DNA from: a virus
Taxonomy: Duplodnaviria > Caudoviricetes
Length of the DNA stretch: 63,832 nt
Direction: 5' to 3' (one strand)
Virus record (IMG/VR): IMGVR_UViG_3300050150_000093
Span: 1 to 63,832 of that record
A model generated the notes under the pieces. It worked only from the letters and a program-made list of their open reading frames with translations. It was not told the DNA's origin and made no database searches. Position 1 is the first letter of the stretch. The number at the start of each line of letters is the position of its first letter. The translations under genes and the position numbers were made by a program. This document shows positions 1 to 63,832 of this stretch, piece by piece.

Positions 1-1
1 G

Positions 2-175
2 TACAAGGTGAACGGCACTTTGTTCGTTAAGGCAACGCAGGATTACGACAAAGCTGTGGTCTTCATGATGGCGGCTTACAACGAGGGCGCCAACAAAGTC
101 AACATGTTCAAGGACGGTAAGTGGAACACGTCAATGAAGCGTCGCGGGTTCTGGTTGAAACTCTTTGGCTGGTAA
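2..175 (+). CDS. Hypothetical early protein, 5'-partial (YKVNGTLF...LKLFGW*)
   Basis: Frame open from the window edge to TAA 173-175; codon style matches neighbouring early genes. Confidence 0.6.
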   Translation, partial: YKVNGTLFVKATQDYDKAVVFMMAAYNEGANKVNMFKDGKWNTSMKRRGFWLKLFGW

Positions 176-178
176 CTG

Positions 179-207
179 TTGCCCTGAACCCTGTGTAGGG
201 CTATAAG
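179..207 (+). promoter_or_regulatory. Early sigma70-type promoter inside an inverted repeat
   Basis: TTGCCC-17nt-TATAAG; arms TGTTGCCCT 177-185 and AGGGCAACA 208-216. Confidence 0.7.
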
Positions 208-231
208 AGGGCAACAACTGGAGGACACATC

Positions 232-411
232 ATGAACGCTGAGAACATTGAGAACACCCTGAAGGAAATCTTCTCGGAAGCGATTGAGGATGGTGTCTTC
301 AGTAACGTTCGCTCCTTCGAGGAAGCGATGATCCTGAGTCAGGATCGCGGTCTGGTCGTCAAGACTGTCTTCGGAGACGAGTTCCAGATCACCATCGTCC
401 AGACTCGATAG
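232..411 (+). CDS. Hypothetical phage protein, 59 aa (MNAENIE...GDEFQITIVQTR), absent from the ORF track
   Basis: GGAGG RBS upstream; ATG 232 to TAG 411; directly follows a promoter. Confidence 0.8.
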   Translation: MNAENIENTLKEIFSEAIEDGVFSNVRSFEEAMILSQDRGLVVKTVFGDEFQITIVQTR

Positions 412-420
412 GAGGACTAG

Positions 421-612
421 GTGGCCGATAAGACCTACAACCTGCAGACCTGGGATGGCGAGCAGTTCAATACGGTCCGGACAGAGGAGTCCAACATTCC
501 AGCCCTCTCGTGGCTGCAGGCTCAGGCTCGCTTCATGCCGAACTGTCCAGCGCGGGTGACTGTAACGGAAGTCCTCCAAGAATACGAGCCCACAAAGCGG
601 AAAATCCGATGA
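421..612 (+). CDS. Hypothetical early protein
   Basis: GTG start with AGGAGG RBS; stop overlaps the next ATG (ATGA). Confidence 0.75.
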   Translation: MADKTYNLQTWDGEQFNTVRTEESNIPALSWLQAQARFMPNCPARVTVTEVLQEYEPTKRKIR

Positions 613-895
613 CGTCCTATTACACCGAACTGGATGAAGACCGCGGCTGGGATGATGTCGTCGCCGAGCAGGAGCGTGAGCGAGAAGAGGGTCGTCGTCT
701 AGCCCGTTTTAAGCCGGCTGAGTACGCGATCGCCAAGGGGCGGCTGTAGGCACCAGGGTCGTCTGTGCAGCGTGTTCTAAGGCGTTTCTGAAGCGTTCAT
801 ACCAGCAGGCATTCTGCTCTAACAAGGGCAGGGGCAACTGCAAAGACGCCTATTGGAATTTGGTTAAGCCTCGGGGCATTGCCCTGTTGACCTAG
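609..895 (+). pseudogene. Frameshifted small Zn-finger protein (CxxC...SYQQAFC...CKDAYWN)
   Basis: ORF 609-749 stops early; the -1 frame (722-895) has no start codon and encodes CAACSKAFLKRSYQQAFCSNKGRGNCKDAYWN; the frames join at AAGGGG 735-740. Confidence 0.6.
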
Positions 896-915
896 AATTG
901 CGTCTAGGCTATAAC
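887..915 (+). promoter_or_regulatory. Early sigma70-type promoter inside an inverted repeat
   Basis: TTGACC-17nt-TATAAC; arms TGCCCTGTT 880-888 / AACAGGGCA 913-921 and CCTAGA 891-896 / TCTAGG 903-908. Confidence 0.8.
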
Positions 916-939
916 AGGGCATCAACTGGAGAGACGCCT

Positions 940-1152
940 ATGCACCATTATCGTCTTCGAGCCGGCAAGGACACCATCTTTCTCCGGACCAAAGCTGTCC
1001 TGGAAACGGCTTCCGAGCAAGTCGGCAAGCTCGTGAAGGAAGCGCAATATCAGGTCGAGCTCATTGCTCCCACAGATATCGCCTCTCTGCAACAGGCCAA
1101 CGCCTACTTCAAGAAGTGCGGTATGGCTCCGTCGAATATCCGCTTGACCTGA
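940..1152 (+). CDS. Hypothetical early protein (MHHYRL...)
   Basis: ATG 940 with GGAG RBS downstream of the promoter; the longer TTG start lies inside the promoter. Confidence 0.75.
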   Translation: MHHYRLRAGKDTIFLRTKAVLETASEQVGKLVKEAQYQVELIAPTDIASLQQANAYFKKCGMAPSNIRLT

Positions 1153-1172
1153 CCTCCGTTCTATCGGATAAG
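1144..1172 (+). promoter_or_regulatory. Early promoter
   Basis: TTGACC-17nt-GATAAG, same family. Confidence 0.7.
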
Positions 1173-1203
1173 AGGGCATAGGTTAACACGTCAAGGATCC
1201 AAC

Positions 1204-1428
1204 ATGCATTTTCTGACTTGCGTTGTCTTTTCTGGTGCCTTTGGGTATGTTGCGTACGCCACCGGAAAGCACGCTATCGAATACGGCCATGCGGCTGATC
1301 TGGCGGCATTCCTACATAAGCCTGTTATGGAACACAAATATGCCCACGCGGCAAATATGTTCTTGATCTTGATGGCGGTTTCCGCTATATTGGCGGCAGG
1401 ATCACTCTTATATGGAATCTTTGGATGA
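1204..1428 (+). CDS. Small membrane protein
   Basis: Two hydrophobic segments; AAGGA RBS. Confidence 0.7.
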   Translation: MHFLTCVVFSGAFGYVAYATGKHAIEYGHAADLAAFLHKPVMEHKYAHAANMFLILMAVSAILAAGSLLYGIFG

Positions 1429-1589
1429 GCATTGGTACAAACCGCAACCCCGCTAACACGATGTCGGCAGCAGAGATGCGCCAGAGGGCTCGTGAGTATC
1501 GGGACAAGGGTCTGCACGAGCTGGCGAAGGGGCTGGAGAGTTCAGCCAAGCGTCAGGAGAAGAAAGAGAAAGACAACAAAATTCGCTAG
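1425..1589 (+). CDS. Hypothetical basic protein, 54 aa (MSIGTNRN...)
   Basis: ATGA overlap with the previous gene; read manually. Confidence 0.6.
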   Translation: MSIGTNRNPANTMSAAEMRQRAREYRDKGLHELAKGLESSAKRQEKKEKDNKIR

Positions 1590-1615
1590 CTTTTAGCATA
1601 GGTGTTTTTTTCCTG

Positions 1616-1644
1616 TTGACTCGAAATCCGGAATATCGGATAAA
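1616..1644 (+). promoter_or_regulatory. Early promoter
   Basis: tttcctgTTGACT-17nt-GATAAA. Confidence 0.8.
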
Positions 1645-1667
1645 GGGGCTTCACAAGGAGATACCCT

Positions 1668-1820
1668 ATGAAGACTGTTCAAGTGACGTTCCAGATCAGG
1701 GACGAAGATAACGAGGTTGACTTCGTCGAGGCTCTCAAAGAGAAGTTCGGTGTCGTCGACTGCGAAGATCCTGGCCTGGCGGAAGAGTACGTACTCAATG
1801 CCATCGTAGGCATCGTCTAA
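1668..1820 (+). CDS. Hypothetical acidic protein, 50 aa (MKTVQVTF...)
   Basis: AAGGAG RBS; ATG 1668 to TAA 1820; lies between two promoters. Confidence 0.75.
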   Translation: MKTVQVTFQIRDEDNEVDFVEALKEKFGVVDCEDPGLAEEYVLNAIVGIV

Positions 1821-1830
1821 AAGTTTCCTG

Positions 1831-1859
1831 TTGATTTCCGATCTAGAATATCGGATCAA
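1831..1859 (+). promoter_or_regulatory. Early promoter inside a perfect 16-bp inverted repeat
   Basis: TTGATT-17nt-GATCAA; arms GTTGATTTCCGATCTA 1830-1845 / TAGATCGGAAATCAAC 1860-1875. Confidence 0.7.
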
Positions 1860-1889
1860 TAGATCGGAAATCAACCTCGGAGAACGACT

Positions 1890-2228
1890 ATGAGTCGCAA
1901 GGCCAGCCCGCTTCAGAAGTGGCGCAAAGACTACAACGCAATTTCGAGCGGCATCAGGATCGTGAAGCATCACGCTCGTATCACTCAAGCCGTGGTGGTC
2001 AGCCAACTCAAGGACCTGATCCCGGAGAACGATCACAATGCCGACCCGGCAATCATCAAGGCGATCAGGCGCCGGCAGAACAAGCCTCTGGCGCTGAATC
2101 TGCGGACCCTCTCGGTCATGCGGGCCCAGGCGCGCGAGATGATGGAGACCCGATCTGAAGCCGTTCTCCGGTCGCGTCTCCTGGCGGACAAGCGCTATGA
2201 GGCCCGTCAGGCTGCCCTGACCAAGTAG
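1890..2228 (+). CDS. Hypothetical basic early protein
   Basis: GGAG RBS; GC3-rich ORF. Confidence 0.8.
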   Translation: MSRKASPLQKWRKDYNAISSGIRIVKHHARITQAVVVSQLKDLIPENDHNADPAIIKAIRRRQNKPLALNLRTLSVMRAQAREMMETRSEAVLRSRLLADKRYEARQAALTK

Positions 2229-2244
2229 GCTCTGAATTTTCCTG

Positions 2245-2273
2245 TTGATCTGAAATCCATTCCATCGGATAAA
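2245..2273 (+). promoter_or_regulatory. Early promoter inside a perfect 13-bp inverted repeat
   Basis: TTGATC-17nt-GATAAA; arms TTTCCTGTTGATC 2238-2250 / GATCAACAGGAAA 2275-2287. Confidence 0.75.
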
Positions 2274-2295
2274 GGATCAACAGGAAAGATTCAAT

Positions 2296-2754
2296 ATGTT
2301 GTGGGAAGACGCGCCAATGACCTTGATCAAGGTGACCCTACCAGAAGAGCCGGCTCCGATCTTCGAGATCCAGATCAGCCATCCTATCACGGCCCGTCGA
2401 CTGGGTGACCTGATGTGCACGGGGATGGAAAGTCCGTACAGCCCCTGGCTGGCGAACGTGGAACCGGTATCGCCCTTCCAAGAGATTGAAGGTGATGACA
2501 CCTGGTACTACTCTGAGCGGTTCTTCTCGGACCCGGACTTCCGCTTCAAGGCGTCCTTTGACGGGAATGACGATGAAGAGGGGTCTTTCGGCTCCTCTAA
2601 GGAAGTCGGTCTGGATGACGTCAAGAAGGCCCTCCAACTGATGGCTGAGCACAACAAGGACGCCTTCCGGGACTTCGTCGACGAGACTGACGATGCGGGC
2701 ACGGCGGACGTCTTTCTACAATACCTCTTCCTCGGCGAGGAGATCTACGGCTAG
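2296..2754 (+). CDS. Acidic hypothetical phage protein
   Basis: C-terminal DAGTADVFLQYLFLGEEIYG resembles a DA-x-AD-x-LQ-x-GE-x-YG motif recalled from uncharacterised phage proteins. Confidence 0.8.
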   Translation: MLWEDAPMTLIKVTLPEEPAPIFEIQISHPITARRLGDLMCTGMESPYSPWLANVEPVSPFQEIEGDDTWYYSERFFSDPDFRFKASFDGNDDEEGSFGSSKEVGLDDVKKALQLMAEHNKDAFRDFVDETDDAGTADVFLQYLFLGEEIYG

Positions 2755-2996
2755 TGTCTAAAGATCAAGCGTTGATGGCTGGCATCTCAGCGCAGGAGAA
2801 TCTGCAGGCAGATGTTAGACGTCTCATCAAGGCCTCTCCTCTATCGGAAGAGGAAGTAGGATTCGGTGCAGGGATTAGTAACCATACATTGAAGACCGCA
2901 TTGTATGGTCATCCATCAAAGATGACAACTCTAGTGGCCGGACAGATCGTCCGAGCCCTTGGAAACAGGCTCACGTGGAGCTTTGATCCAATTTGA
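2754..2996 (+). CDS. XRE-like helix-turn-helix protein
   Basis: LSEEEVGFGAGIS...IVRALGNRL; aligns by eye with the N-terminus of 5040-5708. Confidence 0.65.
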   Translation: MSKDQALMAGISAQENLQADVRRLIKASPLSEEEVGFGAGISNHTLKTALYGHPSKMTTLVAGQIVRALGNRLTWSFDPI

Positions 2997-3000
2997 CTAC

Positions 3001-3143
3001 GCTGCCCCGGCTCGGAAGGACGAGCGCCAATAGAGCCGACCTCCTAGGATTAGGCTTGCGGGTCATAGAGCGAAACGGAGGGGTGGTCCTAGGCTGCGCC
3101 CTCCCGAGTAGGCCGAAGCAGGTGTCGAGTCCTGCGGGCAGCA
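3001..3143 (+). ncRNA. tRNA-like RNA with an expanded (~90 nt) central region
   Basis: Acceptor GCTGCCC/GGGCAGC plus A; D arm GCTC-GGAAGGAC-GAGC; T arm GCAGG-TGTCGAGT-CCTGC; no normal anticodon arm. Confidence 0.7.
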
Positions 3144-3154
3144 CAAGAGACTAT

Positions 3155-3265
3155 CGAGCTAGACGCAGTTGACTTGCAACGGTCAGTAGGGTAAGTGCCC
3201 GCTGCTATAGAAACACGCGGGCGAGTGCCCAAGTACCTGGGTGCGAATCCCGGCTGGCTCGACCA
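3155..3265 (+). ncRNA. tRNA-like RNA with encoded CCA
   Basis: 8-bp acceptor CGAGCTAG/CTGGCTCG plus A-CCA; T arm CTGGG-TGCGAAT-CCCGG; long internal stem including GCCCGC/GCGGGC. Confidence 0.7.
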
Positions 3266-3293
3266 TACATTGTCCTATAGGAAAGTCCACGCC

Positions 3294-3425
3294 ATGAAGA
3301 TCATCTTTGCTGTTGCCCTGGCTGTCTTGGCTACGGCTTGTACAACGGCTCCTAAGCCTACCTCCCTGGCGGCTCTTTCCTGTCTCCCGAACCTGGAGAT
3401 GACGGCAACGGGACCCTGCCAATAG
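3294..3425 (+). CDS. Small lipoprotein, 43 aa
   Basis: MKIIFAVALAVLATA-C signal peptide and lipobox; AGGA RBS. Confidence 0.75.
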   Translation: MKIIFAVALAVLATACTTAPKPTSLAALSCLPNLEMTATGPCQ

Positions 3426-3557
3426 ATGTTGAGTCCCGTACGCTTCTGGGGCCATCCAGACAACTGGAGTGATAAGACCTGGAAGGAATATATGATGTTG
3501 ACCATGAGCGGTAAGCCATGGCACAGATTTCTTTGTTGGCTTTGGAATTTGAGCTGA
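3426..3557 (+). CDS. Trp-rich hypothetical protein, 43 aa
   Basis: ATG immediately after the previous stop; ends before the next promoter. Confidence 0.5.
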   Translation: MLSPVRFWGHPDNWSDKTWKEYMMLTMSGKPWHRFLCWLWNLS

Positions 3558-3565
3558 TTTTCCGG

Positions 3566-3594
3566 TTGACCTTTTAGCCTGTTCAAGGGATAAA
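3566..3594 (+). promoter_or_regulatory. Early promoter
   Basis: ttccggTTGACC-17nt-GATAAA. Confidence 0.75.
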
Positions 3595-3620
3595 GGGATA
3601 ACGAATAACGGAGAACAGCC

Positions 3621-4013
3621 ATGTTCAAGAAAGTTGCCTTCATTGCCCTCGCCGTCTCCGCTATTGCGGGTGCGGCCCAGGCTACCAATCTGCCCCGCTT
3701 CAACGAGGGCGAGCCCTTTGCGGTCGCTCGGACGCGTATCATCAAAGCCGGCTTTGTTCCCTTCCCTATGCGGGCGAAGGCGGACAATGAGAAGTGCGCC
3801 AAGTACTGCACGGTGTATCCGGAAGTGATCATGTGCATCAAGGAGATCAGCAACTACTGCCGGTTCTCCTATATCAAACCGACGGCGAATGGTCCTGTGA
3901 TCATCGTCCTGGCCACTGAGGGGACGGACCCCAAGATCGTGGACGCCGGAGAGATCCAGGAAGAAGAAGTCGACGCCTTGATTGCGCGCCGGGAACGTTT
4001 CGAAGGGAAGTAA
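3621..4013 (+). CDS. Secreted/periplasmic Cys-containing protein
   Basis: Sec signal peptide MFKKVAFIALAVSAIAGAAQA; four Cys; GGAG RBS. Confidence 0.8.
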   Translation: MFKKVAFIALAVSAIAGAAQATNLPRFNEGEPFAVARTRIIKAGFVPFPMRAKADNEKCAKYCTVYPEVIMCIKEISNYCRFSYIKPTANGPVIIVLATEGTDPKIVDAGEIQEEEVDALIARRERFEGK

Positions 4014-4022
4014 CACTATACC

Positions 4023-4187
4023 ATGAAGGACCTAGTTGAATTCCTTGTAGCGTTGCTATTGTCAACGTGGCCTATAGGAACCATGGTCCTTTGGCATAGT
4101 GGAGCGCGGCCTTTCATTTCTTTGATATGGCCCCTGGCGCTGCTATACTGGTACATGCGTAACTGGTTGTCCTTAAAGACCAGCTGA
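4023..4187 (+). CDS. Small membrane protein, 54 aa (MKDLVEFL...)
   Basis: Hydrophobic ORF filling the gap between genes; read manually. Confidence 0.5.
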   Translation: MKDLVEFLVALLLSTWPIGTMVLWHSGARPFISLIWPLALLYWYMRNWLSLKTS

Positions 4188-4201
4188 ACAAAGGGAAGTG
4201 A

Positions 4202-4534
4202 ATGTCTGAATACGTTTCGCACTTCGTCTGGGTTAAGTTCCGGTCAAAGCATTCCTCCGGTCCGGGTCAATGGCACTGGGAGGAAGTCGAATTCGATACA
4301 CCTAATCCAACTGAGAAGCAACTGGTTTCTTGGCTCGAGGAGAAGGACTACGAGTGGAACACCGGCTCCGAGCACTGGCGCGGGATGGAAGGCTTCTTTG
4401 AGGAGCCGCCGCTCAAAGAGGCGGAAAAGAACGTCGTATATGCGGCTTCAGACATCTTGCGGGCCCAGGCACGACTCGAGCGCGGGAAGGCGCTTCTAGC
4501 GCGTTTAAAAGCGACTGAGGATGCACATGTCTAA
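4202..4534 (+). CDS. Hypothetical protein
   Basis: ORF in the tightly packed + strand array. Confidence 0.75.
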   Translation: MSEYVSHFVWVKFRSKHSSGPGQWHWEEVEFDTPNPTEKQLVSWLEEKDYEWNTGSEHWRGMEGFFEEPPLKEAEKNVVYAASDILRAQARLERGKALLARLKATEDAHV

Positions 4535-4805
4535 AGGTAAAGTCTTCATCAAAGATCCCGAAGCGGCTCTGGCGATCGATCAAGGGCTCCGAGCACCTTA
4601 TGACGGTGATACAAATGTAACCGTCTGGGCGCATATGGCTGCCCTGGGCGTCATGCACGAGATGCAGCGCCGATCGGGACTTGGCGACGTCTTGGATGAA
4701 TTGGATGATGACTTGCGTAAAGAGCTGGTCGATAAAGTCAAGCGGATCATTACTCAAGCATCCTCAATAGCCTCGCAGGCCCCAGGTAGACCTTATGAAG
4801 ACTAA
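4527..4805 (+). CDS. Hypothetical protein (MSKGKV...)
   Basis: GAGG RBS before ATG 4527. Confidence 0.75.
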   Translation: MSKGKVFIKDPEAALAIDQGLRAPYDGDTNVTVWAHMAALGVMHEMQRRSGLGDVLDELDDDLRKELVDKVKRIITQASSIASQAPGRPYED

Positions 4806-5043
4806 AGCTCCGAATGGGCCCAATTGTCATCGTTGCGGGTTTCGAGATTGTTCGTACCGTGATAGACAAGACTTTGCTGGATGCGAAGCTGATGGAGCCT
4901 TTATACCGAGTCGTTCGGTTTCACAGGGACCCAGCTATATTAGCTACCCTGGGTTGGACGAGCGGGAAAGTCTCAACGAGTTTGTCTTCGAGAACTTTCA
5001 AACGGAAAGCGACTATATTGGATTTGAAGTTGGTGATCAATGA
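4795..5043 (+). CDS. Hypothetical protein with CxxC
   Basis: Overlaps both neighbours; CHRC...C...C. Confidence 0.6.
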   Translation: MKTKAPNGPNCHRCGFRDCSYRDRQDFAGCEADGAFIPSRSVSQGPSYISYPGLDERESLNEFVFENFQTESDYIGFEVGDQ

Positions 5044-5708
5044 CTAAAGCCCCTACTACCAATGAGCTGATGATAGCTGAATACATGGCGGAAGAAGAGT
5101 TGCAGGGACTCGTCCGCCAAGCTTGTAACGAGTCTGGACTAGACCGACCAGAGATCGCTAAACGTCTTAATATGGGTGCACACCGACTCGCAAGATACCT
5201 CAATCACCCCAATTGCAGGCTCACAGTAAAGCAGGCAGCTAACATCCTGCGAGCAATAGGACAACGGTTAATCTTTACTACACAAGCAATAGACAAGCCT
5301 CCGGGCTGGGATGCGGCCATGGCTGAACCTTATCCTTTTGTTCGCCTTATTCCAGGAAGTATAGACATCACGGCTATTAAGCCGGAAGATGAGATCTGGG
5401 TAAAGCTCAAGGTTAAAGAAATCTGGGGCACCAATATGACGGGGACCTGGGTTAAAGCATATGTTAGCAATTGGGAGGTTCTTAATTTCTCAGCTAAAGA
5501 CATCGTTTACCATATTCCTGCTCCAGAGCCTGTTATAGTAGAAGAGCCTTTAGCAGTTGGTGATTGGGCTGAAGGTTGGCGTGGTAGTACAATGATCGGC
5601 GGCTATCCTATTGCGGTAATTGATACCGGTCGTGCATACTGGCGGGATAAGCATGGGGTCCTCAACGGGGGAGTACTGTTGCAGCACCTCAAGAGAGTAA
5701 AGACGTAA
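5040..5708 (+). CDS. XRE-like HTH protein with a C-terminal domain of unknown function
   Basis: SGLDRPEIAKRLNMGAHRLARYL...LTVKQAANILRAIGQRL. Confidence 0.7.
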   Translation: MTKAPTTNELMIAEYMAEEELQGLVRQACNESGLDRPEIAKRLNMGAHRLARYLNHPNCRLTVKQAANILRAIGQRLIFTTQAIDKPPGWDAAMAEPYPFVRLIPGSIDITAIKPEDEIWVKLKVKEIWGTNMTGTWVKAYVSNWEVLNFSAKDIVYHIPAPEPVIVEEPLAVGDWAEGWRGSTMIGGYPIAVIDTGRAYWRDKHGVLNGGVLLQHLKRVKT

Positions 5709-5812
5709 TGCTTCATACCATCTTTATGTGGCCCGGTCTCCCGTACATTGTACTAGCTGTAGGCATGTTTATATCCATGTCTATTTGGTGGTGGGCAACC
5801 TTTAAACGTTGA
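5708..5812 (+). CDS. Small membrane peptide, 34 aa
   Basis: TAATG coupling; one hydrophobic helix. Confidence 0.5.
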   Translation: MLHTIFMWPGLPYIVLAVGMFISMSIWWWATFKR

Positions 5813-5820
5813 GATAAGAT

Positions 5821-6102
5821 ATGGGTGACTACGCTGACGGCATTATAGACGACGGGATCTTTGAAGACTTCGGATCTATACTTGATACTTCTTATGGGAT
5901 GGGGCGCTTAGGGTTTAAGCAACCGAAGAAGTGTCGGTCATGCGGCTATGGTGGTCTCTACTGGGGCAAGGAAGATAACAAGTGGCGTCTGTACCACTAT
6001 ACCTTGCTGTACACAATGAAGCAGCCCGAGTTTGTTTTACATCGCTGCGGGTTTAAATCCGACGGCACACCTGTAGAGAAAAGCAATGAATCTCTGGAAT
6101 AA
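5821..6102 (+). CDS. Hypothetical Zn-binding protein
   Basis: CRSC...LYW...W-L...HRC. Confidence 0.7.
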   Translation: MGDYADGIIDDGIFEDFGSILDTSYGMGRLGFKQPKKCRSCGYGGLYWGKEDNKWRLYHYTLLYTMKQPEFVLHRCGFKSDGTPVEKSNESLE

Positions 6103-6409
6103 ACTATTCGGTAATAAAGAGAATAAAGAAGAGCAGAACACTTCTGAGCCCACTATAGTTGATCTTCGTCATACTTATGGCCCAGTCAAATATTGGACAG
6201 CTGTTGTTCAGTATGATGCGTGGAAGCGACCTTTTGCTACCAACAAATGGGGCGATCCCATGGCTCTGGAACTTAACGGTAGTTGTTCGTCACCTTTCAC
6301 GGATTGGAAACTAAAGAGTGGCCCTCCTGTAGTGTTCACAAAAGATGATATGAGCAAGTCGTTCTTCCCACCAAAAGATTTCGGTAACAATGTCAAAGAT
6401 CCCTCCTAA
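6086..6409 (+). CDS. Hypothetical protein
   Basis: ORF in array. Confidence 0.7.
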   Translation: MNLWNKLFGNKENKEEQNTSEPTIVDLRHTYGPVKYWTAVVQYDAWKRPFATNKWGDPMALELNGSCSSPFTDWKLKSGPPVVFTKDDMSKSFFPPKDFGNNVKDPS

Positions 6410-6770
6410 ACTAGTAGAAGTAGCAGCAAGAGCTGTTGAATACTGGATCTGTAGTCCATTCGAATGGACTGAAGAACAGTTCGAGACCTGGTTCAACAAA
6501 GATCCGTTCTTCACAAAGAATAAAACCGGCTGGGGCTTCTTTGATGGGACTCGCAAAGGGAAGTTGCTAGAGGAAACCAAAATTGCCCTAGAAGCTTACG
6601 AGGCTGCTAAGGAACGTGATCCTGAAGCTCAACGTTTGAGTAGAGCAATCAAGAAGTACATCGTGGATAAAGAGGAAGCCAGGTACTGGGGCGGTCCTAC
6701 GATCGAGCCCCTGTTTCCTCTAAACGACGCAGACCTTTTAAAGCTAGCTAAGATTTTAGACAACGCTTAA
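6390..6770 (+). CDS. Hypothetical protein
   Basis: ORF ending just before a promoter. Confidence 0.7.
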   Translation: MSKIPPKLVEVAARAVEYWICSPFEWTEEQFETWFNKDPFFTKNKTGWGFFDGTRKGKLLEETKIALEAYEAAKERDPEAQRLSRAIKKYIVDKEEARYWGGPTIEPLFPLNDADLLKLAKILDNA

Positions 6771-6776
6771 TTTCCG

Positions 6777-6805
6777 TTGACTTTGGATTCGAGCCATTGG
6801 ATAAA
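6777..6805 (+). promoter_or_regulatory. Early promoter
   Basis: tttccgTTGACT-17nt-GATAAA. Confidence 0.8.
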
Positions 6806-6825
6806 GGATCAATAGGAGAATTCCA

Positions 6826-7026
6826 ATGGCTAAGAACAAGATCTTTACCTATACGTTCGGTTCGGGCTATCAAGGGATGGTCGCAGCCAAGGACGTTGAT
6901 GCAGCTCGGTTGGAAGCCAACCTTGAGCATGGACGCGCTTCGGAAGTCCGTGGAGTTCGTCTTGCCACACAGCAAGATATTTCGTGGTTCGAAGGTATGG
7001 GCGGTCGAGTGCCGAAGGTAGCTTAA
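6826..7026 (+). CDS. Hypothetical early protein
   Basis: AGGAG RBS after the promoter. Confidence 0.75.
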   Translation: MAKNKIFTYTFGSGYQGMVAAKDVDAARLEANLEHGRASEVRGVRLATQQDISWFEGMGGRVPKVA

Positions 7027-7027
7027 T

Positions 7028-7192
7028 ATGAATACACGTCTGGGTCTTCTGTATCTTGCGCACGCTGCGAATGACTTAGCGTTGTTCTATACTATGTTGC
7101 GTCAAGACACTCCCCGACTAAGGCGAGAAGGGCGACTACACGAAGCGTATCTTTGGAACAAACGAGCTGCTAAACTGTTGAGGGTATCATGA
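7028..7192 (+). CDS. Hypothetical protein, 54 aa (MNTRLGLL...)
   Basis: Fills the gap; ATGA overlap with the LysM gene. Confidence 0.5.
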   Translation: MNTRLGLLYLAHAANDLALFYTMLRQDTPRLRREGRLHEAYLWNKRAAKLLRVS

Positions 7193-7389
7193 TTTGTTTT
7201 CTATCTATTGCATTGCCTTGTTGTGTGGTAAAACCCGGCGACACTTTATCAGAAATTGGGCAACGATTCAAGCGGTCTTGGCGGGCGCTAGCTGCAGTGA
7301 ATTCAATTCGTAATCCAGACCTTATCTTCCCGGGTCAAGTATTGAGGTTGGATACTCCTCGGGTATCCAATACCTACAATGACCGTTGA
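7189..7389 (+). CDS. Stand-alone LysM peptidoglycan-binding protein
   Basis: VVKPGDTLSEIGQRF...LAAVNSIRNPDLIFPGQVLRL matches the LysM consensus. Confidence 0.9.
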   Translation: MICFLSIALPCCVVKPGDTLSEIGQRFKRSWRALAAVNSIRNPDLIFPGQVLRLDTPRVSNTYNDR

Positions 7390-8032
7390 TCTGTTCAAAG
7401 TAAAGCAAATTGGGTTTGTGCCTTCGTATCAACGTGCGGGCATCTTATCATTAGACGAAGTGCATGATCTTCTTCCTGATTGGGAAGTTGTTGATGTGTA
7501 TCTTCCGGTGATCAAATACGCTAGCCGATATGACCGCGGTCAAAACATCAATCGTTCTGTGGAAGTGTTCCATGGGCACGAGATCTATATGGACTCTAGT
7601 CGGTACCGATTGTTCCAAAGGGATCACGTTTGCTGTTCGTGTGGTATTGCTGGAGCATATTATGCCGTCGAACGCAACACCAAATGGTCAAGACGGCAAA
7701 AGAGGCCTCTAATTGCAGAAGGTCAACATTGGCACCTTAACTTGTACGCTGTACGAAATGGTGTAGAAGTTATGATGACTAAAGATCACCATATCCCACG
7801 TTCGCGGGGTGGCGCTGATCATGACAGCAACTACGTACCAATGTGCTCAACGTGCAACAAGCTAAAGAGCAATAGGTTGCCTGGCGAATCGGACGAAGAG
7901 TATGAAGCGTTCCTCTTAGCACGAGGCGGCCTCACGCAGTCGAAAGAGCAACGCAAACAAGAACAGTTAAAACGCGGCAGAGAAGCTTTAGCGTTAGCTA
8001 ACCTCTGTAGCGAAGGCACGATGGATTTATGA
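7379..8032 (+). CDS. HNH endonuclease
   Basis: CCSC...TKDHHIPRSRGGADHDSNYVPMCSTCNKLK. Confidence 0.85.
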   Translation: MTVDLFKVKQIGFVPSYQRAGILSLDEVHDLLPDWEVVDVYLPVIKYASRYDRGQNINRSVEVFHGHEIYMDSSRYRLFQRDHVCCSCGIAGAYYAVERNTKWSRRQKRPLIAEGQHWHLNLYAVRNGVEVMMTKDHHIPRSRGGADHDSNYVPMCSTCNKLKSNRLPGESDEEYEAFLLARGGLTQSKEQRKQEQLKRGREALALANLCSEGTMDL

Positions 8033-8409
8033 CAAAGAAACAAGTAACGGTTCAAGTAGGAAACAATCCAAAGATATCTCAATACTACGGGAGTGGTGGA
8101 GAATATCTCGATTACGGCTATGGACGACGGTTAAGGCCTGACTCTACTATCAGTGAGCTTCAGGAGCAACTTTCTGAATTATACGCTGAGTTTGCTGCTG
8201 AGTACTCTGAATTGCACTTCCAAAGAATGGACGATTGTGGGTGTCGAGATCATATGTGTGGTTGTGCTCCTTCCTACGTTCTTTATGGCACTCGTGAAGA
8301 AACGGATCTTGAATATAAGTTCCGCACCAAGCGGGAAGCAGATCAGAAGGCCGACAGAGAGAAGCGCGAACGGGCTGAATTAGCTGCTCTAAAGGCAAAG
8401 TACGGTTAA
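8029..8409 (+). CDS. Hypothetical protein
   Basis: ATGA overlap; Cys cluster; coiled-coil C-terminus. Confidence 0.75.
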   Translation: MTKKQVTVQVGNNPKISQYYGSGGEYLDYGYGRRLRPDSTISELQEQLSELYAEFAAEYSELHFQRMDDCGCRDHMCGCAPSYVLYGTREETDLEYKFRTKREADQKADREKRERAELAALKAKYG

Positions 8410-8421
8410 CGACTTTTCTGC

Positions 8422-8450
8422 TTGACTTCAGATCAAAATTGTCCTATAAA
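8422..8450 (+). promoter_or_regulatory. Early promoter, probably giving a leaderless mRNA
   Basis: TTGACT-17nt-TATAAA; ATG at 8457 with no SD. Confidence 0.7.
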
Positions 8451-8456
8451 TGATCT

Positions 8457-8654
8457 ATGGCAAAGATTCTAATCGAGATCGAATTCAATGAGGGAGTTGC
8501 GGACGCTCATGATCCGCAACTCCTAGTGGTGTCAATGCTGGCTCAATATCCAATTAGACGGATGTTGGTATGTCGGCCAATGACAGGGTTCTTAGCAACC
8601 CTGACCCCGGAACAACTAGCCATGGCTATGGCATATGAAGGTCCGGAATACTGA
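8457..8654 (+). CDS. Hypothetical protein
   Basis: ORF after promoter; TGATG coupling to the next gene. Confidence 0.65.
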   Translation: MAKILIEIEFNEGVADAHDPQLLVVSMLAQYPIRRMLVCRPMTGFLATLTPEQLAMAMAYEGPEY

Positions 8655-8875
8655 TGGCTGGAGAGTTGAGCGCACTAGCAGAACTAACTACTATTCAAAT
8701 AGCTTCGTTGGCTGCAATAGACACTTATGCAATGCAGCTTTACAATGATACAGATCCAGGCCCATATGATCGGTGGCCTACTATAAGGCTCAAGGTTAGA
8801 CAAGACTATAGACGCCTTGCTGCAAAGCTGATTAAAGAAGCATACGATACCGCGGCCGACTGCGATAGGGGATAA
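8654..8875 (+). CDS. Hypothetical protein
   Basis: Translationally coupled ORF. Confidence 0.65.
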   Translation: MAGELSALAELTTIQIASLAAIDTYAMQLYNDTDPGPYDRWPTIRLKVRQDYRRLAAKLIKEAYDTAADCDRG

Positions 8876-8879
8876 CCGA

Positions 8880-9203
8880 ATGACCGTAGAGGAAAAGGCT
8901 AAACAGCTATTCCCTTCGCGGCCCGATCTAGCACTGCTTTATACACTAAGTGCTCACAGTCAGCAAGGCGACGCTGGTGCCACCGCCCAGTTAAAAGCAC
9001 TAAAGGATCCGTGTGCTAAGCACAAACTAGATTCAAACGCCGGTGAAGCGTGGTCTCTATCTTTAGCGGCTGGACGGCTCCAAAAGTATGCTCGAGGAGA
9101 CAGCCCCTATATTGGTGACTTTGCAATGCGTGCTGATATGCAGCAGGTGTTTGGCGCCCTTAAGCAAGTAAATATAGAACCTTACCATTTTGGCTTTCTT
9201 TAA
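8880..9203 (+). CDS. Hypothetical protein
   Basis: ORF in array. Confidence 0.65.
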   Translation: MTVEEKAKQLFPSRPDLALLYTLSAHSQQGDAGATAQLKALKDPCAKHKLDSNAGEAWSLSLAAGRLQKYARGDSPYIGDFAMRADMQQVFGALKQVNIEPYHFGFL

Positions 9204-9254
9204 TGTCAAAGACCATTCCGCCAACCACAGCAATTAAAATTAACAAATTGGATA

Positions 9255-9509
9255 GTGATGTTTAACTTTAGTCTCGATGCGGAAAATATACACAACCACT
9301 TTTATGCTGGCATAACTTTCGCCTGCATCCTTGGTTTTATTGTAGCAATGTGTATTCATATTAAAGCCATTGGGATTGGGATTGCTACCACTTTAGCAAT
9401 TGCAGTAATGTTGGTGGCCGCGTATTACACGTTAGCGTTGTTTGGCTTCATTGTAGTTTGGGTTTTTGGAACAGTTGGCCACATCATCAAATCTGCCCGT
9501 AGAGTATAA
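9255..9509 (+). CDS. Membrane protein
   Basis: Two to three hydrophobic helices. Confidence 0.65.
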   Translation: MMFNFSLDAENIHNHFYAGITFACILGFIVAMCIHIKAIGIGIATTLAIAVMLVAAYYTLALFGFIVVWVFGTVGHIIKSARRV

Positions 9510-9678
9510 ACTACCTCCTCTGCTGATAAAGAGATCTAAGGGCTCAACTACACCCGATAGCTACTTTATCGACATAGCGTATAAAGCGCTGCAGAAGGTT
9601 AACATGCTTGACGCAGCCGTCGAACAAGTCATCATTATCGAAGACAAACTCGTAAACATTATAACAGGTAAACCATGA
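9466..9678 (+). CDS. Hypothetical protein (start uncertain)
   Basis: ATGA overlap with the next gene. Confidence 0.5.
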   Translation: MEQLATSSNLPVEYKLPPLLIKRSKGSTTPDSYFIDIAYKALQKVNMLDAAVEQVIIIEDKLVNIITGKP

Positions 9679-9866
9679 CATTTACAATTGCATTCGGTTG
9701 GTGGATCCTTCCACTCACAATTACCATCGGCAGTTTTGTGCTCGCTACCTTGTGTTCAAGGTCTATCAGTAGAGTTGATTTCTATGGTATCGTCGCTTTG
9801 GTTTACAACACGTTAGCAATTATAGTGTCGCTAATAGCTTGGCTGATTTGGGCGCTCTGTAATTAA
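9675..9866 (+). CDS. Small two-TM membrane protein
   Basis: GWWILPLTITI...IVSLIAWLIWAL. Confidence 0.75.
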   Translation: MTFTIAFGWWILPLTITIGSFVLATLCSRSISRVDFYGIVALVYNTLAIIVSLIAWLIWALCN

Positions 9867-9890
9867 TTTTACAAAACGTTTAAATTGCTG

Positions 9891-9919
9891 TTGACTACGT
9901 CTCATTAGTAGGGGATAAT
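9891..9919 (+). promoter_or_regulatory. Early promoter inside an imperfect (G-U) hairpin
   Basis: ctgTTGACT-17nt-GATAAT; GACTAC/GTGGTC and CATTA/TAATG arms. Confidence 0.75.
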
Positions 9920-9953
9920 GCTGTGTGGTCCCCAGATATAGTATAAGGTTTAG

Positions 9954-10292
9954 ATGATAGAATATCTCATTGGTATGGTGATCACAGGTCTTATCCTGTT
10001 CGGTCTACCGGCCGTACCCTTCCTTAAAGGTAAGCTGTGGTTTACTAGCTATTTTGATTTTAGCGACGTGATGCTATGGTGCATTGCAGGAACAATCGTC
10101 TGGCCTTTAACATTCTTATGCGTCGCTGGTGGCTTCGCTGTTATGAGTCCGTTTATGCTGCTATTCTGGATACTAGAAAAGTTCCCAAATATTGGCCCGT
10201 TCTTAAGAAACCTCTATGGTGTTAAGGATAAGGTCCCTGATGAGGACGAGGAAGAGGACGAGCAAAAAACATACTCATTGAGGAGCTTTTAA
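9954..10292 (+). CDS. Membrane protein with acidic tail
   Basis: Two to three TM segments; DEDEEEDE. Confidence 0.75.
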   Translation: MIEYLIGMVITGLILFGLPAVPFLKGKLWFTSYFDFSDVMLWCIAGTIVWPLTFLCVAGGFAVMSPFMLLFWILEKFPNIGPFLRNLYGVKDKVPDEDEEEDEQKTYSLRSF

Positions 10293-10384
10293 TGTCTCCA
10301 AGAGAGCATGAAACAGCATTCTGGTTTAGCATCGCACTTCTCATATCCGCAATAGCAATTATCGTTTCTTTAGTAGTTCGTTAG
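10292..10384 (+). CDS. Small membrane peptide, 30 aa
   Basis: GAGGAG RBS; TAATG coupling. Confidence 0.55.
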   Translation: MSPREHETAFWFSIALLISAIAIIVSLVVR

Positions 10385-10389
10385 GTATC

Positions 10390-10548
10390 ATGTATTACAA
10401 TTATTCGCTTCTGTTTAAGCCTGTAGGTAAAGAACAAAGGGTCATTCCTTTAAAGGGTAAGACGTACGATGAGGTTAACCAAATGTGGAAAGACCTCAAT
10501 AAAGAATACCCAGAGTCTACAACACTTGTTGCGGACCTAATCCCGTAA
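10390..10548 (+). CDS. Hypothetical protein, 52 aa (MYYNYSLL...)
   Basis: Read manually; AGGT RBS. Confidence 0.55.
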   Translation: MYYNYSLLFKPVGKEQRVIPLKGKTYDEVNQMWKDLNKEYPESTTLVADLIP

Positions 10549-10552
10549 GCTT

Positions 10553-10560
10553 CATAAATA
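10553..10560 (+). promoter_or_regulatory. gp55-type late promoter
   Basis: CATAAATA upstream of AAGGAG RBS. Confidence 0.65.
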
Positions 10561-10577
10561 CCCCAAAAGGAGTTTTT

Positions 10578-10952
10578 ATGAAACCGGATCCAGCACTAAA
10601 CAGTTTAATCCTAAGTGTAGTAAATGAAAATGTTGTGCCTTTCGGTGGAGGCACAACACGTCATATGTGGACAGTGAAACATCTATATGTTTCTAACCAC
10701 GATGACGATATGCACACACCAACAATCATTCACTCTAAACAAGTAGATCTCCCAAACGTACCGTCAATGCATGATCAGCATGTTAAGATGTTGACAAATA
10801 AGTTTGGCGATGAAATGAAAACTGTTTACCCAACTGGTGAACATACTATCCAGCATGGAACGTTGACTGGTACATCGTTGAGAGCTACACACTTCGTGGA
10901 CACAGAACGTGGCCAGCATACCTTTACCCACCATTTCAGTAAAATTGGTTAA
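10578..10952 (+). CDS. His-rich late protein, possibly an internal head protein
   Basis: Late promoter and strong RBS; 13 His in 124 aa. Confidence 0.7.
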   Translation: MKPDPALNSLILSVVNENVVPFGGGTTRHMWTVKHLYVSNHDDDMHTPTIIHSKQVDLPNVPSMHDQHVKMLTNKFGDEMKTVYPTGEHTIQHGTLTGTSLRATHFVDTERGQHTFTHHFSKIG

Positions 10953-11125
10953 TGCAACACCTTTACAATACTTCGAATAAATCATGGAAATCTCTAGCGA
11001 TTCGGCTTTCTTGGGCAATCATGCGAAACAGCCAGAAAGCGATTCAAGAAACCCTTGAAATCATTGAACAAAAAAAGGTGATAGATGAAGGAAGCCTCTT
11101 GAAATCGCCAGAGATTTCCGGGTAA
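10952..11125 (+). CDS. Hypothetical protein, 57 aa (MQHLYNTS...)
   Basis: TAATG coupling; read manually. Confidence 0.5.
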   Translation: MQHLYNTSNKSWKSLAIRLSWAIMRNSQKAIQETLEIIEQKKVIDEGSLLKSPEISG

Positions 11126-11134
11126 ATTTAACTG

Positions 11135-11168
11135 TTGATATTTTTCGTCGGATCTGCTAGACTAAATA
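11135..11168 (+). promoter_or_regulatory. Composite early/late promoter
   Basis: ctgTTGATA-17nt-TAGACT overlapping CTAAATA, which sits in the loop of TGCTAG/CTAGCA. Confidence 0.55.
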
Positions 11169-11174
11169 CTAGCA

Positions 11175-11468
11175 ATGATGACAGATAAATTTGAAGTAGA
11201 ACGACGGTTCTACGAAGACGTAGCGAAACTCTTGAATACGGAATACGATTATAAACCGTTTCCGTGGGCGAGACGTAATCGGTGGAACAATAGACATCCT
11301 GGTAACGGGAGATATCCATCCTTTGGACTAGTACGTATGTTCTCACCAACCTTAGTACACGTGCAGCTGTACAGTCCGTCGCGGCTGTCAGCTTTTTTTA
11401 ATTCTACAGAAGCGGCGCTTGATGCGATCCGAAGTATAACGAATGTTCGGGATACCCCGTCTGATTAA
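11175..11468 (+). CDS. Hypothetical phage protein
   Basis: RWNNRHPGNGRYPSFGLVRMF motif. Confidence 0.75.
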   Translation: MMTDKFEVERRFYEDVAKLLNTEYDYKPFPWARRNRWNNRHPGNGRYPSFGLVRMFSPTLVHVQLYSPSRLSAFFNSTEAALDAIRSITNVRDTPSD

Positions 11469-11679
11469 ACGTTCTGTTAGTATCGCTGGTTCATCCACTT
11501 CGGTGATGTTAGAACCAGAGTTCTGGACGGTGCTTGAAACTATGGCAGTTGAGAAAGAACTCCTGCTATCCAAACTACTCTGGGAAATTGATATGGACCG
11601 CAGACACAGAAGTCTAGCTTCTGCGTGCCGTATTGCGTGTTTAAAATGGGCTCTAGCCAAATCAAGGAAAGCTGATTAA
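11443..11679 (+). CDS. Ribbon-helix-helix protein, RHH_4-like
   Basis: KRSVSIAG-x-TSVMLEPEFW...EID...RSLASACR. Confidence 0.8.
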   Translation: MFGIPRLIKRSVSIAGSSTSVMLEPEFWTVLETMAVEKELLLSKLLWEIDMDRRHRSLASACRIACLKWALAKSRKAD

Positions 11680-12818
11680 TGTTGCACCCTAAGCTGTTCA
11701 AGAAAGACTCAAAGGGCCGTGCTCGGTTCTGGCAAATTGAAGATGATGAGACTGGAATGTTTCGGAGTCTATCGGGTCTCGTCGAAGGCAATAAAGTCAA
11801 GACAGATGAATGGACTCTTGTGGAGATCAAGAACAAAGGTCGTGCTAATGAAACGACTCTAGTCGGTCAAGCGAAAGCTGAGATCGCTTCTTTGTATCAA
11901 AAGAAGCGCGACAATCACTACGTTGACGATATCTCTAAGATCCACGAAGAGCGTGCTTACTTTGAGGTGATGCTGGCTGAGTCGTATGACGACTATGGTA
12001 AGAATTTGGATTGGAAAGCTGGTGTATATGTTCAGCCTAAACTAGATGGTATCCGTGGGCCTACAAAGGCTTCAGGAACTCTATCACGTAAGGGTACGTT
12101 CTTCCCAACTGTTCAATTCCTATCTCAGGAAGTACTAGCTCCGCTATTCAAAGTTTGTCCGAATGTGGTCCTAGATGGTGAACTGTACAACCACAAGTTC
12201 CGAGACGACTTCAACGAGATCTCGTCTATCATTAAGCGTGAGAAAGCTAAGCCAGAAGATATGGCTAAGGCTCGTGAGTTAGTTCAGCTTTACGTTTACG
12301 ATGCATATTTTCCTGATGAGCCGGATATGAAGTTCATCGACCGTTACAATAAGATCAAGGATTTGATTGAGAAGCACGTGCATCTCTTCAATCCAGATGC
12401 TATTGTCATAGTTCCTACCTTCTTAGTTCATTCCCCTGAAGAAGCTGATGCACTATACGATCAGTTTATCGATGAAGAGTTTGAAGGACAAATGCTTCGT
12501 GTTAACACGGAGTACTTCTTCAAGCGAGTGCAGACGTTGCTAAAGCGTAAAGACTTCATCGATGGTGAATTCCGACTAGTTGATATTCTTCCCGGTAAGG
12601 GTAACTGGTCTGGAGTGGCAAAGAAGGTTCGAGCACTTCTACCAGATGGTAGAGAATTTGGAGCTGGTTGTAAAGGTAAGAAAGAGTTCCTAAGAGATAT
12701 CCTTTCTAATAAGGAAGAATACACTTGGGCAACCATTACGTACTTCAAACCTACTCCAGATGGCATTCCTAGGTTCCCTCGAGTGAAGACGTTCTTCAAG
12801 GGCGAACGGAACGATTAA
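11679..12818 (+). CDS. 30: ATP-dependent DNA ligase (gp30-like)
   Basis: QPKLDGIR, LDGELY, EGQMLR, LLKRK and PRFP motifs. Confidence 0.95.
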   Translation: MLHPKLFKKDSKGRARFWQIEDDETGMFRSLSGLVEGNKVKTDEWTLVEIKNKGRANETTLVGQAKAEIASLYQKKRDNHYVDDISKIHEERAYFEVMLAESYDDYGKNLDWKAGVYVQPKLDGIRGPTKASGTLSRKGTFFPTVQFLSQEVLAPLFKVCPNVVLDGELYNHKFRDDFNEISSIIKREKAKPEDMAKARELVQLYVYDAYFPDEPDMKFIDRYNKIKDLIEKHVHLFNPDAIVIVPTFLVHSPEEADALYDQFIDEEFEGQMLRVNTEYFFKRVQTLLKRKDFIDGEFRLVDILPGKGNWSGVAKKVRALLPDGREFGAGCKGKKEFLRDILSNKEEYTWATITYFKPTPDGIPRFPRVKTFFKGERND

Positions 12819-12831
12819 TTTTTAAACGCTG

Positions 12832-12860
12832 TTGACATGTGTAGTTGATTGTGCTATTAT
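12832..12860 (+). promoter_or_regulatory. Sigma70-type promoter overlapped by a perfect 14-bp inverted repeat
   Basis: TTGACA-17nt-TATTAT; arms ATGTGTAGTTGATT 12837-12850 / AATCAACTACACAT 12869-12882. Confidence 0.8.
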
Positions 12861-12891
12861 AGTGCTTTAATCAACTACACATTTCAGAGTA

Positions 12892-13110
12892 ATGCGTAAA
12901 CAAAAGCAAGAATTTTTAAAAGCTGTTTGGGACCTTATTAACAAGACCAAGAGTGAACCAATGGACGCTGTATTACACACAGCGATTAAGTTCAATATCG
13001 AGGTTGAGGCAGCAGCAAAGATAATCAAAGGCGATCCAACTCTACAAGAGATGATCGCTCGTGAAGCTATTTCAAGTAACCAGATTAAGAGATCATCCGT
13101 CGCGGCCTAA
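12892..13110 (+). CDS. 33: Late transcription coactivator gp33
   Basis: MDAV...NIEVEAAAKII...L-EMI-REA pattern; 33-59-32 synteny. Confidence 0.8.
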   Translation: MRKQKQEFLKAVWDLINKTKSEPMDAVLHTAIKFNIEVEAAAKIIKGDPTLQEMIAREAISSNQIKRSSVAA

Positions 13111-13716
13111 ATGGACCCATTTGTTGCTTACAACACATACAATGCCCTAAAGCTACACTTCGCATCTGAATCGTATGACTATTTGAAATACAATGGTCAA
13201 ACAAAGAATGGTGGAACTGTAGCTGCGCATCGTAAGTTTTTAGCCAACAAACAGAAGATCTTCTTCGCACAGTTATCGAAGCACGACGACCCACAAGGAC
13301 TCGTCGTTGCTAACCTTTTGGAAAATCCAAAAGCGTACATCACGGACATAATAGGTCCTGATGGTCAAGACGTCTATCTACGTTGGTTGGGTAGACAGAA
13401 TAGAATTTCCCACCTGTTTAAAACAGAACTAGAAAGCGCTAGACTCTGTGAGGGTGGGATGCGTATGATGAAACTTGACCAAAATGGTCTTCCAGTGTTG
13501 ATTCATGAATATATTGCAGGTACAGTGTCTCCTGAAACTGTCGCTATAATCGATCATTTTGCAAATCGATTAGACGTGTGGGCTAAGACAGTTGATCACC
13601 CGCTAATGAAGCAAGTCCAACTTAAGCTTCGTAAATACAAACCCTTCGTTAAGTTTAATAAAACGAAGGTAAAACAAATATTGCAAGAACAAATTGAGCT
13701 AAATAAGAAGTCGTAA
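13111..13716 (+). CDS. 59: Helicase loader gp59
   Basis: Y-ALKLHF-S-SYDY-KYNG N-terminus; ISPET-like and KYKPF motifs. Confidence 0.92.
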   Translation: MDPFVAYNTYNALKLHFASESYDYLKYNGQTKNGGTVAAHRKFLANKQKIFFAQLSKHDDPQGLVVANLLENPKAYITDIIGPDGQDVYLRWLGRQNRISHLFKTELESARLCEGGMRMMKLDQNGLPVLIHEYIAGTVSPETVAIIDHFANRLDVWAKTVDHPLMKQVQLKLRKYKPFVKFNKTKVKQILQEQIELNKKS

Positions 13717-13767
13717 TCATCCTACGACCATACAACATATTAACATACGATTATAAGGAAATACAAA

Positions 13768-14709
13768 ATGTCATTCGCAGATATGCGCAAGAATAGTGCT
13801 CGCTCGGTAGAACAATTAGCCAAGACGCTAAGTGAGAGTGAGAAGTTTGAGGGTACCGCTGATACGCGGTATTGGTCTCTCAAGACGGACGCCACCGGTA
13901 CTGGCTCAGCAGTAATTAGATTCCTCCCAGCATCGGCTGGCGAAATTGACAAGGCCCCTTACGTTAAGGTTTGGAGCCATGGCTTTAAGGGTCCTACTGG
14001 CCAATGGTACATTGAGCGCTCGCTAACAACTCTCGGTAAGCCTGACCCTGTGTCAGAGCACAACCAGAAGTTGTGGGCAACTGAAACTAAGGAAAACCGA
14101 GATCTAGCAAGCAAGCGTAAGCGTAAGCTTCGTTACATCTCAAACATCTACGTTGTAAAGGATGGTGCTAATCCTGAGAACGAAGGTAAGGTATTCTTGT
14201 ACTCTTACGGTCAAAAGATCTTTGACAAGATCAAGGGTGCACTAGAACCTGAATTCGAAGATCAAGAAGGCGTCAACGTTTTCGACTTGTGGACCGGAGC
14301 TAACTTCCGCCTCCGCGTTAAGAAGGTCGGGGACTTCCCTAACTACGACGCATCTGAATTCGCAAAGAGCGCACCGCTCCTAGACGAAGATGAACAACTA
14401 GAAGTTGTTTGGAACACACAATACAAGTTGCAGGACGAAATCGCTCCTTCAACCTTTAAGGCCTACGATGAGCTTAAGACTCGCTTCTATAGCGTAATCT
14501 GTGAAGACTCTGATGATGTTCCAGTAGGAACAGGTCGTGCTCCTCAGAAGCGCAACGAAGTAGTTGACGATGCAAAGGATGATCAAGTTGCTGCTCCTAA
14601 GAGCACAGCAAACTTTGCTAAGGCTGCTGCAAGCGCAGCAGTAGCTGACGATGAAGATGACGACATGGCTTGGTTCAAGAACCTTGAAGAAGACATCGAA
14701 ACTAAGTAA
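13768..14709 (+). CDS. 32: Single-stranded DNA-binding protein gp32
   Basis: AVIRFLPA, HGFKGPTGQWYIE, GKVFLY-YG-KIFDK; acidic tail. Confidence 0.97.
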   Translation: MSFADMRKNSARSVEQLAKTLSESEKFEGTADTRYWSLKTDATGTGSAVIRFLPASAGEIDKAPYVKVWSHGFKGPTGQWYIERSLTTLGKPDPVSEHNQKLWATETKENRDLASKRKRKLRYISNIYVVKDGANPENEGKVFLYSYGQKIFDKIKGALEPEFEDQEGVNVFDLWTGANFRLRVKKVGDFPNYDASEFAKSAPLLDEDEQLEVVWNTQYKLQDEIAPSTFKAYDELKTRFYSVICEDSDDVPVGTGRAPQKRNEVVDDAKDDQVAAPKSTANFAKAAASAAVADDEDDDMAWFKNLEEDIETK

Positions 14710-14732
14710 GATATAGCCTTAGTTAACTATTG

Positions 14733-14765
14733 AAAAGGCCGGAGAGCAATCTCCGGCCTTTTTTT
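14733..14765. terminator. Bidirectional intrinsic terminator
   Basis: AAAAGGCCGGAGA-GCAA-TCTCCGGCCTTTTTTT between convergent genes. Confidence 0.92.
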
Positions 14766-16839
14766 AATGTCTAGCTGGACTATCGAGTCCATTTCTGTTG
14801 TAAGTTGCGGGAGCGTTAGACCCTCTACCTGGAACACTAATGTTGTTAGTAGTAGTTGATGGTGCGCTAACAACTGAAGTTGATCCGGCACTAGACGGTT
14901 TGTTGTTCTTCTTTTGTTCTACTTCACGTGAACCCTTGTTGAGAGAAGCAGCTTGTGGAGAGGTTTTAACGTTACCAGCAATTGCTCCCTTAGGGTTTTC
15001 AAGTTCGCCAAGGTAGTACTTGTATCTTTGTTCTCTGTCCGGAAGACCATTTTGACCACCGTTAATAATTTGAGTGGCACCCCTAACGTCGCCTTTTCTA
15101 GCTTTTTCTCCCACGTTGCGCTTTTTCCAAAAGTATAGTGCAATCTTGGATGCAATCTTAGGGTCTTCGGCTAGTTCAGGATTTTTAACTAAATCGACGC
15201 CAATAGCTTTTCCGACTTCAGCATAGTTAGCCTTTCCGGTTAATTGGGTGAATCCACGGCCCCGATATCTAGCACCATCGCCATCAGCTGTGTTACCTAA
15301 CTTTGCAGAACCGCTTCTGTATTTGTCAGAGTACATGTATTCAAAAAACTGATTGTTATCAGCATTCATAAACTGATCAAACGTAACTCCACTCTTTTTT
15401 AGTTGAGTTCCTCGTGAGCCGTGCCACTTCTTTCTTCTTGCATCAGCACCATAGTTTCGTTCTTTCATAGCACTAAAGCCAGCACTTTCATGAGACATTT
15501 GCCCCATGAACATTGCTAACTCTTTTTTATCTGTAATACCGCTGGCTTGAGCAGATGCTAACAAACTAGCTTCGTTTTCCTTAGCCTTGCCACTCATCAT
15601 AGATCGGGAAAGTGCAACAGGAGCTTTACCCAATATAGATGGAGCTTCTTTAACGGTGTCGACCACGCCACCAACTGCACCAGCTACAGCGCCAGCAGCT
15701 TTCTTACCAACTTCAATAACCTTTTTGATACCAAGACTGTCAGCAATCTTGTCGACTAGTTTAACAATCTCTTTCCCAAGCCAAATGAACGGTTCAAGAA
15801 TACCATCGATTATGCCTTTGATGGCTCCCTTAAATCCACCAAGCATCTTCTGGATGAAGTTGCCATCGGTGTTCTTCCAACCTTTGATAAACCCTTTGAT
15901 GCCATCTAAGACGGTGAAGAATATAATTAAGAATTCGCCAACTACAGGTATTACTCGCCCAAGGCGGCCGAGTCGTCCAAGCACTTCGATGCCCTTAGCA
16001 AACGGCTGTAAAACTCGCGCAGCAACTTGAATAAATGCCTTGAATGGAGCAAATGCTACTTCGAGGAATTTTCCCATTTCTCCGAGCTTTAACATCTTGA
16101 AAAGACCGGTGATTTTAGACCCGAATAATGAGAAGCCTGCTAAAATTCCCCCAGCGACCAAGTTAAAGGCCTTGCCTGCCAATCCACCGATCAGAGAAGC
16201 GATACCTCCCTTCTTGGAAGTAGATCCTGATTCAGATTCCACTCCCGTATTCTTTCTTGATTCTAATACCTTTTCGGCGTTCTGACCTTGATCAATTCGT
16301 TGAGCAGTCATAGCGTCATACACCAACTTTAGATTTGTGGTGCTCTTCTTTTGCTCTTGGCTTATTACAGCTGTGTTCTTAACGATAAGCTGAACAGCAT
16401 TCTTCATATCGCGGAGCTCAGTTAGAGCTCCGCTGAACCCTGTGTCCGTACTTTTGCGATTTTCATTTACTGCTCGTACAACTTGGTTGTCGTTGCTAGC
16501 TGGAGTAAACGATGGCGTCGAAGGGTGAGATATTACTGGAGCGCCAGGTTGGTTAATACCACTTTGACGGCTACTGTTACTGTAGCTCGACTCGTTATCA
16601 TTAGAAGCTCTACGGCGCTGATTGTCTTTTATGTTAGCATGAAAATCCATAGCCCCACGAGTGAACGGATTTTGCTCCGCCCACTGCCGTCCAATAGACA
16701 CAGGGTTAAGCATGGCAAACCCACCAGTTGCTCGTCTGATGATTGGTTGTGTGAAGGTAGAATGAGCTGCTTTTAGGACATCGTTAGACGTTACTCTAGG
16801 TAATACTTTTGGTGTCTTAACGACTTGATCGATGGCCAT
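14764..16839 (-). CDS. Tape-measure/baseplate hub protein (gp29-like) with a C-terminal GH19 lysozyme-like domain
   Basis: Long amphipathic helical middle; HESAGF, YRGRGFTQLTGKANY and INGGQNG GH19 motifs; downstream of gp26/gp51; start MAIDQ chosen by RBS. Confidence 0.8.
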   Translation of the reverse strand: MAIDQVVKTPKVLPRVTSNDVLKAAHSTFTQPIIRRATGGFAMLNPVSIGRQWAEQNPFTRGAMDFHANIKDNQRRRASNDNESSYSNSSRQSGINQPGAPVISHPSTPSFTPASNDNQVVRAVNENRKSTDTGFSGALTELRDMKNAVQLIVKNTAVISQEQKKSTTNLKLVYDAMTAQRIDQGQNAEKVLESRKNTGVESESGSTSKKGGIASLIGGLAGKAFNLVAGGILAGFSLFGSKITGLFKMLKLGEMGKFLEVAFAPFKAFIQVAARVLQPFAKGIEVLGRLGRLGRVIPVVGEFLIIFFTVLDGIKGFIKGWKNTDGNFIQKMLGGFKGAIKGIIDGILEPFIWLGKEIVKLVDKIADSLGIKKVIEVGKKAAGAVAGAVGGVVDTVKEAPSILGKAPVALSRSMMSGKAKENEASLLASAQASGITDKKELAMFMGQMSHESAGFSAMKERNYGADARRKKWHGSRGTQLKKSGVTFDQFMNADNNQFFEYMYSDKYRSGSAKLGNTADGDGARYRGRGFTQLTGKANYAEVGKAIGVDLVKNPELAEDPKIASKIALYFWKKRNVGEKARKGDVRGATQIINGGQNGLPDREQRYKYYLGELENPKGAIAGNVKTSPQAASLNKGSREVEQKKNNKPSSAGSTSVVSAPSTTTNNISVPGRGSNAPATYNRNGLDSPARH

Positions 16840-17173
16840 GTGTGTCTTCCTTTCCATCGTGTTCATCTACAAGATCGATGTTTACCTCAAGTGCTCCAGC
16901 TTTGAACATAATATGTCTAACGAGTCCAGCACATAACGCAAGAAATGCTACAAATATTGTTCCGTGGATATACATCATCACGTCTCGAATAATTTGTAAC
17001 ATTAATTTGTGATCAGCTGGTAACCAATCATACGTTGCTAAGAACGAGAAGTAAATTAGAGATATAACGGTCAATATGGGAGCAGCCACTACTACAGCAA
17101 CCAGTTGGAGATTACGTCTAGTAAAGAACCACTTGAATGCTGCTCGTATGGCTTTGAAAATTGTATTGACCAT
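16817..17173 (-). CDS. Two-TM membrane protein (holin-like candidate)
   Basis: Basic amphipathic N-terminus, two hydrophobic helices, charged C-terminus. Confidence 0.7.
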   Translation of the reverse strand: MVNTIFKAIRAAFKWFFTRRNLQLVAVVVAAPILTVISLIYFSFLATYDWLPADHKLMLQIIRDVMMYIHGTIFVAFLALCAGLVRHIMFKAGALEVNIDLVDEHDGKEDTHGHRSSR

Positions 17174-17183
17174 TATGTTCTTC

Positions 17184-17348
17184 TTATTCTAGGTCTTGCT
17201 TTTGCTGTTCTATGTAGAGTTCCTGAAGGCCAACGTACACGTCTCTCTCGAAAGGTATCATGCTTTCGATTTCAGTGATTGTGATGTTGTGGCAGGTTGA
17301 TAATGTAAAGGTTAATTGATAGTAGGCTGCTAATGAGTTATGACTCAG
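17184..17348 (-). CDS. 51: Baseplate hub assembly protein gp51 without a canonical start; likely the frameshift extension of gp26
   Basis: LSHNSLAAYYQLTFTL...EIESMIPFERDVYV matches the gp51 pattern; in-frame TGA just upstream of the T7 run. Confidence 0.85.
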   Translation of the reverse strand: MSHNSLAAYYQLTFTLSTCHNITITEIESMIPFERDVYVGLQELYIEQQKQDLE

Positions 17349-18064
17349 ACATACTGAAAAAAATCAGTAACACCCTTTAACTCCAAAGTGCGGTCTTCTT
17401 TGTTTACCTTGTAGTTAATCGTTGCATGTACACGTGGGATGTTGTTCAAGTAGTCGTAGATCTTTTCCAGATCGGAAGTAGCAAAGCTTTCCAGGAATTC
17501 TGTTATTTCTTCATCACCAAAGTCAGCCAACAAATATACATCTTCTTTGTCATATACTGTGTCGATTACAAGCTTAAGCATATTGAACGCATCTTCAGCA
17601 GTAACATTCTGATCGATTGAAGAACCAGCAAATATGCCCAGAGTAATATCCTTCAACACAATACCTAAAGTATCATTGATTTGAATTTGCTTCGAAGGTA
17701 TCGTTACATTTTTAACGCAATCGTTAACCACGGTTTGTAGGTTAACTTCTACTTCAGCCCATGTATCCGTTTCTTCATCTTTGATTTTGAAAGATACGTC
17801 CTCGCCCACTGAAGCAATGCGTAACAGCAAGAAGATGATTTCAAGATCGAAGATGTGTAGTTCTTCTGGTTTAACGTCTTCTGATAATATACAGTTATTG
17901 ATTACTTGGAGGAAAGCGTTATACATGTCGACTGAATCAGTAGACTCAGCAGCCATTAGTAGGATCTTTTCTTCCTTTACTGTGAACGGACGATACTTGA
18001 CAATCTTGTTGAGTACTGGCAACTTAAACTGTAGTATCGGCGATTGGATTTTTGGTAACCCCAT
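17345..18064 (-). CDS. 26: Baseplate hub assembly chaperone gp26
   Basis: LPKI-P...KYRPFTVKEEKILLMA...DLE-IFL-LR-SVGE...L-G-DFF. Confidence 0.93.
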   Translation of the reverse strand: MGLPKIQSPILQFKLPVLNKIVKYRPFTVKEEKILLMAAESTDSVDMYNAFLQVINNCILSEDVKPEELHIFDLEIIFLLLRIASVGEDVSFKIKDEETDTWAEVEVNLQTVVNDCVKNVTIPSKQIQINDTLGIVLKDITLGIFAGSSIDQNVTAEDAFNMLKLVIDTVYDKEDVYLLADFGDEEITEFLESFATSDLEKIYDYLNNIPRVHATINYKVNKEDRTLELKGVTDFFQYV

Positions 18065-18073
18065 TATAACTCC

Positions 18074-18907
18074 TTAAATTCTAAAATCAGCTAATCCACC
18101 AAGCAACGGGATTGCCTTTGAATACGAATCAACTAGGGCACTAGTAATCTTCGTTTGTGCTCTGTTAACTAGATCACCTCGTATACTATTTACTGCGTCT
18201 GTGAGGTCAAAGTTGTATGTTGGTAAGTTGGCGTTATTAATTCCTAGCATTGCTCCGCCCTTGCTTATTAGACCGTTGATTGTTTTGTTGATTTCATCAT
18301 TCAAACCAGCCAATAGCTTTGAGGACGTTTTACCCAACTTCTCATATTTTACCGTCCATCGTGTGAAGCTTATACGAGTTTGGAACCGCATGTATCCAGC
18401 ATCACCCCAATTCAAAGTGCTATCGTAGATGCTACTAGGGAATGCGTCATGCAGTGTGTATTCAATTATGCTCTTCAACCGAGGATCATACATTCGAATA
18501 ATAATATCGGTTGCGTAGTTGCTTCTATAATTGACAAAGAACGGTTGACCAGCTGATGACACAGAAACGGGCGATACCGTGTTGTATAGAACAATTGAAT
18601 CTACCCACTTAGTTAGTAGGTGGTGGATCTGACCTTGGTTGTCTCCAATGAAAGTCAAATAGATGTCGGTGAACAAAACGTTCCAAGGCATCTTTTGAAT
18701 TGCTCCATATCCGTATGGAGCATTCCGGTCGTCGGTAGTAACCGTTATACCAGGCAACGATGCTGCTTCACAAAAAAGAGATATGTTTTGTGAACCTGTG
18801 GCTGATACAGATTGAGGTAGCGCTAATTCCACAACAAAGTGAGAGGGCCGTGCAGGACCCTCAAACTTGTTCATCTTTGATATGAAGTCTTTAATTTTAA
18901 CGGCCAC
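18074..18907 (-). CDS. 54: Baseplate tail-tube initiator (gp54-like, tube-fold paralogue)
   Basis: ARPSHFVV...CEAASLPG...L-DAFP; GTG start after GAGG. Confidence 0.75.
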   Translation of the reverse strand: MAVKIKDFISKMNKFEGPARPSHFVVELALPQSVSATGSQNISLFCEAASLPGITVTTDDRNAPYGYGAIQKMPWNVLFTDIYLTFIGDNQGQIHHLLTKWVDSIVLYNTVSPVSVSSAGQPFFVNYRSNYATDIIIRMYDPRLKSIIEYTLHDAFPSSIYDSTLNWGDAGYMRFQTRISFTRWTVKYEKLGKTSSKLLAGLNDEINKTINGLISKGGAMLGINNANLPTYNFDLTDAVNSIRGDLVNRAQTKITSALVDSYSKAIPLLGGLADFRI

Positions 18908-19553
18908 GTGTACCTCTTGGTTTCTTGAAGACATTTAGCTGTTGTCTGCTCATCTCCCACACGTGACGAGTTGTTGCCTTCTCGAAGCGTTCTAGTGGTA
19001 AGAACAAAGCAATATCCCATTCTTTAGTATCAATGGCAACAATACGAGACCGAATATGTGAACGAAGATACTTCTTGATACACGGCTTGTAAGGTGCCAG
19101 TTTGCTAACAGCTTTTAGGATTTTATAACTGATTTGTAGTCTGGTTGTTTGATCGAGATCAAGATTGTTAAGATATGGATACAACGCATCCATCAACTTC
19201 GCTCTCAAAGGATGAGGCAAATAGTGCATGTTTAGTCCCAACAGATAACCTTTACCAACGTCTATTGGAAAGATTAGAGGAAGCTTATCATAATAGGGTA
19301 GGGTAGCTTTTAGTTTCGGGTCGTAGTAGAATAGATACATTCGCCCAGGCGCAATTGTGTTTCTGAACCGATCCGGTTCAGACTTCATTAGCTGAGATTC
19401 GTTTACGTTAGAAACATTCTTAGCTTGATCACGATACCAGTTTCTTGATTCGTTCGTGTACACAGGCAGCATACCACTTCTCATACCTTTGTCCAAGATA
19501 GAGGTAAAGTAGTTTGGTTGTACTGGCAGTGTCTTCTTTGGCTTAATTGCCAA
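18897..19553 (-). CDS. 2: DNA end protector gp2
   Basis: GRMYLFYYDPKLK-TLPYYD-LPL...GLN-HYL...PC-K-YL. Confidence 0.93.
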   Translation of the reverse strand: MAIKPKKTLPVQPNYFTSILDKGMRSGMLPVYTNESRNWYRDQAKNVSNVNESQLMKSEPDRFRNTIAPGRMYLFYYDPKLKATLPYYDKLPLIFPIDVGKGYLLGLNMHYLPHPLRAKLMDALYPYLNNLDLDQTTRLQISYKILKAVSKLAPYKPCIKKYLRSHIRSRIVAIDTKEWDIALFLPLERFEKATTRHVWEMSRQQLNVFKKPRGTRGR

Positions 19554-19580
19554 TGGTGTATTCCTCTTTCGGCGTTGTGA

Positions 19581-19588
19581 TATTTATT
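19581..19588 (-). promoter_or_regulatory. Late promoter
   Basis: AATAAATA on the minus strand upstream of gp2. Confidence 0.6.
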
Positions 19589-19595
19589 AGAGCTA

Positions 19596-20048
19596 TCACT
19601 TAATGCCGAGGTCTTTTTCAGTAAGAATCATGAATTGCCATCCTTTTGCGTCACAAAGCTTTTTTGCAGCTTCCCACTTGGCGCAATTAACAGCCCAGGT
19701 TGTAGCTTTATACAAATAACCCTTTGATTGAGCTTTCTTTCCAGATAAGATTTGAGGAGGTCTTGTTTCAGCTAACGGTTTGACTTCAACCAAGATAGTT
19801 GAGATTGTTCCGTCTTTGTCTCGCTTCTTAAACCACATATCAGGAAAATACCTTCGGACCGTTCCTTCAATGGGATGCCGATATGAAATAGCGAACTCTT
19901 CTGACGACCAAACTAATATATCTGGGTGTTGATCCAAGTATGTCATGAGTTTCAATTCCCATCCACTCATGTATCGTATGCGGCTAGCATCGCCTTTATA
20001 TTTCTGTTTATTGCGTGGGGTGAAAACACCCTGTTTATAATGTTTCAT
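19596..20048 (-). CDS. 4: Head completion nuclease gp4
   Basis: P-N-KYKGD...S-WE...WSSEE...RYFPD...EVKP...AKW-AA. Confidence 0.93.
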   Translation of the reverse strand: MKHYKQGVFTPRNKQKYKGDASRIRYMSGWELKLMTYLDQHPDILVWSSEEFAISYRHPIEGTVRRYFPDMWFKKRDKDGTISTILVEVKPLAETRPPQILSGKKAQSKGYLYKATTWAVNCAKWEAAKKLCDAKGWQFMILTEKDLGIK

Positions 20049-20052
20049 TCAG

Positions 20053-20060
20053 TGTAAATA
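20053..20060 (+). promoter_or_regulatory. Late promoter
   Basis: TGTAAATA upstream of gp48. Confidence 0.6.
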
Positions 20061-20095
20061 CACCTCGACGGTAATGTTTTAGTCACAGGAACCAA

Positions 20096-21151
20096 ATGCC
20101 AGTACCATTCAATACAGTAACCTATAAGGAGCCTGCTCAGCAAGCAGTGCAAAAGAAGAAAAAGCAGGCTGTTGTATCCAGTGTGGTTTTCCCGTCCGAC
20201 TTAGGTGACTTCTTTATGTCGTTTGACTTCTATGATTATCGTGACCTACTTAAAGGAGTAAATTCTGCTGGTAGCCTAAAGAACAGTCAAGGTGGAACAA
20301 CAGAAGCTCCGCGAGCAGTATTTAATGCTAACAAAGCCCAAATTCAAAAGCAAATAGCATCAAAGGGTTCGTTCGCAAGAATATCGTTGCCAATACCAAA
20401 AGATATGGTAGACAATTTCCGGGTAGCCTGGGAGACATCAGCAATGGGAATGAATGCAGGACTTCTTGGAGAAGCCTTCCAAGGCGGTTCCGATTTAGCT
20501 AACGCTTTTGGTAAAGGAATGGACGCTGGTATAAACCAGTTGAAATCGATGGCTACAACAAATGTGTCGGCGGATAATTATGCAGAAAATACGGCTGGGC
20601 AAGCTGGACTAAGGTTAGCTGCGATTGGACTAGGTCAGACGGCTTCGGATCTGATCGACTTATCGACTGGTGTTGCTACTAACCCAAACTTAGCAGTTTT
20701 GTTTAAGGGTCCAACTTTAAAGCAACACAGATTCACGTGGATGCTGCAAGCTAGAACGCCACAAGAATCTAAAACGATTCAGAAGATTATAGCCATTTTC
20801 AAACGAGCAATGCATCCTCAGCAACTTAATGCTACAACAACAGCCTTCTTGAAATATCCATCCGAATGTTTGGTTGAGTTTCACGGGGGGAATGCAGCCA
20901 ACTTCCTATATCCAATTAGACCATGTGTGGTAGAGGATTTCAGTATCAATTATGCCCCAAACGGAATGCCTGCATTCTTCCAGGGCACAAACGACCCTGT
21001 GTCTATTGAGATTGCAGTGAGCCTACAAGAAACTTCATACTACCTTAGAAATTCTTTCGACGACAAATCGGAATACGGTTCTGATGGTTTTGATACGAAT
21101 AGCTTAATGCGAAATCCAACAGGATCTGATGAAGAGGAGTTGGACACGTAA
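20096..21151 (+). CDS. 48: Baseplate tail-tube cap gp48
   Basis: NPNLAVLFKGPTL-H-F-W...ES-I-II-FK...NYAPNG...P-I-E. Confidence 0.88.
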   Translation: MPVPFNTVTYKEPAQQAVQKKKKQAVVSSVVFPSDLGDFFMSFDFYDYRDLLKGVNSAGSLKNSQGGTTEAPRAVFNANKAQIQKQIASKGSFARISLPIPKDMVDNFRVAWETSAMGMNAGLLGEAFQGGSDLANAFGKGMDAGINQLKSMATTNVSADNYAENTAGQAGLRLAAIGLGQTASDLIDLSTGVATNPNLAVLFKGPTLKQHRFTWMLQARTPQESKTIQKIIAIFKRAMHPQQLNATTTAFLKYPSECLVEFHGGNAANFLYPIRPCVVEDFSINYAPNGMPAFFQGTNDPVSIEIAVSLQETSYYLRNSFDDKSEYGSDGFDTNSLMRNPTGSDEEELDT

Positions 21152-21783
21152 TGGCTGTTTCAATGTTTCAGTATTTAAAGGGGATTGGGTATCGAGGTAA
21201 AGATGCTCCTAATATTCTATCAAGGGTACAAATACCACAATCGGTACTAAACGATTCAAAACTCTTTCATAACTATGTTATAGAAGATGGCGACCGGCCA
21301 GATACAATTGCTGCGTATTATTACGGCAGCGATTACTATGATTGGATCGTGTTACTATCAAACAACATTATCGATCTCGCAAACGAGTGGCCGTTAACTC
21401 AACCGCAGTTTGACGATTACATTATATTCAAGTACGGTTCGCATGCTGATAGCATGTCGGAGATCGTTGGATACAGAGTTAACACCAATAAGGACCCAAT
21501 TCCTGCTGCTGATTATGATGCTTTAGATTCTTCAGAGAAAAAGTATTGGTCTCGTAAAAGTGTATCCGATAGTCCGTATTATTATATTACACCAAACCAA
21601 ATATCAATCAACGCTGAATCGTTAGATGCTCTTCCAGGTGAAGAACAAGATTACTGGACTGCTATAACAGCGTTTGATGTTGAATTTGAAACCAATGAAG
21701 CCAAAAGAACTATACAGCTGGTTGATGCACAAGCTGTCCCAAGTATAGAACGCAGTTTGAGATCACTATCATCTAATGGATAA
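21151..21783 (+). CDS. 53: Baseplate wedge protein gp53
   Basis: DGDRPDTIA-YYG-YDWIVLLSNNIID-EWPL. Confidence 0.92.
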   Translation: MAVSMFQYLKGIGYRGKDAPNILSRVQIPQSVLNDSKLFHNYVIEDGDRPDTIAAYYYGSDYYDWIVLLSNNIIDLANEWPLTQPQFDDYIIFKYGSHADSMSEIVGYRVNTNKDPIPAADYDALDSSEKKYWSRKSVSDSPYYYITPNQISINAESLDALPGEEQDYWTAITAFDVEFETNEAKRTIQLVDAQAVPSIERSLRSLSSNG

Positions 21784-23032
21784 CTTTCAAGGTTTCAACA
21801 AAGTAGATGTTACGCTTTCGAGAATTACCTCACTTGTAACAAACTCTACTGTCGATGTGAGACGTATGACTACCTTAATCGAATTGTATGGAAGTATATT
21901 CGATCCAACTTTCGTGGGCATAATCTATATCAACGATACTACTAGCACCCTATACAACATGCCTGTGTGTGGAGAAGAAATATTAGAGCTAGAGTTTAAA
22001 ACTAACGGTAACGAAACACCGTTTGAGAAGACGTTCTATGTTTTTAAAGTAGAAGACGTATCGTTTGATCCAAACGGTTCATCATCGACTATGAAGCTAC
22101 ATTTCATCTCTCTTTCACAAATACCAGCTATAGGTTCATCACTAGCGTATGGCACAAAGCAACAGATATCTCAAAGCGTTGAAGACATCTTACGAAACAA
22201 AGTAAAGATCTCTGATGATGTGCAACTTAACATTGAAGAGACTCAAGGTATAGAACATCTGGTCTTCCAAAATTGGAATGCGTGGGATACAATTGAATTC
22301 TTACGTCAAAGAGCTGTTAGTACAAAGTATTCATCTCCTTACTTCTTCTTTGAGGATAGTAAGGGATTCAACTTTGTCAGTTGTGAAGAACTCATCGATC
22401 AAAGAAAAAAGGCTAAGGAAGTAGTAACCTATACTTCCGAGCCGTTTAGTCCGGAATCTGGGGAAGGCGCAACTAAATCTACAGTATTGGAAAAACAACG
22501 TCGGAACGTTGAAAACTTAACGATACTCAAGAAGTCGAACACCACGGATAGTATTAACCAAGGTGGGGTTTCAAATAGTGTTAGAGTGTTTAGCTTGCTG
22601 AGCAAAACAATGACGACTATTGATAAAACGTCTGATGAAATCCCAGATATGGTTAAACAGCCCTTGGATGATAAGTTCAACCGCACTAGATCGAGTACGC
22701 TGTTGAAGGTTGTTGATCAAGGATTGATTAACTTTCTCGTGCCTGTTGATGCTACTAATAATTCATCGTTTGTTACAAACGTCGGTGTTCGTCGAATGTT
22801 CAATAAAATGTTTGGTGATATAAAACTTGGGTTTACGATGTATGGTGATAGTAGTTTAGAGCCTGGTGATGTAATTAGGTTGGAGATACCAAAAACTGTT
22901 GGTAGCACAGAAGAAGATCCGCAACTAACTGGAAACTATATGGTGACTAATTTTGTCCACCGTATCAGAGATGATGAAATGATGACGAGCGTAGAAGTGT
23001 ATAAATTTGGTTATGGACAAGAGGTGGTCTAA
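21776..23032 (+). CDS. 27: Baseplate hub protein (gp27-like)
   Basis: P-GEEI, FFFED-GFNF-S-E-L and GD-L-GD...G-Y-V-H motifs; position between 53 and 5. Confidence 0.75.
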   Translation: MDNFQGFNKVDVTLSRITSLVTNSTVDVRRMTTLIELYGSIFDPTFVGIIYINDTTSTLYNMPVCGEEILELEFKTNGNETPFEKTFYVFKVEDVSFDPNGSSSTMKLHFISLSQIPAIGSSLAYGTKQQISQSVEDILRNKVKISDDVQLNIEETQGIEHLVFQNWNAWDTIEFLRQRAVSTKYSSPYFFFEDSKGFNFVSCEELIDQRKKAKEVVTYTSEPFSPESGEGATKSTVLEKQRRNVENLTILKKSNTTDSINQGGVSNSVRVFSLLSKTMTTIDKTSDEIPDMVKQPLDDKFNRTRSSTLLKVVDQGLINFLVPVDATNNSSFVTNVGVRRMFNKMFGDIKLGFTMYGDSSLEPGDVIRLEIPKTVGSTEEDPQLTGNYMVTNFVHRIRDDEMMTSVEVYKFGYGQEVV

Positions 23033-23853
23033 TGCTAGGAACACCTCAAATTGATATGGGTAAACAAGGCTTCGAATGGTTCTTTGGTCAAGTAGAAGAT
23101 CGTGATGATCCTGAAAAATTGGGCAGAGTTCGTGTAAGAATATTCAACCGTCATCCTGAAAACCAAGCTATGCTTCCAACGGAAATGCTGCATTGGGCTT
23201 CTGTTGGAATGCCTGTAACGAGCGCATCTCACGCAGGAATTGGTTCATCGCCAACTGGAATCTTAAAGGGCAGTATGGTCATGGGATTCTTCTTGGATGG
23301 ATCGTATGCTCAACAGCCAGTAATATGTTTTACGTGGTGGGGAAAGCCAAATGATGAATCAGACGTCTCAAAGTTTGTTGATGGGTCCGAAAAACTACAG
23401 AAAGGCCGAACGCCGTTTGAACCTAAAACGGATGTTAAGCCTGAATACCCCTACAATAAAGTTCTAAGCACGGAATCTGGTCATGTTGTTGAAATAGACG
23501 ATACGCCAGGTCACGAACGCGTTAGTGTGTATCATAAAGCTGGTTCATATGTTGAATTTGATTCAACAGGAGATTTAGTAGTTCGTTCTGTGAAGGATGG
23601 ATATGATTTAACCTTAAATAACAAGACAATCTATGTTGGTGGTAACGCTAATGTAGTTGTTAAGGGAAACTTACAGGCATCTGTAAAAGGAACCGCCACA
23701 ATTGAATCGCAGGGCGATTTGAACGTAAAGTCTGCATCTGCATTAACCGCATCTGCTCCTTCAATAACTATTAGTGAGACATCAACGAGTGTTGATGTTA
23801 ATATTTCTGGTGATGAAACTGTAAAACCAAGAGATCGTTATACAACAGAATAA
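23032..23853 (+). CDS. 5: Baseplate spike gp5 (OB fold plus beta-helix, no lysozyme domain)
   Basis: WFFGQVEDRDDPEKLGRVRVR; YPYNKV-TESGHV-E-DDTPG-ER. Confidence 0.92.
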   Translation: MLGTPQIDMGKQGFEWFFGQVEDRDDPEKLGRVRVRIFNRHPENQAMLPTEMLHWASVGMPVTSASHAGIGSSPTGILKGSMVMGFFLDGSYAQQPVICFTWWGKPNDESDVSKFVDGSEKLQKGRTPFEPKTDVKPEYPYNKVLSTESGHVVEIDDTPGHERVSVYHKAGSYVEFDSTGDLVVRSVKDGYDLTLNNKTIYVGGNANVVVKGNLQASVKGTATIESQGDLNVKSASALTASAPSITISETSTSVDVNISGDETVKPRDRYTTE

Positions 23854-23865
23854 GAGAACTCTACT

Positions 23866-24261
23866 ATGAGTGAAAACCGGAATGACTTGTATAGTGACAT
23901 GCTCACTAACTTCGATATACACCCCGTAAAGCGAGATCTAGTTCGTGTTGTTAACGAAGCTGCTGTAAAGCGTTCGATACGAAACCTATTGTTCTTAAAC
24001 AAGACTGAACGTTATTTTAGATCTAACGTCGGATCAGGAATTCGGAATTATCTTTTTGAACCGATGACTCCTCATACAGCTATCGGTTTACGTCAAGAGG
24101 TTGAACAAACGCTAAACAACTTTGAACCTCGTATCAACTTGATTGAGGTAACCGTAACACCCGACTATGATAATAATTCGTATGCTATTGGATTGTTGTT
24201 TTACGTCATAAATAAAACAAACCCGGTACAGTACTCTATCTCATTGGAACGACTACGATAA
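23866..24261 (+). CDS. 25: Baseplate wedge protein gp25
   Basis: AVKRSIRNL...ER-F-GS-I-LFE...FEPR. Confidence 0.93.
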   Translation: MSENRNDLYSDMLTNFDIHPVKRDLVRVVNEAAVKRSIRNLLFLNKTERYFRSNVGSGIRNYLFEPMTPHTAIGLRQEVEQTLNNFEPRINLIEVTVTPDYDNNSYAIGLLFYVINKTNPVQYSISLERLR

Positions 24262-26004
24262 ATGGCAAACACAAGCTTACTTCTAGCTAACCCAGATTTC
24301 GATAGCATTGAAGCTAGTTTAAAGGCGTTCCTAAAGACGCAAACGAGGTTTGTTGACTACGACTTCGAAGGTTCAAACCTCTCGATGCTTATTAACTTGT
24401 TGGCTTACAATTCTTACCAAGATGCTTTCTTGAGTAATATGGCTGCTAGTGAAATGTTCTTAGACACTGCACAGTTAAGATCGAGTGTCGTCTCACACGC
24501 TAAAGAATTAGGTTATACTCCGAGATCATATCGTTCTGCTAAAGCAGTTGTTACAATTCAAATCACAGCTGATGACAATCCCGGGGCAATTATCATGCCT
24601 AAGGGTACGCTGTTTATTACCCAAGTTGGTTCAAGAACATACACGTTCACAACCGATAAAGCATACAACATTTTAGCTACTAGTGGGTCGTATCAGGTCA
24701 CGGGAATAGAAATCTTTGAAGGTTTCCCCGTAACGGAACGATTCACAGTGAATAGTGAAATTGTAAGTCAACGGTTTGCGTTAAAAAATAGTAAAATGGA
24801 TACGCGAAGTTTATACGTTACCGTTAATGGAACGCAATATAAACAAGCTTCTTCTGTGCTTGATTTGAAGAACGATTCGTTGGTGTATTTCTTACAACTC
24901 GGAAACGATGGATATTATGAGCTTGTATTTGGTGGTGATGTTATAGGCAAACAGCCTGTACACCAAGATGTAATTGAAGCTTCATATAGAGTTAGCGTTG
25001 GATCTGACAGTAATGGAGCTCGTGTATTCCGTCCTGGTGGATCAATTGCTGGTTACACTACCATAACGGTAACTACCGAGAATATTGCTCAAGGTGGGGA
25101 TTCTACAGAAACTACTGAATCAATTCGACGCAATGCTCCGCTAATGTATCAAACTCGAAATCGAGCAGTTACTACAGATGATTATAAAGTGTTACTCCAA
25201 CAACAGTTTCCGGAAATAGCAGCAATCAGCGTTTACGGTGGCGAACAGATGGATCCTCCTCAATACGGTCGAGTGTTCATTGCGGTTGATATTGATAGTG
25301 CGTATGGCGCATCAGACGTAGCTAAAGAAGGTTATTATCGTTACATTAGAGCACGCTCGCCTGTAACAATTGAACCAATGTTTATAGATCCTAATTTTAT
25401 GTTCTTGAAGTTAGAAACAGTGGTATACTTTGATTACGTTAACTACGATACTTCTGATAAAGAAGTTGAAACGTCGGTGCTGACGGCGGTTGAAGAGTTT
25501 AACGATATAGAGCTTGGTGATTTTGATACAACGTTTAAGTATTCTCAATTAGTAAAAGCAATCGATGCGTCGCACCCATCAATTTTAAGCAACGAAACTA
25601 CAGTTAGTATGATGTTGTCATTGGATAGTGACAAAACTAAAACTGTAGCACAAAAGCTAACGTTCTTTAACGAAATGTCACCATCAAATCGTTCATCAAC
25701 AATCACGTCATCAAACTTTATCTACAACAATAAAACGTGTAAGTTACAAGATGATGGTGAAGGCAACATTAACGTTGTGACAAATCTTCAGAACGCTACG
25801 CCAACAGTAATAGCTAGTGTGGGTACTGTTAACTATACAAGCGGTGAAGTTATAATCCAACCGTTTAACGTTACGCAAATATTTGGTGCATCTATTCGGA
25901 TATATGCTATTTCTCAATCAAAAAATATCAACGCTGTGCAAAATATGTTGTTAAATATAGACACAACTGAAATAAACATCACAGCATTGCCGTCCACTAA
26001 ATGA
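24262..26004 (+). CDS. 6: Baseplate wedge protein gp6
   Basis: DYDFEGSNL...EMFLDTA-LRSSVVS-AK-LGY-PRS; RAVT-DY. Confidence 0.95.
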   Translation: MANTSLLLANPDFDSIEASLKAFLKTQTRFVDYDFEGSNLSMLINLLAYNSYQDAFLSNMAASEMFLDTAQLRSSVVSHAKELGYTPRSYRSAKAVVTIQITADDNPGAIIMPKGTLFITQVGSRTYTFTTDKAYNILATSGSYQVTGIEIFEGFPVTERFTVNSEIVSQRFALKNSKMDTRSLYVTVNGTQYKQASSVLDLKNDSLVYFLQLGNDGYYELVFGGDVIGKQPVHQDVIEASYRVSVGSDSNGARVFRPGGSIAGYTTITVTTENIAQGGDSTETTESIRRNAPLMYQTRNRAVTTDDYKVLLQQQFPEIAAISVYGGEQMDPPQYGRVFIAVDIDSAYGASDVAKEGYYRYIRARSPVTIEPMFIDPNFMFLKLETVVYFDYVNYDTSDKEVETSVLTAVEEFNDIELGDFDTTFKYSQLVKAIDASHPSILSNETTVSMMLSLDSDKTKTVAQKLTFFNEMSPSNRSSTITSSNFIYNNKTCKLQDDGEGNINVVTNLQNATPTVIASVGTVNYTSGEVIIQPFNVTQIFGASIRIYAISQSKNINAVQNMLLNIDTTEINITALPSTK

Positions 26005-28925
26005 TAGACATTTCGACACTAGTCAAATCACAATTTCCTGAATACGTCCAAGCGGAAGGTCCCAACCTTATTGCTTTCGTTGAAGCGTATTACCAATGGT
26101 ATGAGCAATCGGACCTGATTCGCTCACAGCAATTGCTAACTTTACGTGATATTGATGACACTGTCGATGAGTTTGTTACTTATTTTAAATCAAAGTATCT
26201 CAAAGGTTTACCAAAACTCTCAAGAGGTAATATACGAGAGTTCATCAAGCACAGCAAAGACTTATACGAGTCAAAAGGTACTGATAAATCAATACAGTTA
26301 GTACTACGACTACTATATGATATTGATTCAGATGTGTACAGCCCCGGTTCGGACGTTTTACGAGCTTCAGATGGACATTGGTACATTCCTGTATATCTCG
26401 AAGTATCCCCTTCAGTAAGAAATAAGTCCTTTATTGGTACAACAATAACAGGTGGCTCATCTGGAGCCACTGCCATTGTTGAATCTGTTGTACGTCGAGT
26501 GAGCAATGGCGCTTATTATGATGTTCTGTATTTGTCTTCTGTACGAGGCGATTTCCAAACAAACGAATATGTAACAAATGATGGGTTAGCATTAAATGCT
26601 CCTGTTGTCATTGGATCTCTAAATGAGATCGTAATCGTCAATGGTGGTAAGAACAACAACATTGGTGATGTTTTCAGTATCTTCTCGGATAATGGGAAAC
26701 AGGGTAAGGTTAGAGTAACCGGTACTGAAAATGGTACCGGACGAGTTGATTATACCTTAATCGATGGCGGCACTGGATATACTATGACGGCCGATACGAT
26801 TACGTCCGAAAAGATGTTCCGTATTGATCCGGCCGTAGGAACAGGTTTCGTTGTATATGAACAAGTATCACAAAAACTAGCAAACCTATCTTATCTTTCT
26901 GGAAACGGTACGTTTGCTGTTGGTGACGTTGTACGTGGGTACACGTCAGGAACATGGATAGAACAAGCTAACGGAATTGTAATAACATCTACAGGTAGCA
27001 ACACAGCTGGTAGTATTAGAATCTTTGTTACATCTGGAGACTTCCGGTTTGCGGACACATATAGAAACTCTGGAAATACTGTTGGCGGTTTAATAGCCAA
27101 CTGCACAGACATTACAGCCACAGCAAATGTGGTTGGATCTAATTCAACGTATATTGGTGTAACAGACATTGATCGTATTTTTTACGTGGCCAATGGTGCT
27201 ACCTCAATAACCGGATCATACAGCAATACTGTTGCTAACCTAGTTTCACAATCGACAGGATCGGGTGCCACGTTCAGTGTCGGTTCGTTAGAAAACGAAG
27301 AGTCGGTATTCATCAACCAAGACTTCTTGAATGATTATAACTCCGCTAACGTGTTATTCAGTGAAGTTTATTTGGATGGTTCTGGATCTGGTGTTGGGTT
27401 TGTTGATAGTGTTCAAATTATAAACGGCGGTACTGGATATTCAAACGGAGCTTCTATCACCTTCCTGGGCGGCGGAAGAACCATTGTGTCAATAACTATA
27501 AACGCTGGTGGTACTGGATATTCAAATGGTGAACATCTGACTGCAAGTGGTGTGGGTAATGGAGCTTTGATTTCTATTATCACAAGTGGGGTTGGTGCTA
27601 TTACATCATTCAACATCGTTGATGGTGGTCAGTATGTAAGTGCTCCTACTCTAACTGTTGCTAATACGGTCGGTACCGGAGCTAACCTAACAGCTGTAAT
27701 CAGCAACCCAACAGTTGCTGTTGGTACAGCTAACACCGATGGAAGTGGTGCTATTACATCAGTATCACTTTCTAGCCAAGGCTCAGGATATTTTTCAAAG
27801 CCAATACTAACGGTTCCCGGAGGCACTGGCGCCAACCTTAACCCTATTATGGATTATGGATTTGGCTTTCCTAAGAATGTGCACGGCGATGCAAACAACG
27901 TTATTAACGATTTGTTGAGTTATGCTACGGTTACTGCTGGTACGATTAGCTCATTGAAAAACATTGCACCAGGAGCATCATATACTGTTGATCCATTTGT
28001 TCGTGTATCCGAACCGTACATTTCAGGTCTTGACCGTAGAGACTTCATTATTGGTATAAGCAATACCAATGGACTCTTTATCACTGGAGAATTGGTTCGT
28101 CAAAATATTATCGATCCTGGTATCCAACTAACCTTTACGGGAATAACAGGTAACACTGGTTTTGATGTTGGCGAACAAGTTACTCAAAATACAGCTCAAG
28201 GTATTGTCTATTATCGAGACGGTACAACAGTGCGACTATCAGAGGTCACTGGAACGTTTATAAACACAGCTAACTCAATAACTCAAATTGTTGGTAATGT
28301 GTCAGACGCGACAGCTAACGTGGCTAACGTTCAATCTATATCAATATTGAATACAGCAAAGGGACAAATTAGATCAACTAATACAACGTCGATGACCATC
28401 AAACGAACAACAATCAATACAGCGTTTAAGATTGGATCCTCAATTATAGGCGTTAGATCAACAGCTAATGCTATGATAGACTCTGTGAACTTTGACTACA
28501 GCACAGAAGCTATGGGCAATAACGCAATTGTTGAAGCTAAGGTTAAAACCGCCAACGGAATTGCTACTTCATTAGAAGTAATTGATAGTGGTTTTGGATA
28601 TCTCGAAGCGGAAGACGTTGAGCTAATAAACCCCGACAACGAGTTTATAATCTCAGGTTTGTCGGTGCTCATCAATCAAGGAACCGGCGAAGGTTTCTGG
28701 ACATCAACTGATGGATTCCTAAACTCTGATAAGCACATTCATGATGGCGAATATTACCAAGCCTTTTCTTACGAAATTCAAACAACTCTTTCCTTAGACC
28801 GATATTCGGAAGTGTTGAAGAAAATCGTCCACGTGGCTGGTACTAAGATATTCGGTAAAGTAGTACTGAACCCAGAAATTGAATTTATATCCGATGTGGT
28901 AAGCTCATCAATCCTACAAGAGTAA
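26001..28925 (+). CDS. 7: Baseplate wedge initiator gp7-like, with GGTGYSN repeats
   Basis: QFPEYV...F-EAYY-W; Y-SKGT-S; C-terminal YYQ-FSY-I...HVAG-K-FG. Confidence 0.85.
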   Translation: MIDISTLVKSQFPEYVQAEGPNLIAFVEAYYQWYEQSDLIRSQQLLTLRDIDDTVDEFVTYFKSKYLKGLPKLSRGNIREFIKHSKDLYESKGTDKSIQLVLRLLYDIDSDVYSPGSDVLRASDGHWYIPVYLEVSPSVRNKSFIGTTITGGSSGATAIVESVVRRVSNGAYYDVLYLSSVRGDFQTNEYVTNDGLALNAPVVIGSLNEIVIVNGGKNNNIGDVFSIFSDNGKQGKVRVTGTENGTGRVDYTLIDGGTGYTMTADTITSEKMFRIDPAVGTGFVVYEQVSQKLANLSYLSGNGTFAVGDVVRGYTSGTWIEQANGIVITSTGSNTAGSIRIFVTSGDFRFADTYRNSGNTVGGLIANCTDITATANVVGSNSTYIGVTDIDRIFYVANGATSITGSYSNTVANLVSQSTGSGATFSVGSLENEESVFINQDFLNDYNSANVLFSEVYLDGSGSGVGFVDSVQIINGGTGYSNGASITFLGGGRTIVSITINAGGTGYSNGEHLTASGVGNGALISIITSGVGAITSFNIVDGGQYVSAPTLTVANTVGTGANLTAVISNPTVAVGTANTDGSGAITSVSLSSQGSGYFSKPILTVPGGTGANLNPIMDYGFGFPKNVHGDANNVINDLLSYATVTAGTISSLKNIAPGASYTVDPFVRVSEPYISGLDRRDFIIGISNTNGLFITGELVRQNIIDPGIQLTFTGITGNTGFDVGEQVTQNTAQGIVYYRDGTTVRLSEVTGTFINTANSITQIVGNVSDATANVANVQSISILNTAKGQIRSTNTTSMTIKRTTINTAFKIGSSIIGVRSTANAMIDSVNFDYSTEAMGNNAIVEAKVKTANGIATSLEVIDSGFGYLEAEDVELINPDNEFIISGLSVLINQGTGEGFWTSTDGFLNSDKHIHDGEYYQAFSYEIQTTLSLDRYSEVLKKIVHVAGTKIFGKVVLNPEIEFISDVVSSSILQE

Positions 28926-28928
28926 ATA
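28922..28928 (+). promoter_or_regulatory. Late promoter
   Basis: GTAAATA upstream of gp8. Confidence 0.55.
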
Positions 28929-28953
28929 CAGTAGGGATAGGTCAGGAATAATA

Positions 28954-30741
28954 ATGCCTAAAATTACAACAACAAATTTCAAAGTTCACGTAGTAGATCA
29001 GTTATATGAATCTCTAACGGAACCGCAAAATAGTTTCTACTACATTTTTGCTGGCCGACCAGAAGCGTGGGATAGCGACTCTGCGCCTCCTGAACCAGAA
29101 GACTCTCAAAGCCAAAGAGTTTTTGATGTCTTCGATACTATGATATATGGTAAGCAAGTAACACAAGACGATGCTTCATATATGGTTCCAAGATATGATT
29201 GGACATCAAATACCGTATATGCTATGTTTGATGATGAAGATGCAACGCTAATGAGCAACAACTTTTTTGTTGTAGTTGATGCTAATACGTCTTATCATGT
29301 ATTCAAATGTTTGAATAACAATTTTGGAGCCGAGTCTCTCGTTGCGCCGAATAGAAACGACACATCTGAAGATGATGAGTTTTATTTGACCAGTGATGGC
29401 TATCAATGGAAATTTCTCTATTCAATTCCAAGTTCAACGTTTAGAAAATTCGCTACAGATGAATGGATTCCTGTTGTCGAAAACGCAAACACTGTGGCTA
29501 ACTCTACTCCCGGTGCAATAGATGTTATTGTTGTTGAATCGCCAGGTACCCAATTTAACTCATATGCCAATGGTGTATTCTCAGAAATTGCCGTAGATGG
29601 TGATGCAACTATTTACGGAATAGATAGCACCTCTTCTGCTAACACCGATTTCTTTAAAGAATGTGCAATCAAAATTGTAACTGGTCAAGGGGCCGGACAA
29701 CAAAGACGCATTGCAGAATATTCAGTGCAAGGTGGATTCAAGCGAGTATATTTGGATCAAGCGTTTGTTATTTTACCTAACACTTCATCGACTTATGAAA
29801 TCACACCCCATGTTTCTATTGTTGGTGATGGAGCCAATTGCGTCGCTAGAGCGATTGTTGATTCAACATCCAATACAATCTCATCCATTGAGATAACTGA
29901 ACGTGGAACTGGCTATACGTATGCTACTGCAGAAGTTCGGGGGAACACTGGTATCATTGTTGCAAACAATGTGCAGATCGCAAACAATGCTGTTATTCGC
30001 CCAATCATTGGTCCTCCAAGAGGACACGGTAGTGATGTTTATACAGAGTTGGGTGCTACAGGATTGGGTTTCAGTGTTACCTTTGCAAACACTGAACAAT
30101 TAACAATTCCTGCTACTGGAAAGTTTAGACAAATAGGTTTAATTAGAGATCCCTTATTTGCAAACGTTGAGTTGAGTTTAGCTAATACTATTGGTACGTT
30201 TGCTGATGAAGAAACGGTAATCTTAACAACAAACGAAAATATCAAAGGAACAACAACGTTCTATAACGAAGCTTCGTCAATACTACGGTTGACGGATGTT
30301 AAAGGTGGATTTGTTGCTAACGGAAACGTTCGTGGGTTAACGTCAAATGCCACTGCTGTTATTTCTTCAATCGATATCAATGGTGCCACTAAAAGCTTCG
30401 TCACGTTTGATCAAAGAATGCGGTTAGACACGTCGTTTAATGGAACGCCTGCATTCACAGATGGTGAATTTGTTGAACAAGAAGGTACCGATGGTTCTGG
30501 TGTTGTGCATGAATCTAACACCACCTTCACTGCGTTAACTCAAACGAGAGGTACTATTAATATAACCGATGGTTTGACTTCACAGACTCTTTCTTCTAAC
30601 ACAGCTTCAGCAAATGTTAACGCCATTGTCCTACCAGATCTCAAAAAGGCAAGTGGAGAAGTTCTTTATATTGAGAACGTTCAACCGATAACAAGAGCTG
30701 ATAACTTGTCTGAAACTGTTAAATTCATCATTAGGTTCTAA
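28954..30741 (+). CDS. 8: Baseplate wedge protein gp8
   Basis: Y-F-GRP-W...PRYDW...VFKCL-N...DGY-WK-LY; C-terminal SGE-LYIEN-PI-R. Confidence 0.9.
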   Translation: MPKITTTNFKVHVVDQLYESLTEPQNSFYYIFAGRPEAWDSDSAPPEPEDSQSQRVFDVFDTMIYGKQVTQDDASYMVPRYDWTSNTVYAMFDDEDATLMSNNFFVVVDANTSYHVFKCLNNNFGAESLVAPNRNDTSEDDEFYLTSDGYQWKFLYSIPSSTFRKFATDEWIPVVENANTVANSTPGAIDVIVVESPGTQFNSYANGVFSEIAVDGDATIYGIDSTSSANTDFFKECAIKIVTGQGAGQQRRIAEYSVQGGFKRVYLDQAFVILPNTSSTYEITPHVSIVGDGANCVARAIVDSTSNTISSIEITERGTGYTYATAEVRGNTGIIVANNVQIANNAVIRPIIGPPRGHGSDVYTELGATGLGFSVTFANTEQLTIPATGKFRQIGLIRDPLFANVELSLANTIGTFADEETVILTTNENIKGTTTFYNEASSILRLTDVKGGFVANGNVRGLTSNATAVISSIDINGATKSFVTFDQRMRLDTSFNGTPAFTDGEFVEQEGTDGSGVVHESNTTFTALTQTRGTINITDGLTSQTLSSNTASANVNAIVLPDLKKASGEVLYIENVQPITRADNLSETVKFIIRF

Positions 30742-30770
30742 AACGAATTTGTTTTGACTGTAAGTTGTTG

Positions 30771-30777
30771 CTAAATA
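30771..30777 (+). promoter_or_regulatory. Late promoter
   Basis: CTAAATA in the intergenic region. Confidence 0.6.
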
Positions 30778-30844
30778 CAGGAGAAAATCCAGCTGGTTTC
30801 AAATGACCGCGACGTCTGTCTTGAGTAAGAGAAAACAACAATAA

Positions 30845-33800
30845 ATGTCGACTGAAACAAATTTCAACGCAGCACCTTTTTGGGACGACTACGATGAAGA
30901 AAAAGGTTACTACAGAATCTTATTCAGGCCAAGTATGCCTGTACAGGCTCGTGAACTAACTCAGTCGCAAACAATCCTACAAAATCAAATTGAACGATTC
31001 GGCCGTAACATCTTTAAAGATGGTACAATTATCAAGGGTTGTTCGTTCATTTTTGATGGTGCGATTGATTATGTTAAAGTGCTCGACCTACAAGTTGATG
31101 GTCAACCAGTAAACGCATCGCAGTTTGCTAATACACTAGTTAGAAACTCAGCAAACCTATCAGCGGTAGTTATTGACACTAAAGATGGACTAGAATCACA
31201 AAACCCTGATCTGAATACTCTTTATGTAAAGTATCAAAACGCAGGATCAGACAACTCTCGGATCTTTAGTCCAGAAGATGTTATATCTGCGTATGATAGA
31301 GACTTCTCTATTCAGCGTGTTGAAATTAACGATGGTGGTACCGGCTATAGCAACAACGATAGCGTTGTCTTTACGCCATCTGGAGCTAGTGCTCGATTAA
31401 TCACCGATAACCTAGGAACCATTCAAGAAGTTGTAGTTACTTCTGGTGGTAGTGATTATACCACCACTCCTACTGTAGCGATCGCTAACAGTGCAGGTGG
31501 TACCGCAAACGGTACCGGAGCTAGTGTCGTTGCAAACACTATTATTGCTCAGTTAACTATTGCTGCGAATACTTTTGCATCAGGAAATACCGTAGCTTAC
31601 AGTCCAGTCGGCCGCGGTTATTCGTTCCGGGTTAACGAAGGTGAAATCTTCCAAAAGGGCTTCTTCATTCGTGTTGAGCCTCAATCTGTTATTGTGTCGA
31701 AGTACACTGTGGCTCCTGATGATTTATCAGTCGGATTTATTACCCGCGAGAGCGTCGTCAATAATAATGTTGACTCATCGCTATTGGACAATGCGCAGGG
31801 CGTATCGAACTTCTCAGGACCTGGAGCTTTCCGCTTAAAGTTGACCCCAGAATTGGCTGTTCTCTCATCTGAAGATGCAGCAAGCTCTAATACGTTCTTC
31901 TCCCTAGTAGATTTTGAGAACGGCCGGCCAATTAGAATCAGACAATCGTCTGAGTATAATGTGCTTGGTCAAGAGATGGCTCGTCGTACCGTTGAAGAGT
32001 CAGGCAACTATGTTGTTAAACAATTCCCAATCTTCACTGATGAAATCTATGCCAACACAACTCACTTCCAAGCTAGAGTGGGTGCTGGTTTAGCGTATGT
32101 TAATGGATATCGAGTTGAGCAACTTGACACAGGATCAGTTGGTGTACGTAAGGGTACCGATGTTGTAGAAGCTAAGTCGACATCAACTTCAATCAACTAC
32201 GCGAACTATATCGAAATACAAAACATGAATGGTATCTTACCATTCAACACAACCCCTGCTGTTTCTCTACGCAGTGCTGTTTCTACGGGTGTCGCTAGCG
32301 GCGCTGGCACAGAACTAGGAACCGCACGAATCCGTGGTCTAGTATATGATCGAGGAACTCCTGGAGAACCTACAGCTGTATATCGTCTATACATCTATGA
32401 TATTCGCCTAGTTGGTGGTGCATCGTTTAAAGACGTTAAGAGTGTATTCTACGATGGTGGTGGATCCCCAAACAACGGAGCATCGGATATTGTCCTAAAT
32501 GCTTCGAGTGCGGCTGAGATTTTTGAGCCTTCATTCAATGGTGCTATCTTTAAGTTAGGTCGCAAGGCTCTGAAGACTATCAGAAACTTAACCGCGAACA
32601 ACAACACCAACTACATTTATACTAGCGTTGATCAAGGGGTTAGCTTCTCAACGAGTGGGTCTCTACAAAAGAACCTAACCGGTAGTGATACCTTCCCGTA
32701 TTCCGGAACTCTAAACGACACCGAAGAACGCGATTTTATCTTTATTGCAAGAAACGCAGCAAATGCTAGTGCTAACGGCACAGGCACAGTAGCGGTGACA
32801 TCAGGTGCAAACACTGTAGTTGGTACAGGCACATCATTCTTAGCTGATTATATAATCGGTGACCACGTAGTGTTTGGCACGGCAGAAGTTCGTCGTATTG
32901 TTAACATTGCAAACAATACTTACATGCAAGTTGACTCAGACTTAACCAGTGCAAACGCGTCCACAATTCACAAGACCACATTCCCTGCAAACGTTCCTAT
33001 TGCGTTTACCGGACACCCAATAAGAACAATTGCAGTCACTGGCGCTGGTAGTACGTTAACAGCTAACCTTGGGATTAACATCAGTAACTCATTAAACGTG
33101 AGTGCAATTTACAACGTAAAGCGTAGTAATGCGTTACAGTTGACTAAAAACTACAACGCTTCTGTGGTAGTAAAGATTGCTACAAACACTGCTCCAAACG
33201 GAGCAAGTGGACCTTGGTGCTTGGGTGTACCAGATGCAATCAGTATCAGTCGTGTGATGAAGACTACAAATGGTGACTACACAACAGGTGCTGTTGATGT
33301 AACATCTCATTTCAGCATCGACAGTGGTCAAAAAGAAACACATTACGGTTTAGCTTACCTGCGTAAGAAACCAACAAGCACGTTATCGATTGGTGCGGCG
33401 GACTACTTGACTGTAACATTTAGTGCGTTCACACATACAAATACAGGCGGTGGTTTAGGCTTCTTTACGGTGGACAGCTATCCAGTTGACGATAGCAGTT
33501 CTGCAAACGTAAGTACAACTATTAAAACGCAAAACATTCCAGTGTTCGTTTCACCTACTAGTGGATATGGTTATGATCTTCGTGACTCCGTTGACTTGCG
33601 TCCGATCGTTTCAAACACTGTAGTATTGACTTCTAACACAGCTCTAGCGAACGTTAACCCTTCTTCTACTGAAACATACACAGCTGTTGAAAAGAACTTC
33701 CCAGCTCCTAACAAAATCTTTACATCCGATTTCCAATACTACTTGGGTCGTTACGATAAGTTAGCTCTAAACTCTCTAGGACAATTCACAATTGTCGAAG

Positions 33801-36800
33801 GTAGCGCGTCTGAGATTCCTTATCCACCAAGTGATGTTGATGGAGCAATGACACTAGCTACAGTTGCTGTACCTCCTTATCCTACCTTGACTACTATGTC
33901 AAATTCAGGTCGTCCAGACTATACTGTTAAGGTTACAGCAAAACAAACACGTCGCTATACAATGGCTGATATCAGCAAAATTGATAACAGACTTCAGCGC
34001 GTTGAGTATTATACAGCGTTGAACCTGTTAGAGAAACAAACAAAGGATCTTATCATCCCGTCGTCTGTTGATGCCTCAATGGATCGATTCAAAAATGGTA
34101 TATTCGTTGACCCATTCGCAGATTTCTCTATCTCTAATGTAATCGATGGTGAATTCACAGCTAGTATTGATGAAGCTGCTGGTGAGCTAGTGCCTCGCTT
34201 TGAACAAGGTAAGTTTGATCTAAAGCTCTCGAATACATCGGGTGTGGTTCAAACTGGCGACTTAGTAACACTCAACTATAGTGAAACTCCTTTATTCGGT
34301 CAAGCATATGCTAGCCGCGTCCGTAACTGTGTGGAAAACTATTGGAGCTTCACAGGTAAGATGGTTCTTACCCCAAGCTATGATAATTACTTCGAAACTC
34401 GCACATCACCACAAAATGTGATGAACATCGAAATCGATAACGCAGCTACCACACTTGCATTAGTTGAACAGTTGAACAGCATTCGTGCAGTTAATCAACC
34501 AGCGCCAACAGCAACCACAACCTCTTCTAACAATCTAGTATCTTCATCAACTACGACTGCTGATGATGGATCAATCTGGAGAGATGAAACATACGAAACA
34601 ATCCAGTCAACGATCACTACTCAAACTAGAGATATGTTGAATGCGACGATATCGGAAACATCGCAGCAAGTTGGTGATTTCATTACCGACATATCGTTTG
34701 CTCCGTTCATCCGAGAACAAGTTGTTTACATTAGAGCTTATGGTCTAAAGCCCCGTTCACAACTATGGGCATTCTTCGATAAAGTTAATGTTACAGCGTT
34801 CTGTCAACCAGCTACGTTTGACGCTACCCTGTCTCCTTCTGGTACAGATACAAGAGCTTGGATGCCTTATGGTCGCATCGGACAAGGTCTAGTTGCAAAC
34901 GACACTGGTGAAGTATACGGGTTGTTGTACATTCCAGCGGACACATTCTTCGTCGGAGATAGAGAACTTAAGCTATTAGATGTTGATAATCTAGTATCAG
35001 AATCAGCAGCTACAACGTCTACGTCTGTTATGTTCCATGCATACAACTATGCAGTATCTAAGAGTGCTCTTACGGTTTCGACGAGAGCGGCAGACATTGA
35101 TCTAACAAGCTCAACTACTTCTTCGACAACTACAACTAGATCGAGCAGCAATCTTTCTACAATGGTACAAGGGCCTCCGGCTCCTGTAGTACAGGCTCCT
35201 GAACCACTACCTGATCCAGGACCTGCTATTGATTTTGCGGAACCTGACGCGAGCTGGTGGTGGTGGGATGATATTTTCCGGAATATCGCATCCGTTGATC
35301 CTATTGCTCAAACCTTTAGTGTAACATCAGACCACACCAGAGGTCAAGAAGGTTTATTCATTACATCTTTAGATGTATTCTTCCAACGTAAAGATCCTAT
35401 TATGGGAGTTACTGTTGAACTACGTCTAACAGAAAATGGATATCCTTCCAAGATCGTTGTACCGTTTGGTCGCAAGCATCTGACCTCAAGTCAGATTAAT
35501 GTGAGTGAAACAGCAGCGACAGCGACAAACGTATTATTTGATTCGCCTATCTTCTTGAAGGCGGGCCAGGAATACGCGTTTGTTATTATCCCTGATGGTA
35601 ATTCTCCAGAATATCTAATCTGGTGTGCGCAGGTTGGTGGAACTGACATCACAAACACATCACTTCAAATCAGAAGTGATTGGGGTGAAGGTGTTCTATT
35701 CACATCAACTAACAACAGTGCTTGGCAATCAGTTCAGAACGAAGACTTAAAGTTCCGTCTGTATCGGGCTGAGTTTAGTACGTCTGCTGGTACATTAACA
35801 ATAGCTAACAAGAGTGAAGAGCTCTTGTCAGGAACAATCTTACAAACCACCACTCCATCTGCATCTGCTAATACCCGGTCACGTAATCGTTCTGGTTTCG
35901 CACAAGGTGAACTAGCATTTAACTATTCAAACACATATGTGTTAACAGGAAGCGTGTCGTTTACAAGCAATTCTTCGGTAGTTACTGGTACTGGTACGAA
36001 CTTCTTAACATCTCTATCGGCCGGTAAGTATGTAACGTTAAGCAACAACGCAACACTAACAAGCAACGTGCTAGCTACAAGTACATGGTTCGACGTGTTC
36101 GAAGTACAAGCTGTTACAAACAACACTTCGTTTGTAATTAGAGGTCAACCAAAGTTTAGCGCTACTGGAGTTAAAGCACTACAAGCTCCCGTGGGTAAAG
36201 TGTTCTTAAATGATGAATTGCAATCGAAAGTTCATCTAACAGATTCAACTACAGCAAACTCAACACACAAATTCACGGTTGGAGAAACTCTAGTAGGTTC
36301 TCTAACTGGAACCGTGATGCTAATTGATTCTATCGATGATCAAACAATCAGTCATTTCCAACCGCTAATCTATAGAACTGGCGTGTCTGGAACATCAATT
36401 GCTCCAAGCGTATCGTTGTATGATTCAACGTTCGTTAGCCGTGGATCGTATCCAATCAAGTTCAATGATACAAACTATATCACTGGATTTGATGCTATTG
36501 TTGGTTCAAGAACCAACGAAATAGCTGAAGGCGTCAATAAAACATTGTCGGTTGATTTGGCACTAACTACTAACAACTCAATCGTATCACCTTGTGTGGA
36601 TTTACAAGCCTCAAGCATCATCTATTACAAAAACTTAATCAACGATGATAGTACAGGTGAAGCCGGACCATCAGGAGATGCAATCAGCAAGTATGTGTCT
36701 AAGACAATTGTCTTAGCAGACGGTCAAGATTCTGAAGACATCAAAGTATATCTAACTGCATATAAGCCAGTTGGAGCAGACATTGACGTTTACGTTCGTC

Positions 36801-37342
36801 TTCTGAACTCTGAAGATCCAGATAATCTACGTGATAAAACTTGGACAAAGCTTTCTCAACTTGGCGATGATGTTAGAAGCGATACGACAAATCGTAACGA
36901 TTTCAGAGAGTTCGAATACAGCTTTGCTGATATTCCATCAGTTACGGCTCTGACTGGGGTTGTTAGTGGAACATCTGGAGCAAACTCTGTTTCAGGAGTC
37001 TCAACCTTGTTCACTACAGAGTTAACTGTTGGAGATGTTGTTTCTATTCCAGGCGCTGGTGACACGTATCATGTTGCAAAGGTAACTGGTATTACGTCTA
37101 ACGTCGCTATTCAGTTGAGTTCAAATCTACCATGGACCGTTGGTGGTTCAAACGCTGGTAAGTTTGTGAACAATGAAGAAGCATTCCGGGATGTTACAAA
37201 TCTAGGTACAATCACATACTACAACGATAGTGCTAAGTTCCAAACATACAAGACCTATGCTATTAAAGTTGTTCTTCGTTCGTCGTCAGTAAACAGTGTT
37301 CCAAGATGTAGAGATCTTCGAGCCGTCGCTCTATCGGTATAA
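30845..37342 (+). CDS. Large virion structural protein, DUF4815/VrlC-like
   Basis: PFWDDYD...YRILFRP-VQARELTQ-Q-ILQNQIE; RRYTM-DI; FVD-F; DPIAQTF; DLKF-LYRA-F. Confidence 0.88.
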   Translation: MSTETNFNAAPFWDDYDEEKGYYRILFRPSMPVQARELTQSQTILQNQIERFGRNIFKDGTIIKGCSFIFDGAIDYVKVLDLQVDGQPVNASQFANTLVRNSANLSAVVIDTKDGLESQNPDLNTLYVKYQNAGSDNSRIFSPEDVISAYDRDFSIQRVEINDGGTGYSNNDSVVFTPSGASARLITDNLGTIQEVVVTSGGSDYTTTPTVAIANSAGGTANGTGASVVANTIIAQLTIAANTFASGNTVAYSPVGRGYSFRVNEGEIFQKGFFIRVEPQSVIVSKYTVAPDDLSVGFITRESVVNNNVDSSLLDNAQGVSNFSGPGAFRLKLTPELAVLSSEDAASSNTFFSLVDFENGRPIRIRQSSEYNVLGQEMARRTVEESGNYVVKQFPIFTDEIYANTTHFQARVGAGLAYVNGYRVEQLDTGSVGVRKGTDVVEAKSTSTSINYANYIEIQNMNGILPFNTTPAVSLRSAVSTGVASGAGTELGTARIRGLVYDRGTPGEPTAVYRLYIYDIRLVGGASFKDVKSVFYDGGGSPNNGASDIVLNASSAAEIFEPSFNGAIFKLGRKALKTIRNLTANNNTNYIYTSVDQGVSFSTSGSLQKNLTGSDTFPYSGTLNDTEERDFIFIARNAANASANGTGTVAVTSGANTVVGTGTSFLADYIIGDHVVFGTAEVRRIVNIANNTYMQVDSDLTSANASTIHKTTFPANVPIAFTGHPIRTIAVTGAGSTLTANLGINISNSLNVSAIYNVKRSNALQLTKNYNASVVVKIATNTAPNGASGPWCLGVPDAISISRVMKTTNGDYTTGAVDVTSHFSIDSGQKETHYGLAYLRKKPTSTLSIGAADYLTVTFSAFTHTNTGGGLGFFTVDSYPVDDSSSANVSTTIKTQNIPVFVSPTSGYGYDLRDSVDLRPIVSNTVVLTSNTALANVNPSSTETYTAVEKNFPAPNKIFTSDFQYYLGRYDKLALNSLGQFTIVEGSASEIPYPPSDVDGAMTLATVAVPPYPTLTTMSNSGRPDYTVKVTAKQTRRYTMADISKIDNRLQRVEYYTALNLLEKQTKDLIIPSSVDASMDRFKNGIFVDPFADFSISNVIDGEFTASIDEAAGELVPRFEQGKFDLKLSNTSGVVQTGDLVTLNYSETPLFGQAYASRVRNCVENYWSFTGKMVLTPSYDNYFETRTSPQNVMNIEIDNAATTLALVEQLNSIRAVNQPAPTATTTSSNNLVSSSTTTADDGSIWRDETYETIQSTITTQTRDMLNATISETSQQVGDFITDISFAPFIREQVVYIRAYGLKPRSQLWAFFDKVNVTAFCQPATFDATLSPSGTDTRAWMPYGRIGQGLVANDTGEVYGLLYIPADTFFVGDRELKLLDVDNLVSESAATTSTSVMFHAYNYAVSKSALTVSTRAADIDLTSSTTSSTTTTRSSSNLSTMVQGPPAPVVQAPEPLPDPGPAIDFAEPDASWWWWDDIFRNIASVDPIAQTFSVTSDHTRGQEGLFITSLDVFFQRKDPIMGVTVELRLTENGYPSKIVVPFGRKHLTSSQINVSETAATATNVLFDSPIFLKAGQEYAFVIIPDGNSPEYLIWCAQVGGTDITNTSLQIRSDWGEGVLFTSTNNSAWQSVQNEDLKFRLYRAEFSTSAGTLTIANKSEELLSGTILQTTTPSASANTRSRNRSGFAQGELAFNYSNTYVLTGSVSFTSNSSVVTGTGTNFLTSLSAGKYVTLSNNATLTSNVLATSTWFDVFEVQAVTNNTSFVIRGQPKFSATGVKALQAPVGKVFLNDELQSKVHLTDSTTANSTHKFTVGETLVGSLTGTVMLIDSIDDQTISHFQPLIYRTGVSGTSIAPSVSLYDSTFVSRGSYPIKFNDTNYITGFDAIVGSRTNEIAEGVNKTLSVDLALTTNNSIVSPCVDLQASSIIYYKNLINDDSTGEAGPSGDAISKYVSKTIVLADGQDSEDIKVYLTAYKPVGADIDVYVRLLNSEDPDNLRDKTWTKLSQLGDDVRSDTTNRNDFREFEYSFADIPSVTALTGVVSGTSGANSVSGVSTLFTTELTVGDVVSIPGAGDTYHVAKVTGITSNVAIQLSSNLPWTVGGSNAGKFVNNEEAFRDVTNLGTITYYNDSAKFQTYKTYAIKVVLRSSSVNSVPRCRDLRAVALSV

Positions 37343-37344
37343 AG

Positions 37345-37560
37345 ATGAATCTAATAGATACAGATGCTCCTTTTTTAAAAAAGGATCCTTCCTCGGGAGC
37401 TGTTCTAAATACTGATAATGCTGGTTACGAAGCACACAAACGAATGCGTAAAGCTAAGCTTTTAGAAAAGCAAAGCACAAACAATCGTCTCCTGATGCTC
37501 GAAAACGGTCTTGAAGAAATTAAACAGTTATTGCTGAGACAGCTTGAACAGCAAAAATAA
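37345..37560 (+). CDS. Small protein typically following the VrlC-like gene
   Basis: KDP-SGAVLNTD-Y...LE-EIK-LL. Confidence 0.75.
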   Translation: MNLIDTDAPFLKKDPSSGAVLNTDNAGYEAHKRMRKAKLLEKQSTNNRLLMLENGLEEIKQLLLRQLEQQK

Positions 37561-37569
37561 AGGTATTAG

Positions 37570-39171
37570 ATGTCCAAAGCAGTTGCAAATGTAAACCCGA
37601 GTTATGACACATTTAGTGTTCTATACGATAGATTAAATCTAACGTTAGATGCTCTGTCAACCATTGTTGTAACAACGTTTGCAAACAGTGCTGGTGGAAC
37701 GACTTCTGGAAATGGATATGTTGAAGGAATCTTCGGTTCTAATACGTTATTTGCTACTGCTGGATTACGGGGTGGTGGTGTTACTGCGTCCGCAAATTTA
37801 ACCATAAGTTCAAATACCATACAAGGTGGAACAGTTGCTCAGTTCAACTCTAACGTCAATGTTCTTGGAGTAAACACAACTCTTTCATCAAACGTGACTA
37901 ATGTTGTTGGCAATAACTTCTTAGTATCTTCAAACACTACGTTTTCAAATACTACGTTCTTTACATCTCCAGCTACATTCAATTCAAACGTAGCTGTTAA
38001 TGGTACGGCGTTTGCTATTACATCTAACGTAAATGCCACAGGAGCTAACGTATTCTTCAACAGTGCTAAAGTATCTGTTCAAGGAACTTCGGGCGTGTTT
38101 GAAGTTACGAGCAACACAAATCTAAATGCAGCTAACGTAACAATCCAAGGCGGTACTTTAGATCTTGTATCTACTCTAACAAAAGCTATACCAAGCGCTA
38201 ACGCAAATCAGTTAGGCAACACCGTAGCTCGTTGGGCACTAGTTGCTACTACTGGTAACTTCAACAGCACATTGACTGCAAGTGGTGTTATTAACGCTTC
38301 TGCTAACGTATCGTTGACTGGCGGTCAATTAACTGTGTCATCTAACGTATCGTTGACAGGTGGTAACACATCAATTACGTCAACCAACACTACTATCGGT
38401 TCAACAAACTTAAGCATAACTGCAAACACAACACACACGTCTAACAGTTACACAGTGAACTCAAACAACGTTGTGTTCGGTGGTGTAGCAATAACTATTA
38501 ATGCTAACACAACAATCGGTGGAACGTTCTTAAACCTAAACACCACCGGAATAACTTTCGGTGGAACTACTGTAACAAACAACGCTAACAATGTTCTTGC
38601 TGGTGCTAACAATACTGTTACGGGTAAATTTACTGTTACGGGTTTGACGGTATTAAACGGTAATACGACCATAAATGCGGTTGCAACCTTTGGAGCTAAC
38701 ACTGTTCCATCATCAAACGGTATAAGTCTTGGTACTACTTCACAGCGTTGGAATGTATTTGCTAATAGCATTACCACAACCAGTGTATCAGCGAATACAA
38801 TTACGACAGCAAATGTTGCCGCGAATAGTGTACTAATTGGTGGTATAGCTGAGCAACTAACATTCTACGTTTCCGACTTAGGATCTAACACAACATCTGC
38901 TCAAACGGTTGCACAGATACCTCGATCGGTTTACAGATCAGGTCACATAAATATACAGTTAAAGAATGCAAATAACACGAGTTATCAATACAGTGAAACG
39001 ATTTATGTCCATGACGATAATGATACGTATGTTACAACTTATGGTGTGGTTTATAGCAACACCCAGATTGGAACCGTTGGTGCTTACATTAATGGTGCTA
39101 ACGTAGACATTAGAGTATTACAAACTGTCGGAAATCTTGAAGCTCGTGTTGTTGGACACCTAATTAAATAA
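37570..39171 (+). CDS. Tail fibre-like beta-rich structural protein
   Basis: N/T/S/G/V-rich; LG-T-RW repeats; C-terminal YRS...E-VHD...YG domain. Confidence 0.75.
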   Translation: MSKAVANVNPSYDTFSVLYDRLNLTLDALSTIVVTTFANSAGGTTSGNGYVEGIFGSNTLFATAGLRGGGVTASANLTISSNTIQGGTVAQFNSNVNVLGVNTTLSSNVTNVVGNNFLVSSNTTFSNTTFFTSPATFNSNVAVNGTAFAITSNVNATGANVFFNSAKVSVQGTSGVFEVTSNTNLNAANVTIQGGTLDLVSTLTKAIPSANANQLGNTVARWALVATTGNFNSTLTASGVINASANVSLTGGQLTVSSNVSLTGGNTSITSTNTTIGSTNLSITANTTHTSNSYTVNSNNVVFGGVAITINANTTIGGTFLNLNTTGITFGGTTVTNNANNVLAGANNTVTGKFTVTGLTVLNGNTTINAVATFGANTVPSSNGISLGTTSQRWNVFANSITTTSVSANTITTANVAANSVLIGGIAEQLTFYVSDLGSNTTSAQTVAQIPRSVYRSGHINIQLKNANNTSYQYSETIYVHDDNDTYVTTYGVVYSNTQIGTVGAYINGANVDIRVLQTVGNLEARVVGHLIK

Positions 39172-39179
39172 GGACTTAG

Positions 39180-41819
39180 ATGGTCGACCGTAATTTTGAA
39201 ATCGACACCGGCTTAAAGGTTGACGGTGATACCACTCTTGGAGCAAACGCTCAAGTTGCGGGAAGCGTTACTGTCGGTGGCGACTTAACGGTTACTGGTA
39301 ACCTAAACTTCACTGTTTCAGGGAGTGGTGATTTTATTCCCACCACAACTGGTTTCTTGTTGGGTAATACATCTAACCGATGGTCTCTGAATGCATTAAC
39401 TTCAAACTTCTCGGGCGTTGCTACGTTCGGTAACCAAGTAATATTCAACGCCGCTAACTCAACAATATCTTCTTTCCGTGTTCCGCATGGATCTGATCCG
39501 TCAGCGCCGACGAATGGTGATCTTTGGACTAAAACAACTGGAGCTTTCTTCAGAATAAACGGTGTTACAAAGACGCTAGCTTTTATTGATTCAAATATTA
39601 GTGGTACGTCTTTATCTGCAAACACATTAACAACAGGTCGCAAGATCAACCTAAGTGGTGATGTTACAGGAAATACAACATTCGATGGATCATCTGATGT
39701 AACGATCCCTGTTGTTTTCGGAACATTAGTTAATCTTACTGTAAGCAATACAGCCACTTTAGTTAACACAGCCATCACTAGCTTGAATGTCAGTGGCATT
39801 TCAACGTTCGCTGCTAATACTATACCATCAGCAAATTCTAACAACTTGGGTATTTCGACAAAACGTTGGAATATGTTTGGTACTAACATTGATCTAAGTG
39901 GTGCTTTAACTGTTGCTGGTACAGCTGCTATTACAGGTAACCTAAGTGTCGCATCCATTAGTTCAAACTCAACAGTTCTAGCACTTCAGAGCGCGTTAGC
40001 CTCATCTCCAACGGCAAATGTATCTTTTGTTGTAAATCGCGGAACTTCTGCTAACTCGAGTTTCGTTTGGGACGAAACAAATGATGTGTGGTTAATCAAC
40101 ACTGCGGGAACTCTTCAGCGCTTAGTCGTCAGTGATAGTGGAGCTAATAGCTGGGCAATCAACATCACAGGAGCTGCAGGAACAGCAAGTGTTGCGGGCA
40201 CTGCTGGTACTGCCAACAACTCGCTTTATTTGGGATCACAGCTTCCAGCATATTATACAAATGCTGGTAATATGGATGCTGGGACACTACCAGCGGCTCG
40301 GCTAACTGGTACGTATGCTATATCTGTTTCAGGTAATGCCAATACTGCAAACGTAGCCACGCTAGCAACAACAGCTACCAATGCTACCAACGCTACGAAT
40401 GCTAACACCCTAAACGGACAATCGGCTTCGTTTTATACAGATATTCCTGCTCGTCTTGGATATACGCCCGTTAACGCGAGTGGGGGAGTTTTAACGACCG
40501 CGCCGCAATTTTTAATGCCGACGGTGTTTGCATCTGTAGCAAATACTTCGGCGTCTGGTCAGGGTGCGTTAAGAGTTTATCAAGCCAACTCAACAGTAGG
40601 TGGCTCATTCATTGAATTCCATAACGTTTCTCGTCATGCAGTGTATTTCGGGTTAGATGCTGACAACACACTACGATATGGTGGATTCTCTGCAGGCGCT
40701 GTAGCTTATAAGGTTTGGCATGGGGGTCAGCAAGGTGCTGGAACCGGAATGGATGCCGATCTTCTTGATGGTCAGCATGGTTCGTACTATTCGAACGCTT
40801 CTAATATCAGTAGCGGCACATTGGGAACCGGTCTGCTATCGGGAACATATGGTATCTCTATATCTGGCACCGCTAACAATGCTACGAATTTCAACGGTCA
40901 AGCAGCATCATACTACGCAAATGCCACAAACGTTACAAGCGGCACATTATCGGATGCTCGTCTTCCTAGCTCAATGTCTTCAAAGACCTTTACGTCTGCT
41001 ATTGCCGTTCAAGGTAATATAACTATACAAAACGGTGATCTGATTTCCTACCGTACGGGCGGCACAACAGGCATGCTAGCGTTGAATAGTGCCGCCGATC
41101 GTTTTCTTTATTATGATGGTACTAGCTATATTCTAAATGGCGCCAACCTATACATTAATACTGGTTTAGCTTGGCATAGTGGTAATGATGGCGCTTCTTC
41201 AGGGTTAGATGCTGACTTACTTGATGGCCAGCATGGTTCGTATTATTCCAATGCTTCGAATATTAGTACTGGCACGCTAGGAACGAGTTTCCTATCAGGC
41301 ACATATGGTATCTCAATATCTGGTACCGCTAATAACTCAACTAATTTCAACGGTCAAGCGGCATCATACTACGCAAATGCTTCTAACCTCGGTTCCGGTA
41401 CTGTAGCGGATGGTCGTCTTCCTACGACTATGTCGGGCAAGAATTTTAGCAGCAACGTTGCTGTAACTGGAACCTTTACAACTACTGGTAACGTTGCTGT
41501 AACTGGTAACGTTGCTGTAACCGGAAGCTTTACGGCTACCGGTGATGTTACAGCTTACTTTTCTTCCGACAGAAGACTGAAGACAAATATTACGCCTGTT
41601 ACTGGTGCGTTAGAAAAGATCCTTAAGATTGGTGGATATACATACGATCGTCTCGATAGAGATGAGCACGAAATCGGAGTTATCGCTCAAGAGATTGAAG
41701 CAATCCTACCGGGTGTAGGAATTGTAGCTACTCGTGAAAACGGAATGATGGCGGTACGATATGAAAAGCTTGTCCCACTACTCATCGAAGCTATTAAGGA
41801 ATTGGCATCTAGGAAATGA
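39180..41819 (+). CDS. Long tail fibre with C-terminal intramolecular chaperone (peptidase S74)
   Basis: DADLLDG repeats; SDRRLKTNI...GVIAQE...V-YEKLVPLLIEAIKEL. Confidence 0.9.
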   Translation: MVDRNFEIDTGLKVDGDTTLGANAQVAGSVTVGGDLTVTGNLNFTVSGSGDFIPTTTGFLLGNTSNRWSLNALTSNFSGVATFGNQVIFNAANSTISSFRVPHGSDPSAPTNGDLWTKTTGAFFRINGVTKTLAFIDSNISGTSLSANTLTTGRKINLSGDVTGNTTFDGSSDVTIPVVFGTLVNLTVSNTATLVNTAITSLNVSGISTFAANTIPSANSNNLGISTKRWNMFGTNIDLSGALTVAGTAAITGNLSVASISSNSTVLALQSALASSPTANVSFVVNRGTSANSSFVWDETNDVWLINTAGTLQRLVVSDSGANSWAINITGAAGTASVAGTAGTANNSLYLGSQLPAYYTNAGNMDAGTLPAARLTGTYAISVSGNANTANVATLATTATNATNATNANTLNGQSASFYTDIPARLGYTPVNASGGVLTTAPQFLMPTVFASVANTSASGQGALRVYQANSTVGGSFIEFHNVSRHAVYFGLDADNTLRYGGFSAGAVAYKVWHGGQQGAGTGMDADLLDGQHGSYYSNASNISSGTLGTGLLSGTYGISISGTANNATNFNGQAASYYANATNVTSGTLSDARLPSSMSSKTFTSAIAVQGNITIQNGDLISYRTGGTTGMLALNSAADRFLYYDGTSYILNGANLYINTGLAWHSGNDGASSGLDADLLDGQHGSYYSNASNISTGTLGTSFLSGTYGISISGTANNSTNFNGQAASYYANASNLGSGTVADGRLPTTMSGKNFSSNVAVTGTFTTTGNVAVTGNVAVTGSFTATGDVTAYFSSDRRLKTNITPVTGALEKILKIGGYTYDRLDRDEHEIGVIAQEIEAILPGVGIVATRENGMMAVRYEKLVPLLIEAIKELASRK
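40715..41422 (+). repeat. Internal duplication (~85 aa unit, two copies) in the tail fibre
   Basis: WH...DADLLDGQHGSYYSNASNIS-GTLGT-LSGTYGISISGTANN-TNFNGQAASYYANA...DxRLP at ~40715-40967 and ~41172-41423. Confidence 0.9.
41453..41523 (+). repeat. Short NVAVTG-encoding repeats
   Basis: AACGTTGCTGTAAC three times, two of them in tandem with an 18-nt period. Confidence 0.8.
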
Positions 41820-42268
41820 ATATAAATGCTGACAAGGGACTCAGTATCAAAGGTAACACTTCGATAACGGGAAATGAGTCAGTATCTGGTTCCCTTCAAG
41901 TTTCGGGTAGTATAACTTCGGGTGGTAGTATAACTGCTGCCGGAAGCATAACACAGGGAGCATCAGACGCTCGACTCAAAGATAATAAAGAACCAATACA
42001 AAACGCTCTAGTGAAGTTGAATCAACTTACAGGGTATGAGTTTGATTGGAATTTAGACCTTTGCGAAATGGTAGGATACAACCCTACATATATTCATGAG
42101 CATGGAGTAATTGCTCAAGAAGTAGCTGCCGTAGTACCAGATGCTGTGAGACCGTCAGGATTCAATAACGAATATTTGACCGTAGCATATGAACGGCTAG
42201 TTCCACTTTTGATTGAAGCAATTAAAGAGTTGCAGCGAGAAGTTGCAGAACTAAAGGAAGTCAAATGA
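41816..42268 (+). CDS. Mini fibre tip plus peptidase S74 chaperone
   Basis: About 49 aa of beta repeats, then SDARLKDN...HGVIAQEV...V-YERLVPLLIEAIKEL. Confidence 0.88.
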   Translation: MNINADKGLSIKGNTSITGNESVSGSLQVSGSITSGGSITAAGSITQGASDARLKDNKEPIQNALVKLNQLTGYEFDWNLDLCEMVGYNPTYIHEHGVIAQEVAAVVPDAVRPSGFNNEYLTVAYERLVPLLIEAIKELQREVAELKEVK

Positions 42269-42636
42269 GCACAATAGAATTTACATTCAAGGTGTTAGAA
42301 ACGTTACCGGGTCCATCGCTATTGGTACAATACGTTCCTGTGGATACTTCGTACAAATCCAAGATTTTAAAGATCACTATAGCAGCGACTGATCTTAGTG
42401 ATCATGAATTGGTTAAGAAGAAGATTCAACATGCAGCTCCAAGCGTCGAATGGACGGAAGAAAAGAAGGCTGCAGAAGATGGTGATTACAAAACGGCTCT
42501 ATTGTTGCTACAAGGCTTAACAGGTACAGCAGCCACTACCGCTCCTGTTGGGCCACCAGTTGCTCCTCCTAAAATACCAGATGTGTTAGAAACAAGCATT
42601 TCAACATATCCAGTCGAAACATCGGAAGAAATATAA
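42265..42636 (+). CDS. Tail fibre-associated hypothetical protein
   Basis: Coupled ORF within the fibre module. Confidence 0.65.
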   Translation: MSTIEFTFKVLETLPGPSLLVQYVPVDTSYKSKILKITIAATDLSDHELVKKKIQHAAPSVEWTEEKKAAEDGDYKTALLLLQGLTGTAATTAPVGPPVAPPKIPDVLETSISTYPVETSEEI

Positions 42637-43304
42637 TGAGCCTACCGAGTTCAGGAACATTATCCATTGCTGAAATAGTAGCTGAATTTGGTGGATCTGC
42701 TCCTCACTCTCTATCAGAATATTATAGAGGTGGTGGCTTAGTTCCAAATACTGGAATGAATTCTGCCGTCCCAACATCAGGTGCTATATCTGTTAGCAAT
42801 TTTTATGGTGCTACAAACACTATAATAACATCAGCCGTAGCTAGTAGTATGGGAGCGTTGTATTCAGACAGTGGTTCTGAAGGTGATCCTGAAGGGCTTT
42901 ATGGTGAATTTGTTCACTATGTTTATGGATATCAAAGTTCTTCTTATAATACACCTACGCCCGCTGGCTTTCCTCCTGGCGCTCCAGGTACTGGTTCGAT
43001 TACGCCATCCACTCACAATGGGCGTGATATAGCTGCGTACGGTTATACACACATCTATTTTTACACTCAAGATAAAGGGGGTAACCCCGGTGAAACTGCA
43101 AACTATACAAACACTTGGTGTTCACTATCAGGAGATTCAACTGGATTCAGTGTTTCTTTCAACGTCGATGGAACTTCTGTCGGTGTAATTACAGGTGAAT
43201 ATGATGCTGACAGCGGAACCACATATTATTTACTTGGGTCAACAACCGGTTCAACTCCACTATATCTTTCCGGATCAACTTGGACGTTAACGTTAACAAC
43301 ATAA
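42636..43304 (+). CDS. Putative fibre-tip adhesin / receptor-binding protein
   Basis: LPSSG-LS-I-EFGGS-P-SLSEYYRGG-VP...PTSGAIS-SNFYG N-terminus, recalled from genes following S74 fibres; G/Y/T-rich C-terminus. Confidence 0.65.
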   Translation: MSLPSSGTLSIAEIVAEFGGSAPHSLSEYYRGGGLVPNTGMNSAVPTSGAISVSNFYGATNTIITSAVASSMGALYSDSGSEGDPEGLYGEFVHYVYGYQSSSYNTPTPAGFPPGAPGTGSITPSTHNGRDIAAYGYTHIYFYTQDKGGNPGETANYTNTWCSLSGDSTGFSVSFNVDGTSVGVITGEYDADSGTTYYLLGSTTGSTPLYLSGSTWTLTLTT

Positions 43305-44062
43305 TGACAAAAACTAACATGCCCTGGCAAGGGTTTAAAAACATTGATCAAAAATTTGTATATGCTGTTGCTCCTGATACAACACCAGAGCACGGTTTCC
43401 ATATTTTTGAATTCCAAGTACCCAAAGCTCAAGAGGCGAAGCAAGTTAAGCATCCCGATAACTCATTGCTGTATATTACTGAAAACGTACAAATAGCAGT
43501 TGGTGGTCAGTATCAATGGATCTGGTCTTTCAAGCCAGAACAAAAGCAACAAGTAGAACATTTGGAGTCTAATGTAGAGCTACTGACAAACGGTGCTCTA
43601 GATCCAAATATGTCATTTGTGTTTGATTATGACAACAATATCATTACTGGAACGCAACGTCCGTATGACGAATGGGTGAAGCCAGGCGTTTGGAGTGATG
43701 CTTCTCATGTACTAACAACATGGCTTCCATATACTAGTCGCTCTTTAGCTCCTTGTACGATGACATGCCTAATGCATACTGATGTATTTGCGTGGAACAA
43801 GCAAGTGACTTATCTAACGAGTGGCAGTTCAACTAGTTTACCGATTATTAAAGATTCAACCGATCGTTACGTAACGGTTGTTACGGGAAATGGTACACTT
43901 AATAGTAAACCAATTGAAGCAGGCAAGAGTTATCATTTAACATCAAAACCTGGAAAACTAAAAGCATTATCAGAGCGAATGGACGTCATATTCCACCAAC
44001 GAGTAGCTGATGATTATGCCTTCACTCGTTTAGGAATTACTAACCCAAAGGAGGAAGTGTAA
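43304..44062 (+). CDS. Hypothetical protein
   Basis: TAATG coupling at both ends. Confidence 0.7.
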   Translation: MTKTNMPWQGFKNIDQKFVYAVAPDTTPEHGFHIFEFQVPKAQEAKQVKHPDNSLLYITENVQIAVGGQYQWIWSFKPEQKQQVEHLESNVELLTNGALDPNMSFVFDYDNNIITGTQRPYDEWVKPGVWSDASHVLTTWLPYTSRSLAPCTMTCLMHTDVFAWNKQVTYLTSGSSTSLPIIKDSTDRYVTVVTGNGTLNSKPIEAGKSYHLTSKPGKLKALSERMDVIFHQRVADDYAFTRLGITNPKEEV

Positions 44063-44487
44063 TGTCAGGTTTTCTAGCAAAAGCTGTAGCACTCGGAACA
44101 GGTATTGATATTAAAGCTATCTTAGGTTTTGTTGTGAAGCAATTGCCAATTATAATTGTGATTGGTGTGCTAACATACTTTGTTCTTGACTACACTAAAA
44201 CAAAAGCAAACCAAGCTACTTTAACGGCCAACTATGATACACTTAGCAAAGCACACAAAGAGCTTAATGATACCTTTGAAGAGTTCAAGGGCAATCAAAC
44301 AAATCTAAACAAATCGTTTGGTGCTAAAGCGGCACTAAGCCAACACCAAACGAAGATACGAGGAGAAATTGGTAATGTACAAGTTAAAGGCAGTGATCGT
44401 CCCTTTGTTGATGATCCTGGTCTGCGGGAACGTGTTGACCGGATGCGAAACTATCAAGAAAGTTCGCCCGTCTATAGCGTTCAATAA
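44062..44487 (+). CDS. Inner-membrane spanin (Rz-like)
   Basis: One N-terminal TM plus coiled coil; overlaps a lipoprotein gene. Confidence 0.8.
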   Translation: MSGFLAKAVALGTGIDIKAILGFVVKQLPIIIVIGVLTYFVLDYTKTKANQATLTANYDTLSKAHKELNDTFEEFKGNQTNLNKSFGAKAALSQHQTKIRGEIGNVQVKGSDRPFVDDPGLRERVDRMRNYQESSPVYSVQ

Positions 44488-44752
44488 AGAAACAGTACCG
44501 ACTGTTCCAGAGCAGTTTGAGTGTGGACCTGCAGTCGAAAAGCTTCCTAGTGGAGAAATTGTTAAAGAATGGCCTTCAGCTAGATTGTTGGAATATGCTA
44601 TTGACTCGTGGTTATGGGGTGAGAGTTGTGCAGTTTCTAATAGGTTGAATAAGCATTACTTTGCATGCGCTAAAGGTGACAAGAAAGAATGTGAGACATT
44701 TAAGACCTTCACTGAAGAAGTACGCGAACGACGTCAGTCCAAAGATAAATAG
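44375..44752 (+). CDS. Outer-membrane spanin lipoprotein (Rz1-like)
   Basis: Lipobox VLTG-C; AGGAG RBS; starts inside the i-spanin in another frame. Confidence 0.8.
   Translation: MYKLKAVIVPLLMILVCGNVLTGCETIKKVRPSIAFNKETVPTVPEQFECGPAVEKLPSGEIVKEWPSARLLEYAIDSWLWGESCAVSNRLNKHYFACAKGDKKECETFKTFTEEVRERRQSKDK
44744..44751 (+). promoter_or_regulatory. Late promoter
   Basis: GATAAATA upstream of gp13. Confidence 0.6.
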
Positions 44753-44776
44753 ATCGAGTTAAAGTAAGGGCGCGAT

Positions 44777-45517
44777 ATGGCTGTACCAACAACAAGATCA
44801 GAGTTTTCAGAATACTGCTTACGCAGACTAGGTAAGCCCGTCATCAACATCGACGTTACAACTGACCAAGTTGATGATCGGGTTGATGACGCTCTTAAAC
44901 TATTCAGAGACTATCACTTCGATGGTAGTAACAAATATTACTTAAAACACCAAATAACAGACCAAGATAAAATCAACAAGTACATCACAGTACCGGAAGA
45001 TATTACTGGCATAAGTCGAATCTTCTCATTAAGTGGTATATCTCCAAGCGGTAACATCTTCGACGTTCGATATCAAATTGCTTTGAATGATTTGTACACC
45101 CTAACATCAGTGTCGATGACGCCATACTTCATGACGATGCAGCACCTTTCGTTTCTTGAAACGTTATTGGTTGGTGAAAAACCAATCCGGTTCAACCGTT
45201 ATGAAAACAAGCTTTTTGTGGATACGGATTGGAACAAGCTAGGAACAGGTCAATATATCTTAGCTGAATGCTTGCAAGCTGTTGATCCAGAAGAGTATTC
45301 GGAAGTGTGGAGCGATCCATGGCTTGCAGATTATACTACACAGTTGATTAAACAACAGTGGGGCGAAAACATTAAGAAGTTTGGTGGAATGCAAATGCCT
45401 GGTGGTATTGTATTCAACGGTGATAAAATTTGGCAAGAAGCTGAAGAAAAGATCCAAGAACTACGCCAACGGTTAAAAGACGACTATACAATGCCACTAG
45501 ATTTCTTAGTGGGGTAA
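44777..45517 (+). CDS. 13: Neck protein gp13
   Basis: YCLRRLGKPVINI-V-DQ-DDR-D-AL...HFDG; KQQWG-N-KF-G-PGG. Confidence 0.95.
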   Translation: MAVPTTRSEFSEYCLRRLGKPVINIDVTTDQVDDRVDDALKLFRDYHFDGSNKYYLKHQITDQDKINKYITVPEDITGISRIFSLSGISPSGNIFDVRYQIALNDLYTLTSVSMTPYFMTMQHLSFLETLLVGEKPIRFNRYENKLFVDTDWNKLGTGQYILAECLQAVDPEEYSEVWSDPWLADYTTQLIKQQWGENIKKFGGMQMPGGIVFNGDKIWQEAEEKIQELRQRLKDDYTMPLDFLVG

Positions 45518-45520
45518 TAG

Positions 45521-46246
45521 ATGGTAACAAATCCATATGTTACACCATACGTCCATGCTGGAGAATCAGATCTTCACGCCGACTTAATAATCGAGTCTAT
45601 ACAAATGTATGGTCAAGATGTTTATTACCTACCACGTACAAAAGTAAACTTCGACGATGCTACGTGGAACCAGGACGACATGTCTGAGTTCAATGAAGCG
45701 TATGTCATTGAAATGTATATCAAGAGTGTTGATTCATTCGAAGGCGAAGGTTCATTTCTCTCTAAGTTTGGCTTAGAGATTAGAGATCGCGTGAGCTTAT
45801 CTGTGGCTCGACGCAGATTTACGGAAGTTGTAACAACAGTTGAAAGTACAATAGTTAGACCACGAGAAGGTGATCTAATTTACTTTGCTATGACTAAGAA
45901 GTTGTTTGAAGTCATCTATTGTGACAACAGAGCTCTTTTCTACCCATTAGGATCACTTCCCCTGTTTGATCTATCGTGCGAAGTTTTTGAGTTTAATGGT
46001 GAAAAATTCAACACCGGTATAACAGCTATTGATGAAATCGCTGAGTCCCTATCTGTGGATCAATATCAGTTTGCAGATCGTGATGGTAATGGTGATGTTG
46101 TTATTGATGCAGACGGTAACATTGTTACAATTCCTGCGTTCGACATTGAAGAGCAGGATGTGGAATTTGACAACTTTAAAATCGAAGAGGAAGCGGAAGA
46201 CATCGTTGACTTCTCAGACTTCGATCCATTTTCGAGAGGTAGCTAA
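45521..46246 (+). CDS. 14: Neck protein gp14
   Basis: ESIQMYGQDVYYLPR; SKFGLEIRD; RPREGDLIY. Confidence 0.95.
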   Translation: MVTNPYVTPYVHAGESDLHADLIIESIQMYGQDVYYLPRTKVNFDDATWNQDDMSEFNEAYVIEMYIKSVDSFEGEGSFLSKFGLEIRDRVSLSVARRRFTEVVTTVESTIVRPREGDLIYFAMTKKLFEVIYCDNRALFYPLGSLPLFDLSCEVFEFNGEKFNTGITAIDEIAESLSVDQYQFADRDGNGDVVIDADGNIVTIPAFDIEEQDVEFDNFKIEEEAEDIVDFSDFDPFSRGS

Positions 46247-46995
46247 TGTTACCCAATAAGTATTTTGAAAACGACGCCCTGCGTAAGTATATCATTCTGT
46301 TCGGTAGAATGTTTAACAACGTTCGAATTGAAAGAGATACCTCTCCGTCCGATGCCACAAAAAAGCAGCACATGATTGTTCCTATCGCTTATGGCGGTAG
46401 AGAAAAATACATGGCTCGTAACACAACCGATCCAGCAATTGAACGTCCAGTTGCAGCTCAATTGCCTCGCATGGCGTTTGAATTAGTAAACATGCACTAT
46501 GATCCACAGCGCCAGTTAAGTACTGTGGGAAATCAATGCTTTATGCCTACGCCATATCGTTTTTACTTCAATCTCTATATCACTGCCCGATACGCGATTG
46601 ACGCATCTAAAATTGTAGAACAAATAGCTCCATTCTTCAGACCTTCTATTGGAATAAGAGCAGACCTGTTAAACAACGATATCCCATATGATCTTAAGCT
46701 AACGATGCTTGAACCTGATATGAAAGACAACTACGAAGGTGCTTTCCTAGAACGCAGAGTGTTAATATGGACTCTACGGTTCTCCTTAGATGGATGGTTG
46801 TTTGGACCTGAGCAACAAAGTGGTGGTATTATCCGTTGGGCAAGTATTAACATTGCTGCTAATACTGGAGCAAATACAGAGCCGAGTGTGAATTCTAATA
46901 CATATCCTATACTAGCAGGTACAGATCTTGAGGATATTGAACCTTCAGATCCATATACTATTAGGACAGACATAACAGAGTTCTTTGATGAGTGA
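46246..46995 (+). CDS. 15: Tail sheath stabiliser/terminator gp15
   Basis: FG-FNN...VPIAYG-K...LPRM-FE...EQI-PFF-P. Confidence 0.93.
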   Translation: MLPNKYFENDALRKYIILFGRMFNNVRIERDTSPSDATKKQHMIVPIAYGGREKYMARNTTDPAIERPVAAQLPRMAFELVNMHYDPQRQLSTVGNQCFMPTPYRFYFNLYITARYAIDASKIVEQIAPFFRPSIGIRADLLNNDIPYDLKLTMLEPDMKDNYEGAFLERRVLIWTLRFSLDGWLFGPEQQSGGIIRWASINIAANTGANTEPSVNSNTYPILAGTDLEDIEPSDPYTIRTDITEFFDE

Positions 46996-47467
46996 TATTA
47001 TAGCTAATGCTTTAGCGCTACGTCCTTTGGATATTGCACTTGAAGCAAACGAATACATTGATGAAAACGGCGAGGTGATGATTTATACACCTCATGAACT
47101 TGCTGTACCTGAATCCGAAATGGATGAGGTGTTAAAAGATGCAGAAGACGATTTCGTCACTGTAAGATCCAACATACAAGCCCTTATGGGTGAAGGTATG
47201 GACCTGTTTAAATTTGCTCGTGATATGGCCGTGAATACACAGAACCCTGAACATGTTCAAGGGGCTGCTAGAATGTTCTCCGAAGCTCTTAAAGCTAACA
47301 AAGAACTAATGAATGTGCACAGAGATAGATTTGCACTTAAACCGCCTGTAGCGGAAACTAATAATGCGCAAAATGCGAAGACGATAAACAACATCGTCTT
47401 CCAGGGAACACAGAGAGAGTTGCTACAGCAATTGAAACAATTACAAAAAGATGACTCAACCACCTAA
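46988..47467 (+). CDS. 16: Terminase small subunit gp16
   Basis: DF-VR-N...NNIVFQGT-EL; position between 15 and 17. Confidence 0.85.
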   Translation: MSDIIANALALRPLDIALEANEYIDENGEVMIYTPHELAVPESEMDEVLKDAEDDFVTVRSNIQALMGEGMDLFKFARDMAVNTQNPEHVQGAARMFSEALKANKELMNVHRDRFALKPPVAETNNAQNAKTINNIVFQGTQRELLQQLKQLQKDDSTT

Positions 47468-49091
47468 TTTTGACGAACGAGTAATAGCTCACTACCCAGG
47501 TCAGCCAAGACTACGAGCAGCCGGATCAACCGTAGATCTTACAGCTTTCGAGCTACAAGAGATTATGAAGTGTCAGTCGAACCCTTTATATTTCCTGGAA
47601 GCGTATTGTAAAATCGTTCACGTTGACCGCGGTATCATTCCTTTCGTTCCCTACGAATACCAAAAAGAGATATTCCAAAAGTGTATCGATAACAGATACA
47701 CCATAATCAAGTTACCTCGTCAAAGTGGTAAGACAACGGTTATGGCTGGGTTTATGGCTTGGCAGTTAGTCTTTAACGAAGACTTCAAAATGGCGTGCTT
47801 GGCTCACAAAGAAATGCAAGCTCGTGAAATTCTGGACCGTGTTAAGTTAATCTTTGAAAACTTACCTATGTGGTTACAGCCAGGGGTAGTTACATGGAAT
47901 AGAAACAACATTGTTGTCGACAACGGCAGTAACATCGAAATCGGCGCGACTTCATCAGGATCAATTCGGGGTAAGGCCTTCAACTTAGTTTATCTTGATG
48001 AGTTTGCGTTCATTCCACCAAACCTACAAGAAGAATTCTATACCTCTGTTCTTCCTACGATTTCGTCTGGTAAGTCATCTAAGATTGTTATCACTTCTAC
48101 TCCAAAAGGATTCAACCTTTTCTATAAGATCTGGAACGATTCAGAGAATAAAAAGAACACCTTTGCTCGTCATGAAATCAGATGGTTTGATCCGCCTGGA
48201 CGTGACGAAGAATGGAAAACAGAACAACTAAAGAACATTGGTGAGCAAAAGTTCAACCAAGAATATGACACAGAGTTCTTAGGTTCATCTGCTACACTTA
48301 TTGCGGGTTGGAAGCTTAAAATGATGAGTGGCTCATTGCCCATTCAACATGATGAACATCTAAGCATCTATGAAGAACCAATCGATGGTAAGAGCTATGT
48401 TATGGCTGTTGACTGTTCAGATGGTGTGGGGCGTGATTATAACACATTCGTTGTTCTAGAGGTATCAGAGATGCCTTATCGAATTGTTGCAACGTACCGA
48501 AACAACCTAATTGAACCTATGATGTTCCCAGAAGTCATAAACCGTATTGGTAAGCATTATAACGATGCTTATGTGGTTGTAGAAAATAACAACATGGGTG
48601 GACAAGTCGCTGGTATTCTATTCTACGATTACGAATATGAGAACATGCTCAGTTCCACCAGAGAAATTGCGCAGAACTCAATCAGTGAAGGCGTCCGTAC
48701 AGTTGTTGGCTTAAAAACAAACAAGCGTACAAAAGCTATGGGTTGCAGCAATCTAAAAGCTATGATTGAAAACGACCAATTGTTAATAAATGATTGGGTA
48801 ATGATCGACGAATTACAACGTTTTGTGCTAACTAAGCAGAGCTATGCAGCAGAAGAAGGTGAACATGACGACATGGTTATGCCACTTGTTGTCTTTGCTT
48901 GGATAGCTCAACAACCATATTTTAAAGAAGTAACCAATACGGACGCAAGACTAGCTTTACAATCAAAAAAGCAAAAGCAAATTGAAGACCAACTATTACC
49001 GTTTGGTATTATAGATGACCATCAAAATCAATCAACGTCTCCAGTAGTGACCCTTTATGGATTCGACTTCGATCTATTCCTCGGCGCATAA
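47451..49091 (+). CDS. 17: Terminase large subunit gp17
   Basis: PRQSGKTT Walker A; LDEFAF; STPKG; HDD-VM. Confidence 0.97.
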   Translation: MTQPPNFDERVIAHYPGQPRLRAAGSTVDLTAFELQEIMKCQSNPLYFLEAYCKIVHVDRGIIPFVPYEYQKEIFQKCIDNRYTIIKLPRQSGKTTVMAGFMAWQLVFNEDFKMACLAHKEMQAREILDRVKLIFENLPMWLQPGVVTWNRNNIVVDNGSNIEIGATSSGSIRGKAFNLVYLDEFAFIPPNLQEEFYTSVLPTISSGKSSKIVITSTPKGFNLFYKIWNDSENKKNTFARHEIRWFDPPGRDEEWKTEQLKNIGEQKFNQEYDTEFLGSSATLIAGWKLKMMSGSLPIQHDEHLSIYEEPIDGKSYVMAVDCSDGVGRDYNTFVVLEVSEMPYRIVATYRNNLIEPMMFPEVINRIGKHYNDAYVVVENNNMGGQVAGILFYDYEYENMLSSTREIAQNSISEGVRTVVGLKTNKRTKAMGCSNLKAMIENDQLLINDWVMIDELQRFVLTKQSYAAEEGEHDDMVMPLVVFAWIAQQPYFKEVTNTDARLALQSKKQKQIEDQLLPFGIIDDHQNQSTSPVVTLYGFDFDLFLGA

Positions 49092-49108
49092 GGTGAAATC
49101 GAATAACA

Positions 49109-49115
49109 CTAAATA
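49109..49115 (+). promoter_or_regulatory. Late promoter
   Basis: CTAAATA upstream of gp18. Confidence 0.6.
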
Positions 49116-49161
49116 GCTAATAAAGCATCTCACTAGAGAAAAAATTATAAAGGAGACTGAA

Positions 49162-51234
49162 ATGGGGTTTAACGTCAGCCCAGGCGTCTACACAACTGAG
49201 ATCGACCTAACAACTGTAATCCCTTCTGTAGCAACTACAGAAGCTGGCTTTGCAGGAGTATTCCGTTGGGGCCCAGTTGGACAGCGCGTTCTTGTGGACA
49301 CAGAAAAGAAACTAGCAGAACGCTTTGGTAAGCCTTCAAATTTGAATGCTGAAACATTCTTCACTGCTGCGAACTTCCTATCATATAGCAACAAGCTGTA
49401 TGTGGTTCGTGCCGCAAATACATCTGCTAACAGCACTGACATTGCAAATGCTGCATTGACAGCCGTCGGTCTAACAACAGGTACTGCGTCAAATACGCAG
49501 TTAGCAACATCGACCGTTAAGACGGCTGATGATTACGAAACAAAAACATTCGATGCTGGTGTATTCTATATCGGAAAGTATCCGGGAGCTCTAGGTAACT
49601 CACTAAAGGTAAGCACTGTAGAAACAGCAGCAGCTTTTAATTCGACTGTTAGCTTGATTCCTAACACTGATATCTCTTCAGTATCGACTGCTGTTAGTTA
49701 TACAGTAGGAAGCAACACAGCAGCAGTACTAATCGTTCCTTCAGGTTCTGGTACATCTCAAACTACTCAAGCTGTTGGTACAACTGTTAAGAACTCTGTA
49801 TCTGTTGGTGATTTCGTTAAGGCAGGTAACAACTCAATTGGTACGCAATACTTGCAGGTAACTGCAGTAAGCACTCCAGTAATTGATGGTGCGAACGCAA
49901 GTCTAACAATTAGCTTCTCGTCTCCATATACGCTAGCTACTGCCTACAGTGCTAATAACGTAGTGCGTTATTGGGAATTCTTTAACAAGGTAAACAAGGC
50001 CCCAGGCCAAACCGCATATCAAGCTGCGAGTGGTAACACTGCTGCTAATGATGAAGTGCACGTTGTTGTATCTGACGAAGATGGCTTGTTCACTGGTACG
50101 CCTGGAACGGTCTTAGAAGTATTCGAAGGTCTATCACGTGCTACTGACGCCAAGTCAGATGAAGGAGCAACCATCTACTACAAAAACGTTGTTAACTCAA
50201 CGTCTGCGTATGTTTGGTCAACTCATGACTTCTCGACCGGTGCTTCAAACACCGCAACCAACGTAGCATCTTCGTCTGCAGTTGTTCCAGCAGCACTTTC
50301 CTTACAGGGCGGTCAAGATGGTCAGAACGAAAACGCTGTACCACTATCAGTAATAGCAACAGCTTTTGATAAGTTTGCTTCAGCTGAAGAAATTGATATC
50401 TCAATCATTCTTCAAGGTGTTGCAAAGGGTGGAAGCAATGGTACTGGTCTTGCAAACTATCTAATCAGCAACATCGCTGATGTTCGTAAAGATTGTGTCG
50501 TTGTTATTTCTCCTGAAAAGGCTGATGTCGTTTACGCTGCTGGTCTTGAACTAGAACGCGTTCTAGAATTCAGAAGCTCTCTAACAGGTTCTTCATACGG
50601 AATCTTAGACAGCGGATACAAGTACACATACGACAAATACAACGATGAATATCGTTGGGTACCATTAAATGGTGACATTGGTGGTGTAATTGCTCGTACA
50701 GATTCTCTTGCAGATCCGTGGTTCAGTCCAGGTGGAGCTACTCGTGGTGGTATCAAGAACGTTTATCGTCTAGCGTGGGCTCCGAGCCAAGCTGACCGCG
50801 ATCAACTATACAAAGCAGATGTGAACCCAGTAATCTTCTTGCCAGGTCAAGGCCCAGTCCTTTACGGCGATAAGACTTTATTGGGTCGCCCATCAGCATT
50901 CGATCGCATTAACGTACGTCGCTTGTTCATTGTCCTCGAGAAGGCAATCGCAAGAGCAAGTGCTGCGTTGCTCTTCGAAATCAACGATGAGTTCTCACGC
51001 GCTCTATTCCGTAACATGGTAGAACCATTCCTACGTGAAATCCAAGGTCGTCGAGGCATCTACGACTTCAGAGTTGTGTGTGACGAAACCAACAACACGC
51101 CTGAAGTAATCGATACGAACGGTTTTGCTGGAGACATCTACGTTAAGCCAGCTCGTTCAATCAATACGATTCAGCTAAACTTCATTGCTGCTCGTACTGG
51201 TGTCGAATTCTCGGAAATCGTAGGCAGATTCTAA
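49162..51234 (+). CDS. 18: Tail sheath protein gp18
   Basis: SPGVYTTEIDLT; PWFSP-G-RG; FDRINVRRLF; YVKPARSIN. Confidence 0.97.
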   Translation: MGFNVSPGVYTTEIDLTTVIPSVATTEAGFAGVFRWGPVGQRVLVDTEKKLAERFGKPSNLNAETFFTAANFLSYSNKLYVVRAANTSANSTDIANAALTAVGLTTGTASNTQLATSTVKTADDYETKTFDAGVFYIGKYPGALGNSLKVSTVETAAAFNSTVSLIPNTDISSVSTAVSYTVGSNTAAVLIVPSGSGTSQTTQAVGTTVKNSVSVGDFVKAGNNSIGTQYLQVTAVSTPVIDGANASLTISFSSPYTLATAYSANNVVRYWEFFNKVNKAPGQTAYQAASGNTAANDEVHVVVSDEDGLFTGTPGTVLEVFEGLSRATDAKSDEGATIYYKNVVNSTSAYVWSTHDFSTGASNTATNVASSSAVVPAALSLQGGQDGQNENAVPLSVIATAFDKFASAEEIDISIILQGVAKGGSNGTGLANYLISNIADVRKDCVVVISPEKADVVYAAGLELERVLEFRSSLTGSSYGILDSGYKYTYDKYNDEYRWVPLNGDIGGVIARTDSLADPWFSPGGATRGGIKNVYRLAWAPSQADRDQLYKADVNPVIFLPGQGPVLYGDKTLLGRPSAFDRINVRRLFIVLEKAIARASAALLFEINDEFSRALFRNMVEPFLREIQGRRGIYDFRVVCDETNNTPEVIDTNGFAGDIYVKPARSINTIQLNFIAARTGVEFSEIVGRF

Positions 51235-51259
51235 AAGAGGTGGTGGGGAGAAATCCCCA

Positions 51260-51946
51260 CTATTCAGTTATATCAGAAACGGGTGGACCATAGCTCCACC
51301 CGTTTCTGTTTGTTCTACACCACGATCGTATGGTTTCTATAGACACTTTGTTTATAATACTTGCATCATTACACGTCGCATAAATTATATCACCACAAAC
51401 TGCTGTTTGAGATGATGCTTTTCTAGCTTCTGATATTCGCTTAATTGAATTAGGGGTATGGTTTTTTCCAAACATACTATTTTTAGAACCTACGTGAGAA
51501 ACTAATCTTCCCCTTTTCCATCCTTGTTCTAATAGTTCATTTACATTATTGACATCAACAACACACTCGTTAGTTCCATCCGCATTGATTAAATGAATTC
51601 GATTTTTCATTTGTTTAGATAAACGGGCTTTTGTCAACTTTGAGTGTGAAGAAAAGAACCCTTCTCCACCCTTTGTCATATTATAACCATTGGGTTGTTC
51701 GGTGTTTTTTGATTCTATGTAATATATTTCAGATTCACACAACTCCTCTTTTGAAAAGCATTCTTTTATAACTTCCCATTTAAAGTTATCCCAGCCATAC
51801 TTTCTTATAGCTTTATAAAAAATTGTATTTTTACACTTAACAGTAGCATAATATTTGTGTGTAGAGATTCTTTTGGGCCAGTAAGAATCGATCCCGATAT
51901 ATTTTTTATTATTAATAGTGTTGGTTGCACAATAAACTACTCTCAT
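51260..51946 (-). mobile_element. Free-standing GIY-YIG homing endonuclease (Seg-like) with NUMOD-like C-terminal motifs
   Basis: VYCATNTINNKKYIG; AIRKYG-NF; E-YI; GYNMT-GGEG; N-MFGK-H; AT-rich and antisense within the late operon. Confidence 0.92.
51274..51316 (+). terminator. Intrinsic terminator for gp18 embedded in the homing endonuclease ORF
   Basis: CAGAAACGGGTGGA-CCATAGC-TCCACCCGTTTCTG followed by TTTGTTCT. Confidence 0.7.
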
Positions 51947-51978
51947 TATCGAATCTCCTCCAGTTAATGAACTAAGAG

Positions 51979-51985
51979 TATTTAA
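51979..51985 (-). promoter_or_regulatory. Late promoter for the homing endonuclease
   Basis: TTAAATA on the minus strand upstream of GGAGGAG RBS. Confidence 0.55.
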
Positions 51986-51994
51986 CTACTAACA

Positions 51995-52002
51995 CATAAA
52001 TA
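51995..52002 (+). promoter_or_regulatory. Late promoter for gp19
   Basis: CATAAATA upstream of AAGGAG RBS. Confidence 0.65.
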
Positions 52003-52028
52003 TACCATAATATTCAAGGAGAATAGTT

Positions 52029-52589
52029 TTGGCCTTTTCAATTAACGACTTGAGAGCGAATTTGAACTTCGGTGGCGCACGTCCTACCCTGTTCACTGTT
52101 CAGCTCACATTACCATCTGGCGTTAACAACGCTGCAGCCGCAAGAAAGTTTACTATCTCTTGTGAAGCTACTGAACTACCATCCGACAACGTCGGTGTAA
52201 TTGGTGTTCCATACTTTGGCCGTGTTATCAAATATGCTGGCGATAGAACATTCAACCCTTGGTCTGTTACACTTGTAAACGACGAAGACTTCCTAGTAAG
52301 AGATTCTCTCGAATCGTGGTCAAGCTTAATGAACACTCGAGTAAGCAATCTTCGTGATGCTCCTTCATCTAGTGCTGAATTCTATAAGAGCTCAGCAGAG
52401 ATTACTCAATATGGTAGAACGGGCGATGTTCTACGCAAATATACCGTACAAGGTTTGTGGCCTCGGGAAATTGAAGCAATTCAATTGAACTGGGGTGAGC
52501 AAGACCAAATCGAAAAGTATCGCGTCACCTTCGAATTTGATTGGTTTGATGTAGATGGTAAGACTGGTAGAGGCGGCCGCACACGCTAA
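52029..52589 (+). CDS. 19: Tail tube protein gp19 (TTG start)
   Basis: GGARPTLF-V; GR-IK-AGDRTF-W-VT-NDEDF. Confidence 0.96.
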   Translation: MAFSINDLRANLNFGGARPTLFTVQLTLPSGVNNAAAARKFTISCEATELPSDNVGVIGVPYFGRVIKYAGDRTFNPWSVTLVNDEDFLVRDSLESWSSLMNTRVSNLRDAPSSSAEFYKSSAEITQYGRTGDVLRKYTVQGLWPREIEAIQLNWGEQDQIEKYRVTFEFDWFDVDGKTGRGGRTR

Positions 52590-52594
52590 ATAAC

Positions 52595-52622
52595 AAAGAG
52601 CTGGTTTCGATCAGCTCTTTTT
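52595..52622 (+). terminator. Intrinsic terminator after gp19
   Basis: AAAGAGCTG-GTTTCGAT-CAGCTCTTTTT. Confidence 0.8.
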
Positions 52623-52644
52623 ATTAGACATTGTGAGTTAACAT

Positions 52645-54207
52645 ATGGCATTCAATCTATGGGGTTTCGAAATTCGCAGAGCTGGTGGAGACATCGAGCA
52701 GCGCGAAAACATTCCTACCCCAGTTCCACCAGCTAATACAGAGGGCGCACAAGTTGTCCCAGCTGGCGGTGTTCAAGGTTATCTATTAGATTTAGAAGGT
52801 TCAGTTCGTACAGAAGCTGAACTAATCGCTCGTTATCGTAGCGTCGCATTGCATCCTGAAGTCGAGAGTGCTATCGACGATATTGCTAACGAAGCAATCA
52901 TCACCGATCAACAGGGTGCTGCTGTTGACATGGATTTATCCGACTTAGATGTTGATGACCAACTTAAAGAAGTCATCCAGCAAGAGTGGGATCGAGTTCT
53001 TGACTTATTGCTATTCAGTACTAAGTCATACGAAATTTTCAAACAATGGTACATTGACGGTAGAATTTACTACCAAGTAATCATTGACGAACAAGCTCCT
53101 GAAAATGGTATCCAAGCTCTACGGAACGTAGATGCTATGCACTTACGTAAGATTCGTGAAGATACCACTACGACAGATCCGGACGGTTACGAAGAAATTA
53201 GAGTAGTAAATGAATACTACCTATACTCGCCTAATGGTTTCAAGAACAATGCACAAGTTCCAATGAACTCTGCATTCAGTAGTATGAATACTCAAGCTGT
53301 AAAGCTATCTAAAGATTCCGTCATTCACGTAACATCTGGACTACAAGATCAGATGAGTACAATGATTCTATCACATCTTCATGCTGCAATTAAGCCTCTA
53401 AACCAGCTCCGCACTCTAGAAGATGCTACTGTAGTATATCGATTAGTACGAGCTCCAGAGCGTAAAGTATTCAACGTCGAAACTGGTGGCCTGCCTCCTA
53501 ACAAAGCGATGCAGCACGTCCAGAACCAAATGCAACGGCATAAGAATAAAGTAGTTTACGATCAGACGACCGGTGAAGTTCGTGACGATCGTAAATTCAT
53601 GACTATGATTGAAGACTACTGGTTCCCTAAACAAGATGGAAAGGGAACTTCAGTTGACATCCTAAAGGGTGGTGACAATCTTGGTGAAATGACTGACGTA
53701 GAGTATTTCCAACAAAAACTCTACAAATCACTATATGTTCCTATCTCACGACTCGAATCCTCAACTGGTTTCAGCTTAGGTCGTCCTTCGGAAATCACAA
53801 GAGACGAATTGAAGTTCATGAAGTTCGTAGCTCGCTTACGTCTTCAATTCAGTCAGCTGTTTTATAAGATCCTAAGAACACAACTTCTGCTCCGTAATGT
53901 TATTGCTCCCGAAGAGTGGCACATGCTTGAGCAGAAGATCAAGTTCTTGTTTGCTGAAGACAACTTCTTCGAGAAGTTAAAGCAAACAGAAGTCCTTCGT
54001 GAAATGGCAATGACTTTGGGTCAACTTGATCCATACGTAGGGAAATACTTCTCTGCGGAGTGGGTTCAGGAAAGTGTAATCCAATTCACCGAAGAAGAAA
54101 TTCAACTAGAGCAAGAACGCATGGAAGCAGAAATGCAACAGCAATTAGCTCTTGAAGTTCAACAAGCTGCCAAGATGACAAAAGCTACGACTCCACCTGG
54201 CAAATAA
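52645..54207 (+). CDS. 20: Portal protein gp20
   Basis: HPEV-SAIDDI-NE; WYIDGR; YRL-RAPER; EDYW-P; EITRDELKF. Confidence 0.97.
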   Translation: MAFNLWGFEIRRAGGDIEQRENIPTPVPPANTEGAQVVPAGGVQGYLLDLEGSVRTEAELIARYRSVALHPEVESAIDDIANEAIITDQQGAAVDMDLSDLDVDDQLKEVIQQEWDRVLDLLLFSTKSYEIFKQWYIDGRIYYQVIIDEQAPENGIQALRNVDAMHLRKIREDTTTTDPDGYEEIRVVNEYYLYSPNGFKNNAQVPMNSAFSSMNTQAVKLSKDSVIHVTSGLQDQMSTMILSHLHAAIKPLNQLRTLEDATVVYRLVRAPERKVFNVETGGLPPNKAMQHVQNQMQRHKNKVVYDQTTGEVRDDRKFMTMIEDYWFPKQDGKGTSVDILKGGDNLGEMTDVEYFQQKLYKSLYVPISRLESSTGFSLGRPSEITRDELKFMKFVARLRLQFSQLFYKILRTQLLLRNVIAPEEWHMLEQKIKFLFAEDNFFEKLKQTEVLREMAMTLGQLDPYVGKYFSAEWVQESVIQFTEEEIQLEQERMEAEMQQQLALEVQQAAKMTKATTPPGK

Positions 54208-54241
54208 CGTGTAACCATATATAATTCGTAAGGAGTTAACA

Positions 54242-54415
54242 ATGTCAAACAAGAACATTTTAGATTTTGTAGCAGCTATTGCTACTGGTCAAACTGCACC
54301 AGCAGTAGAGTTCGCTAAGGCAGAACTTCAATCGCGCGTTCAGACGCAAGTCGAAAGCTTTAAGACAGACTACCAGTATAAGGTAGCGGGAGATGTTACG
54401 GTAGATGACAGCTAA
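54242..54415 (+). CDS. Prohead core protein, gp67-like, 57 aa (MSNKNILDFV...)
   Basis: AAGGAG RBS; position after gp20; absent from the ORF track. Confidence 0.6.
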   Translation: MSNKNILDFVAAIATGQTAPAVEFAKAELQSRVQTQVESFKTDYQYKVAGDVTVDDS

Positions 54416-54722
54416 TAAGACGCCGGTTGATTTAACAACAAACAGCATTCAAACCACTGCATATGAACCACTCAAGAAGTTCTTAGATCTTCATCAACCT
54501 GTTCGTACAGATGATACGAATGGTAATGGAGACGATGTATTCAAAGCTGCTAATATTCAAACAATTGACCGCAGCTACGAGCGTCATGGCTATGATACGC
54601 CTGACGATAAAAACATCTACGATTATCATAACGATGACGTCCTAGACGCTCTACTGAAAACTAGAGCTGCTATTAAAGGTATGTGTATGTCTCAGTGGCA
54701 GCAAACACAGGATGTAGGATAA
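54405..54722 (+). CDS. Putative prohead core protein (gp68 position)
   Basis: Synteny between gp67-like and gp21 only. Confidence 0.5.
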   Translation: MTANKTPVDLTTNSIQTTAYEPLKKFLDLHQPVRTDDTNGNGDDVFKAANIQTIDRSYERHGYDTPDDKNIYDYHNDDVLDALLKTRAAIKGMCMSQWQQTQDVG

Positions 54723-55408
54723 TGGCATCGTATAAGTTTCTACGTGAAGAAATTGAGAATCCAACTAACCTCGTTGTTGAAAACACAATGCAAGGTAAGA
54801 AGCACTACATTGAAGGTCCTTTCATGCAATTGGAAGTGCCCAACAAGAATAAGCGCTTCTACCCACAGTCTGTAGTTGTTCCTGAAATTGAACGTTACAT
54901 TAACGAACAAGTAGCTACTAAGCGTGCTTGGGGTGAACTGGGCCACCCAAATGGTCCACAAATCAACCTACACTTAGTATCACATATCATCACAGAATTA
55001 AATATTGATAAGAACACTGTGTATGGTAGAGCTATGCTTACCAATACTCCAATGGGCGATATTGCTAGAGGTCTTGCGGAAGCTGGATCGCTAGGCGTTA
55101 GCTCACGTGGATTAGGCTCAATGAGCGCACACAAGTCCTTAAAGGGTATTCAAGAAGTAAACGTATATCGTATTGCTACAGCAGCCGATATTGTTAACGA
55201 TCCATCAGCACCTGGAGCTTATGTTACAGCTATGATGGAAGGCGCTGATTGGGTTATGGATCCGATAAGCGGCAACTGGGTTATGCAAGAAATGGTTGAG
55301 AACACCATTAAAGAATTCAAGAAAAAGAAGTTTTCACAGATTGATGAAGCAGAAATGCTAAAAGCTTTCGAAAAATTCATGACCGGGGTCGCCGGGTTTA
55401 CTAAATAA
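54722..55408 (+). CDS. 21: Prohead protease gp21
   Basis: YIEG-FMQ-E-N-N-R-YP; GELGHP; GVSSRG-GS; DIV-DPSAP-A. Confidence 0.96.
   Translation: MASYKFLREEIENPTNLVVENTMQGKKHYIEGPFMQLEVPNKNKRFYPQSVVVPEIERYINEQVATKRAWGELGHPNGPQINLHLVSHIITELNIDKNTVYGRAMLTNTPMGDIARGLAEAGSLGVSSRGLGSMSAHKSLKGIQEVNVYRIATAADIVNDPSAPGAYVTAMMEGADWVMDPISGNWVMQEMVENTIKEFKKKKFSQIDEAEMLKAFEKFMTGVAGFTK
55401..55407 (+). promoter_or_regulatory. Late promoter
   Basis: CTAAATA upstream of gp22. Confidence 0.6.
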
Positions 55409-55435
55409 CAATACACAGAATTAAAGGAGTGTGAA

Positions 55436-56542
55436 GTGCCTCTTAAGAACGATACCTTGGTGAGTGAAGACATCATCCCTGCTGACACAAGTAATGACGC
55501 GAATGGTAAAGGTTCGCAAGTTCCTAGCCCAGTAGATACCGGTGATGCTCATGCAAACCGTGGAGCAGATAAGACAGACGAAACTGATGCAGCTATTGCT
55601 GACGTACGTGGTACAGATGTATCTCGTGCATCAATGATTGTAGCAATCATTCAGCAGCTAGTTGGCCTCGATGGCACTGATCTGAGCCAGATCTACACTA
55701 GTACATCACTAACGCAAGATGTAACAGCACCTGGTGCTGCAGCAGCCCCAATTGGTGCAAACCAATCAGGAAACCTAGCATCTATTGCAACCAAAGAAGA
55801 AATTGAAGACCTATTCGCTGGTCACGATCTTTCAGAAGAGTTTAAGGAAAAGGCATTAACCCTTTTCAACGCTGCTCTGTTCGCTCGCCTAACAGGTGAA
55901 AAAGAAGTCATCAAAGAAGAAGCGCAAGCACAAATCGATGAAACAGTAAACTCTGTTACTGATAAGTTGGTTGGTGAAATTGATCGCTACATGACCTTTG
56001 CTGCTGAATCAGTAATGACAGAAACAAAGGCGAACCTAGAAACAGTAACTCGCAACGAAAAAGCAGAAGGTTTTATTACCACTGTAATGGGTCTTGCGGA
56101 ACAATATAAAATTGATTCGGATGCTGAAGTATCTTCGAAAGTGGCTGAGTTAGAAGCTCAACTAGCTGAAGCTGCAACAAAGCTGAATGAAGCTATAGAA
56201 CGTGAAGTGACGCTTAACGAAGACCTTAAAGCTTTCCGCAAGTCGGAAGTTTTCAACGAGGTATCGGGTTCACTAACTGCTATACAGCGTGGCAAGTTCA
56301 AGACTCTCTCTGAGGGTATTGAATACGACACGCCAGAGAACTACCGTACTCGTCTGAACGTAATTAAGGAATCTGTAGTTGAAGCTGCAAAGCGCACAAC
56401 AACTCCACCTACCCCTGCACTCGATATCGTGAGTGAATCGGTCGATGGTGTTCCTGCAATAACTGACGATGTACACGTTAAGACAGTATCCAAGGACCCA
56501 CTAATGGCTGGTGTCATTGGCGTTCTGTCGAGACAAAAGTAA
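55436..56542 (+). CDS. 22: Prohead core scaffold gp22
   Basis: LSEEFKEKA-T-F-AA; acidic coiled coil; position between 21 and 23. Confidence 0.92.
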   Translation: MPLKNDTLVSEDIIPADTSNDANGKGSQVPSPVDTGDAHANRGADKTDETDAAIADVRGTDVSRASMIVAIIQQLVGLDGTDLSQIYTSTSLTQDVTAPGAAAAPIGANQSGNLASIATKEEIEDLFAGHDLSEEFKEKALTLFNAALFARLTGEKEVIKEEAQAQIDETVNSVTDKLVGEIDRYMTFAAESVMTETKANLETVTRNEKAEGFITTVMGLAEQYKIDSDAEVSSKVAELEAQLAEAATKLNEAIEREVTLNEDLKAFRKSEVFNEVSGSLTAIQRGKFKTLSEGIEYDTPENYRTRLNVIKESVVEAAKRTTTPPTPALDIVSESVDGVPAITDDVHVKTVSKDPLMAGVIGVLSRQK

Positions 56543-56604
56543 ACCCAACACCGAAAACACCGAATTGCTATATAAAAGAGAGCCAAGAGGCAAAGGAGAT
56601 ACAA

Positions 56605-57918
56605 ATGTTACTAGTTGAAGATCTAGTTAATAAGTGGGGCGACGTGCTAGACTATCAAGCACCTGGCCTCGAAACAATCAAGGATAACTACAAGCGTCAC
56701 GTAACGGCGCAGTTGCTTGAGAACACCGTGTCAGACGTTGAGACCCACTCACGTTATCAGAACACCGGTTTGATCTCTGAAGCTGCTCCAACCAACCATA
56801 CCGGTTCGTCAATTCAGAACTTCGACCCAGTGCTAGTTGCACTAGTTCGTCGTGCGATGCCAAACCTTATTGCGTACGACATCTGCGGCGTTCAGCCAAT
56901 GACAGGACCAACTGGTCTTATCTTCGCAATGCGTTCACGCTACACCAGCCAAACTGGCACTGAAGCATTCTACGGTGAAGCCAACACTGGTTTCTCAACT
57001 GTAGTTGCTGGTAACACCACTCCAGGTCAAGCTGCAAACAACGTAGGTACCGTTCCAACTGGTAACTCGTCAACGTACAACTACGGTGGTGGTATGTCAA
57101 CCATCCAAGCAGAAGCACTAGGTACATCAGGTAACACTGCATGGCCAGAAATGGGCTTCAGCATTGAGAAGGTTACCGTTACTGCTCAGAGCCGTGCATT
57201 GAAGGCTGAATACAGCATTGAACTTGCACAAGACTTGAAGGCAATCCACGGTCTTGACGCTGAGTCAGAACTAGCATCGATCCTATCGACTGAAGTTCTA
57301 GCTGAAATCAACCGTGAAGTTGTTCGTACAATCTACTTGACAGCTGTTGCTGGTGCGCAAGACAACACTGCTACTGCAGGTACTTTCGACCTAGACGTTG
57401 ACTCAAACGGTCGTTGGTTGGTTGAAAAGTTCAAGGGTCTAATGTACCAACTAGAACGCGACGCTAACCAAATCTCGAAGGACACCCGTCGTGGTAAGGG
57501 TAACATCCTAGTCTGTTCTTCTGATGTTGCATCAGCTCTACAGATGGCAGGTGTTCTAGACTACACACCAGCACTTCAAGCAAACCAAATGAACATCGAC
57601 GACACAGGTAACACCTTCGTTGGTATTCTAAACGGCCGCTTCCGCGTTTACATCGATCCTTATTCGACTTCACAGTACTACGTGATGGGTTATAAGGGCG
57701 TGAATCCAATGGACGCTGGTTTGTTCTACTGCCCATACGTACCACTACAAATGGTTCGTGCAGTTGATCCTAACTCGTTCCAACCAAAGATTGGTTTCAA
57801 GACTCGTTACGGAATGGTTGCAAACCCATACGCAGAAGGTCTAACCGCTGGTCTTGGTGCAATTACTCAAAACAGCAACAAGTACTATCGTCGGGTTTCT
57901 ATCTCGAACCTAATGTAA
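56605..57918 (+). CDS. 23: Major capsid protein gp23
   Basis: DPVL-LVRRAMPNLIAYDICGVQPMTGPTGLIFAMR; ELAQDLKAIHGLDAE; FQPKIGFKTRYG. Confidence 0.98.
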   Translation: MLLVEDLVNKWGDVLDYQAPGLETIKDNYKRHVTAQLLENTVSDVETHSRYQNTGLISEAAPTNHTGSSIQNFDPVLVALVRRAMPNLIAYDICGVQPMTGPTGLIFAMRSRYTSQTGTEAFYGEANTGFSTVVAGNTTPGQAANNVGTVPTGNSSTYNYGGGMSTIQAEALGTSGNTAWPEMGFSIEKVTVTAQSRALKAEYSIELAQDLKAIHGLDAESELASILSTEVLAEINREVVRTIYLTAVAGAQDNTATAGTFDLDVDSNGRWLVEKFKGLMYQLERDANQISKDTRRGKGNILVCSSDVASALQMAGVLDYTPALQANQMNIDDTGNTFVGILNGRFRVYIDPYSTSQYYVMGYKGVNPMDAGLFYCPYVPLQMVRAVDPNSFQPKIGFKTRYGMVANPYAEGLTAGLGAITQNSNKYYRRVSISNLM

Positions 57919-57950
57919 GCCTTGAATATAACAAGACTACAAAACAAACT

Positions 57951-57978
57951 AGAGGGGCTCCCAAGCCCCTCTTTTTTT
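57951..57978 (+). terminator. Intrinsic terminator after gp23
   Basis: AGAGGGGCT-CCCA-AGCCCCTCTTTTTTT. Confidence 0.92.
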
Positions 57979-58082
57979 GTCTGTATATTCAAGCAGTTAC
58001 AGTGAGTAAAATAGTAGTTTTGCGCATTCGTGTAATCTGATGCATTTGACTACTTTTCTATGAAACAACGCAAGACCAGATG

Positions 58083-58111
58083 TTGACTAACCGCCATAAA
58101 TATCAGATAAT
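58083..58111 (+). promoter_or_regulatory. Nested early and late promoter
   Basis: tgTTGACT-17nt-GATAAT with CATAAATA (58095-58102) inside the spacer. Confidence 0.7.
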
Positions 58112-58131
58112 AGCAAACTAGGAATATTCAA

Positions 58132-58587
58132 ATGACTACTTGTGTTTTTAACCCAGCACTTCAGAATGCTGCTAAGATAAAGTTCGCTAAATTTCCAGAA
58201 GTAGAGTTTGCGGTACAGTCTTTTAACTTCCCTGGTGTCAACGGTCTATATCCTAAACAACCATTTCAAACGCAAACTATACACATGGGTCCAACGGGGA
58301 TCGAATACAATCCTCTAGTGGTGAACTTCATAGTAGATTCTGGAATGGAAAACTATATGTCCATCGTGAAGTGGATTCAACAATCAATCACGATGGAACA
58401 CAGAGAAATATTCTCAGACGCATCTGTTGTGTTTTTGAATGCTTTAAAACAACCAACTGTTACAGCAACGATCAGAGATGTAATGCCTGTAGCGATAGAT
58501 GATTTACAATACCAAATAGCTACTACTGATCCAACGCCAATTATGGCAACAGCCACATTTGCATACACCAATTACAAATTTGAGTAA
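58132..58587 (+). CDS. 3: Tail tube terminator gp3
   Basis: P-VEF-Q-N-PG...Y-L-V-F-VD-M-NY-I-W...SDA. Confidence 0.88.
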   Translation: MTTCVFNPALQNAAKIKFAKFPEVEFAVQSFNFPGVNGLYPKQPFQTQTIHMGPTGIEYNPLVVNFIVDSGMENYMSIVKWIQQSITMEHREIFSDASVVFLNALKQPTVTATIRDVMPVAIDDLQYQIATTDPTPIMATATFAYTNYKFE

Positions 58588-58590
58588 AGA

Positions 58591-59034
58591 ATGAGTTATA
58601 CAACAGAGAGCATCTTAGAAGAGTGGAAGTCGGATGCTAAAATAGATCGTATCCAACTTGGAGATGCGGCCTTAAGAACAGGTGAACTACACTCTAAGTA
58701 TATGATGATCTTCTATGAAGAACGCCTTAAGTTAATGCGCTTGATGGATAAGCAGAAGAAACTAAAGAAGCTTCGTTTTGAATACTGGGATGGTAAGCTA
58801 TCTAAAGAAGAGTTGGATTTCAACAAGTGGGATCCCCAGCCCCTTAAAATACTAAAACAAGACCTACCAATGTATTTGGACGCTGATGAAGTAATGTCAG
58901 AAGTTAACTTACGGGTAGGAGTACAAACTGAAAAAGTAAACATTCTCGAGAGTATCATTAAGTATATTGACCAGCGGATGGGTTTCGCTATCAAGACTTC
59001 TGTGGACTGGGAGAAGTTCCAAGCAGGTGGATAA
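58591..59034 (+). CDS. uvsY: Recombination mediator UvsY
   Basis: W-D-ID...LHSKY...EY-G...YLDAD...IK-W-KF-AG. Confidence 0.92.
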   Translation: MSYTTESILEEWKSDAKIDRIQLGDAALRTGELHSKYMMIFYEERLKLMRLMDKQKKLKKLRFEYWDGKLSKEELDFNKWDPQPLKILKQDLPMYLDADEVMSEVNLRVGVQTEKVNILESIIKYIDQRMGFAIKTSVDWEKFQAGG

Positions 59035-60482
59035 TGTCTTATTCCGAAACCATTACTGTAACACAACCTGATAATGTATTTATTAAGATCCATTGTTCTC
59101 AGGGTGTAGCTCAAGAAGTAGCTGAGCGATTCTCATTTATAGCACCTCATGCTAAACATGATAAACGATTTCGTCAGAAGATATGGGACGGTAAGATTCG
59201 TCTCTTTAACCTACGAACGAGATTAATGCATGCTGGGTTGTATGAACTAGTTGAAGAGTTTGCTTCCAAGTTTGGATACGAACTTGTTGACGAACGACAG
59301 CTGAAGAAGCAAGTTGTTCCAACTCCCGAACAACTTGCAATGTTCTTGAAGGCAGTAAAGCTACCAGAACATATTGTACCACATGATTATCAAATGACTG
59401 GTCTTTCGTTGGCAGCTGAATTGCGGAGAGCTCTATTATTGAGTCCAACGAGTTCTGGTAAAAGCTTAATGATCTATTTGATATGCCGTTGGTTCAACAA
59501 ACGAACTCTTGTCGTTGTTCCTACCACAACCCTCGTTAAACAGTTAGCTACCGATTTTGCTGATTATGGCTACGGTGAACCTGTAAGCCAGATTCTAGCT
59601 GGTGCTTCGAAAGAACAACTAAACTTGTTCACAGTCAGTACGTGGCAGTCAATTTATTCAATGCCTGCAGAATGGTTACAACAGTTTGATGTTATCATTG
59701 GTGACGAAGCTCACGGATTCAAAGCTAACTCTCTAAAGCAGATAATGGAAAACGCAAGAGCTGAGGTTAGAATTGGTACCACAGGATCTTTAGATGACAT
59801 GAAGGTTAACGAGCTAACTCTTCAAGGCTTGTTTGGTAAGATCCATAGGTTAGCAACAACTAAAGAGTTGATGGATCGAGGGTTAATTGCTAACCTAAAC
59901 ATACGATCGTATGAATTAGTTTATCCTGAAGAAACATGCAAGTTGTTTCGTAAGCATAAACCGGAATACCCAGACGAAATCAACTTCCTATATGAACATG
60001 AAAAAAGAAGTCGATTCATTGTTGGGTTGACTAACCGCTTAAAGGGAAACCGACTAGTACTCTTTAAGGGAATCAATCACGGTAAGTTTTTGTTTGAAGA
60101 GCTCCGTAAAACTAATCAAACAGTTCATCTTGTGTACGGAGAAATTGATACCGATGTAAGAGATGAAATTAGAGCGTTGACTGAGAAGAGTAAAGATAGT
60201 ATAATAGTTGCATCTTACAGAACATTCGGTACAGGAATCAATATTCGAAACCTCCACCATGTAATTTTAGCTGCACCGATTAAGTCTAAGATATTATTGA
60301 TACAATCTATTGGTAGATCGTTACGATTGGGTTCTGAAAAAACAGAAGCCTTAGTTCATGATATTGGCGATAACATTACAATCGGCAAGTATCAGAACCA
60401 CACCTATAGACATTTTATTGGTCGAATTGAATTATATGCTAAGGAAAGCTTTCCTTACAAATTGTTTAGGATTGATTTGTGA
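59034..60482 (+). CDS. uvsW: SF2 helicase UvsW
   Basis: WDGKIRLF; SPTSSGKS; DEAH; QSIGRSLR. Confidence 0.96.
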   Translation: MSYSETITVTQPDNVFIKIHCSQGVAQEVAERFSFIAPHAKHDKRFRQKIWDGKIRLFNLRTRLMHAGLYELVEEFASKFGYELVDERQLKKQVVPTPEQLAMFLKAVKLPEHIVPHDYQMTGLSLAAELRRALLLSPTSSGKSLMIYLICRWFNKRTLVVVPTTTLVKQLATDFADYGYGEPVSQILAGASKEQLNLFTVSTWQSIYSMPAEWLQQFDVIIGDEAHGFKANSLKQIMENARAEVRIGTTGSLDDMKVNELTLQGLFGKIHRLATTKELMDRGLIANLNIRSYELVYPEETCKLFRKHKPEYPDEINFLYEHEKRSRFIVGLTNRLKGNRLVLFKGINHGKFLFEELRKTNQTVHLVYGEIDTDVRDEIRALTEKSKDSIIVASYRTFGTGINIRNLHHVILAAPIKSKILLIQSIGRSLRLGSEKTEALVHDIGDNITIGKYQNHTYRHFIGRIELYAKESFPYKLFRIDL

Positions 60483-60817
60483 TTTTTTATGTCCGTCTAA
60501 TATCCGGAGTTGAAATGGTAGGCGAAAAGGTTCAGGAGGATTCTAACTTCCTGACCCTTAAACGACCTCACACTATTCATGTCAAAGAAGACATGAATAC
60601 CTTCATGCTTCTACCATATTGTTTAGGTACAACCTATCCAGTAGTAAACAAAAAGTACATTCTTCAATTTGGCGAAGCTCACAGTTCGTTCGCATCAGTG
60701 TATTCTGGAATGATGCAACGTTCGTCAGGAACATACGAAACGGACATTTCAGATGATTTTGAAGATTCCGACGAAGAACTTAAACAAGTGAGCAATTCTC
60801 AACCCACTTTCCATTAA
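60479..60817 (+). CDS. Sm-like hypothetical protein with acidic tail
   Basis: VRLISG-E-VG N-terminus; usual position between uvsW and gp55. Confidence 0.7.
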   Translation: MIFYVRLISGVEMVGEKVQEDSNFLTLKRPHTIHVKEDMNTFMLLPYCLGTTYPVVNKKYILQFGEAHSSFASVYSGMMQRSSGTYETDISDDFEDSDEELKQVSNSQPTFH

Positions 60818-60846
60818 TCTAATATAACTTGTCGGGGACAGCGGTC

Positions 60847-60874
60847 ATTATCAACAAGTTTTAAAAAGCGTCAA
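60847..60874 (-). promoter_or_regulatory. Antisense-oriented sigma70-type promoter
   Basis: Minus strand tgTTGACG-16nt-GATAAT. Confidence 0.5.
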
Positions 60875-60890
60875 CACTTAATTGAAAAAT

Positions 60891-61415
60891 ATGAAACAAA
60901 AAAAGTATTACGTCAGCAATAAAGACTTATACGTTGCGATGTGTGATTATCACAAAAAGGTTAAAGAAGCCAAAGAAAACGGGACGTTAAAGCCTAGAGT
61001 CCCTGAGTATATTGGCCAATGTATTATGCTTATTGGTAAGCGCCTCTCCACCAAGCCAAACTTCGGAAGGTATTCATATACTGAAGAATTGGTTGGGGAT
61101 GGTGTTCTTGCTTGCATACGTTACATCGACAATTTCAATCCAGAAAAGTCTACCAATCCGTTTGCATATTTCACGCAAATTATGGTTCACGCATTTGTGG
61201 GCCGTTTAAATGGTGAACAAAAGCAAGCGTACGTTAAAGCACGTCTAATGAAGGATGTGACTGAAACAGCTAGCGACTTTGGAGTTGACAATATGGATAG
61301 CGAGTCGACTGACAGTGATCCAGTTAATAACGTAATCGAAGCATTTGAACGTCGTATGACAGACCGTAAAGCTAAGGCAGCTAAAAACAAAGATGCAAAT
61401 TCCGCAAATAAATAG
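60891..61415 (+). CDS. 55: Late sigma factor gp55
   Basis: YV-NK; P-YIGQC-I-LS-KPNF-Y-Y; NFNPEKS-NPFAYFTQI. Confidence 0.96.
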   Translation: MKQKKYYVSNKDLYVAMCDYHKKVKEAKENGTLKPRVPEYIGQCIMLIGKRLSTKPNFGRYSYTEELVGDGVLACIRYIDNFNPEKSTNPFAYFTQIMVHAFVGRLNGEQKQAYVKARLMKDVTETASDFGVDNMDSESTDSDPVNNVIEAFERRMTDRKAKAAKNKDANSANK

Positions 61416-62490
61416 ACCACACGAGAAGGTAATCTTCTTAGGTGATACACACATTGGAGCTCGTGGTGATAGTCAGCTATTTCACGATCGCTTTGAACTC
61501 TTTTATGAGTACATGTTTGAGTACATGAAGCAAAACGGAATCAAAACGGTTGTCCAATTTGGTGATCTATTTGATAGACGGAAGTACGTTAACTTCGCAT
61601 CACTAAAGCGAGCTAGAGATTATTTCTTTGATAAGATTGAAGCTAATGGTCTGAACATGATAACGTTTTTGGGCAATCACGATATTGCTTACAGAAACAC
61701 GTTAGAAGTTAATAGTCCGTCGTTGCTTCTTAAAGACTATAAAGACATAACGGTTGTATCAGAACCAACCGAACTCAAGGTAGGTAACGTTAACCTGCTT
61801 ATGATTCCGTGGATGTGTCCAGATAATTACGAACACGCGATTAAGGTAATCGAGCAAACTAAATCAACATACTGCTTAGGACACTTCGAACTGAATGGTT
61901 TTGAAATGTATCGAGGAGCGCCATGTGATCACGGTCTAGCTTCTGATATCTTTTCTAAGTTCCACCATGTGTGGTCTGGCCACTTTCACCATGTATCCAC
62001 TAAGGGCAACATCACCTATATTGGTTCACCTTATCAATTGACGTGGCAAGACTACGGAGACGAGCGAGGATTCTTCGTTTTTGATCCATCGTCCCAAAAT
62101 GTAGAATTTATCAAAAATCCATTTGATATGTTCTTCAAAATGAACTATAATGACAAGGACGGAAAATTTAAAATAGCTGACCTTCTGAAAAAAGACTTCT
62201 CTGTTTACGAGAAGACTTACGTGAAGGTTGTAGTTGTTGAGAAAACCGATCTCTATCTTTTTGACAAATATATTGAAGCGCTAGAACAAGCGGGCGCGAT
62301 TGTTACGACTGTTGAAGATCACAAGTACCGTGATCTTGAAACCGACGAAGAAATATTCGAAGGAGCTGAAAAGATCAGCGACACCATGAAGCGTGTTGCT
62401 AAGGTCTATAAAGACACAGTCGATGAAAAAGAGTTGTTTAACCTACTAATGGACCTCTACAACGAGGCGATTAACGTACAGTCTGAATAA
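61393..62490 (+). CDS. 47: Recombination endonuclease gp47 (Mre11/SbcD-like)
   Basis: DTHIGAR; GDLFDRRK; GNHD; GHFE; SGHFH. Confidence 0.96.
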   Translation: MQIPQINRPHEKVIFLGDTHIGARGDSQLFHDRFELFYEYMFEYMKQNGIKTVVQFGDLFDRRKYVNFASLKRARDYFFDKIEANGLNMITFLGNHDIAYRNTLEVNSPSLLLKDYKDITVVSEPTELKVGNVNLLMIPWMCPDNYEHAIKVIEQTKSTYCLGHFELNGFEMYRGAPCDHGLASDIFSKFHHVWSGHFHHVSTKGNITYIGSPYQLTWQDYGDERGFFVFDPSSQNVEFIKNPFDMFFKMNYNDKDGKFKIADLLKKDFSVYEKTYVKVVVVEKTDLYLFDKYIEALEQAGAIVTTVEDHKYRDLETDEEIFEGAEKISDTMKRVAKVYKDTVDEKELFNLLMDLYNEAINVQSE

Positions 62491-63832
62491 GTGATTAAAT
62501 TTACACGAGTAGAGTACAAGAACCTTCTATCAGTAGGCAATACCCCTATTACGATGGACCTAGATGAGCCTGGCAGTTACTTAATTGTCGGTCGTAATGG
62601 TGTGGGTAAATCTCTGCTAGGCGAAGCAATTACATACGCATTGTATGGGTGGCCTTATCGAAAGATCAAGAAGACACAGTTAGTAAATTCAATCAACAAG
62701 AAGGATATGTTGGTTGTGTTGGACTTCATTGCCAACGGAAAAGTTTACAAGATTCGTAGAGGTATGAAGCCTACGATATTTGAAGTGTTCTGTAATGGTA
62801 AGCTAATAAACCAAGACGCAGAAAATAAAGACTACCAGAAGGAGCTCGAAGAAAAGATTCTTCGAATGAATTACGAGTCGTTTAAGCAGATCGTTCTGTT
62901 GTCAAAGACTTCGTACAAGCCGTTCATGGAGCTTAAAGCTAATGAACGCCGAGATGTGATTGAGAAACTGCTTGACATCCAAGTATTCACTGGTATGGCA
63001 ACAGTCTTAAAGAAGCGACGTGAAGAAGCTTCGAAAGAATTGGATCGTGTTGAGACAATAATTCTAACCACAACTGATACCGTCAAACGCATTAGAGCTA
63101 ACGTAGCTCGGTTTGTTCAAAACACCGAAGAGCTAGTTTCATCAAAGCAACTGCACATTAAGACGTTGATGTCTGAAGCGTCTAGTGCAAATGATAAACT
63201 CAAAGTAATCAGAGAGCAAATTGAATCGATTCAAGAAACGTACGAAGGCGCGACAAGAACTACTAGACTAAAGCGCGACAAGGCAGTTCAACTTAGAAGT
63301 AAAGTAACTGATAGACATCGCTCCATTACTAGGGAGTTGGAGTTCTTTGAGCATACAAACAACTGTCCTACTTGTGATCAAAAGATTGATAGTAAGTATA
63401 GAGACGACTCAATTCAAGGAAGACGTGATACCCTTGTTGATCTGGAAGGTGCTTTAGAACAACTCGATCAACGCCTTCAATTGATCGTAGCTGACGAACA
63501 GAAGGCTTCTGTATTGGGCTCTGAGTTGTCTAAGTTGCAGACAACTTCAATTGAGTTACGTTCAACTATTCGTCATACAAAAACTACTGTAGAGTCTTTA
63601 GTTCGTGAACTCGATCAGTTGAAGTCTCAGCAAAGCCAATACTCTGAACATGAAGGCGAGATAACAGAACTAGAAAACGTCTTACGTGATAAGATTAAAG
63701 GCAAGAAGAAGTTGCTCAAGCAATTGGATCTGTATAAGGTTGGGACATTGCTTCTGAAAGATTCTGGTATTAAGGCTCAAATTATTAAGCAGTACGTTCC
63801 TGTTATCAATAAATTCATCGCTAAGTATTTGG
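62491..63832 (+). CDS. 46: Recombination ATPase gp46 (Rad50/SbcC-like), 3'-partial
   Basis: GTG start; KNLLSVGN...GRNGVGKS Walker A; CPTCDQ zinc hook; LLKDSGIK. Confidence 0.95.
   Translation, partial: MIKFTRVEYKNLLSVGNTPITMDLDEPGSYLIVGRNGVGKSLLGEAITYALYGWPYRKIKKTQLVNSINKKDMLVVLDFIANGKVYKIRRGMKPTIFEVFCNGKLINQDAENKDYQKELEEKILRMNYESFKQIVLLSKTSYKPFMELKANERRDVIEKLLDIQVFTGMATVLKKRREEASKELDRVETIILTTTDTVKRIRANVARFVQNTEELVSSKQLHIKTLMSEASSANDKLKVIREQIESIQETYEGATRTTRLKRDKAVQLRSKVTDRHRSITRELEFFEHTNNCPTCDQKIDSKYRDDSIQGRRDTLVDLEGALEQLDQRLQLIVADEQKASVLGSELSKLQTTSIELRSTIRHTKTTVESLVRELDQLKSQQSQYSEHEGEITELENVLRDKIKGKKKLLKQLDLYKVGTLLLKDSGIKAQIIKQYVPVINKFIAKYL

Follow-up and report, generated by a model that had tools for sequence, protein, structure and literature searches.

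Early promoters enclosed in stem-loops in a T4-like phage, with possible masking of ribosome sites in read-through RNA

Promoter stem-loops in T4-type phages and the phage under study

Early promoters lying within stem-loops (promoter-early stem-loops, PeSLs) have been described in the T4-type phages RB49/phi1, PST/T4 and nt-1/KVP40 (Arbiol et al. 2010, PMC2839356; Comeau et al. 2014, PMC4122927), so the core finding presented here is of a known kind. The stem-loops of RB49/phi1 were proposed, and tested in reporters, as terminators or attenuators; the words "translation" and "ribosome" are both absent from the main text of that paper (PMC2839356). A second described system comprises the T4 genes e, soc, 49 and I-TevI, in which an RBS-sequestering hairpin carries a promoter inside it (PMC3014915, section 29). 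According to that section, a helix covers the Shine-Dalgarno sequence (SD) or the AUG in long transcripts that start upstream, and transcripts from the internal promoter, without the 5' strand of the helix, are translated.

The DNA analysed here (the window, 63,832 nucleotides) represents part of the genome of a deep-branching T4-like myophage from leaf litter. Domains of the gp6/gp8 baseplate, the gp18 sheath and the gp17 terminase indicate the T4-like phage type. The best relatives present 35-46% amino-acid identity, and no close relatives were found in the collections searched. The promoter cassettes described below lie in a hyperplastic region with small unknown genes, and downstream of the last one are gp33-, gp59- and gp32-like genes. 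After the gp32-like gene, the co-directional array is closed by the following element:

14733-14762, strand. (two-way): canonical intrinsic terminator with a perfect stem of 13 bp and a loop of 4 nt, flanked by A/T runs.

The genes on either side of it end at 14709 (+) and 14764 (-), and it exemplifies the form of a genuine terminator in this phage.

Twelve promoters and their stems

The twelve promoters claimed in the initial annotation are all of sigma-70 type, with -35 boxes at the positions by which they are named here. In 12/12 a 17-nt spacer leads to a (G/T)ATAA-like -10, and every promoter lies upstream of a start codon, with 6-34 nt between the -10 and the ATG. When a weight matrix built from the twelve was used to score the 63.8 kb on both strands, they reached 19.5-32 bits, and the next best site on either strand 16.2. 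The cassettes are listed with their helices, the p of the fixed-element shuffle, the z of folding against dinucleotide shuffles and the z of TIR masking in read-through RNA.

162..234, + strand: P179 cassette; -35 179-184 (TTGCCC), -10 202-207, predicted TSS ~214, ATG 232; helices 177-185/208-216 (9 bp), 189-192/197-200, 169-173/217-221, 162-165/222-225 (touching the SD); shuffle p=0.046, dinucleotide z -1.27 (weak).
870..942, + strand: P887 cassette; -35 887-892, -10 910-915, ATG 940; helices 880-889/912-921 (10 bp), 891-896/903-908 (6 bp); shuffle p=0.004, dinucleotide z -4.14; TIR masking not above shuffled-upstream controls.
1144..1206, + strand: P1144 cassette; -35 1144-1149 (overlapping the end of the upstream ORF), -10 1167-1172, ATG 1204; sole pairing 1144-1151/1179-1186, weak and G-U-containing; shuffle p=0.27.
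1597..1670, + strand: P1616 cassette; -35 1616-1621, -10 1639-1644, ATG 1668; helices 1597-1602/1665-1670 (covering the AUG), 1609-1614/1656-1661 (TTTCCT with SD AGGAGA), 1626-1630/1637-1641; dinucleotide z -1.22 (weak); TIR opening cost 4.4 to 14.0 kcal/mol in read-through RNA, z 3.9.
1824..1892, + strand: P1831 cassette; -35 1831-1836, -10 1854-1859, ATG 1890; helices 1830-1845/1860-1875 (16 bp, perfect), 1824-1828/1879-1883 (TTTCC with SD GGAGA); dinucleotide z -4.23; masking z 2.15.
2233..2298, + strand: P2245 cassette; -35 2245-2250, -10 2268-2273, ATG 2296; helices 2233-2240/2286-2293, 2241-2251/2274-2284 (covering SD AGGAAA), 2255-2258/2267-2270; dinucleotide z -5.87; TIR opening cost 2.8 to 16.4 kcal/mol, z 5.9.
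3545..3626, + strand: P3566 cassette; -35 3566-3571, -10 3589-3594, ATG 3621; helices 3558-3564/3609-3615 (TTTTCCG with SD CGGAGAA), 3570-3576/3591-3597, 3553-3556/3616-3619, 3545-3548/3623-3626; shuffle p=0.012, dinucleotide z -3.78; masking z 2.4; fold -28.2 (sense) vs -16.7 kcal/mol (antisense).
6777..6831, + strand: P6777 cassette; -35 6777-6782, -10 6800-6805, ATG 6826; helix 6792-6801/6822-6831 (10 bp, covering the AUG); shuffle p=0.036, dinucleotide z -1.78; masking z 1.96.
8419..8462, + strand: P8422 cassette; -35 8422-8427, -10 8445-8450, ATG 8457, 7 nt after the -10, so that a leaderless mRNA is predicted; hairpin not significant (shuffle p=0.57); masking z -0.5.
9877..9956, + strand: P9891 cassette; -35 9891-9896, -10 9914-9919, ATG 9954; weak, G-U-rich pairing 9877-9886/9947-9956, 9911-9916/9928-9933; shuffle p=0.28; masking z 0.0.
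11135..11177, + strand: P11135 cassette; -35 11135-11140, -10 11158-11163 (TAGACT), ATG 11175, leader ~5 nt; helix 11156-11160/11169-11173; shuffle p=0.08; masking z 1.97.
12826..12897, + strand: P12832 cassette; -35 12832-12837 (TTGACA), -10 12855-12860 (TATTAT), ATG 12892 of the gp33-like gene; helices 12837-12850/12869-12882 (14 bp), 12851-12856/12860-12865, 12832-12835/12884-12887, 12826-12829/12894-12897; dinucleotide z -4.29; TIR opening cost 3.6 to 13.1 kcal/mol, z 4.9.

In these structures the whole promoter is usually enclosed by the stem, and loops measure 14-24 nt. All five perfect arm pairs of the initial annotation are exact: the 9-bp pair of P179, that of P887 (10 bp, given earlier as 9 bp, plus the inner 6 bp), the 16-bp pair of P1831, 2238-2250/2275-2287 (13 bp) at P2245, and the 14-bp pair of P12832. 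The comparison with shuffled controls keeping the -35 and -10, proposed at the same time, was borne out in part. With the -35, the -10 and "ctg" held and the remaining segments shuffled, the mean z was -2.68, and seven cassettes (179, 887, 1831, 2245, 3566, 6777 and 12832) folded better than expected at p<0.05; the other five (1144, 1616, 8422, 9891 and 11135) did not reach significance. The G-U pairing earlier seen at 9893/9925 could not be distinguished from chance (z -0.53). Eight of the twelve cassettes were also submitted to dinucleotide shuffles, and in 5/8 at most 1/200 shuffles was equally stable; the weak ones were P179 (20/200), P1616 (25/200) and P6777 (9/200).

Chimeras joining the 5' half of one promoter to the 3' half of another had a mean folding energy of -13.1 kcal/mol, against -19.4 for the natives, a mean reached in 0/20000 permutations. 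Together with the shuffles, this supports selection on structure rather than on a shared operator, as previously suggested. The accompanying statement that the arms differ and yet are each self-complementary needs to be qualified, since cores are shared (GTTGAY/RTCAAC and TTTCC/GGAGA) and folding as good as that of natives is seen in some chimeras (2245x6777, for example).

Ribosome sites in read-through RNA and competing readings

Masking was measured as the cost of opening the translation initiation region (TIR, -15..+3) in the cassette's own transcript and in read-through RNA, against controls with shuffled upstream sequence. The cost rises beyond controls in 7/12 cassettes (1616, 1831, 2245, 3566, 6777, 11135 and 12832), where at most 6/100 controls are as high as the native (Stouffer Z 6.1). 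No such rise occurs in the other five (179, 887, 1144, 8422 and 9891); 179 and 887 have clear stems, which end short of the SD. The rise is specific to cassettes, as 2/27 internal genes (Fisher p=0.0014) and 1/18 phi1 PeSLs (Fisher p=0.0025) are masked in the same test. Under two other parameter sets, 3/12 and 6/12 cassettes were masked (Stouffer Z 3.9 and 9.5). The count of masked cassettes thus depends on settings (7, 3 or 6 of 12).

In 3-7 of the 12 cassettes, masking pairs a segment upstream of the predicted TSS, often TTTCC, with the SD or AUG. The partner of the SD in 1616, 1831, 2245 and 3566 is a conserved TTTCC(T/G)G directly upstream of the -35. At P2245, the arm 2275-2287 had been reported to cover AGGA, and the helix 2241-2251/2274-2284 does cover the SD. 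Swapping upstream halves between cassettes produced no significant change (mean unpaired 0.39 vs 0.43, 3702/20000 permutations), which we attribute to the shared TTTCC motif; it equally means that masking is not specific cassette by cassette. In addition, the leaders are no longer than 14-25 nt, which brings any 3' arm starting after the -10 close to the SD; masking could then be a by-product. Of the three options in the initial annotation, an RBS hidden in read-through RNA is the best supported: the contrast with internal genes speaks for it, and the lower counts under other settings and the null half-swap speak against it.

We propose with moderate confidence that these are PeSL-type cassettes whose whole-promoter stems mask the TIR of the next gene in read-through RNA. 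Each unit comprises a host-type early promoter, a stem-loop, an SD and a start codon. The 5' side of the multi-helix stem occupies the -35 and spacer or sequence upstream of them, and its 3' side begins at the discriminator and predicted TSS and extends into the SD or AUG. As the predicted TSS is 3' of the stem's 5' side, the cassette's own mRNA could not form the stem and would be freely translated; RNA arriving from upstream, if produced, would form it, hiding the ribosome site of the next gene and probably lowering its translation. Untranslated read-through RNA might then be exposed to Rho-dependent attenuation, which would reconcile masking with the terminator-like behavior reported for PeSL stems; the stems here have no U-tracts. 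The better folding of the sense strand, given below, also fits a role in RNA. Within a multi-gene unit, insulation of this kind would reach the leading gene only.

In the classical interpretation of PeSLs, the stem-loops terminate or attenuate polymerase coming from upstream and contact with the RBS is incidental. One PeSL stem-loop had roughly the effect of rrnB T1 in reducing expression of a lacZ transcriptional fusion (PMC2839356), and here the stems directly follow upstream stop codons (within 26 nt in 11/12 cassettes), those of P179 and P887 being significant without TIR masking. Against this, no T-run occurs 3' of the arms at any cassette and the loops are large, whereas the three clear terminators of the phage (14733, 51274 and 57938) all have loops of 4-7 nt and two of them (14733 and 57938) have T-runs. 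The cassette stems are not intrinsic terminators, and the specificity of masking to cassettes also makes incidental RBS contact unlikely. Both roles could coexist if attenuation depends on Rho and results from blocked translation.

The stems could alternatively be RNase III-type sites or 3'-protecting hairpins that split the early transcript into stable single-gene mRNAs. RNase III processing stems lie between the early genes of T7, and the composite stems here resemble them: they stand exactly between cistrons of what would be a long early transcript, and their total of ~15-25 bp is interrupted by internal loops (1831, 2245, 887, 3566 and 12832). The preference for the sense RNA strand also fits: the sense fold is more stable than the antisense in 11/12 cassettes (mean -3.2 kcal/mol, Wilcoxon p=0.007), with 37 G-U pairs against 18, an asymmetry absent at 27 control junctions. 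On the other hand, the stems contain a promoter, unlike those of T7, their lengths vary widely, 5/12 cassettes have no significant stem, and no sequence, internal-loop pattern or architecture common to the stems was found, which leaves processing improbable.

In contigs of four metagenome runs, divergence occurs at cassette edges; in the natural population, the cassettes appear also to be places where genes are exchanged. Of 16 distinct contig loose ends, four (177, 2236, 2244 and 2283) fall inside cassettes, with ~0.9 expected (binomial p=0.011), and a fifth (873) is 2 nt outside one; these are ends of assembled contigs, not reads, from which linkage between junctions is deduced. One variant contig diverges upstream of 177 at P179, and at P2245 contigs match 2244-2283 only, diverging on both sides.

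An early promoter of N4 consists of a short hairpin whose loop is tiny, and a virion RNA polymerase reads it on extruded DNA. Loops of 14-24 nt disfavour cruciform extrusion. The DNA cruciforms of the initial annotation are disfavoured by such loops and by the sense bias. A DNA-level role alone (cruciforms or hairpins modulating promoter firing as in N4, or recombination hot spots, RNA folding being irrelevant) would fit the association of promoters with inverted repeats, the five Watson-Crick arm pairs of 9-16 bp, the diverging contigs and the one RB49 crossover mapped to a PeSL loop (PMC2839356), but is very improbable, since a cruciform would not give the sense asymmetry with its twofold G-U excess, which points to RNA, the promoters are ordinary -35/-10 ones with 17-nt spacing, unlike those of N4, and no more than 14 exact bases are common to copies within the window, a poor homology for recombination.

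Comparison with PeSLs and with the T4 hairpins

As in the PeSLs described (PMC2839356, PMC4122927), the phage is of T4 type and has a dense array of sigma-70-like N17 promoters among small unknown genes. Each cassette has a T- or AT-rich tract with the upstream stop codon, a promoter-overlapping stem-loop, and then SD and start codon, and variant genomes diverge at the cassette edges. In the same pipeline, 11/29 phi1 promoters had significant stems, including stems with the -10 in the loop and outer helices enclosing the promoter, as found here. The differences from those reports are that the present stems are individually different and not of GGGG...CCCC type and usually span the whole promoter with their large loops; copies are ~40% identical (median), against conservation over ~100 bp in the PeSL papers. 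TIR masking in read-through RNA further separates the two sets (7/12 vs 1/18 phi1 PeSLs).

The geometry described for T4 e, soc, 49 and I-TevI (PMC3014915) is the same in P1616, P1831, P2245, P3566, P6777 and P12832. A separate hairpin, 10551-10582, masks SD and AUG with a late-promoter-like cATAAATA in its 5' arm; it matches the T4 arrangement and may be a true e-type example. In the T4 genes the internal promoter is late (gp55) and the device delays expression, whereas the internal promoters here are early ones of host type, arranged in tandem; the device here would accordingly insulate dose, not timing.

The phage and its early promoters

The window is a single contig of 63,832 bases, in which Pfam domains of T4-type phages were found for the baseplate proteins gp6 and gp8, the sheath protein gp18 and the large terminase gp17. 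A DNA ligase gene lies upstream of the last early promoter, P12832 (cassettes are named by the start of the −35 box), and genes for gp33-like, gp59-like and gp32-like proteins are located 3′ of it. The nearest relatives by tblastn are phages of the T4 superfamily at only 35–46% identity: Sinorhizobium phages phiM12 and phiN3, Caulobacter phage Cr30, pelagiphage HTVC008M and cyanophages. No close relative was found in the phage collection (megablast and blastn), in the viral contigs with the ligase and terminase as queries (best match, 45% identity) or in the metagenome contigs with the ligase (a single match, 34%). The stretch is present in 13 runs labelled leaf litter metagenome, none of them recorded as RNA. 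Judged by sequence, the phage is a T4-type myophage of a very distant and uncultured T4-like lineage from leaf litter.

The + strand carries every gene from 1 to 14709, and 16 of the 21 ORFs tested in the first 14.7 kb have no Pfam family. All 12 promoters were confirmed where the initial annotation had placed them, each with a spacer of 17 nt, and all are of the sigma-70-like early type with −35 and −10 boxes. The matrix built from them scores each at 19.5–32 bits; no other site on either strand of the window exceeds 19 bits, and the next best, at 16.2 bits, lies within a gene. The AT content of positions −25 to −1 exceeds the local mean in 10 of the 12 cassettes, the upstream stop codon is found at most 26 nt from the −35 box in 11, and a Shine-Dalgarno sequence (SD) with an ATG is present in 10, the remaining two being leaderless or nearly so. 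Individual features observed at or near early-type promoters are:

764–859, non-coding, 5′ of P887: 75–82% identity over 63–96 nt to Xanthomonas phage Xoo-sp13 and likewise to Stenotrophomonas phages CM1 and RAS14, no other part of the first 8 kb matches a phage record at the nucleotide level
8445–8459, + strand, P8422: ATG 7 nt past the −10 and no SD, giving a predicted leaderless mRNA
11158–11177, + strand, P11135: leader of only about 5 nt, no SD
58083–58145: weaker early-type promoter, TTGACT-N17-GATAAT (11 bits), 5′ of an SD and ATG, its spacer containing the late-like motif cATAAATA

The G+C content (window 1–14000 compared with the rest) is 52–56% over the first 4 kb and drops to about 41% past 10 kb, and the −10 regions shift from the GGATAAAGG type in promoters of the GC-rich part to TATAAT-like in the AT-rich part. 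Together, these trends suggest acquisition of the left end from a source richer in G+C.

A scan of the viral contigs with the promoter pattern returned 16 single matches, 13 of which look like chance. Three related viral contigs of 52–54% G+C, L002 (4216–4300), L008 (− strand, near 371) and L015 (− strand, near 8390), have one promoter and leader in common, cctgTTGACG-N17-GATAAAgggnCATCAAnCGGAGA, which resembles P887 and P179 well past the searched pattern. No protein homology was found between these contigs and the early genes of the window. The likeness could reflect convergence on the promoter and leader optimum of one host, or a shared cassette.

Stem-loops at the promoters

The five perfect arm pairs described in the initial annotation are exact. 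The stems of the cassettes have 9–16 bp and their loops 14–24 nt, and of the longest inverted repeats found anywhere in the window, three span promoters. Those at 14733, 51274 and 57938 are terminator-like, with perfect or near-perfect arms, short loops of 4–7 nt and, at 14733 and 57938, T-runs.

The self-complementary arms had been taken as a sign of selection on structure. In a test that shuffled the three other segments around fixed −35 and −10 boxes and a fixed 'ctg', seven cassettes (P179, P887, P1831, P2245, P3566, P6777 and P12832) reached p<0.05 and five (P1144, P1616, P8422, P9891 and P11135) did not. Eight of the 12 cassettes were submitted to dinucleotide shuffling with an independent folding tool; P887, P1831, P2245, P3566 and P12832 gave z values of −3.8 to −5.9, while P179, P1616 and P6777 reached only −1.2 to −1.8, and in five of the eight at most one of 200 shuffles was as stable. 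Chimeras, whose 5′ and 3′ halves come from different promoters, folded at −13.1 kcal/mol on average; the natives averaged −19.4 kcal/mol, a value reached in none of 20000 permutations. Judged by the shuffles and the chimeras, each promoter has arms that fit one another specifically; that some chimeras nevertheless fold well is due to arm cores held in common (GTTGAY/RTCAAC and TTTCC/GGAGA).

A common operator, with one repressor binding all the palindromes, was rejected, given arms that are not alike and lie at variable distances. Rfam gave nothing at the gathering score over the whole window, and at E≤1 its sole match in 700–3350 was a chance-level miRNA on the P2245 hairpin. The stems were also considered as intrinsic terminators, and this was rejected: 11 such sites were found in the scan against 12.8 expected, none at a cassette. 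The cassettes, with their loops of 14–24 nt, lack the combination of GC-rich stem, 3–8-nt loop and T-run, and no T-run follows their arms.

DNA cruciforms controlling promoter firing had also been proposed. Each cassette was folded from −25 to 5 nt past the start codon, as the sense strand and as its complement. The sense strand was the more stable in 11 of the 12 (mean −3.2 kcal/mol; t-test p=0.011; Wilcoxon p=0.007), with 37 G-U pairs against 18 in the complement, and 27 gene junctions devoid of promoters had no such asymmetry (mean 0.01 kcal/mol; 76 against 91 G-U pairs). The stability of the sense strand and its excess of G-U pairs, both absent from the control junctions, point to a structure of the sense transcript and away from a DNA cruciform. 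N4-type hairpin promoters, which are read by the virion RNA polymerase, have a 5–7-bp stem and a 3-nt loop; the cassettes differ from them in their stems of 9–16 bp, loops of 14–24 nt and sigma-70 boxes.

Predicted masking of translation initiation in read-through RNA

In every cassette the predicted transcription start site (TSS), about 7 nt past the −10, comes after the 5′ arm, so the mRNA from a cassette's own promoter would lack this arm and the stem would form only in RNA initiated upstream. Such read-through RNA is expected, since the terminator scan found no canonical terminator between the promoters. In the predicted folds, outer helices join the region upstream of the −35 to the SD or the AUG. 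Masking was measured as the free-energy cost of opening the translation initiation region (TIR; −15 to +3) in the cassette's own transcript and in read-through RNA, with 100 controls in which the upstream sequence was shuffled.

Table. Cost of opening the TIR (kcal/mol, own transcript to read-through RNA) and helices in the predicted folds; all cassettes are on the + strand
P1616: 4.4 to 14.0; outer helices TTTCCT with AGGAGA and CATAGG with CCTATG
P1831: 5.2 to 11.0; outer helix TTTCC with GGAGA
P2245: 2.8 to 16.4; outer helix TTTTCCTG with CAGGAAAG
P3566: 5.1 to 12.8; outer helix TTTTCCG with CGGAGAA
P6777: 5.4 to 10.2; helix AGCCATTGGA with TCCAATGGCT, over the AUG
P11135: 0.2 to 6.7
P12832: 3.6 to 13.1

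The initial annotation had suggested that the hairpins hide the ribosome-binding site (RBS) in read-through RNA. In the predictions this stands for seven of the 12 cassettes, where the native value was reached by at most six of the 100 shuffled-upstream controls each (Stouffer Z 6.1), and not for the other five, in which masking did not go beyond these controls. Other choices of TSS, context and window gave three (Stouffer 3.9) and six (Stouffer 9.5) of the 12. By the same test, masking was found in two of 27 internal genes of the window (Fisher p=0.0014 against the cassettes) and in one of 18 promoters with a callable start in phi1 (EF437941), the phage used as archetype (Fisher p=0.0025); the latter set derives from 28 promoters, 19 of them with a called start, one of which was dropped for a leader above 90 nt.

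Upstream halves swapped between cassettes mask nearly as well as the native ones (mean unpaired 0.43 against 0.39; 3702 of 20000 permutations; not significant). This result counts against the masking reading, as well as fitting an anti-SD (TTTCC) shared by the cassettes, and it leaves a tuning of masking cassette by cassette unproven. In addition, P179 and P887 have clear stems that end short of the SD, so masking is not the whole story.

All statements on function are based on folds and start sites that are predicted. In the mechanism that we propose, the mRNA of a cassette would carry no masking stem, having left the 5′ arm behind, whereas RNA arriving from upstream promoters would fold into a stem over the SD or AUG and the gene would be masked. 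Left untranslated, the read-through RNA would, we infer, be exposed to Rho-dependent attenuation. Tied to host-type early promoters in a tandem array, such a device would control dose, not timing. The cassettes may then be self-insulating portable units, each an orphan gene with its own promoter and with an anti-SD (TTTCC or an idiosyncratic arm) upstream of the TSS, the gene being translated only from that promoter wherever the unit lands in the tandem early array, read-through RNA remaining untranslated and Rho-attenuated; we hold this full reading to be rather unlikely. Insulation, if it holds, would offer a natural example of context-independent expression cassettes.

Cassette edges in the population and likeness to known systems

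Assembled contigs from four runs, which are not complete relatives, were compared with the window over 1–14800. The 19 loose ends listed, out of 24, correspond to 16 distinct ones, and four of these 16 are inside cassettes (about 0.9 expected, p=0.011); the one at 873 lies 2 nt outside a cassette. Those inside, with the metagenome runs in which they occur, are:

177: X5 and X7
2236: X6
2244: X6 and X7
2283: X7

Some contigs match the window at 2244–2283 only. X6 joins this match of 40 nt to position 1 of the window, which suggests that a P2245-like copy lies just 5′ of the contig start. X7 has the same upstream flank and cassette followed by different downstream sequence, and X5 and X7 carry other sequence 5′ of P179, with the junction at 177. 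This is most simply read as the replacement of a gene with a cassette on either side, if, as we infer, the junctions are linked. Self-insulating units, if real, would account for cassette edges as apparent exchange points in the leaf-litter population. The changes of X5 at 3594 and 3595 swap U-A and U-G pairs and leave the helix 3570–3576/3591–3597 intact; the change 214 A>T disrupts one pair of the P179 stem.

Other variation was observed in the same region. At 406–615, X5 and X7 have 208 nt with the ORF 421–612 swapped for 37 other letters, so that a gene is replaced as a whole with no promoters at the boundaries. X6 skips 6394–6619 and lacks 30 nt at 3194. The latter position falls in a 300-nt GC-rich non-coding gap (2997–3290) with two tandem tRNA-like elements, which have acceptor-like stems of 7–9 bp, T-loop-like GGTGTCGAGTCC and GGTGCGAATCC and, at the end of the second near 3262, CCA. 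They were rejected as tRNAs, as ARAGORN at default settings and Rfam gave nothing and relaxed ARAGORN calls were inconsistent.

The masking logic has a precedent in T4. According to section 29 of PMC3014915, long early transcripts carry e, soc, 49 and I-TevI in masked form, and it is from a late promoter, situated in the 5′ portion of the structure, that these genes are translated. A helix of this type over the SD or AUG in upstream-initiated RNA is predicted in seven of the 12 cassettes (three and six under the other settings), and the internal start 3′ of the 5′ strand is likewise predicted, from the TSS about 7 nt past the −10. The internal promoter of T4 e and soc is late (gp55-type), whereas all 12 cassettes have −35/−10 promoters. 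The new element would be the masking logic of T4 late genes placed at host-type early promoters.

Late-type features also occur elsewhere in the window. The exact TATAAATA has no match (3.1 expected); ATAAATA has seven copies on the + strand and two on the − strand, several of them just 5′ of genes, at 24208 (before gp6), 44745, 51996, 58096 and 19587 (− strand). Two hairpins lie over gene starts:

10551–10582: TTCATAAATACCCC / GGAGTTTTTATGAA, over the SD and AUG of the gene 10578–10952, z −3.59; the 5′ arm contains cATAAATA, one letter from the T4 late-promoter consensus
7331–7393: −26.3 kcal/mol, z −3.45, over the start codon of the HNH endonuclease gene (7379–8032)

By its sequence, the first looks like the arrangement of T4 genes e and soc. 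In the internal-gene control, the TIR of the endonuclease gene is masked by upstream sequence (z 3.1), and PMC3014915 describes hairpins of this kind for homing endonuclease genes in T4-type phages. Both exceptions among the internal genes, at 10578 and 7379, fit this T4 masking tradition.

The cassettes themselves are promoter-early stem-loops (PeSLs), a kind already known. In the portions of PMC2839356 and PMC4122927 that deal with them, PeSLs are stem-loop-embedded promoters between small orphan genes of T4-type phages, reported there in a few T4-type groups. They consist of a sigma-70-like promoter, an AT-rich tract with an upstream stop codon, and then an SD and start codon, with the stem-loop varying in position relative to the −35 and −10; the roles proposed are terminators or attenuators and linkers for modular shuffling. 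PeSLs are also associated with junctions of insertion, deletion or replacement between close relatives and with mini-circle formation. The window has the same T4-type myophage setting, sigma-70-like promoter with 17-nt spacer, stem-loop overlapping the promoter, AT-rich tract with an upstream stop codon and, on the 3′ side, SD with start codon, and the first 12.9 kb, holding all 12 cassettes, is a hyperplastic region of orphan ORFs. The conservation of PeSLs over about 100 bp between copies, which supplies homology for recombination, is absent from the window: the median pairwise identity of the cassettes is 0.40 and their longest common exact run 14 nt, and one more copy with at least 80% likeness to 2244–2283 lies outside it.

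Phage phi1 was put through the same pipeline, with a consensus pattern that gave 39 reverse-strand matches against one for the control. Stems with z<−1.65 were found in 11 of 29 promoter windows, taken from 30 loci after setting aside 10 further matches that had no locus. Some of these stems sit in the spacer, others surround the −10, and others are outer helices enclosing the whole promoter.

The window therefore carries PeSLs into a very distant, uncultured T4-like lineage, where the promoter-enclosing and, by predicted folding, RBS-masking geometry is a variant. It suggests another mode of action, in which the promoter-enclosing stem would insulate translation. If insulation holds, it would explain mechanistically how stems without U-tracts come to act like terminators, and self-insulating units would so account for this behaviour in PeSLs.
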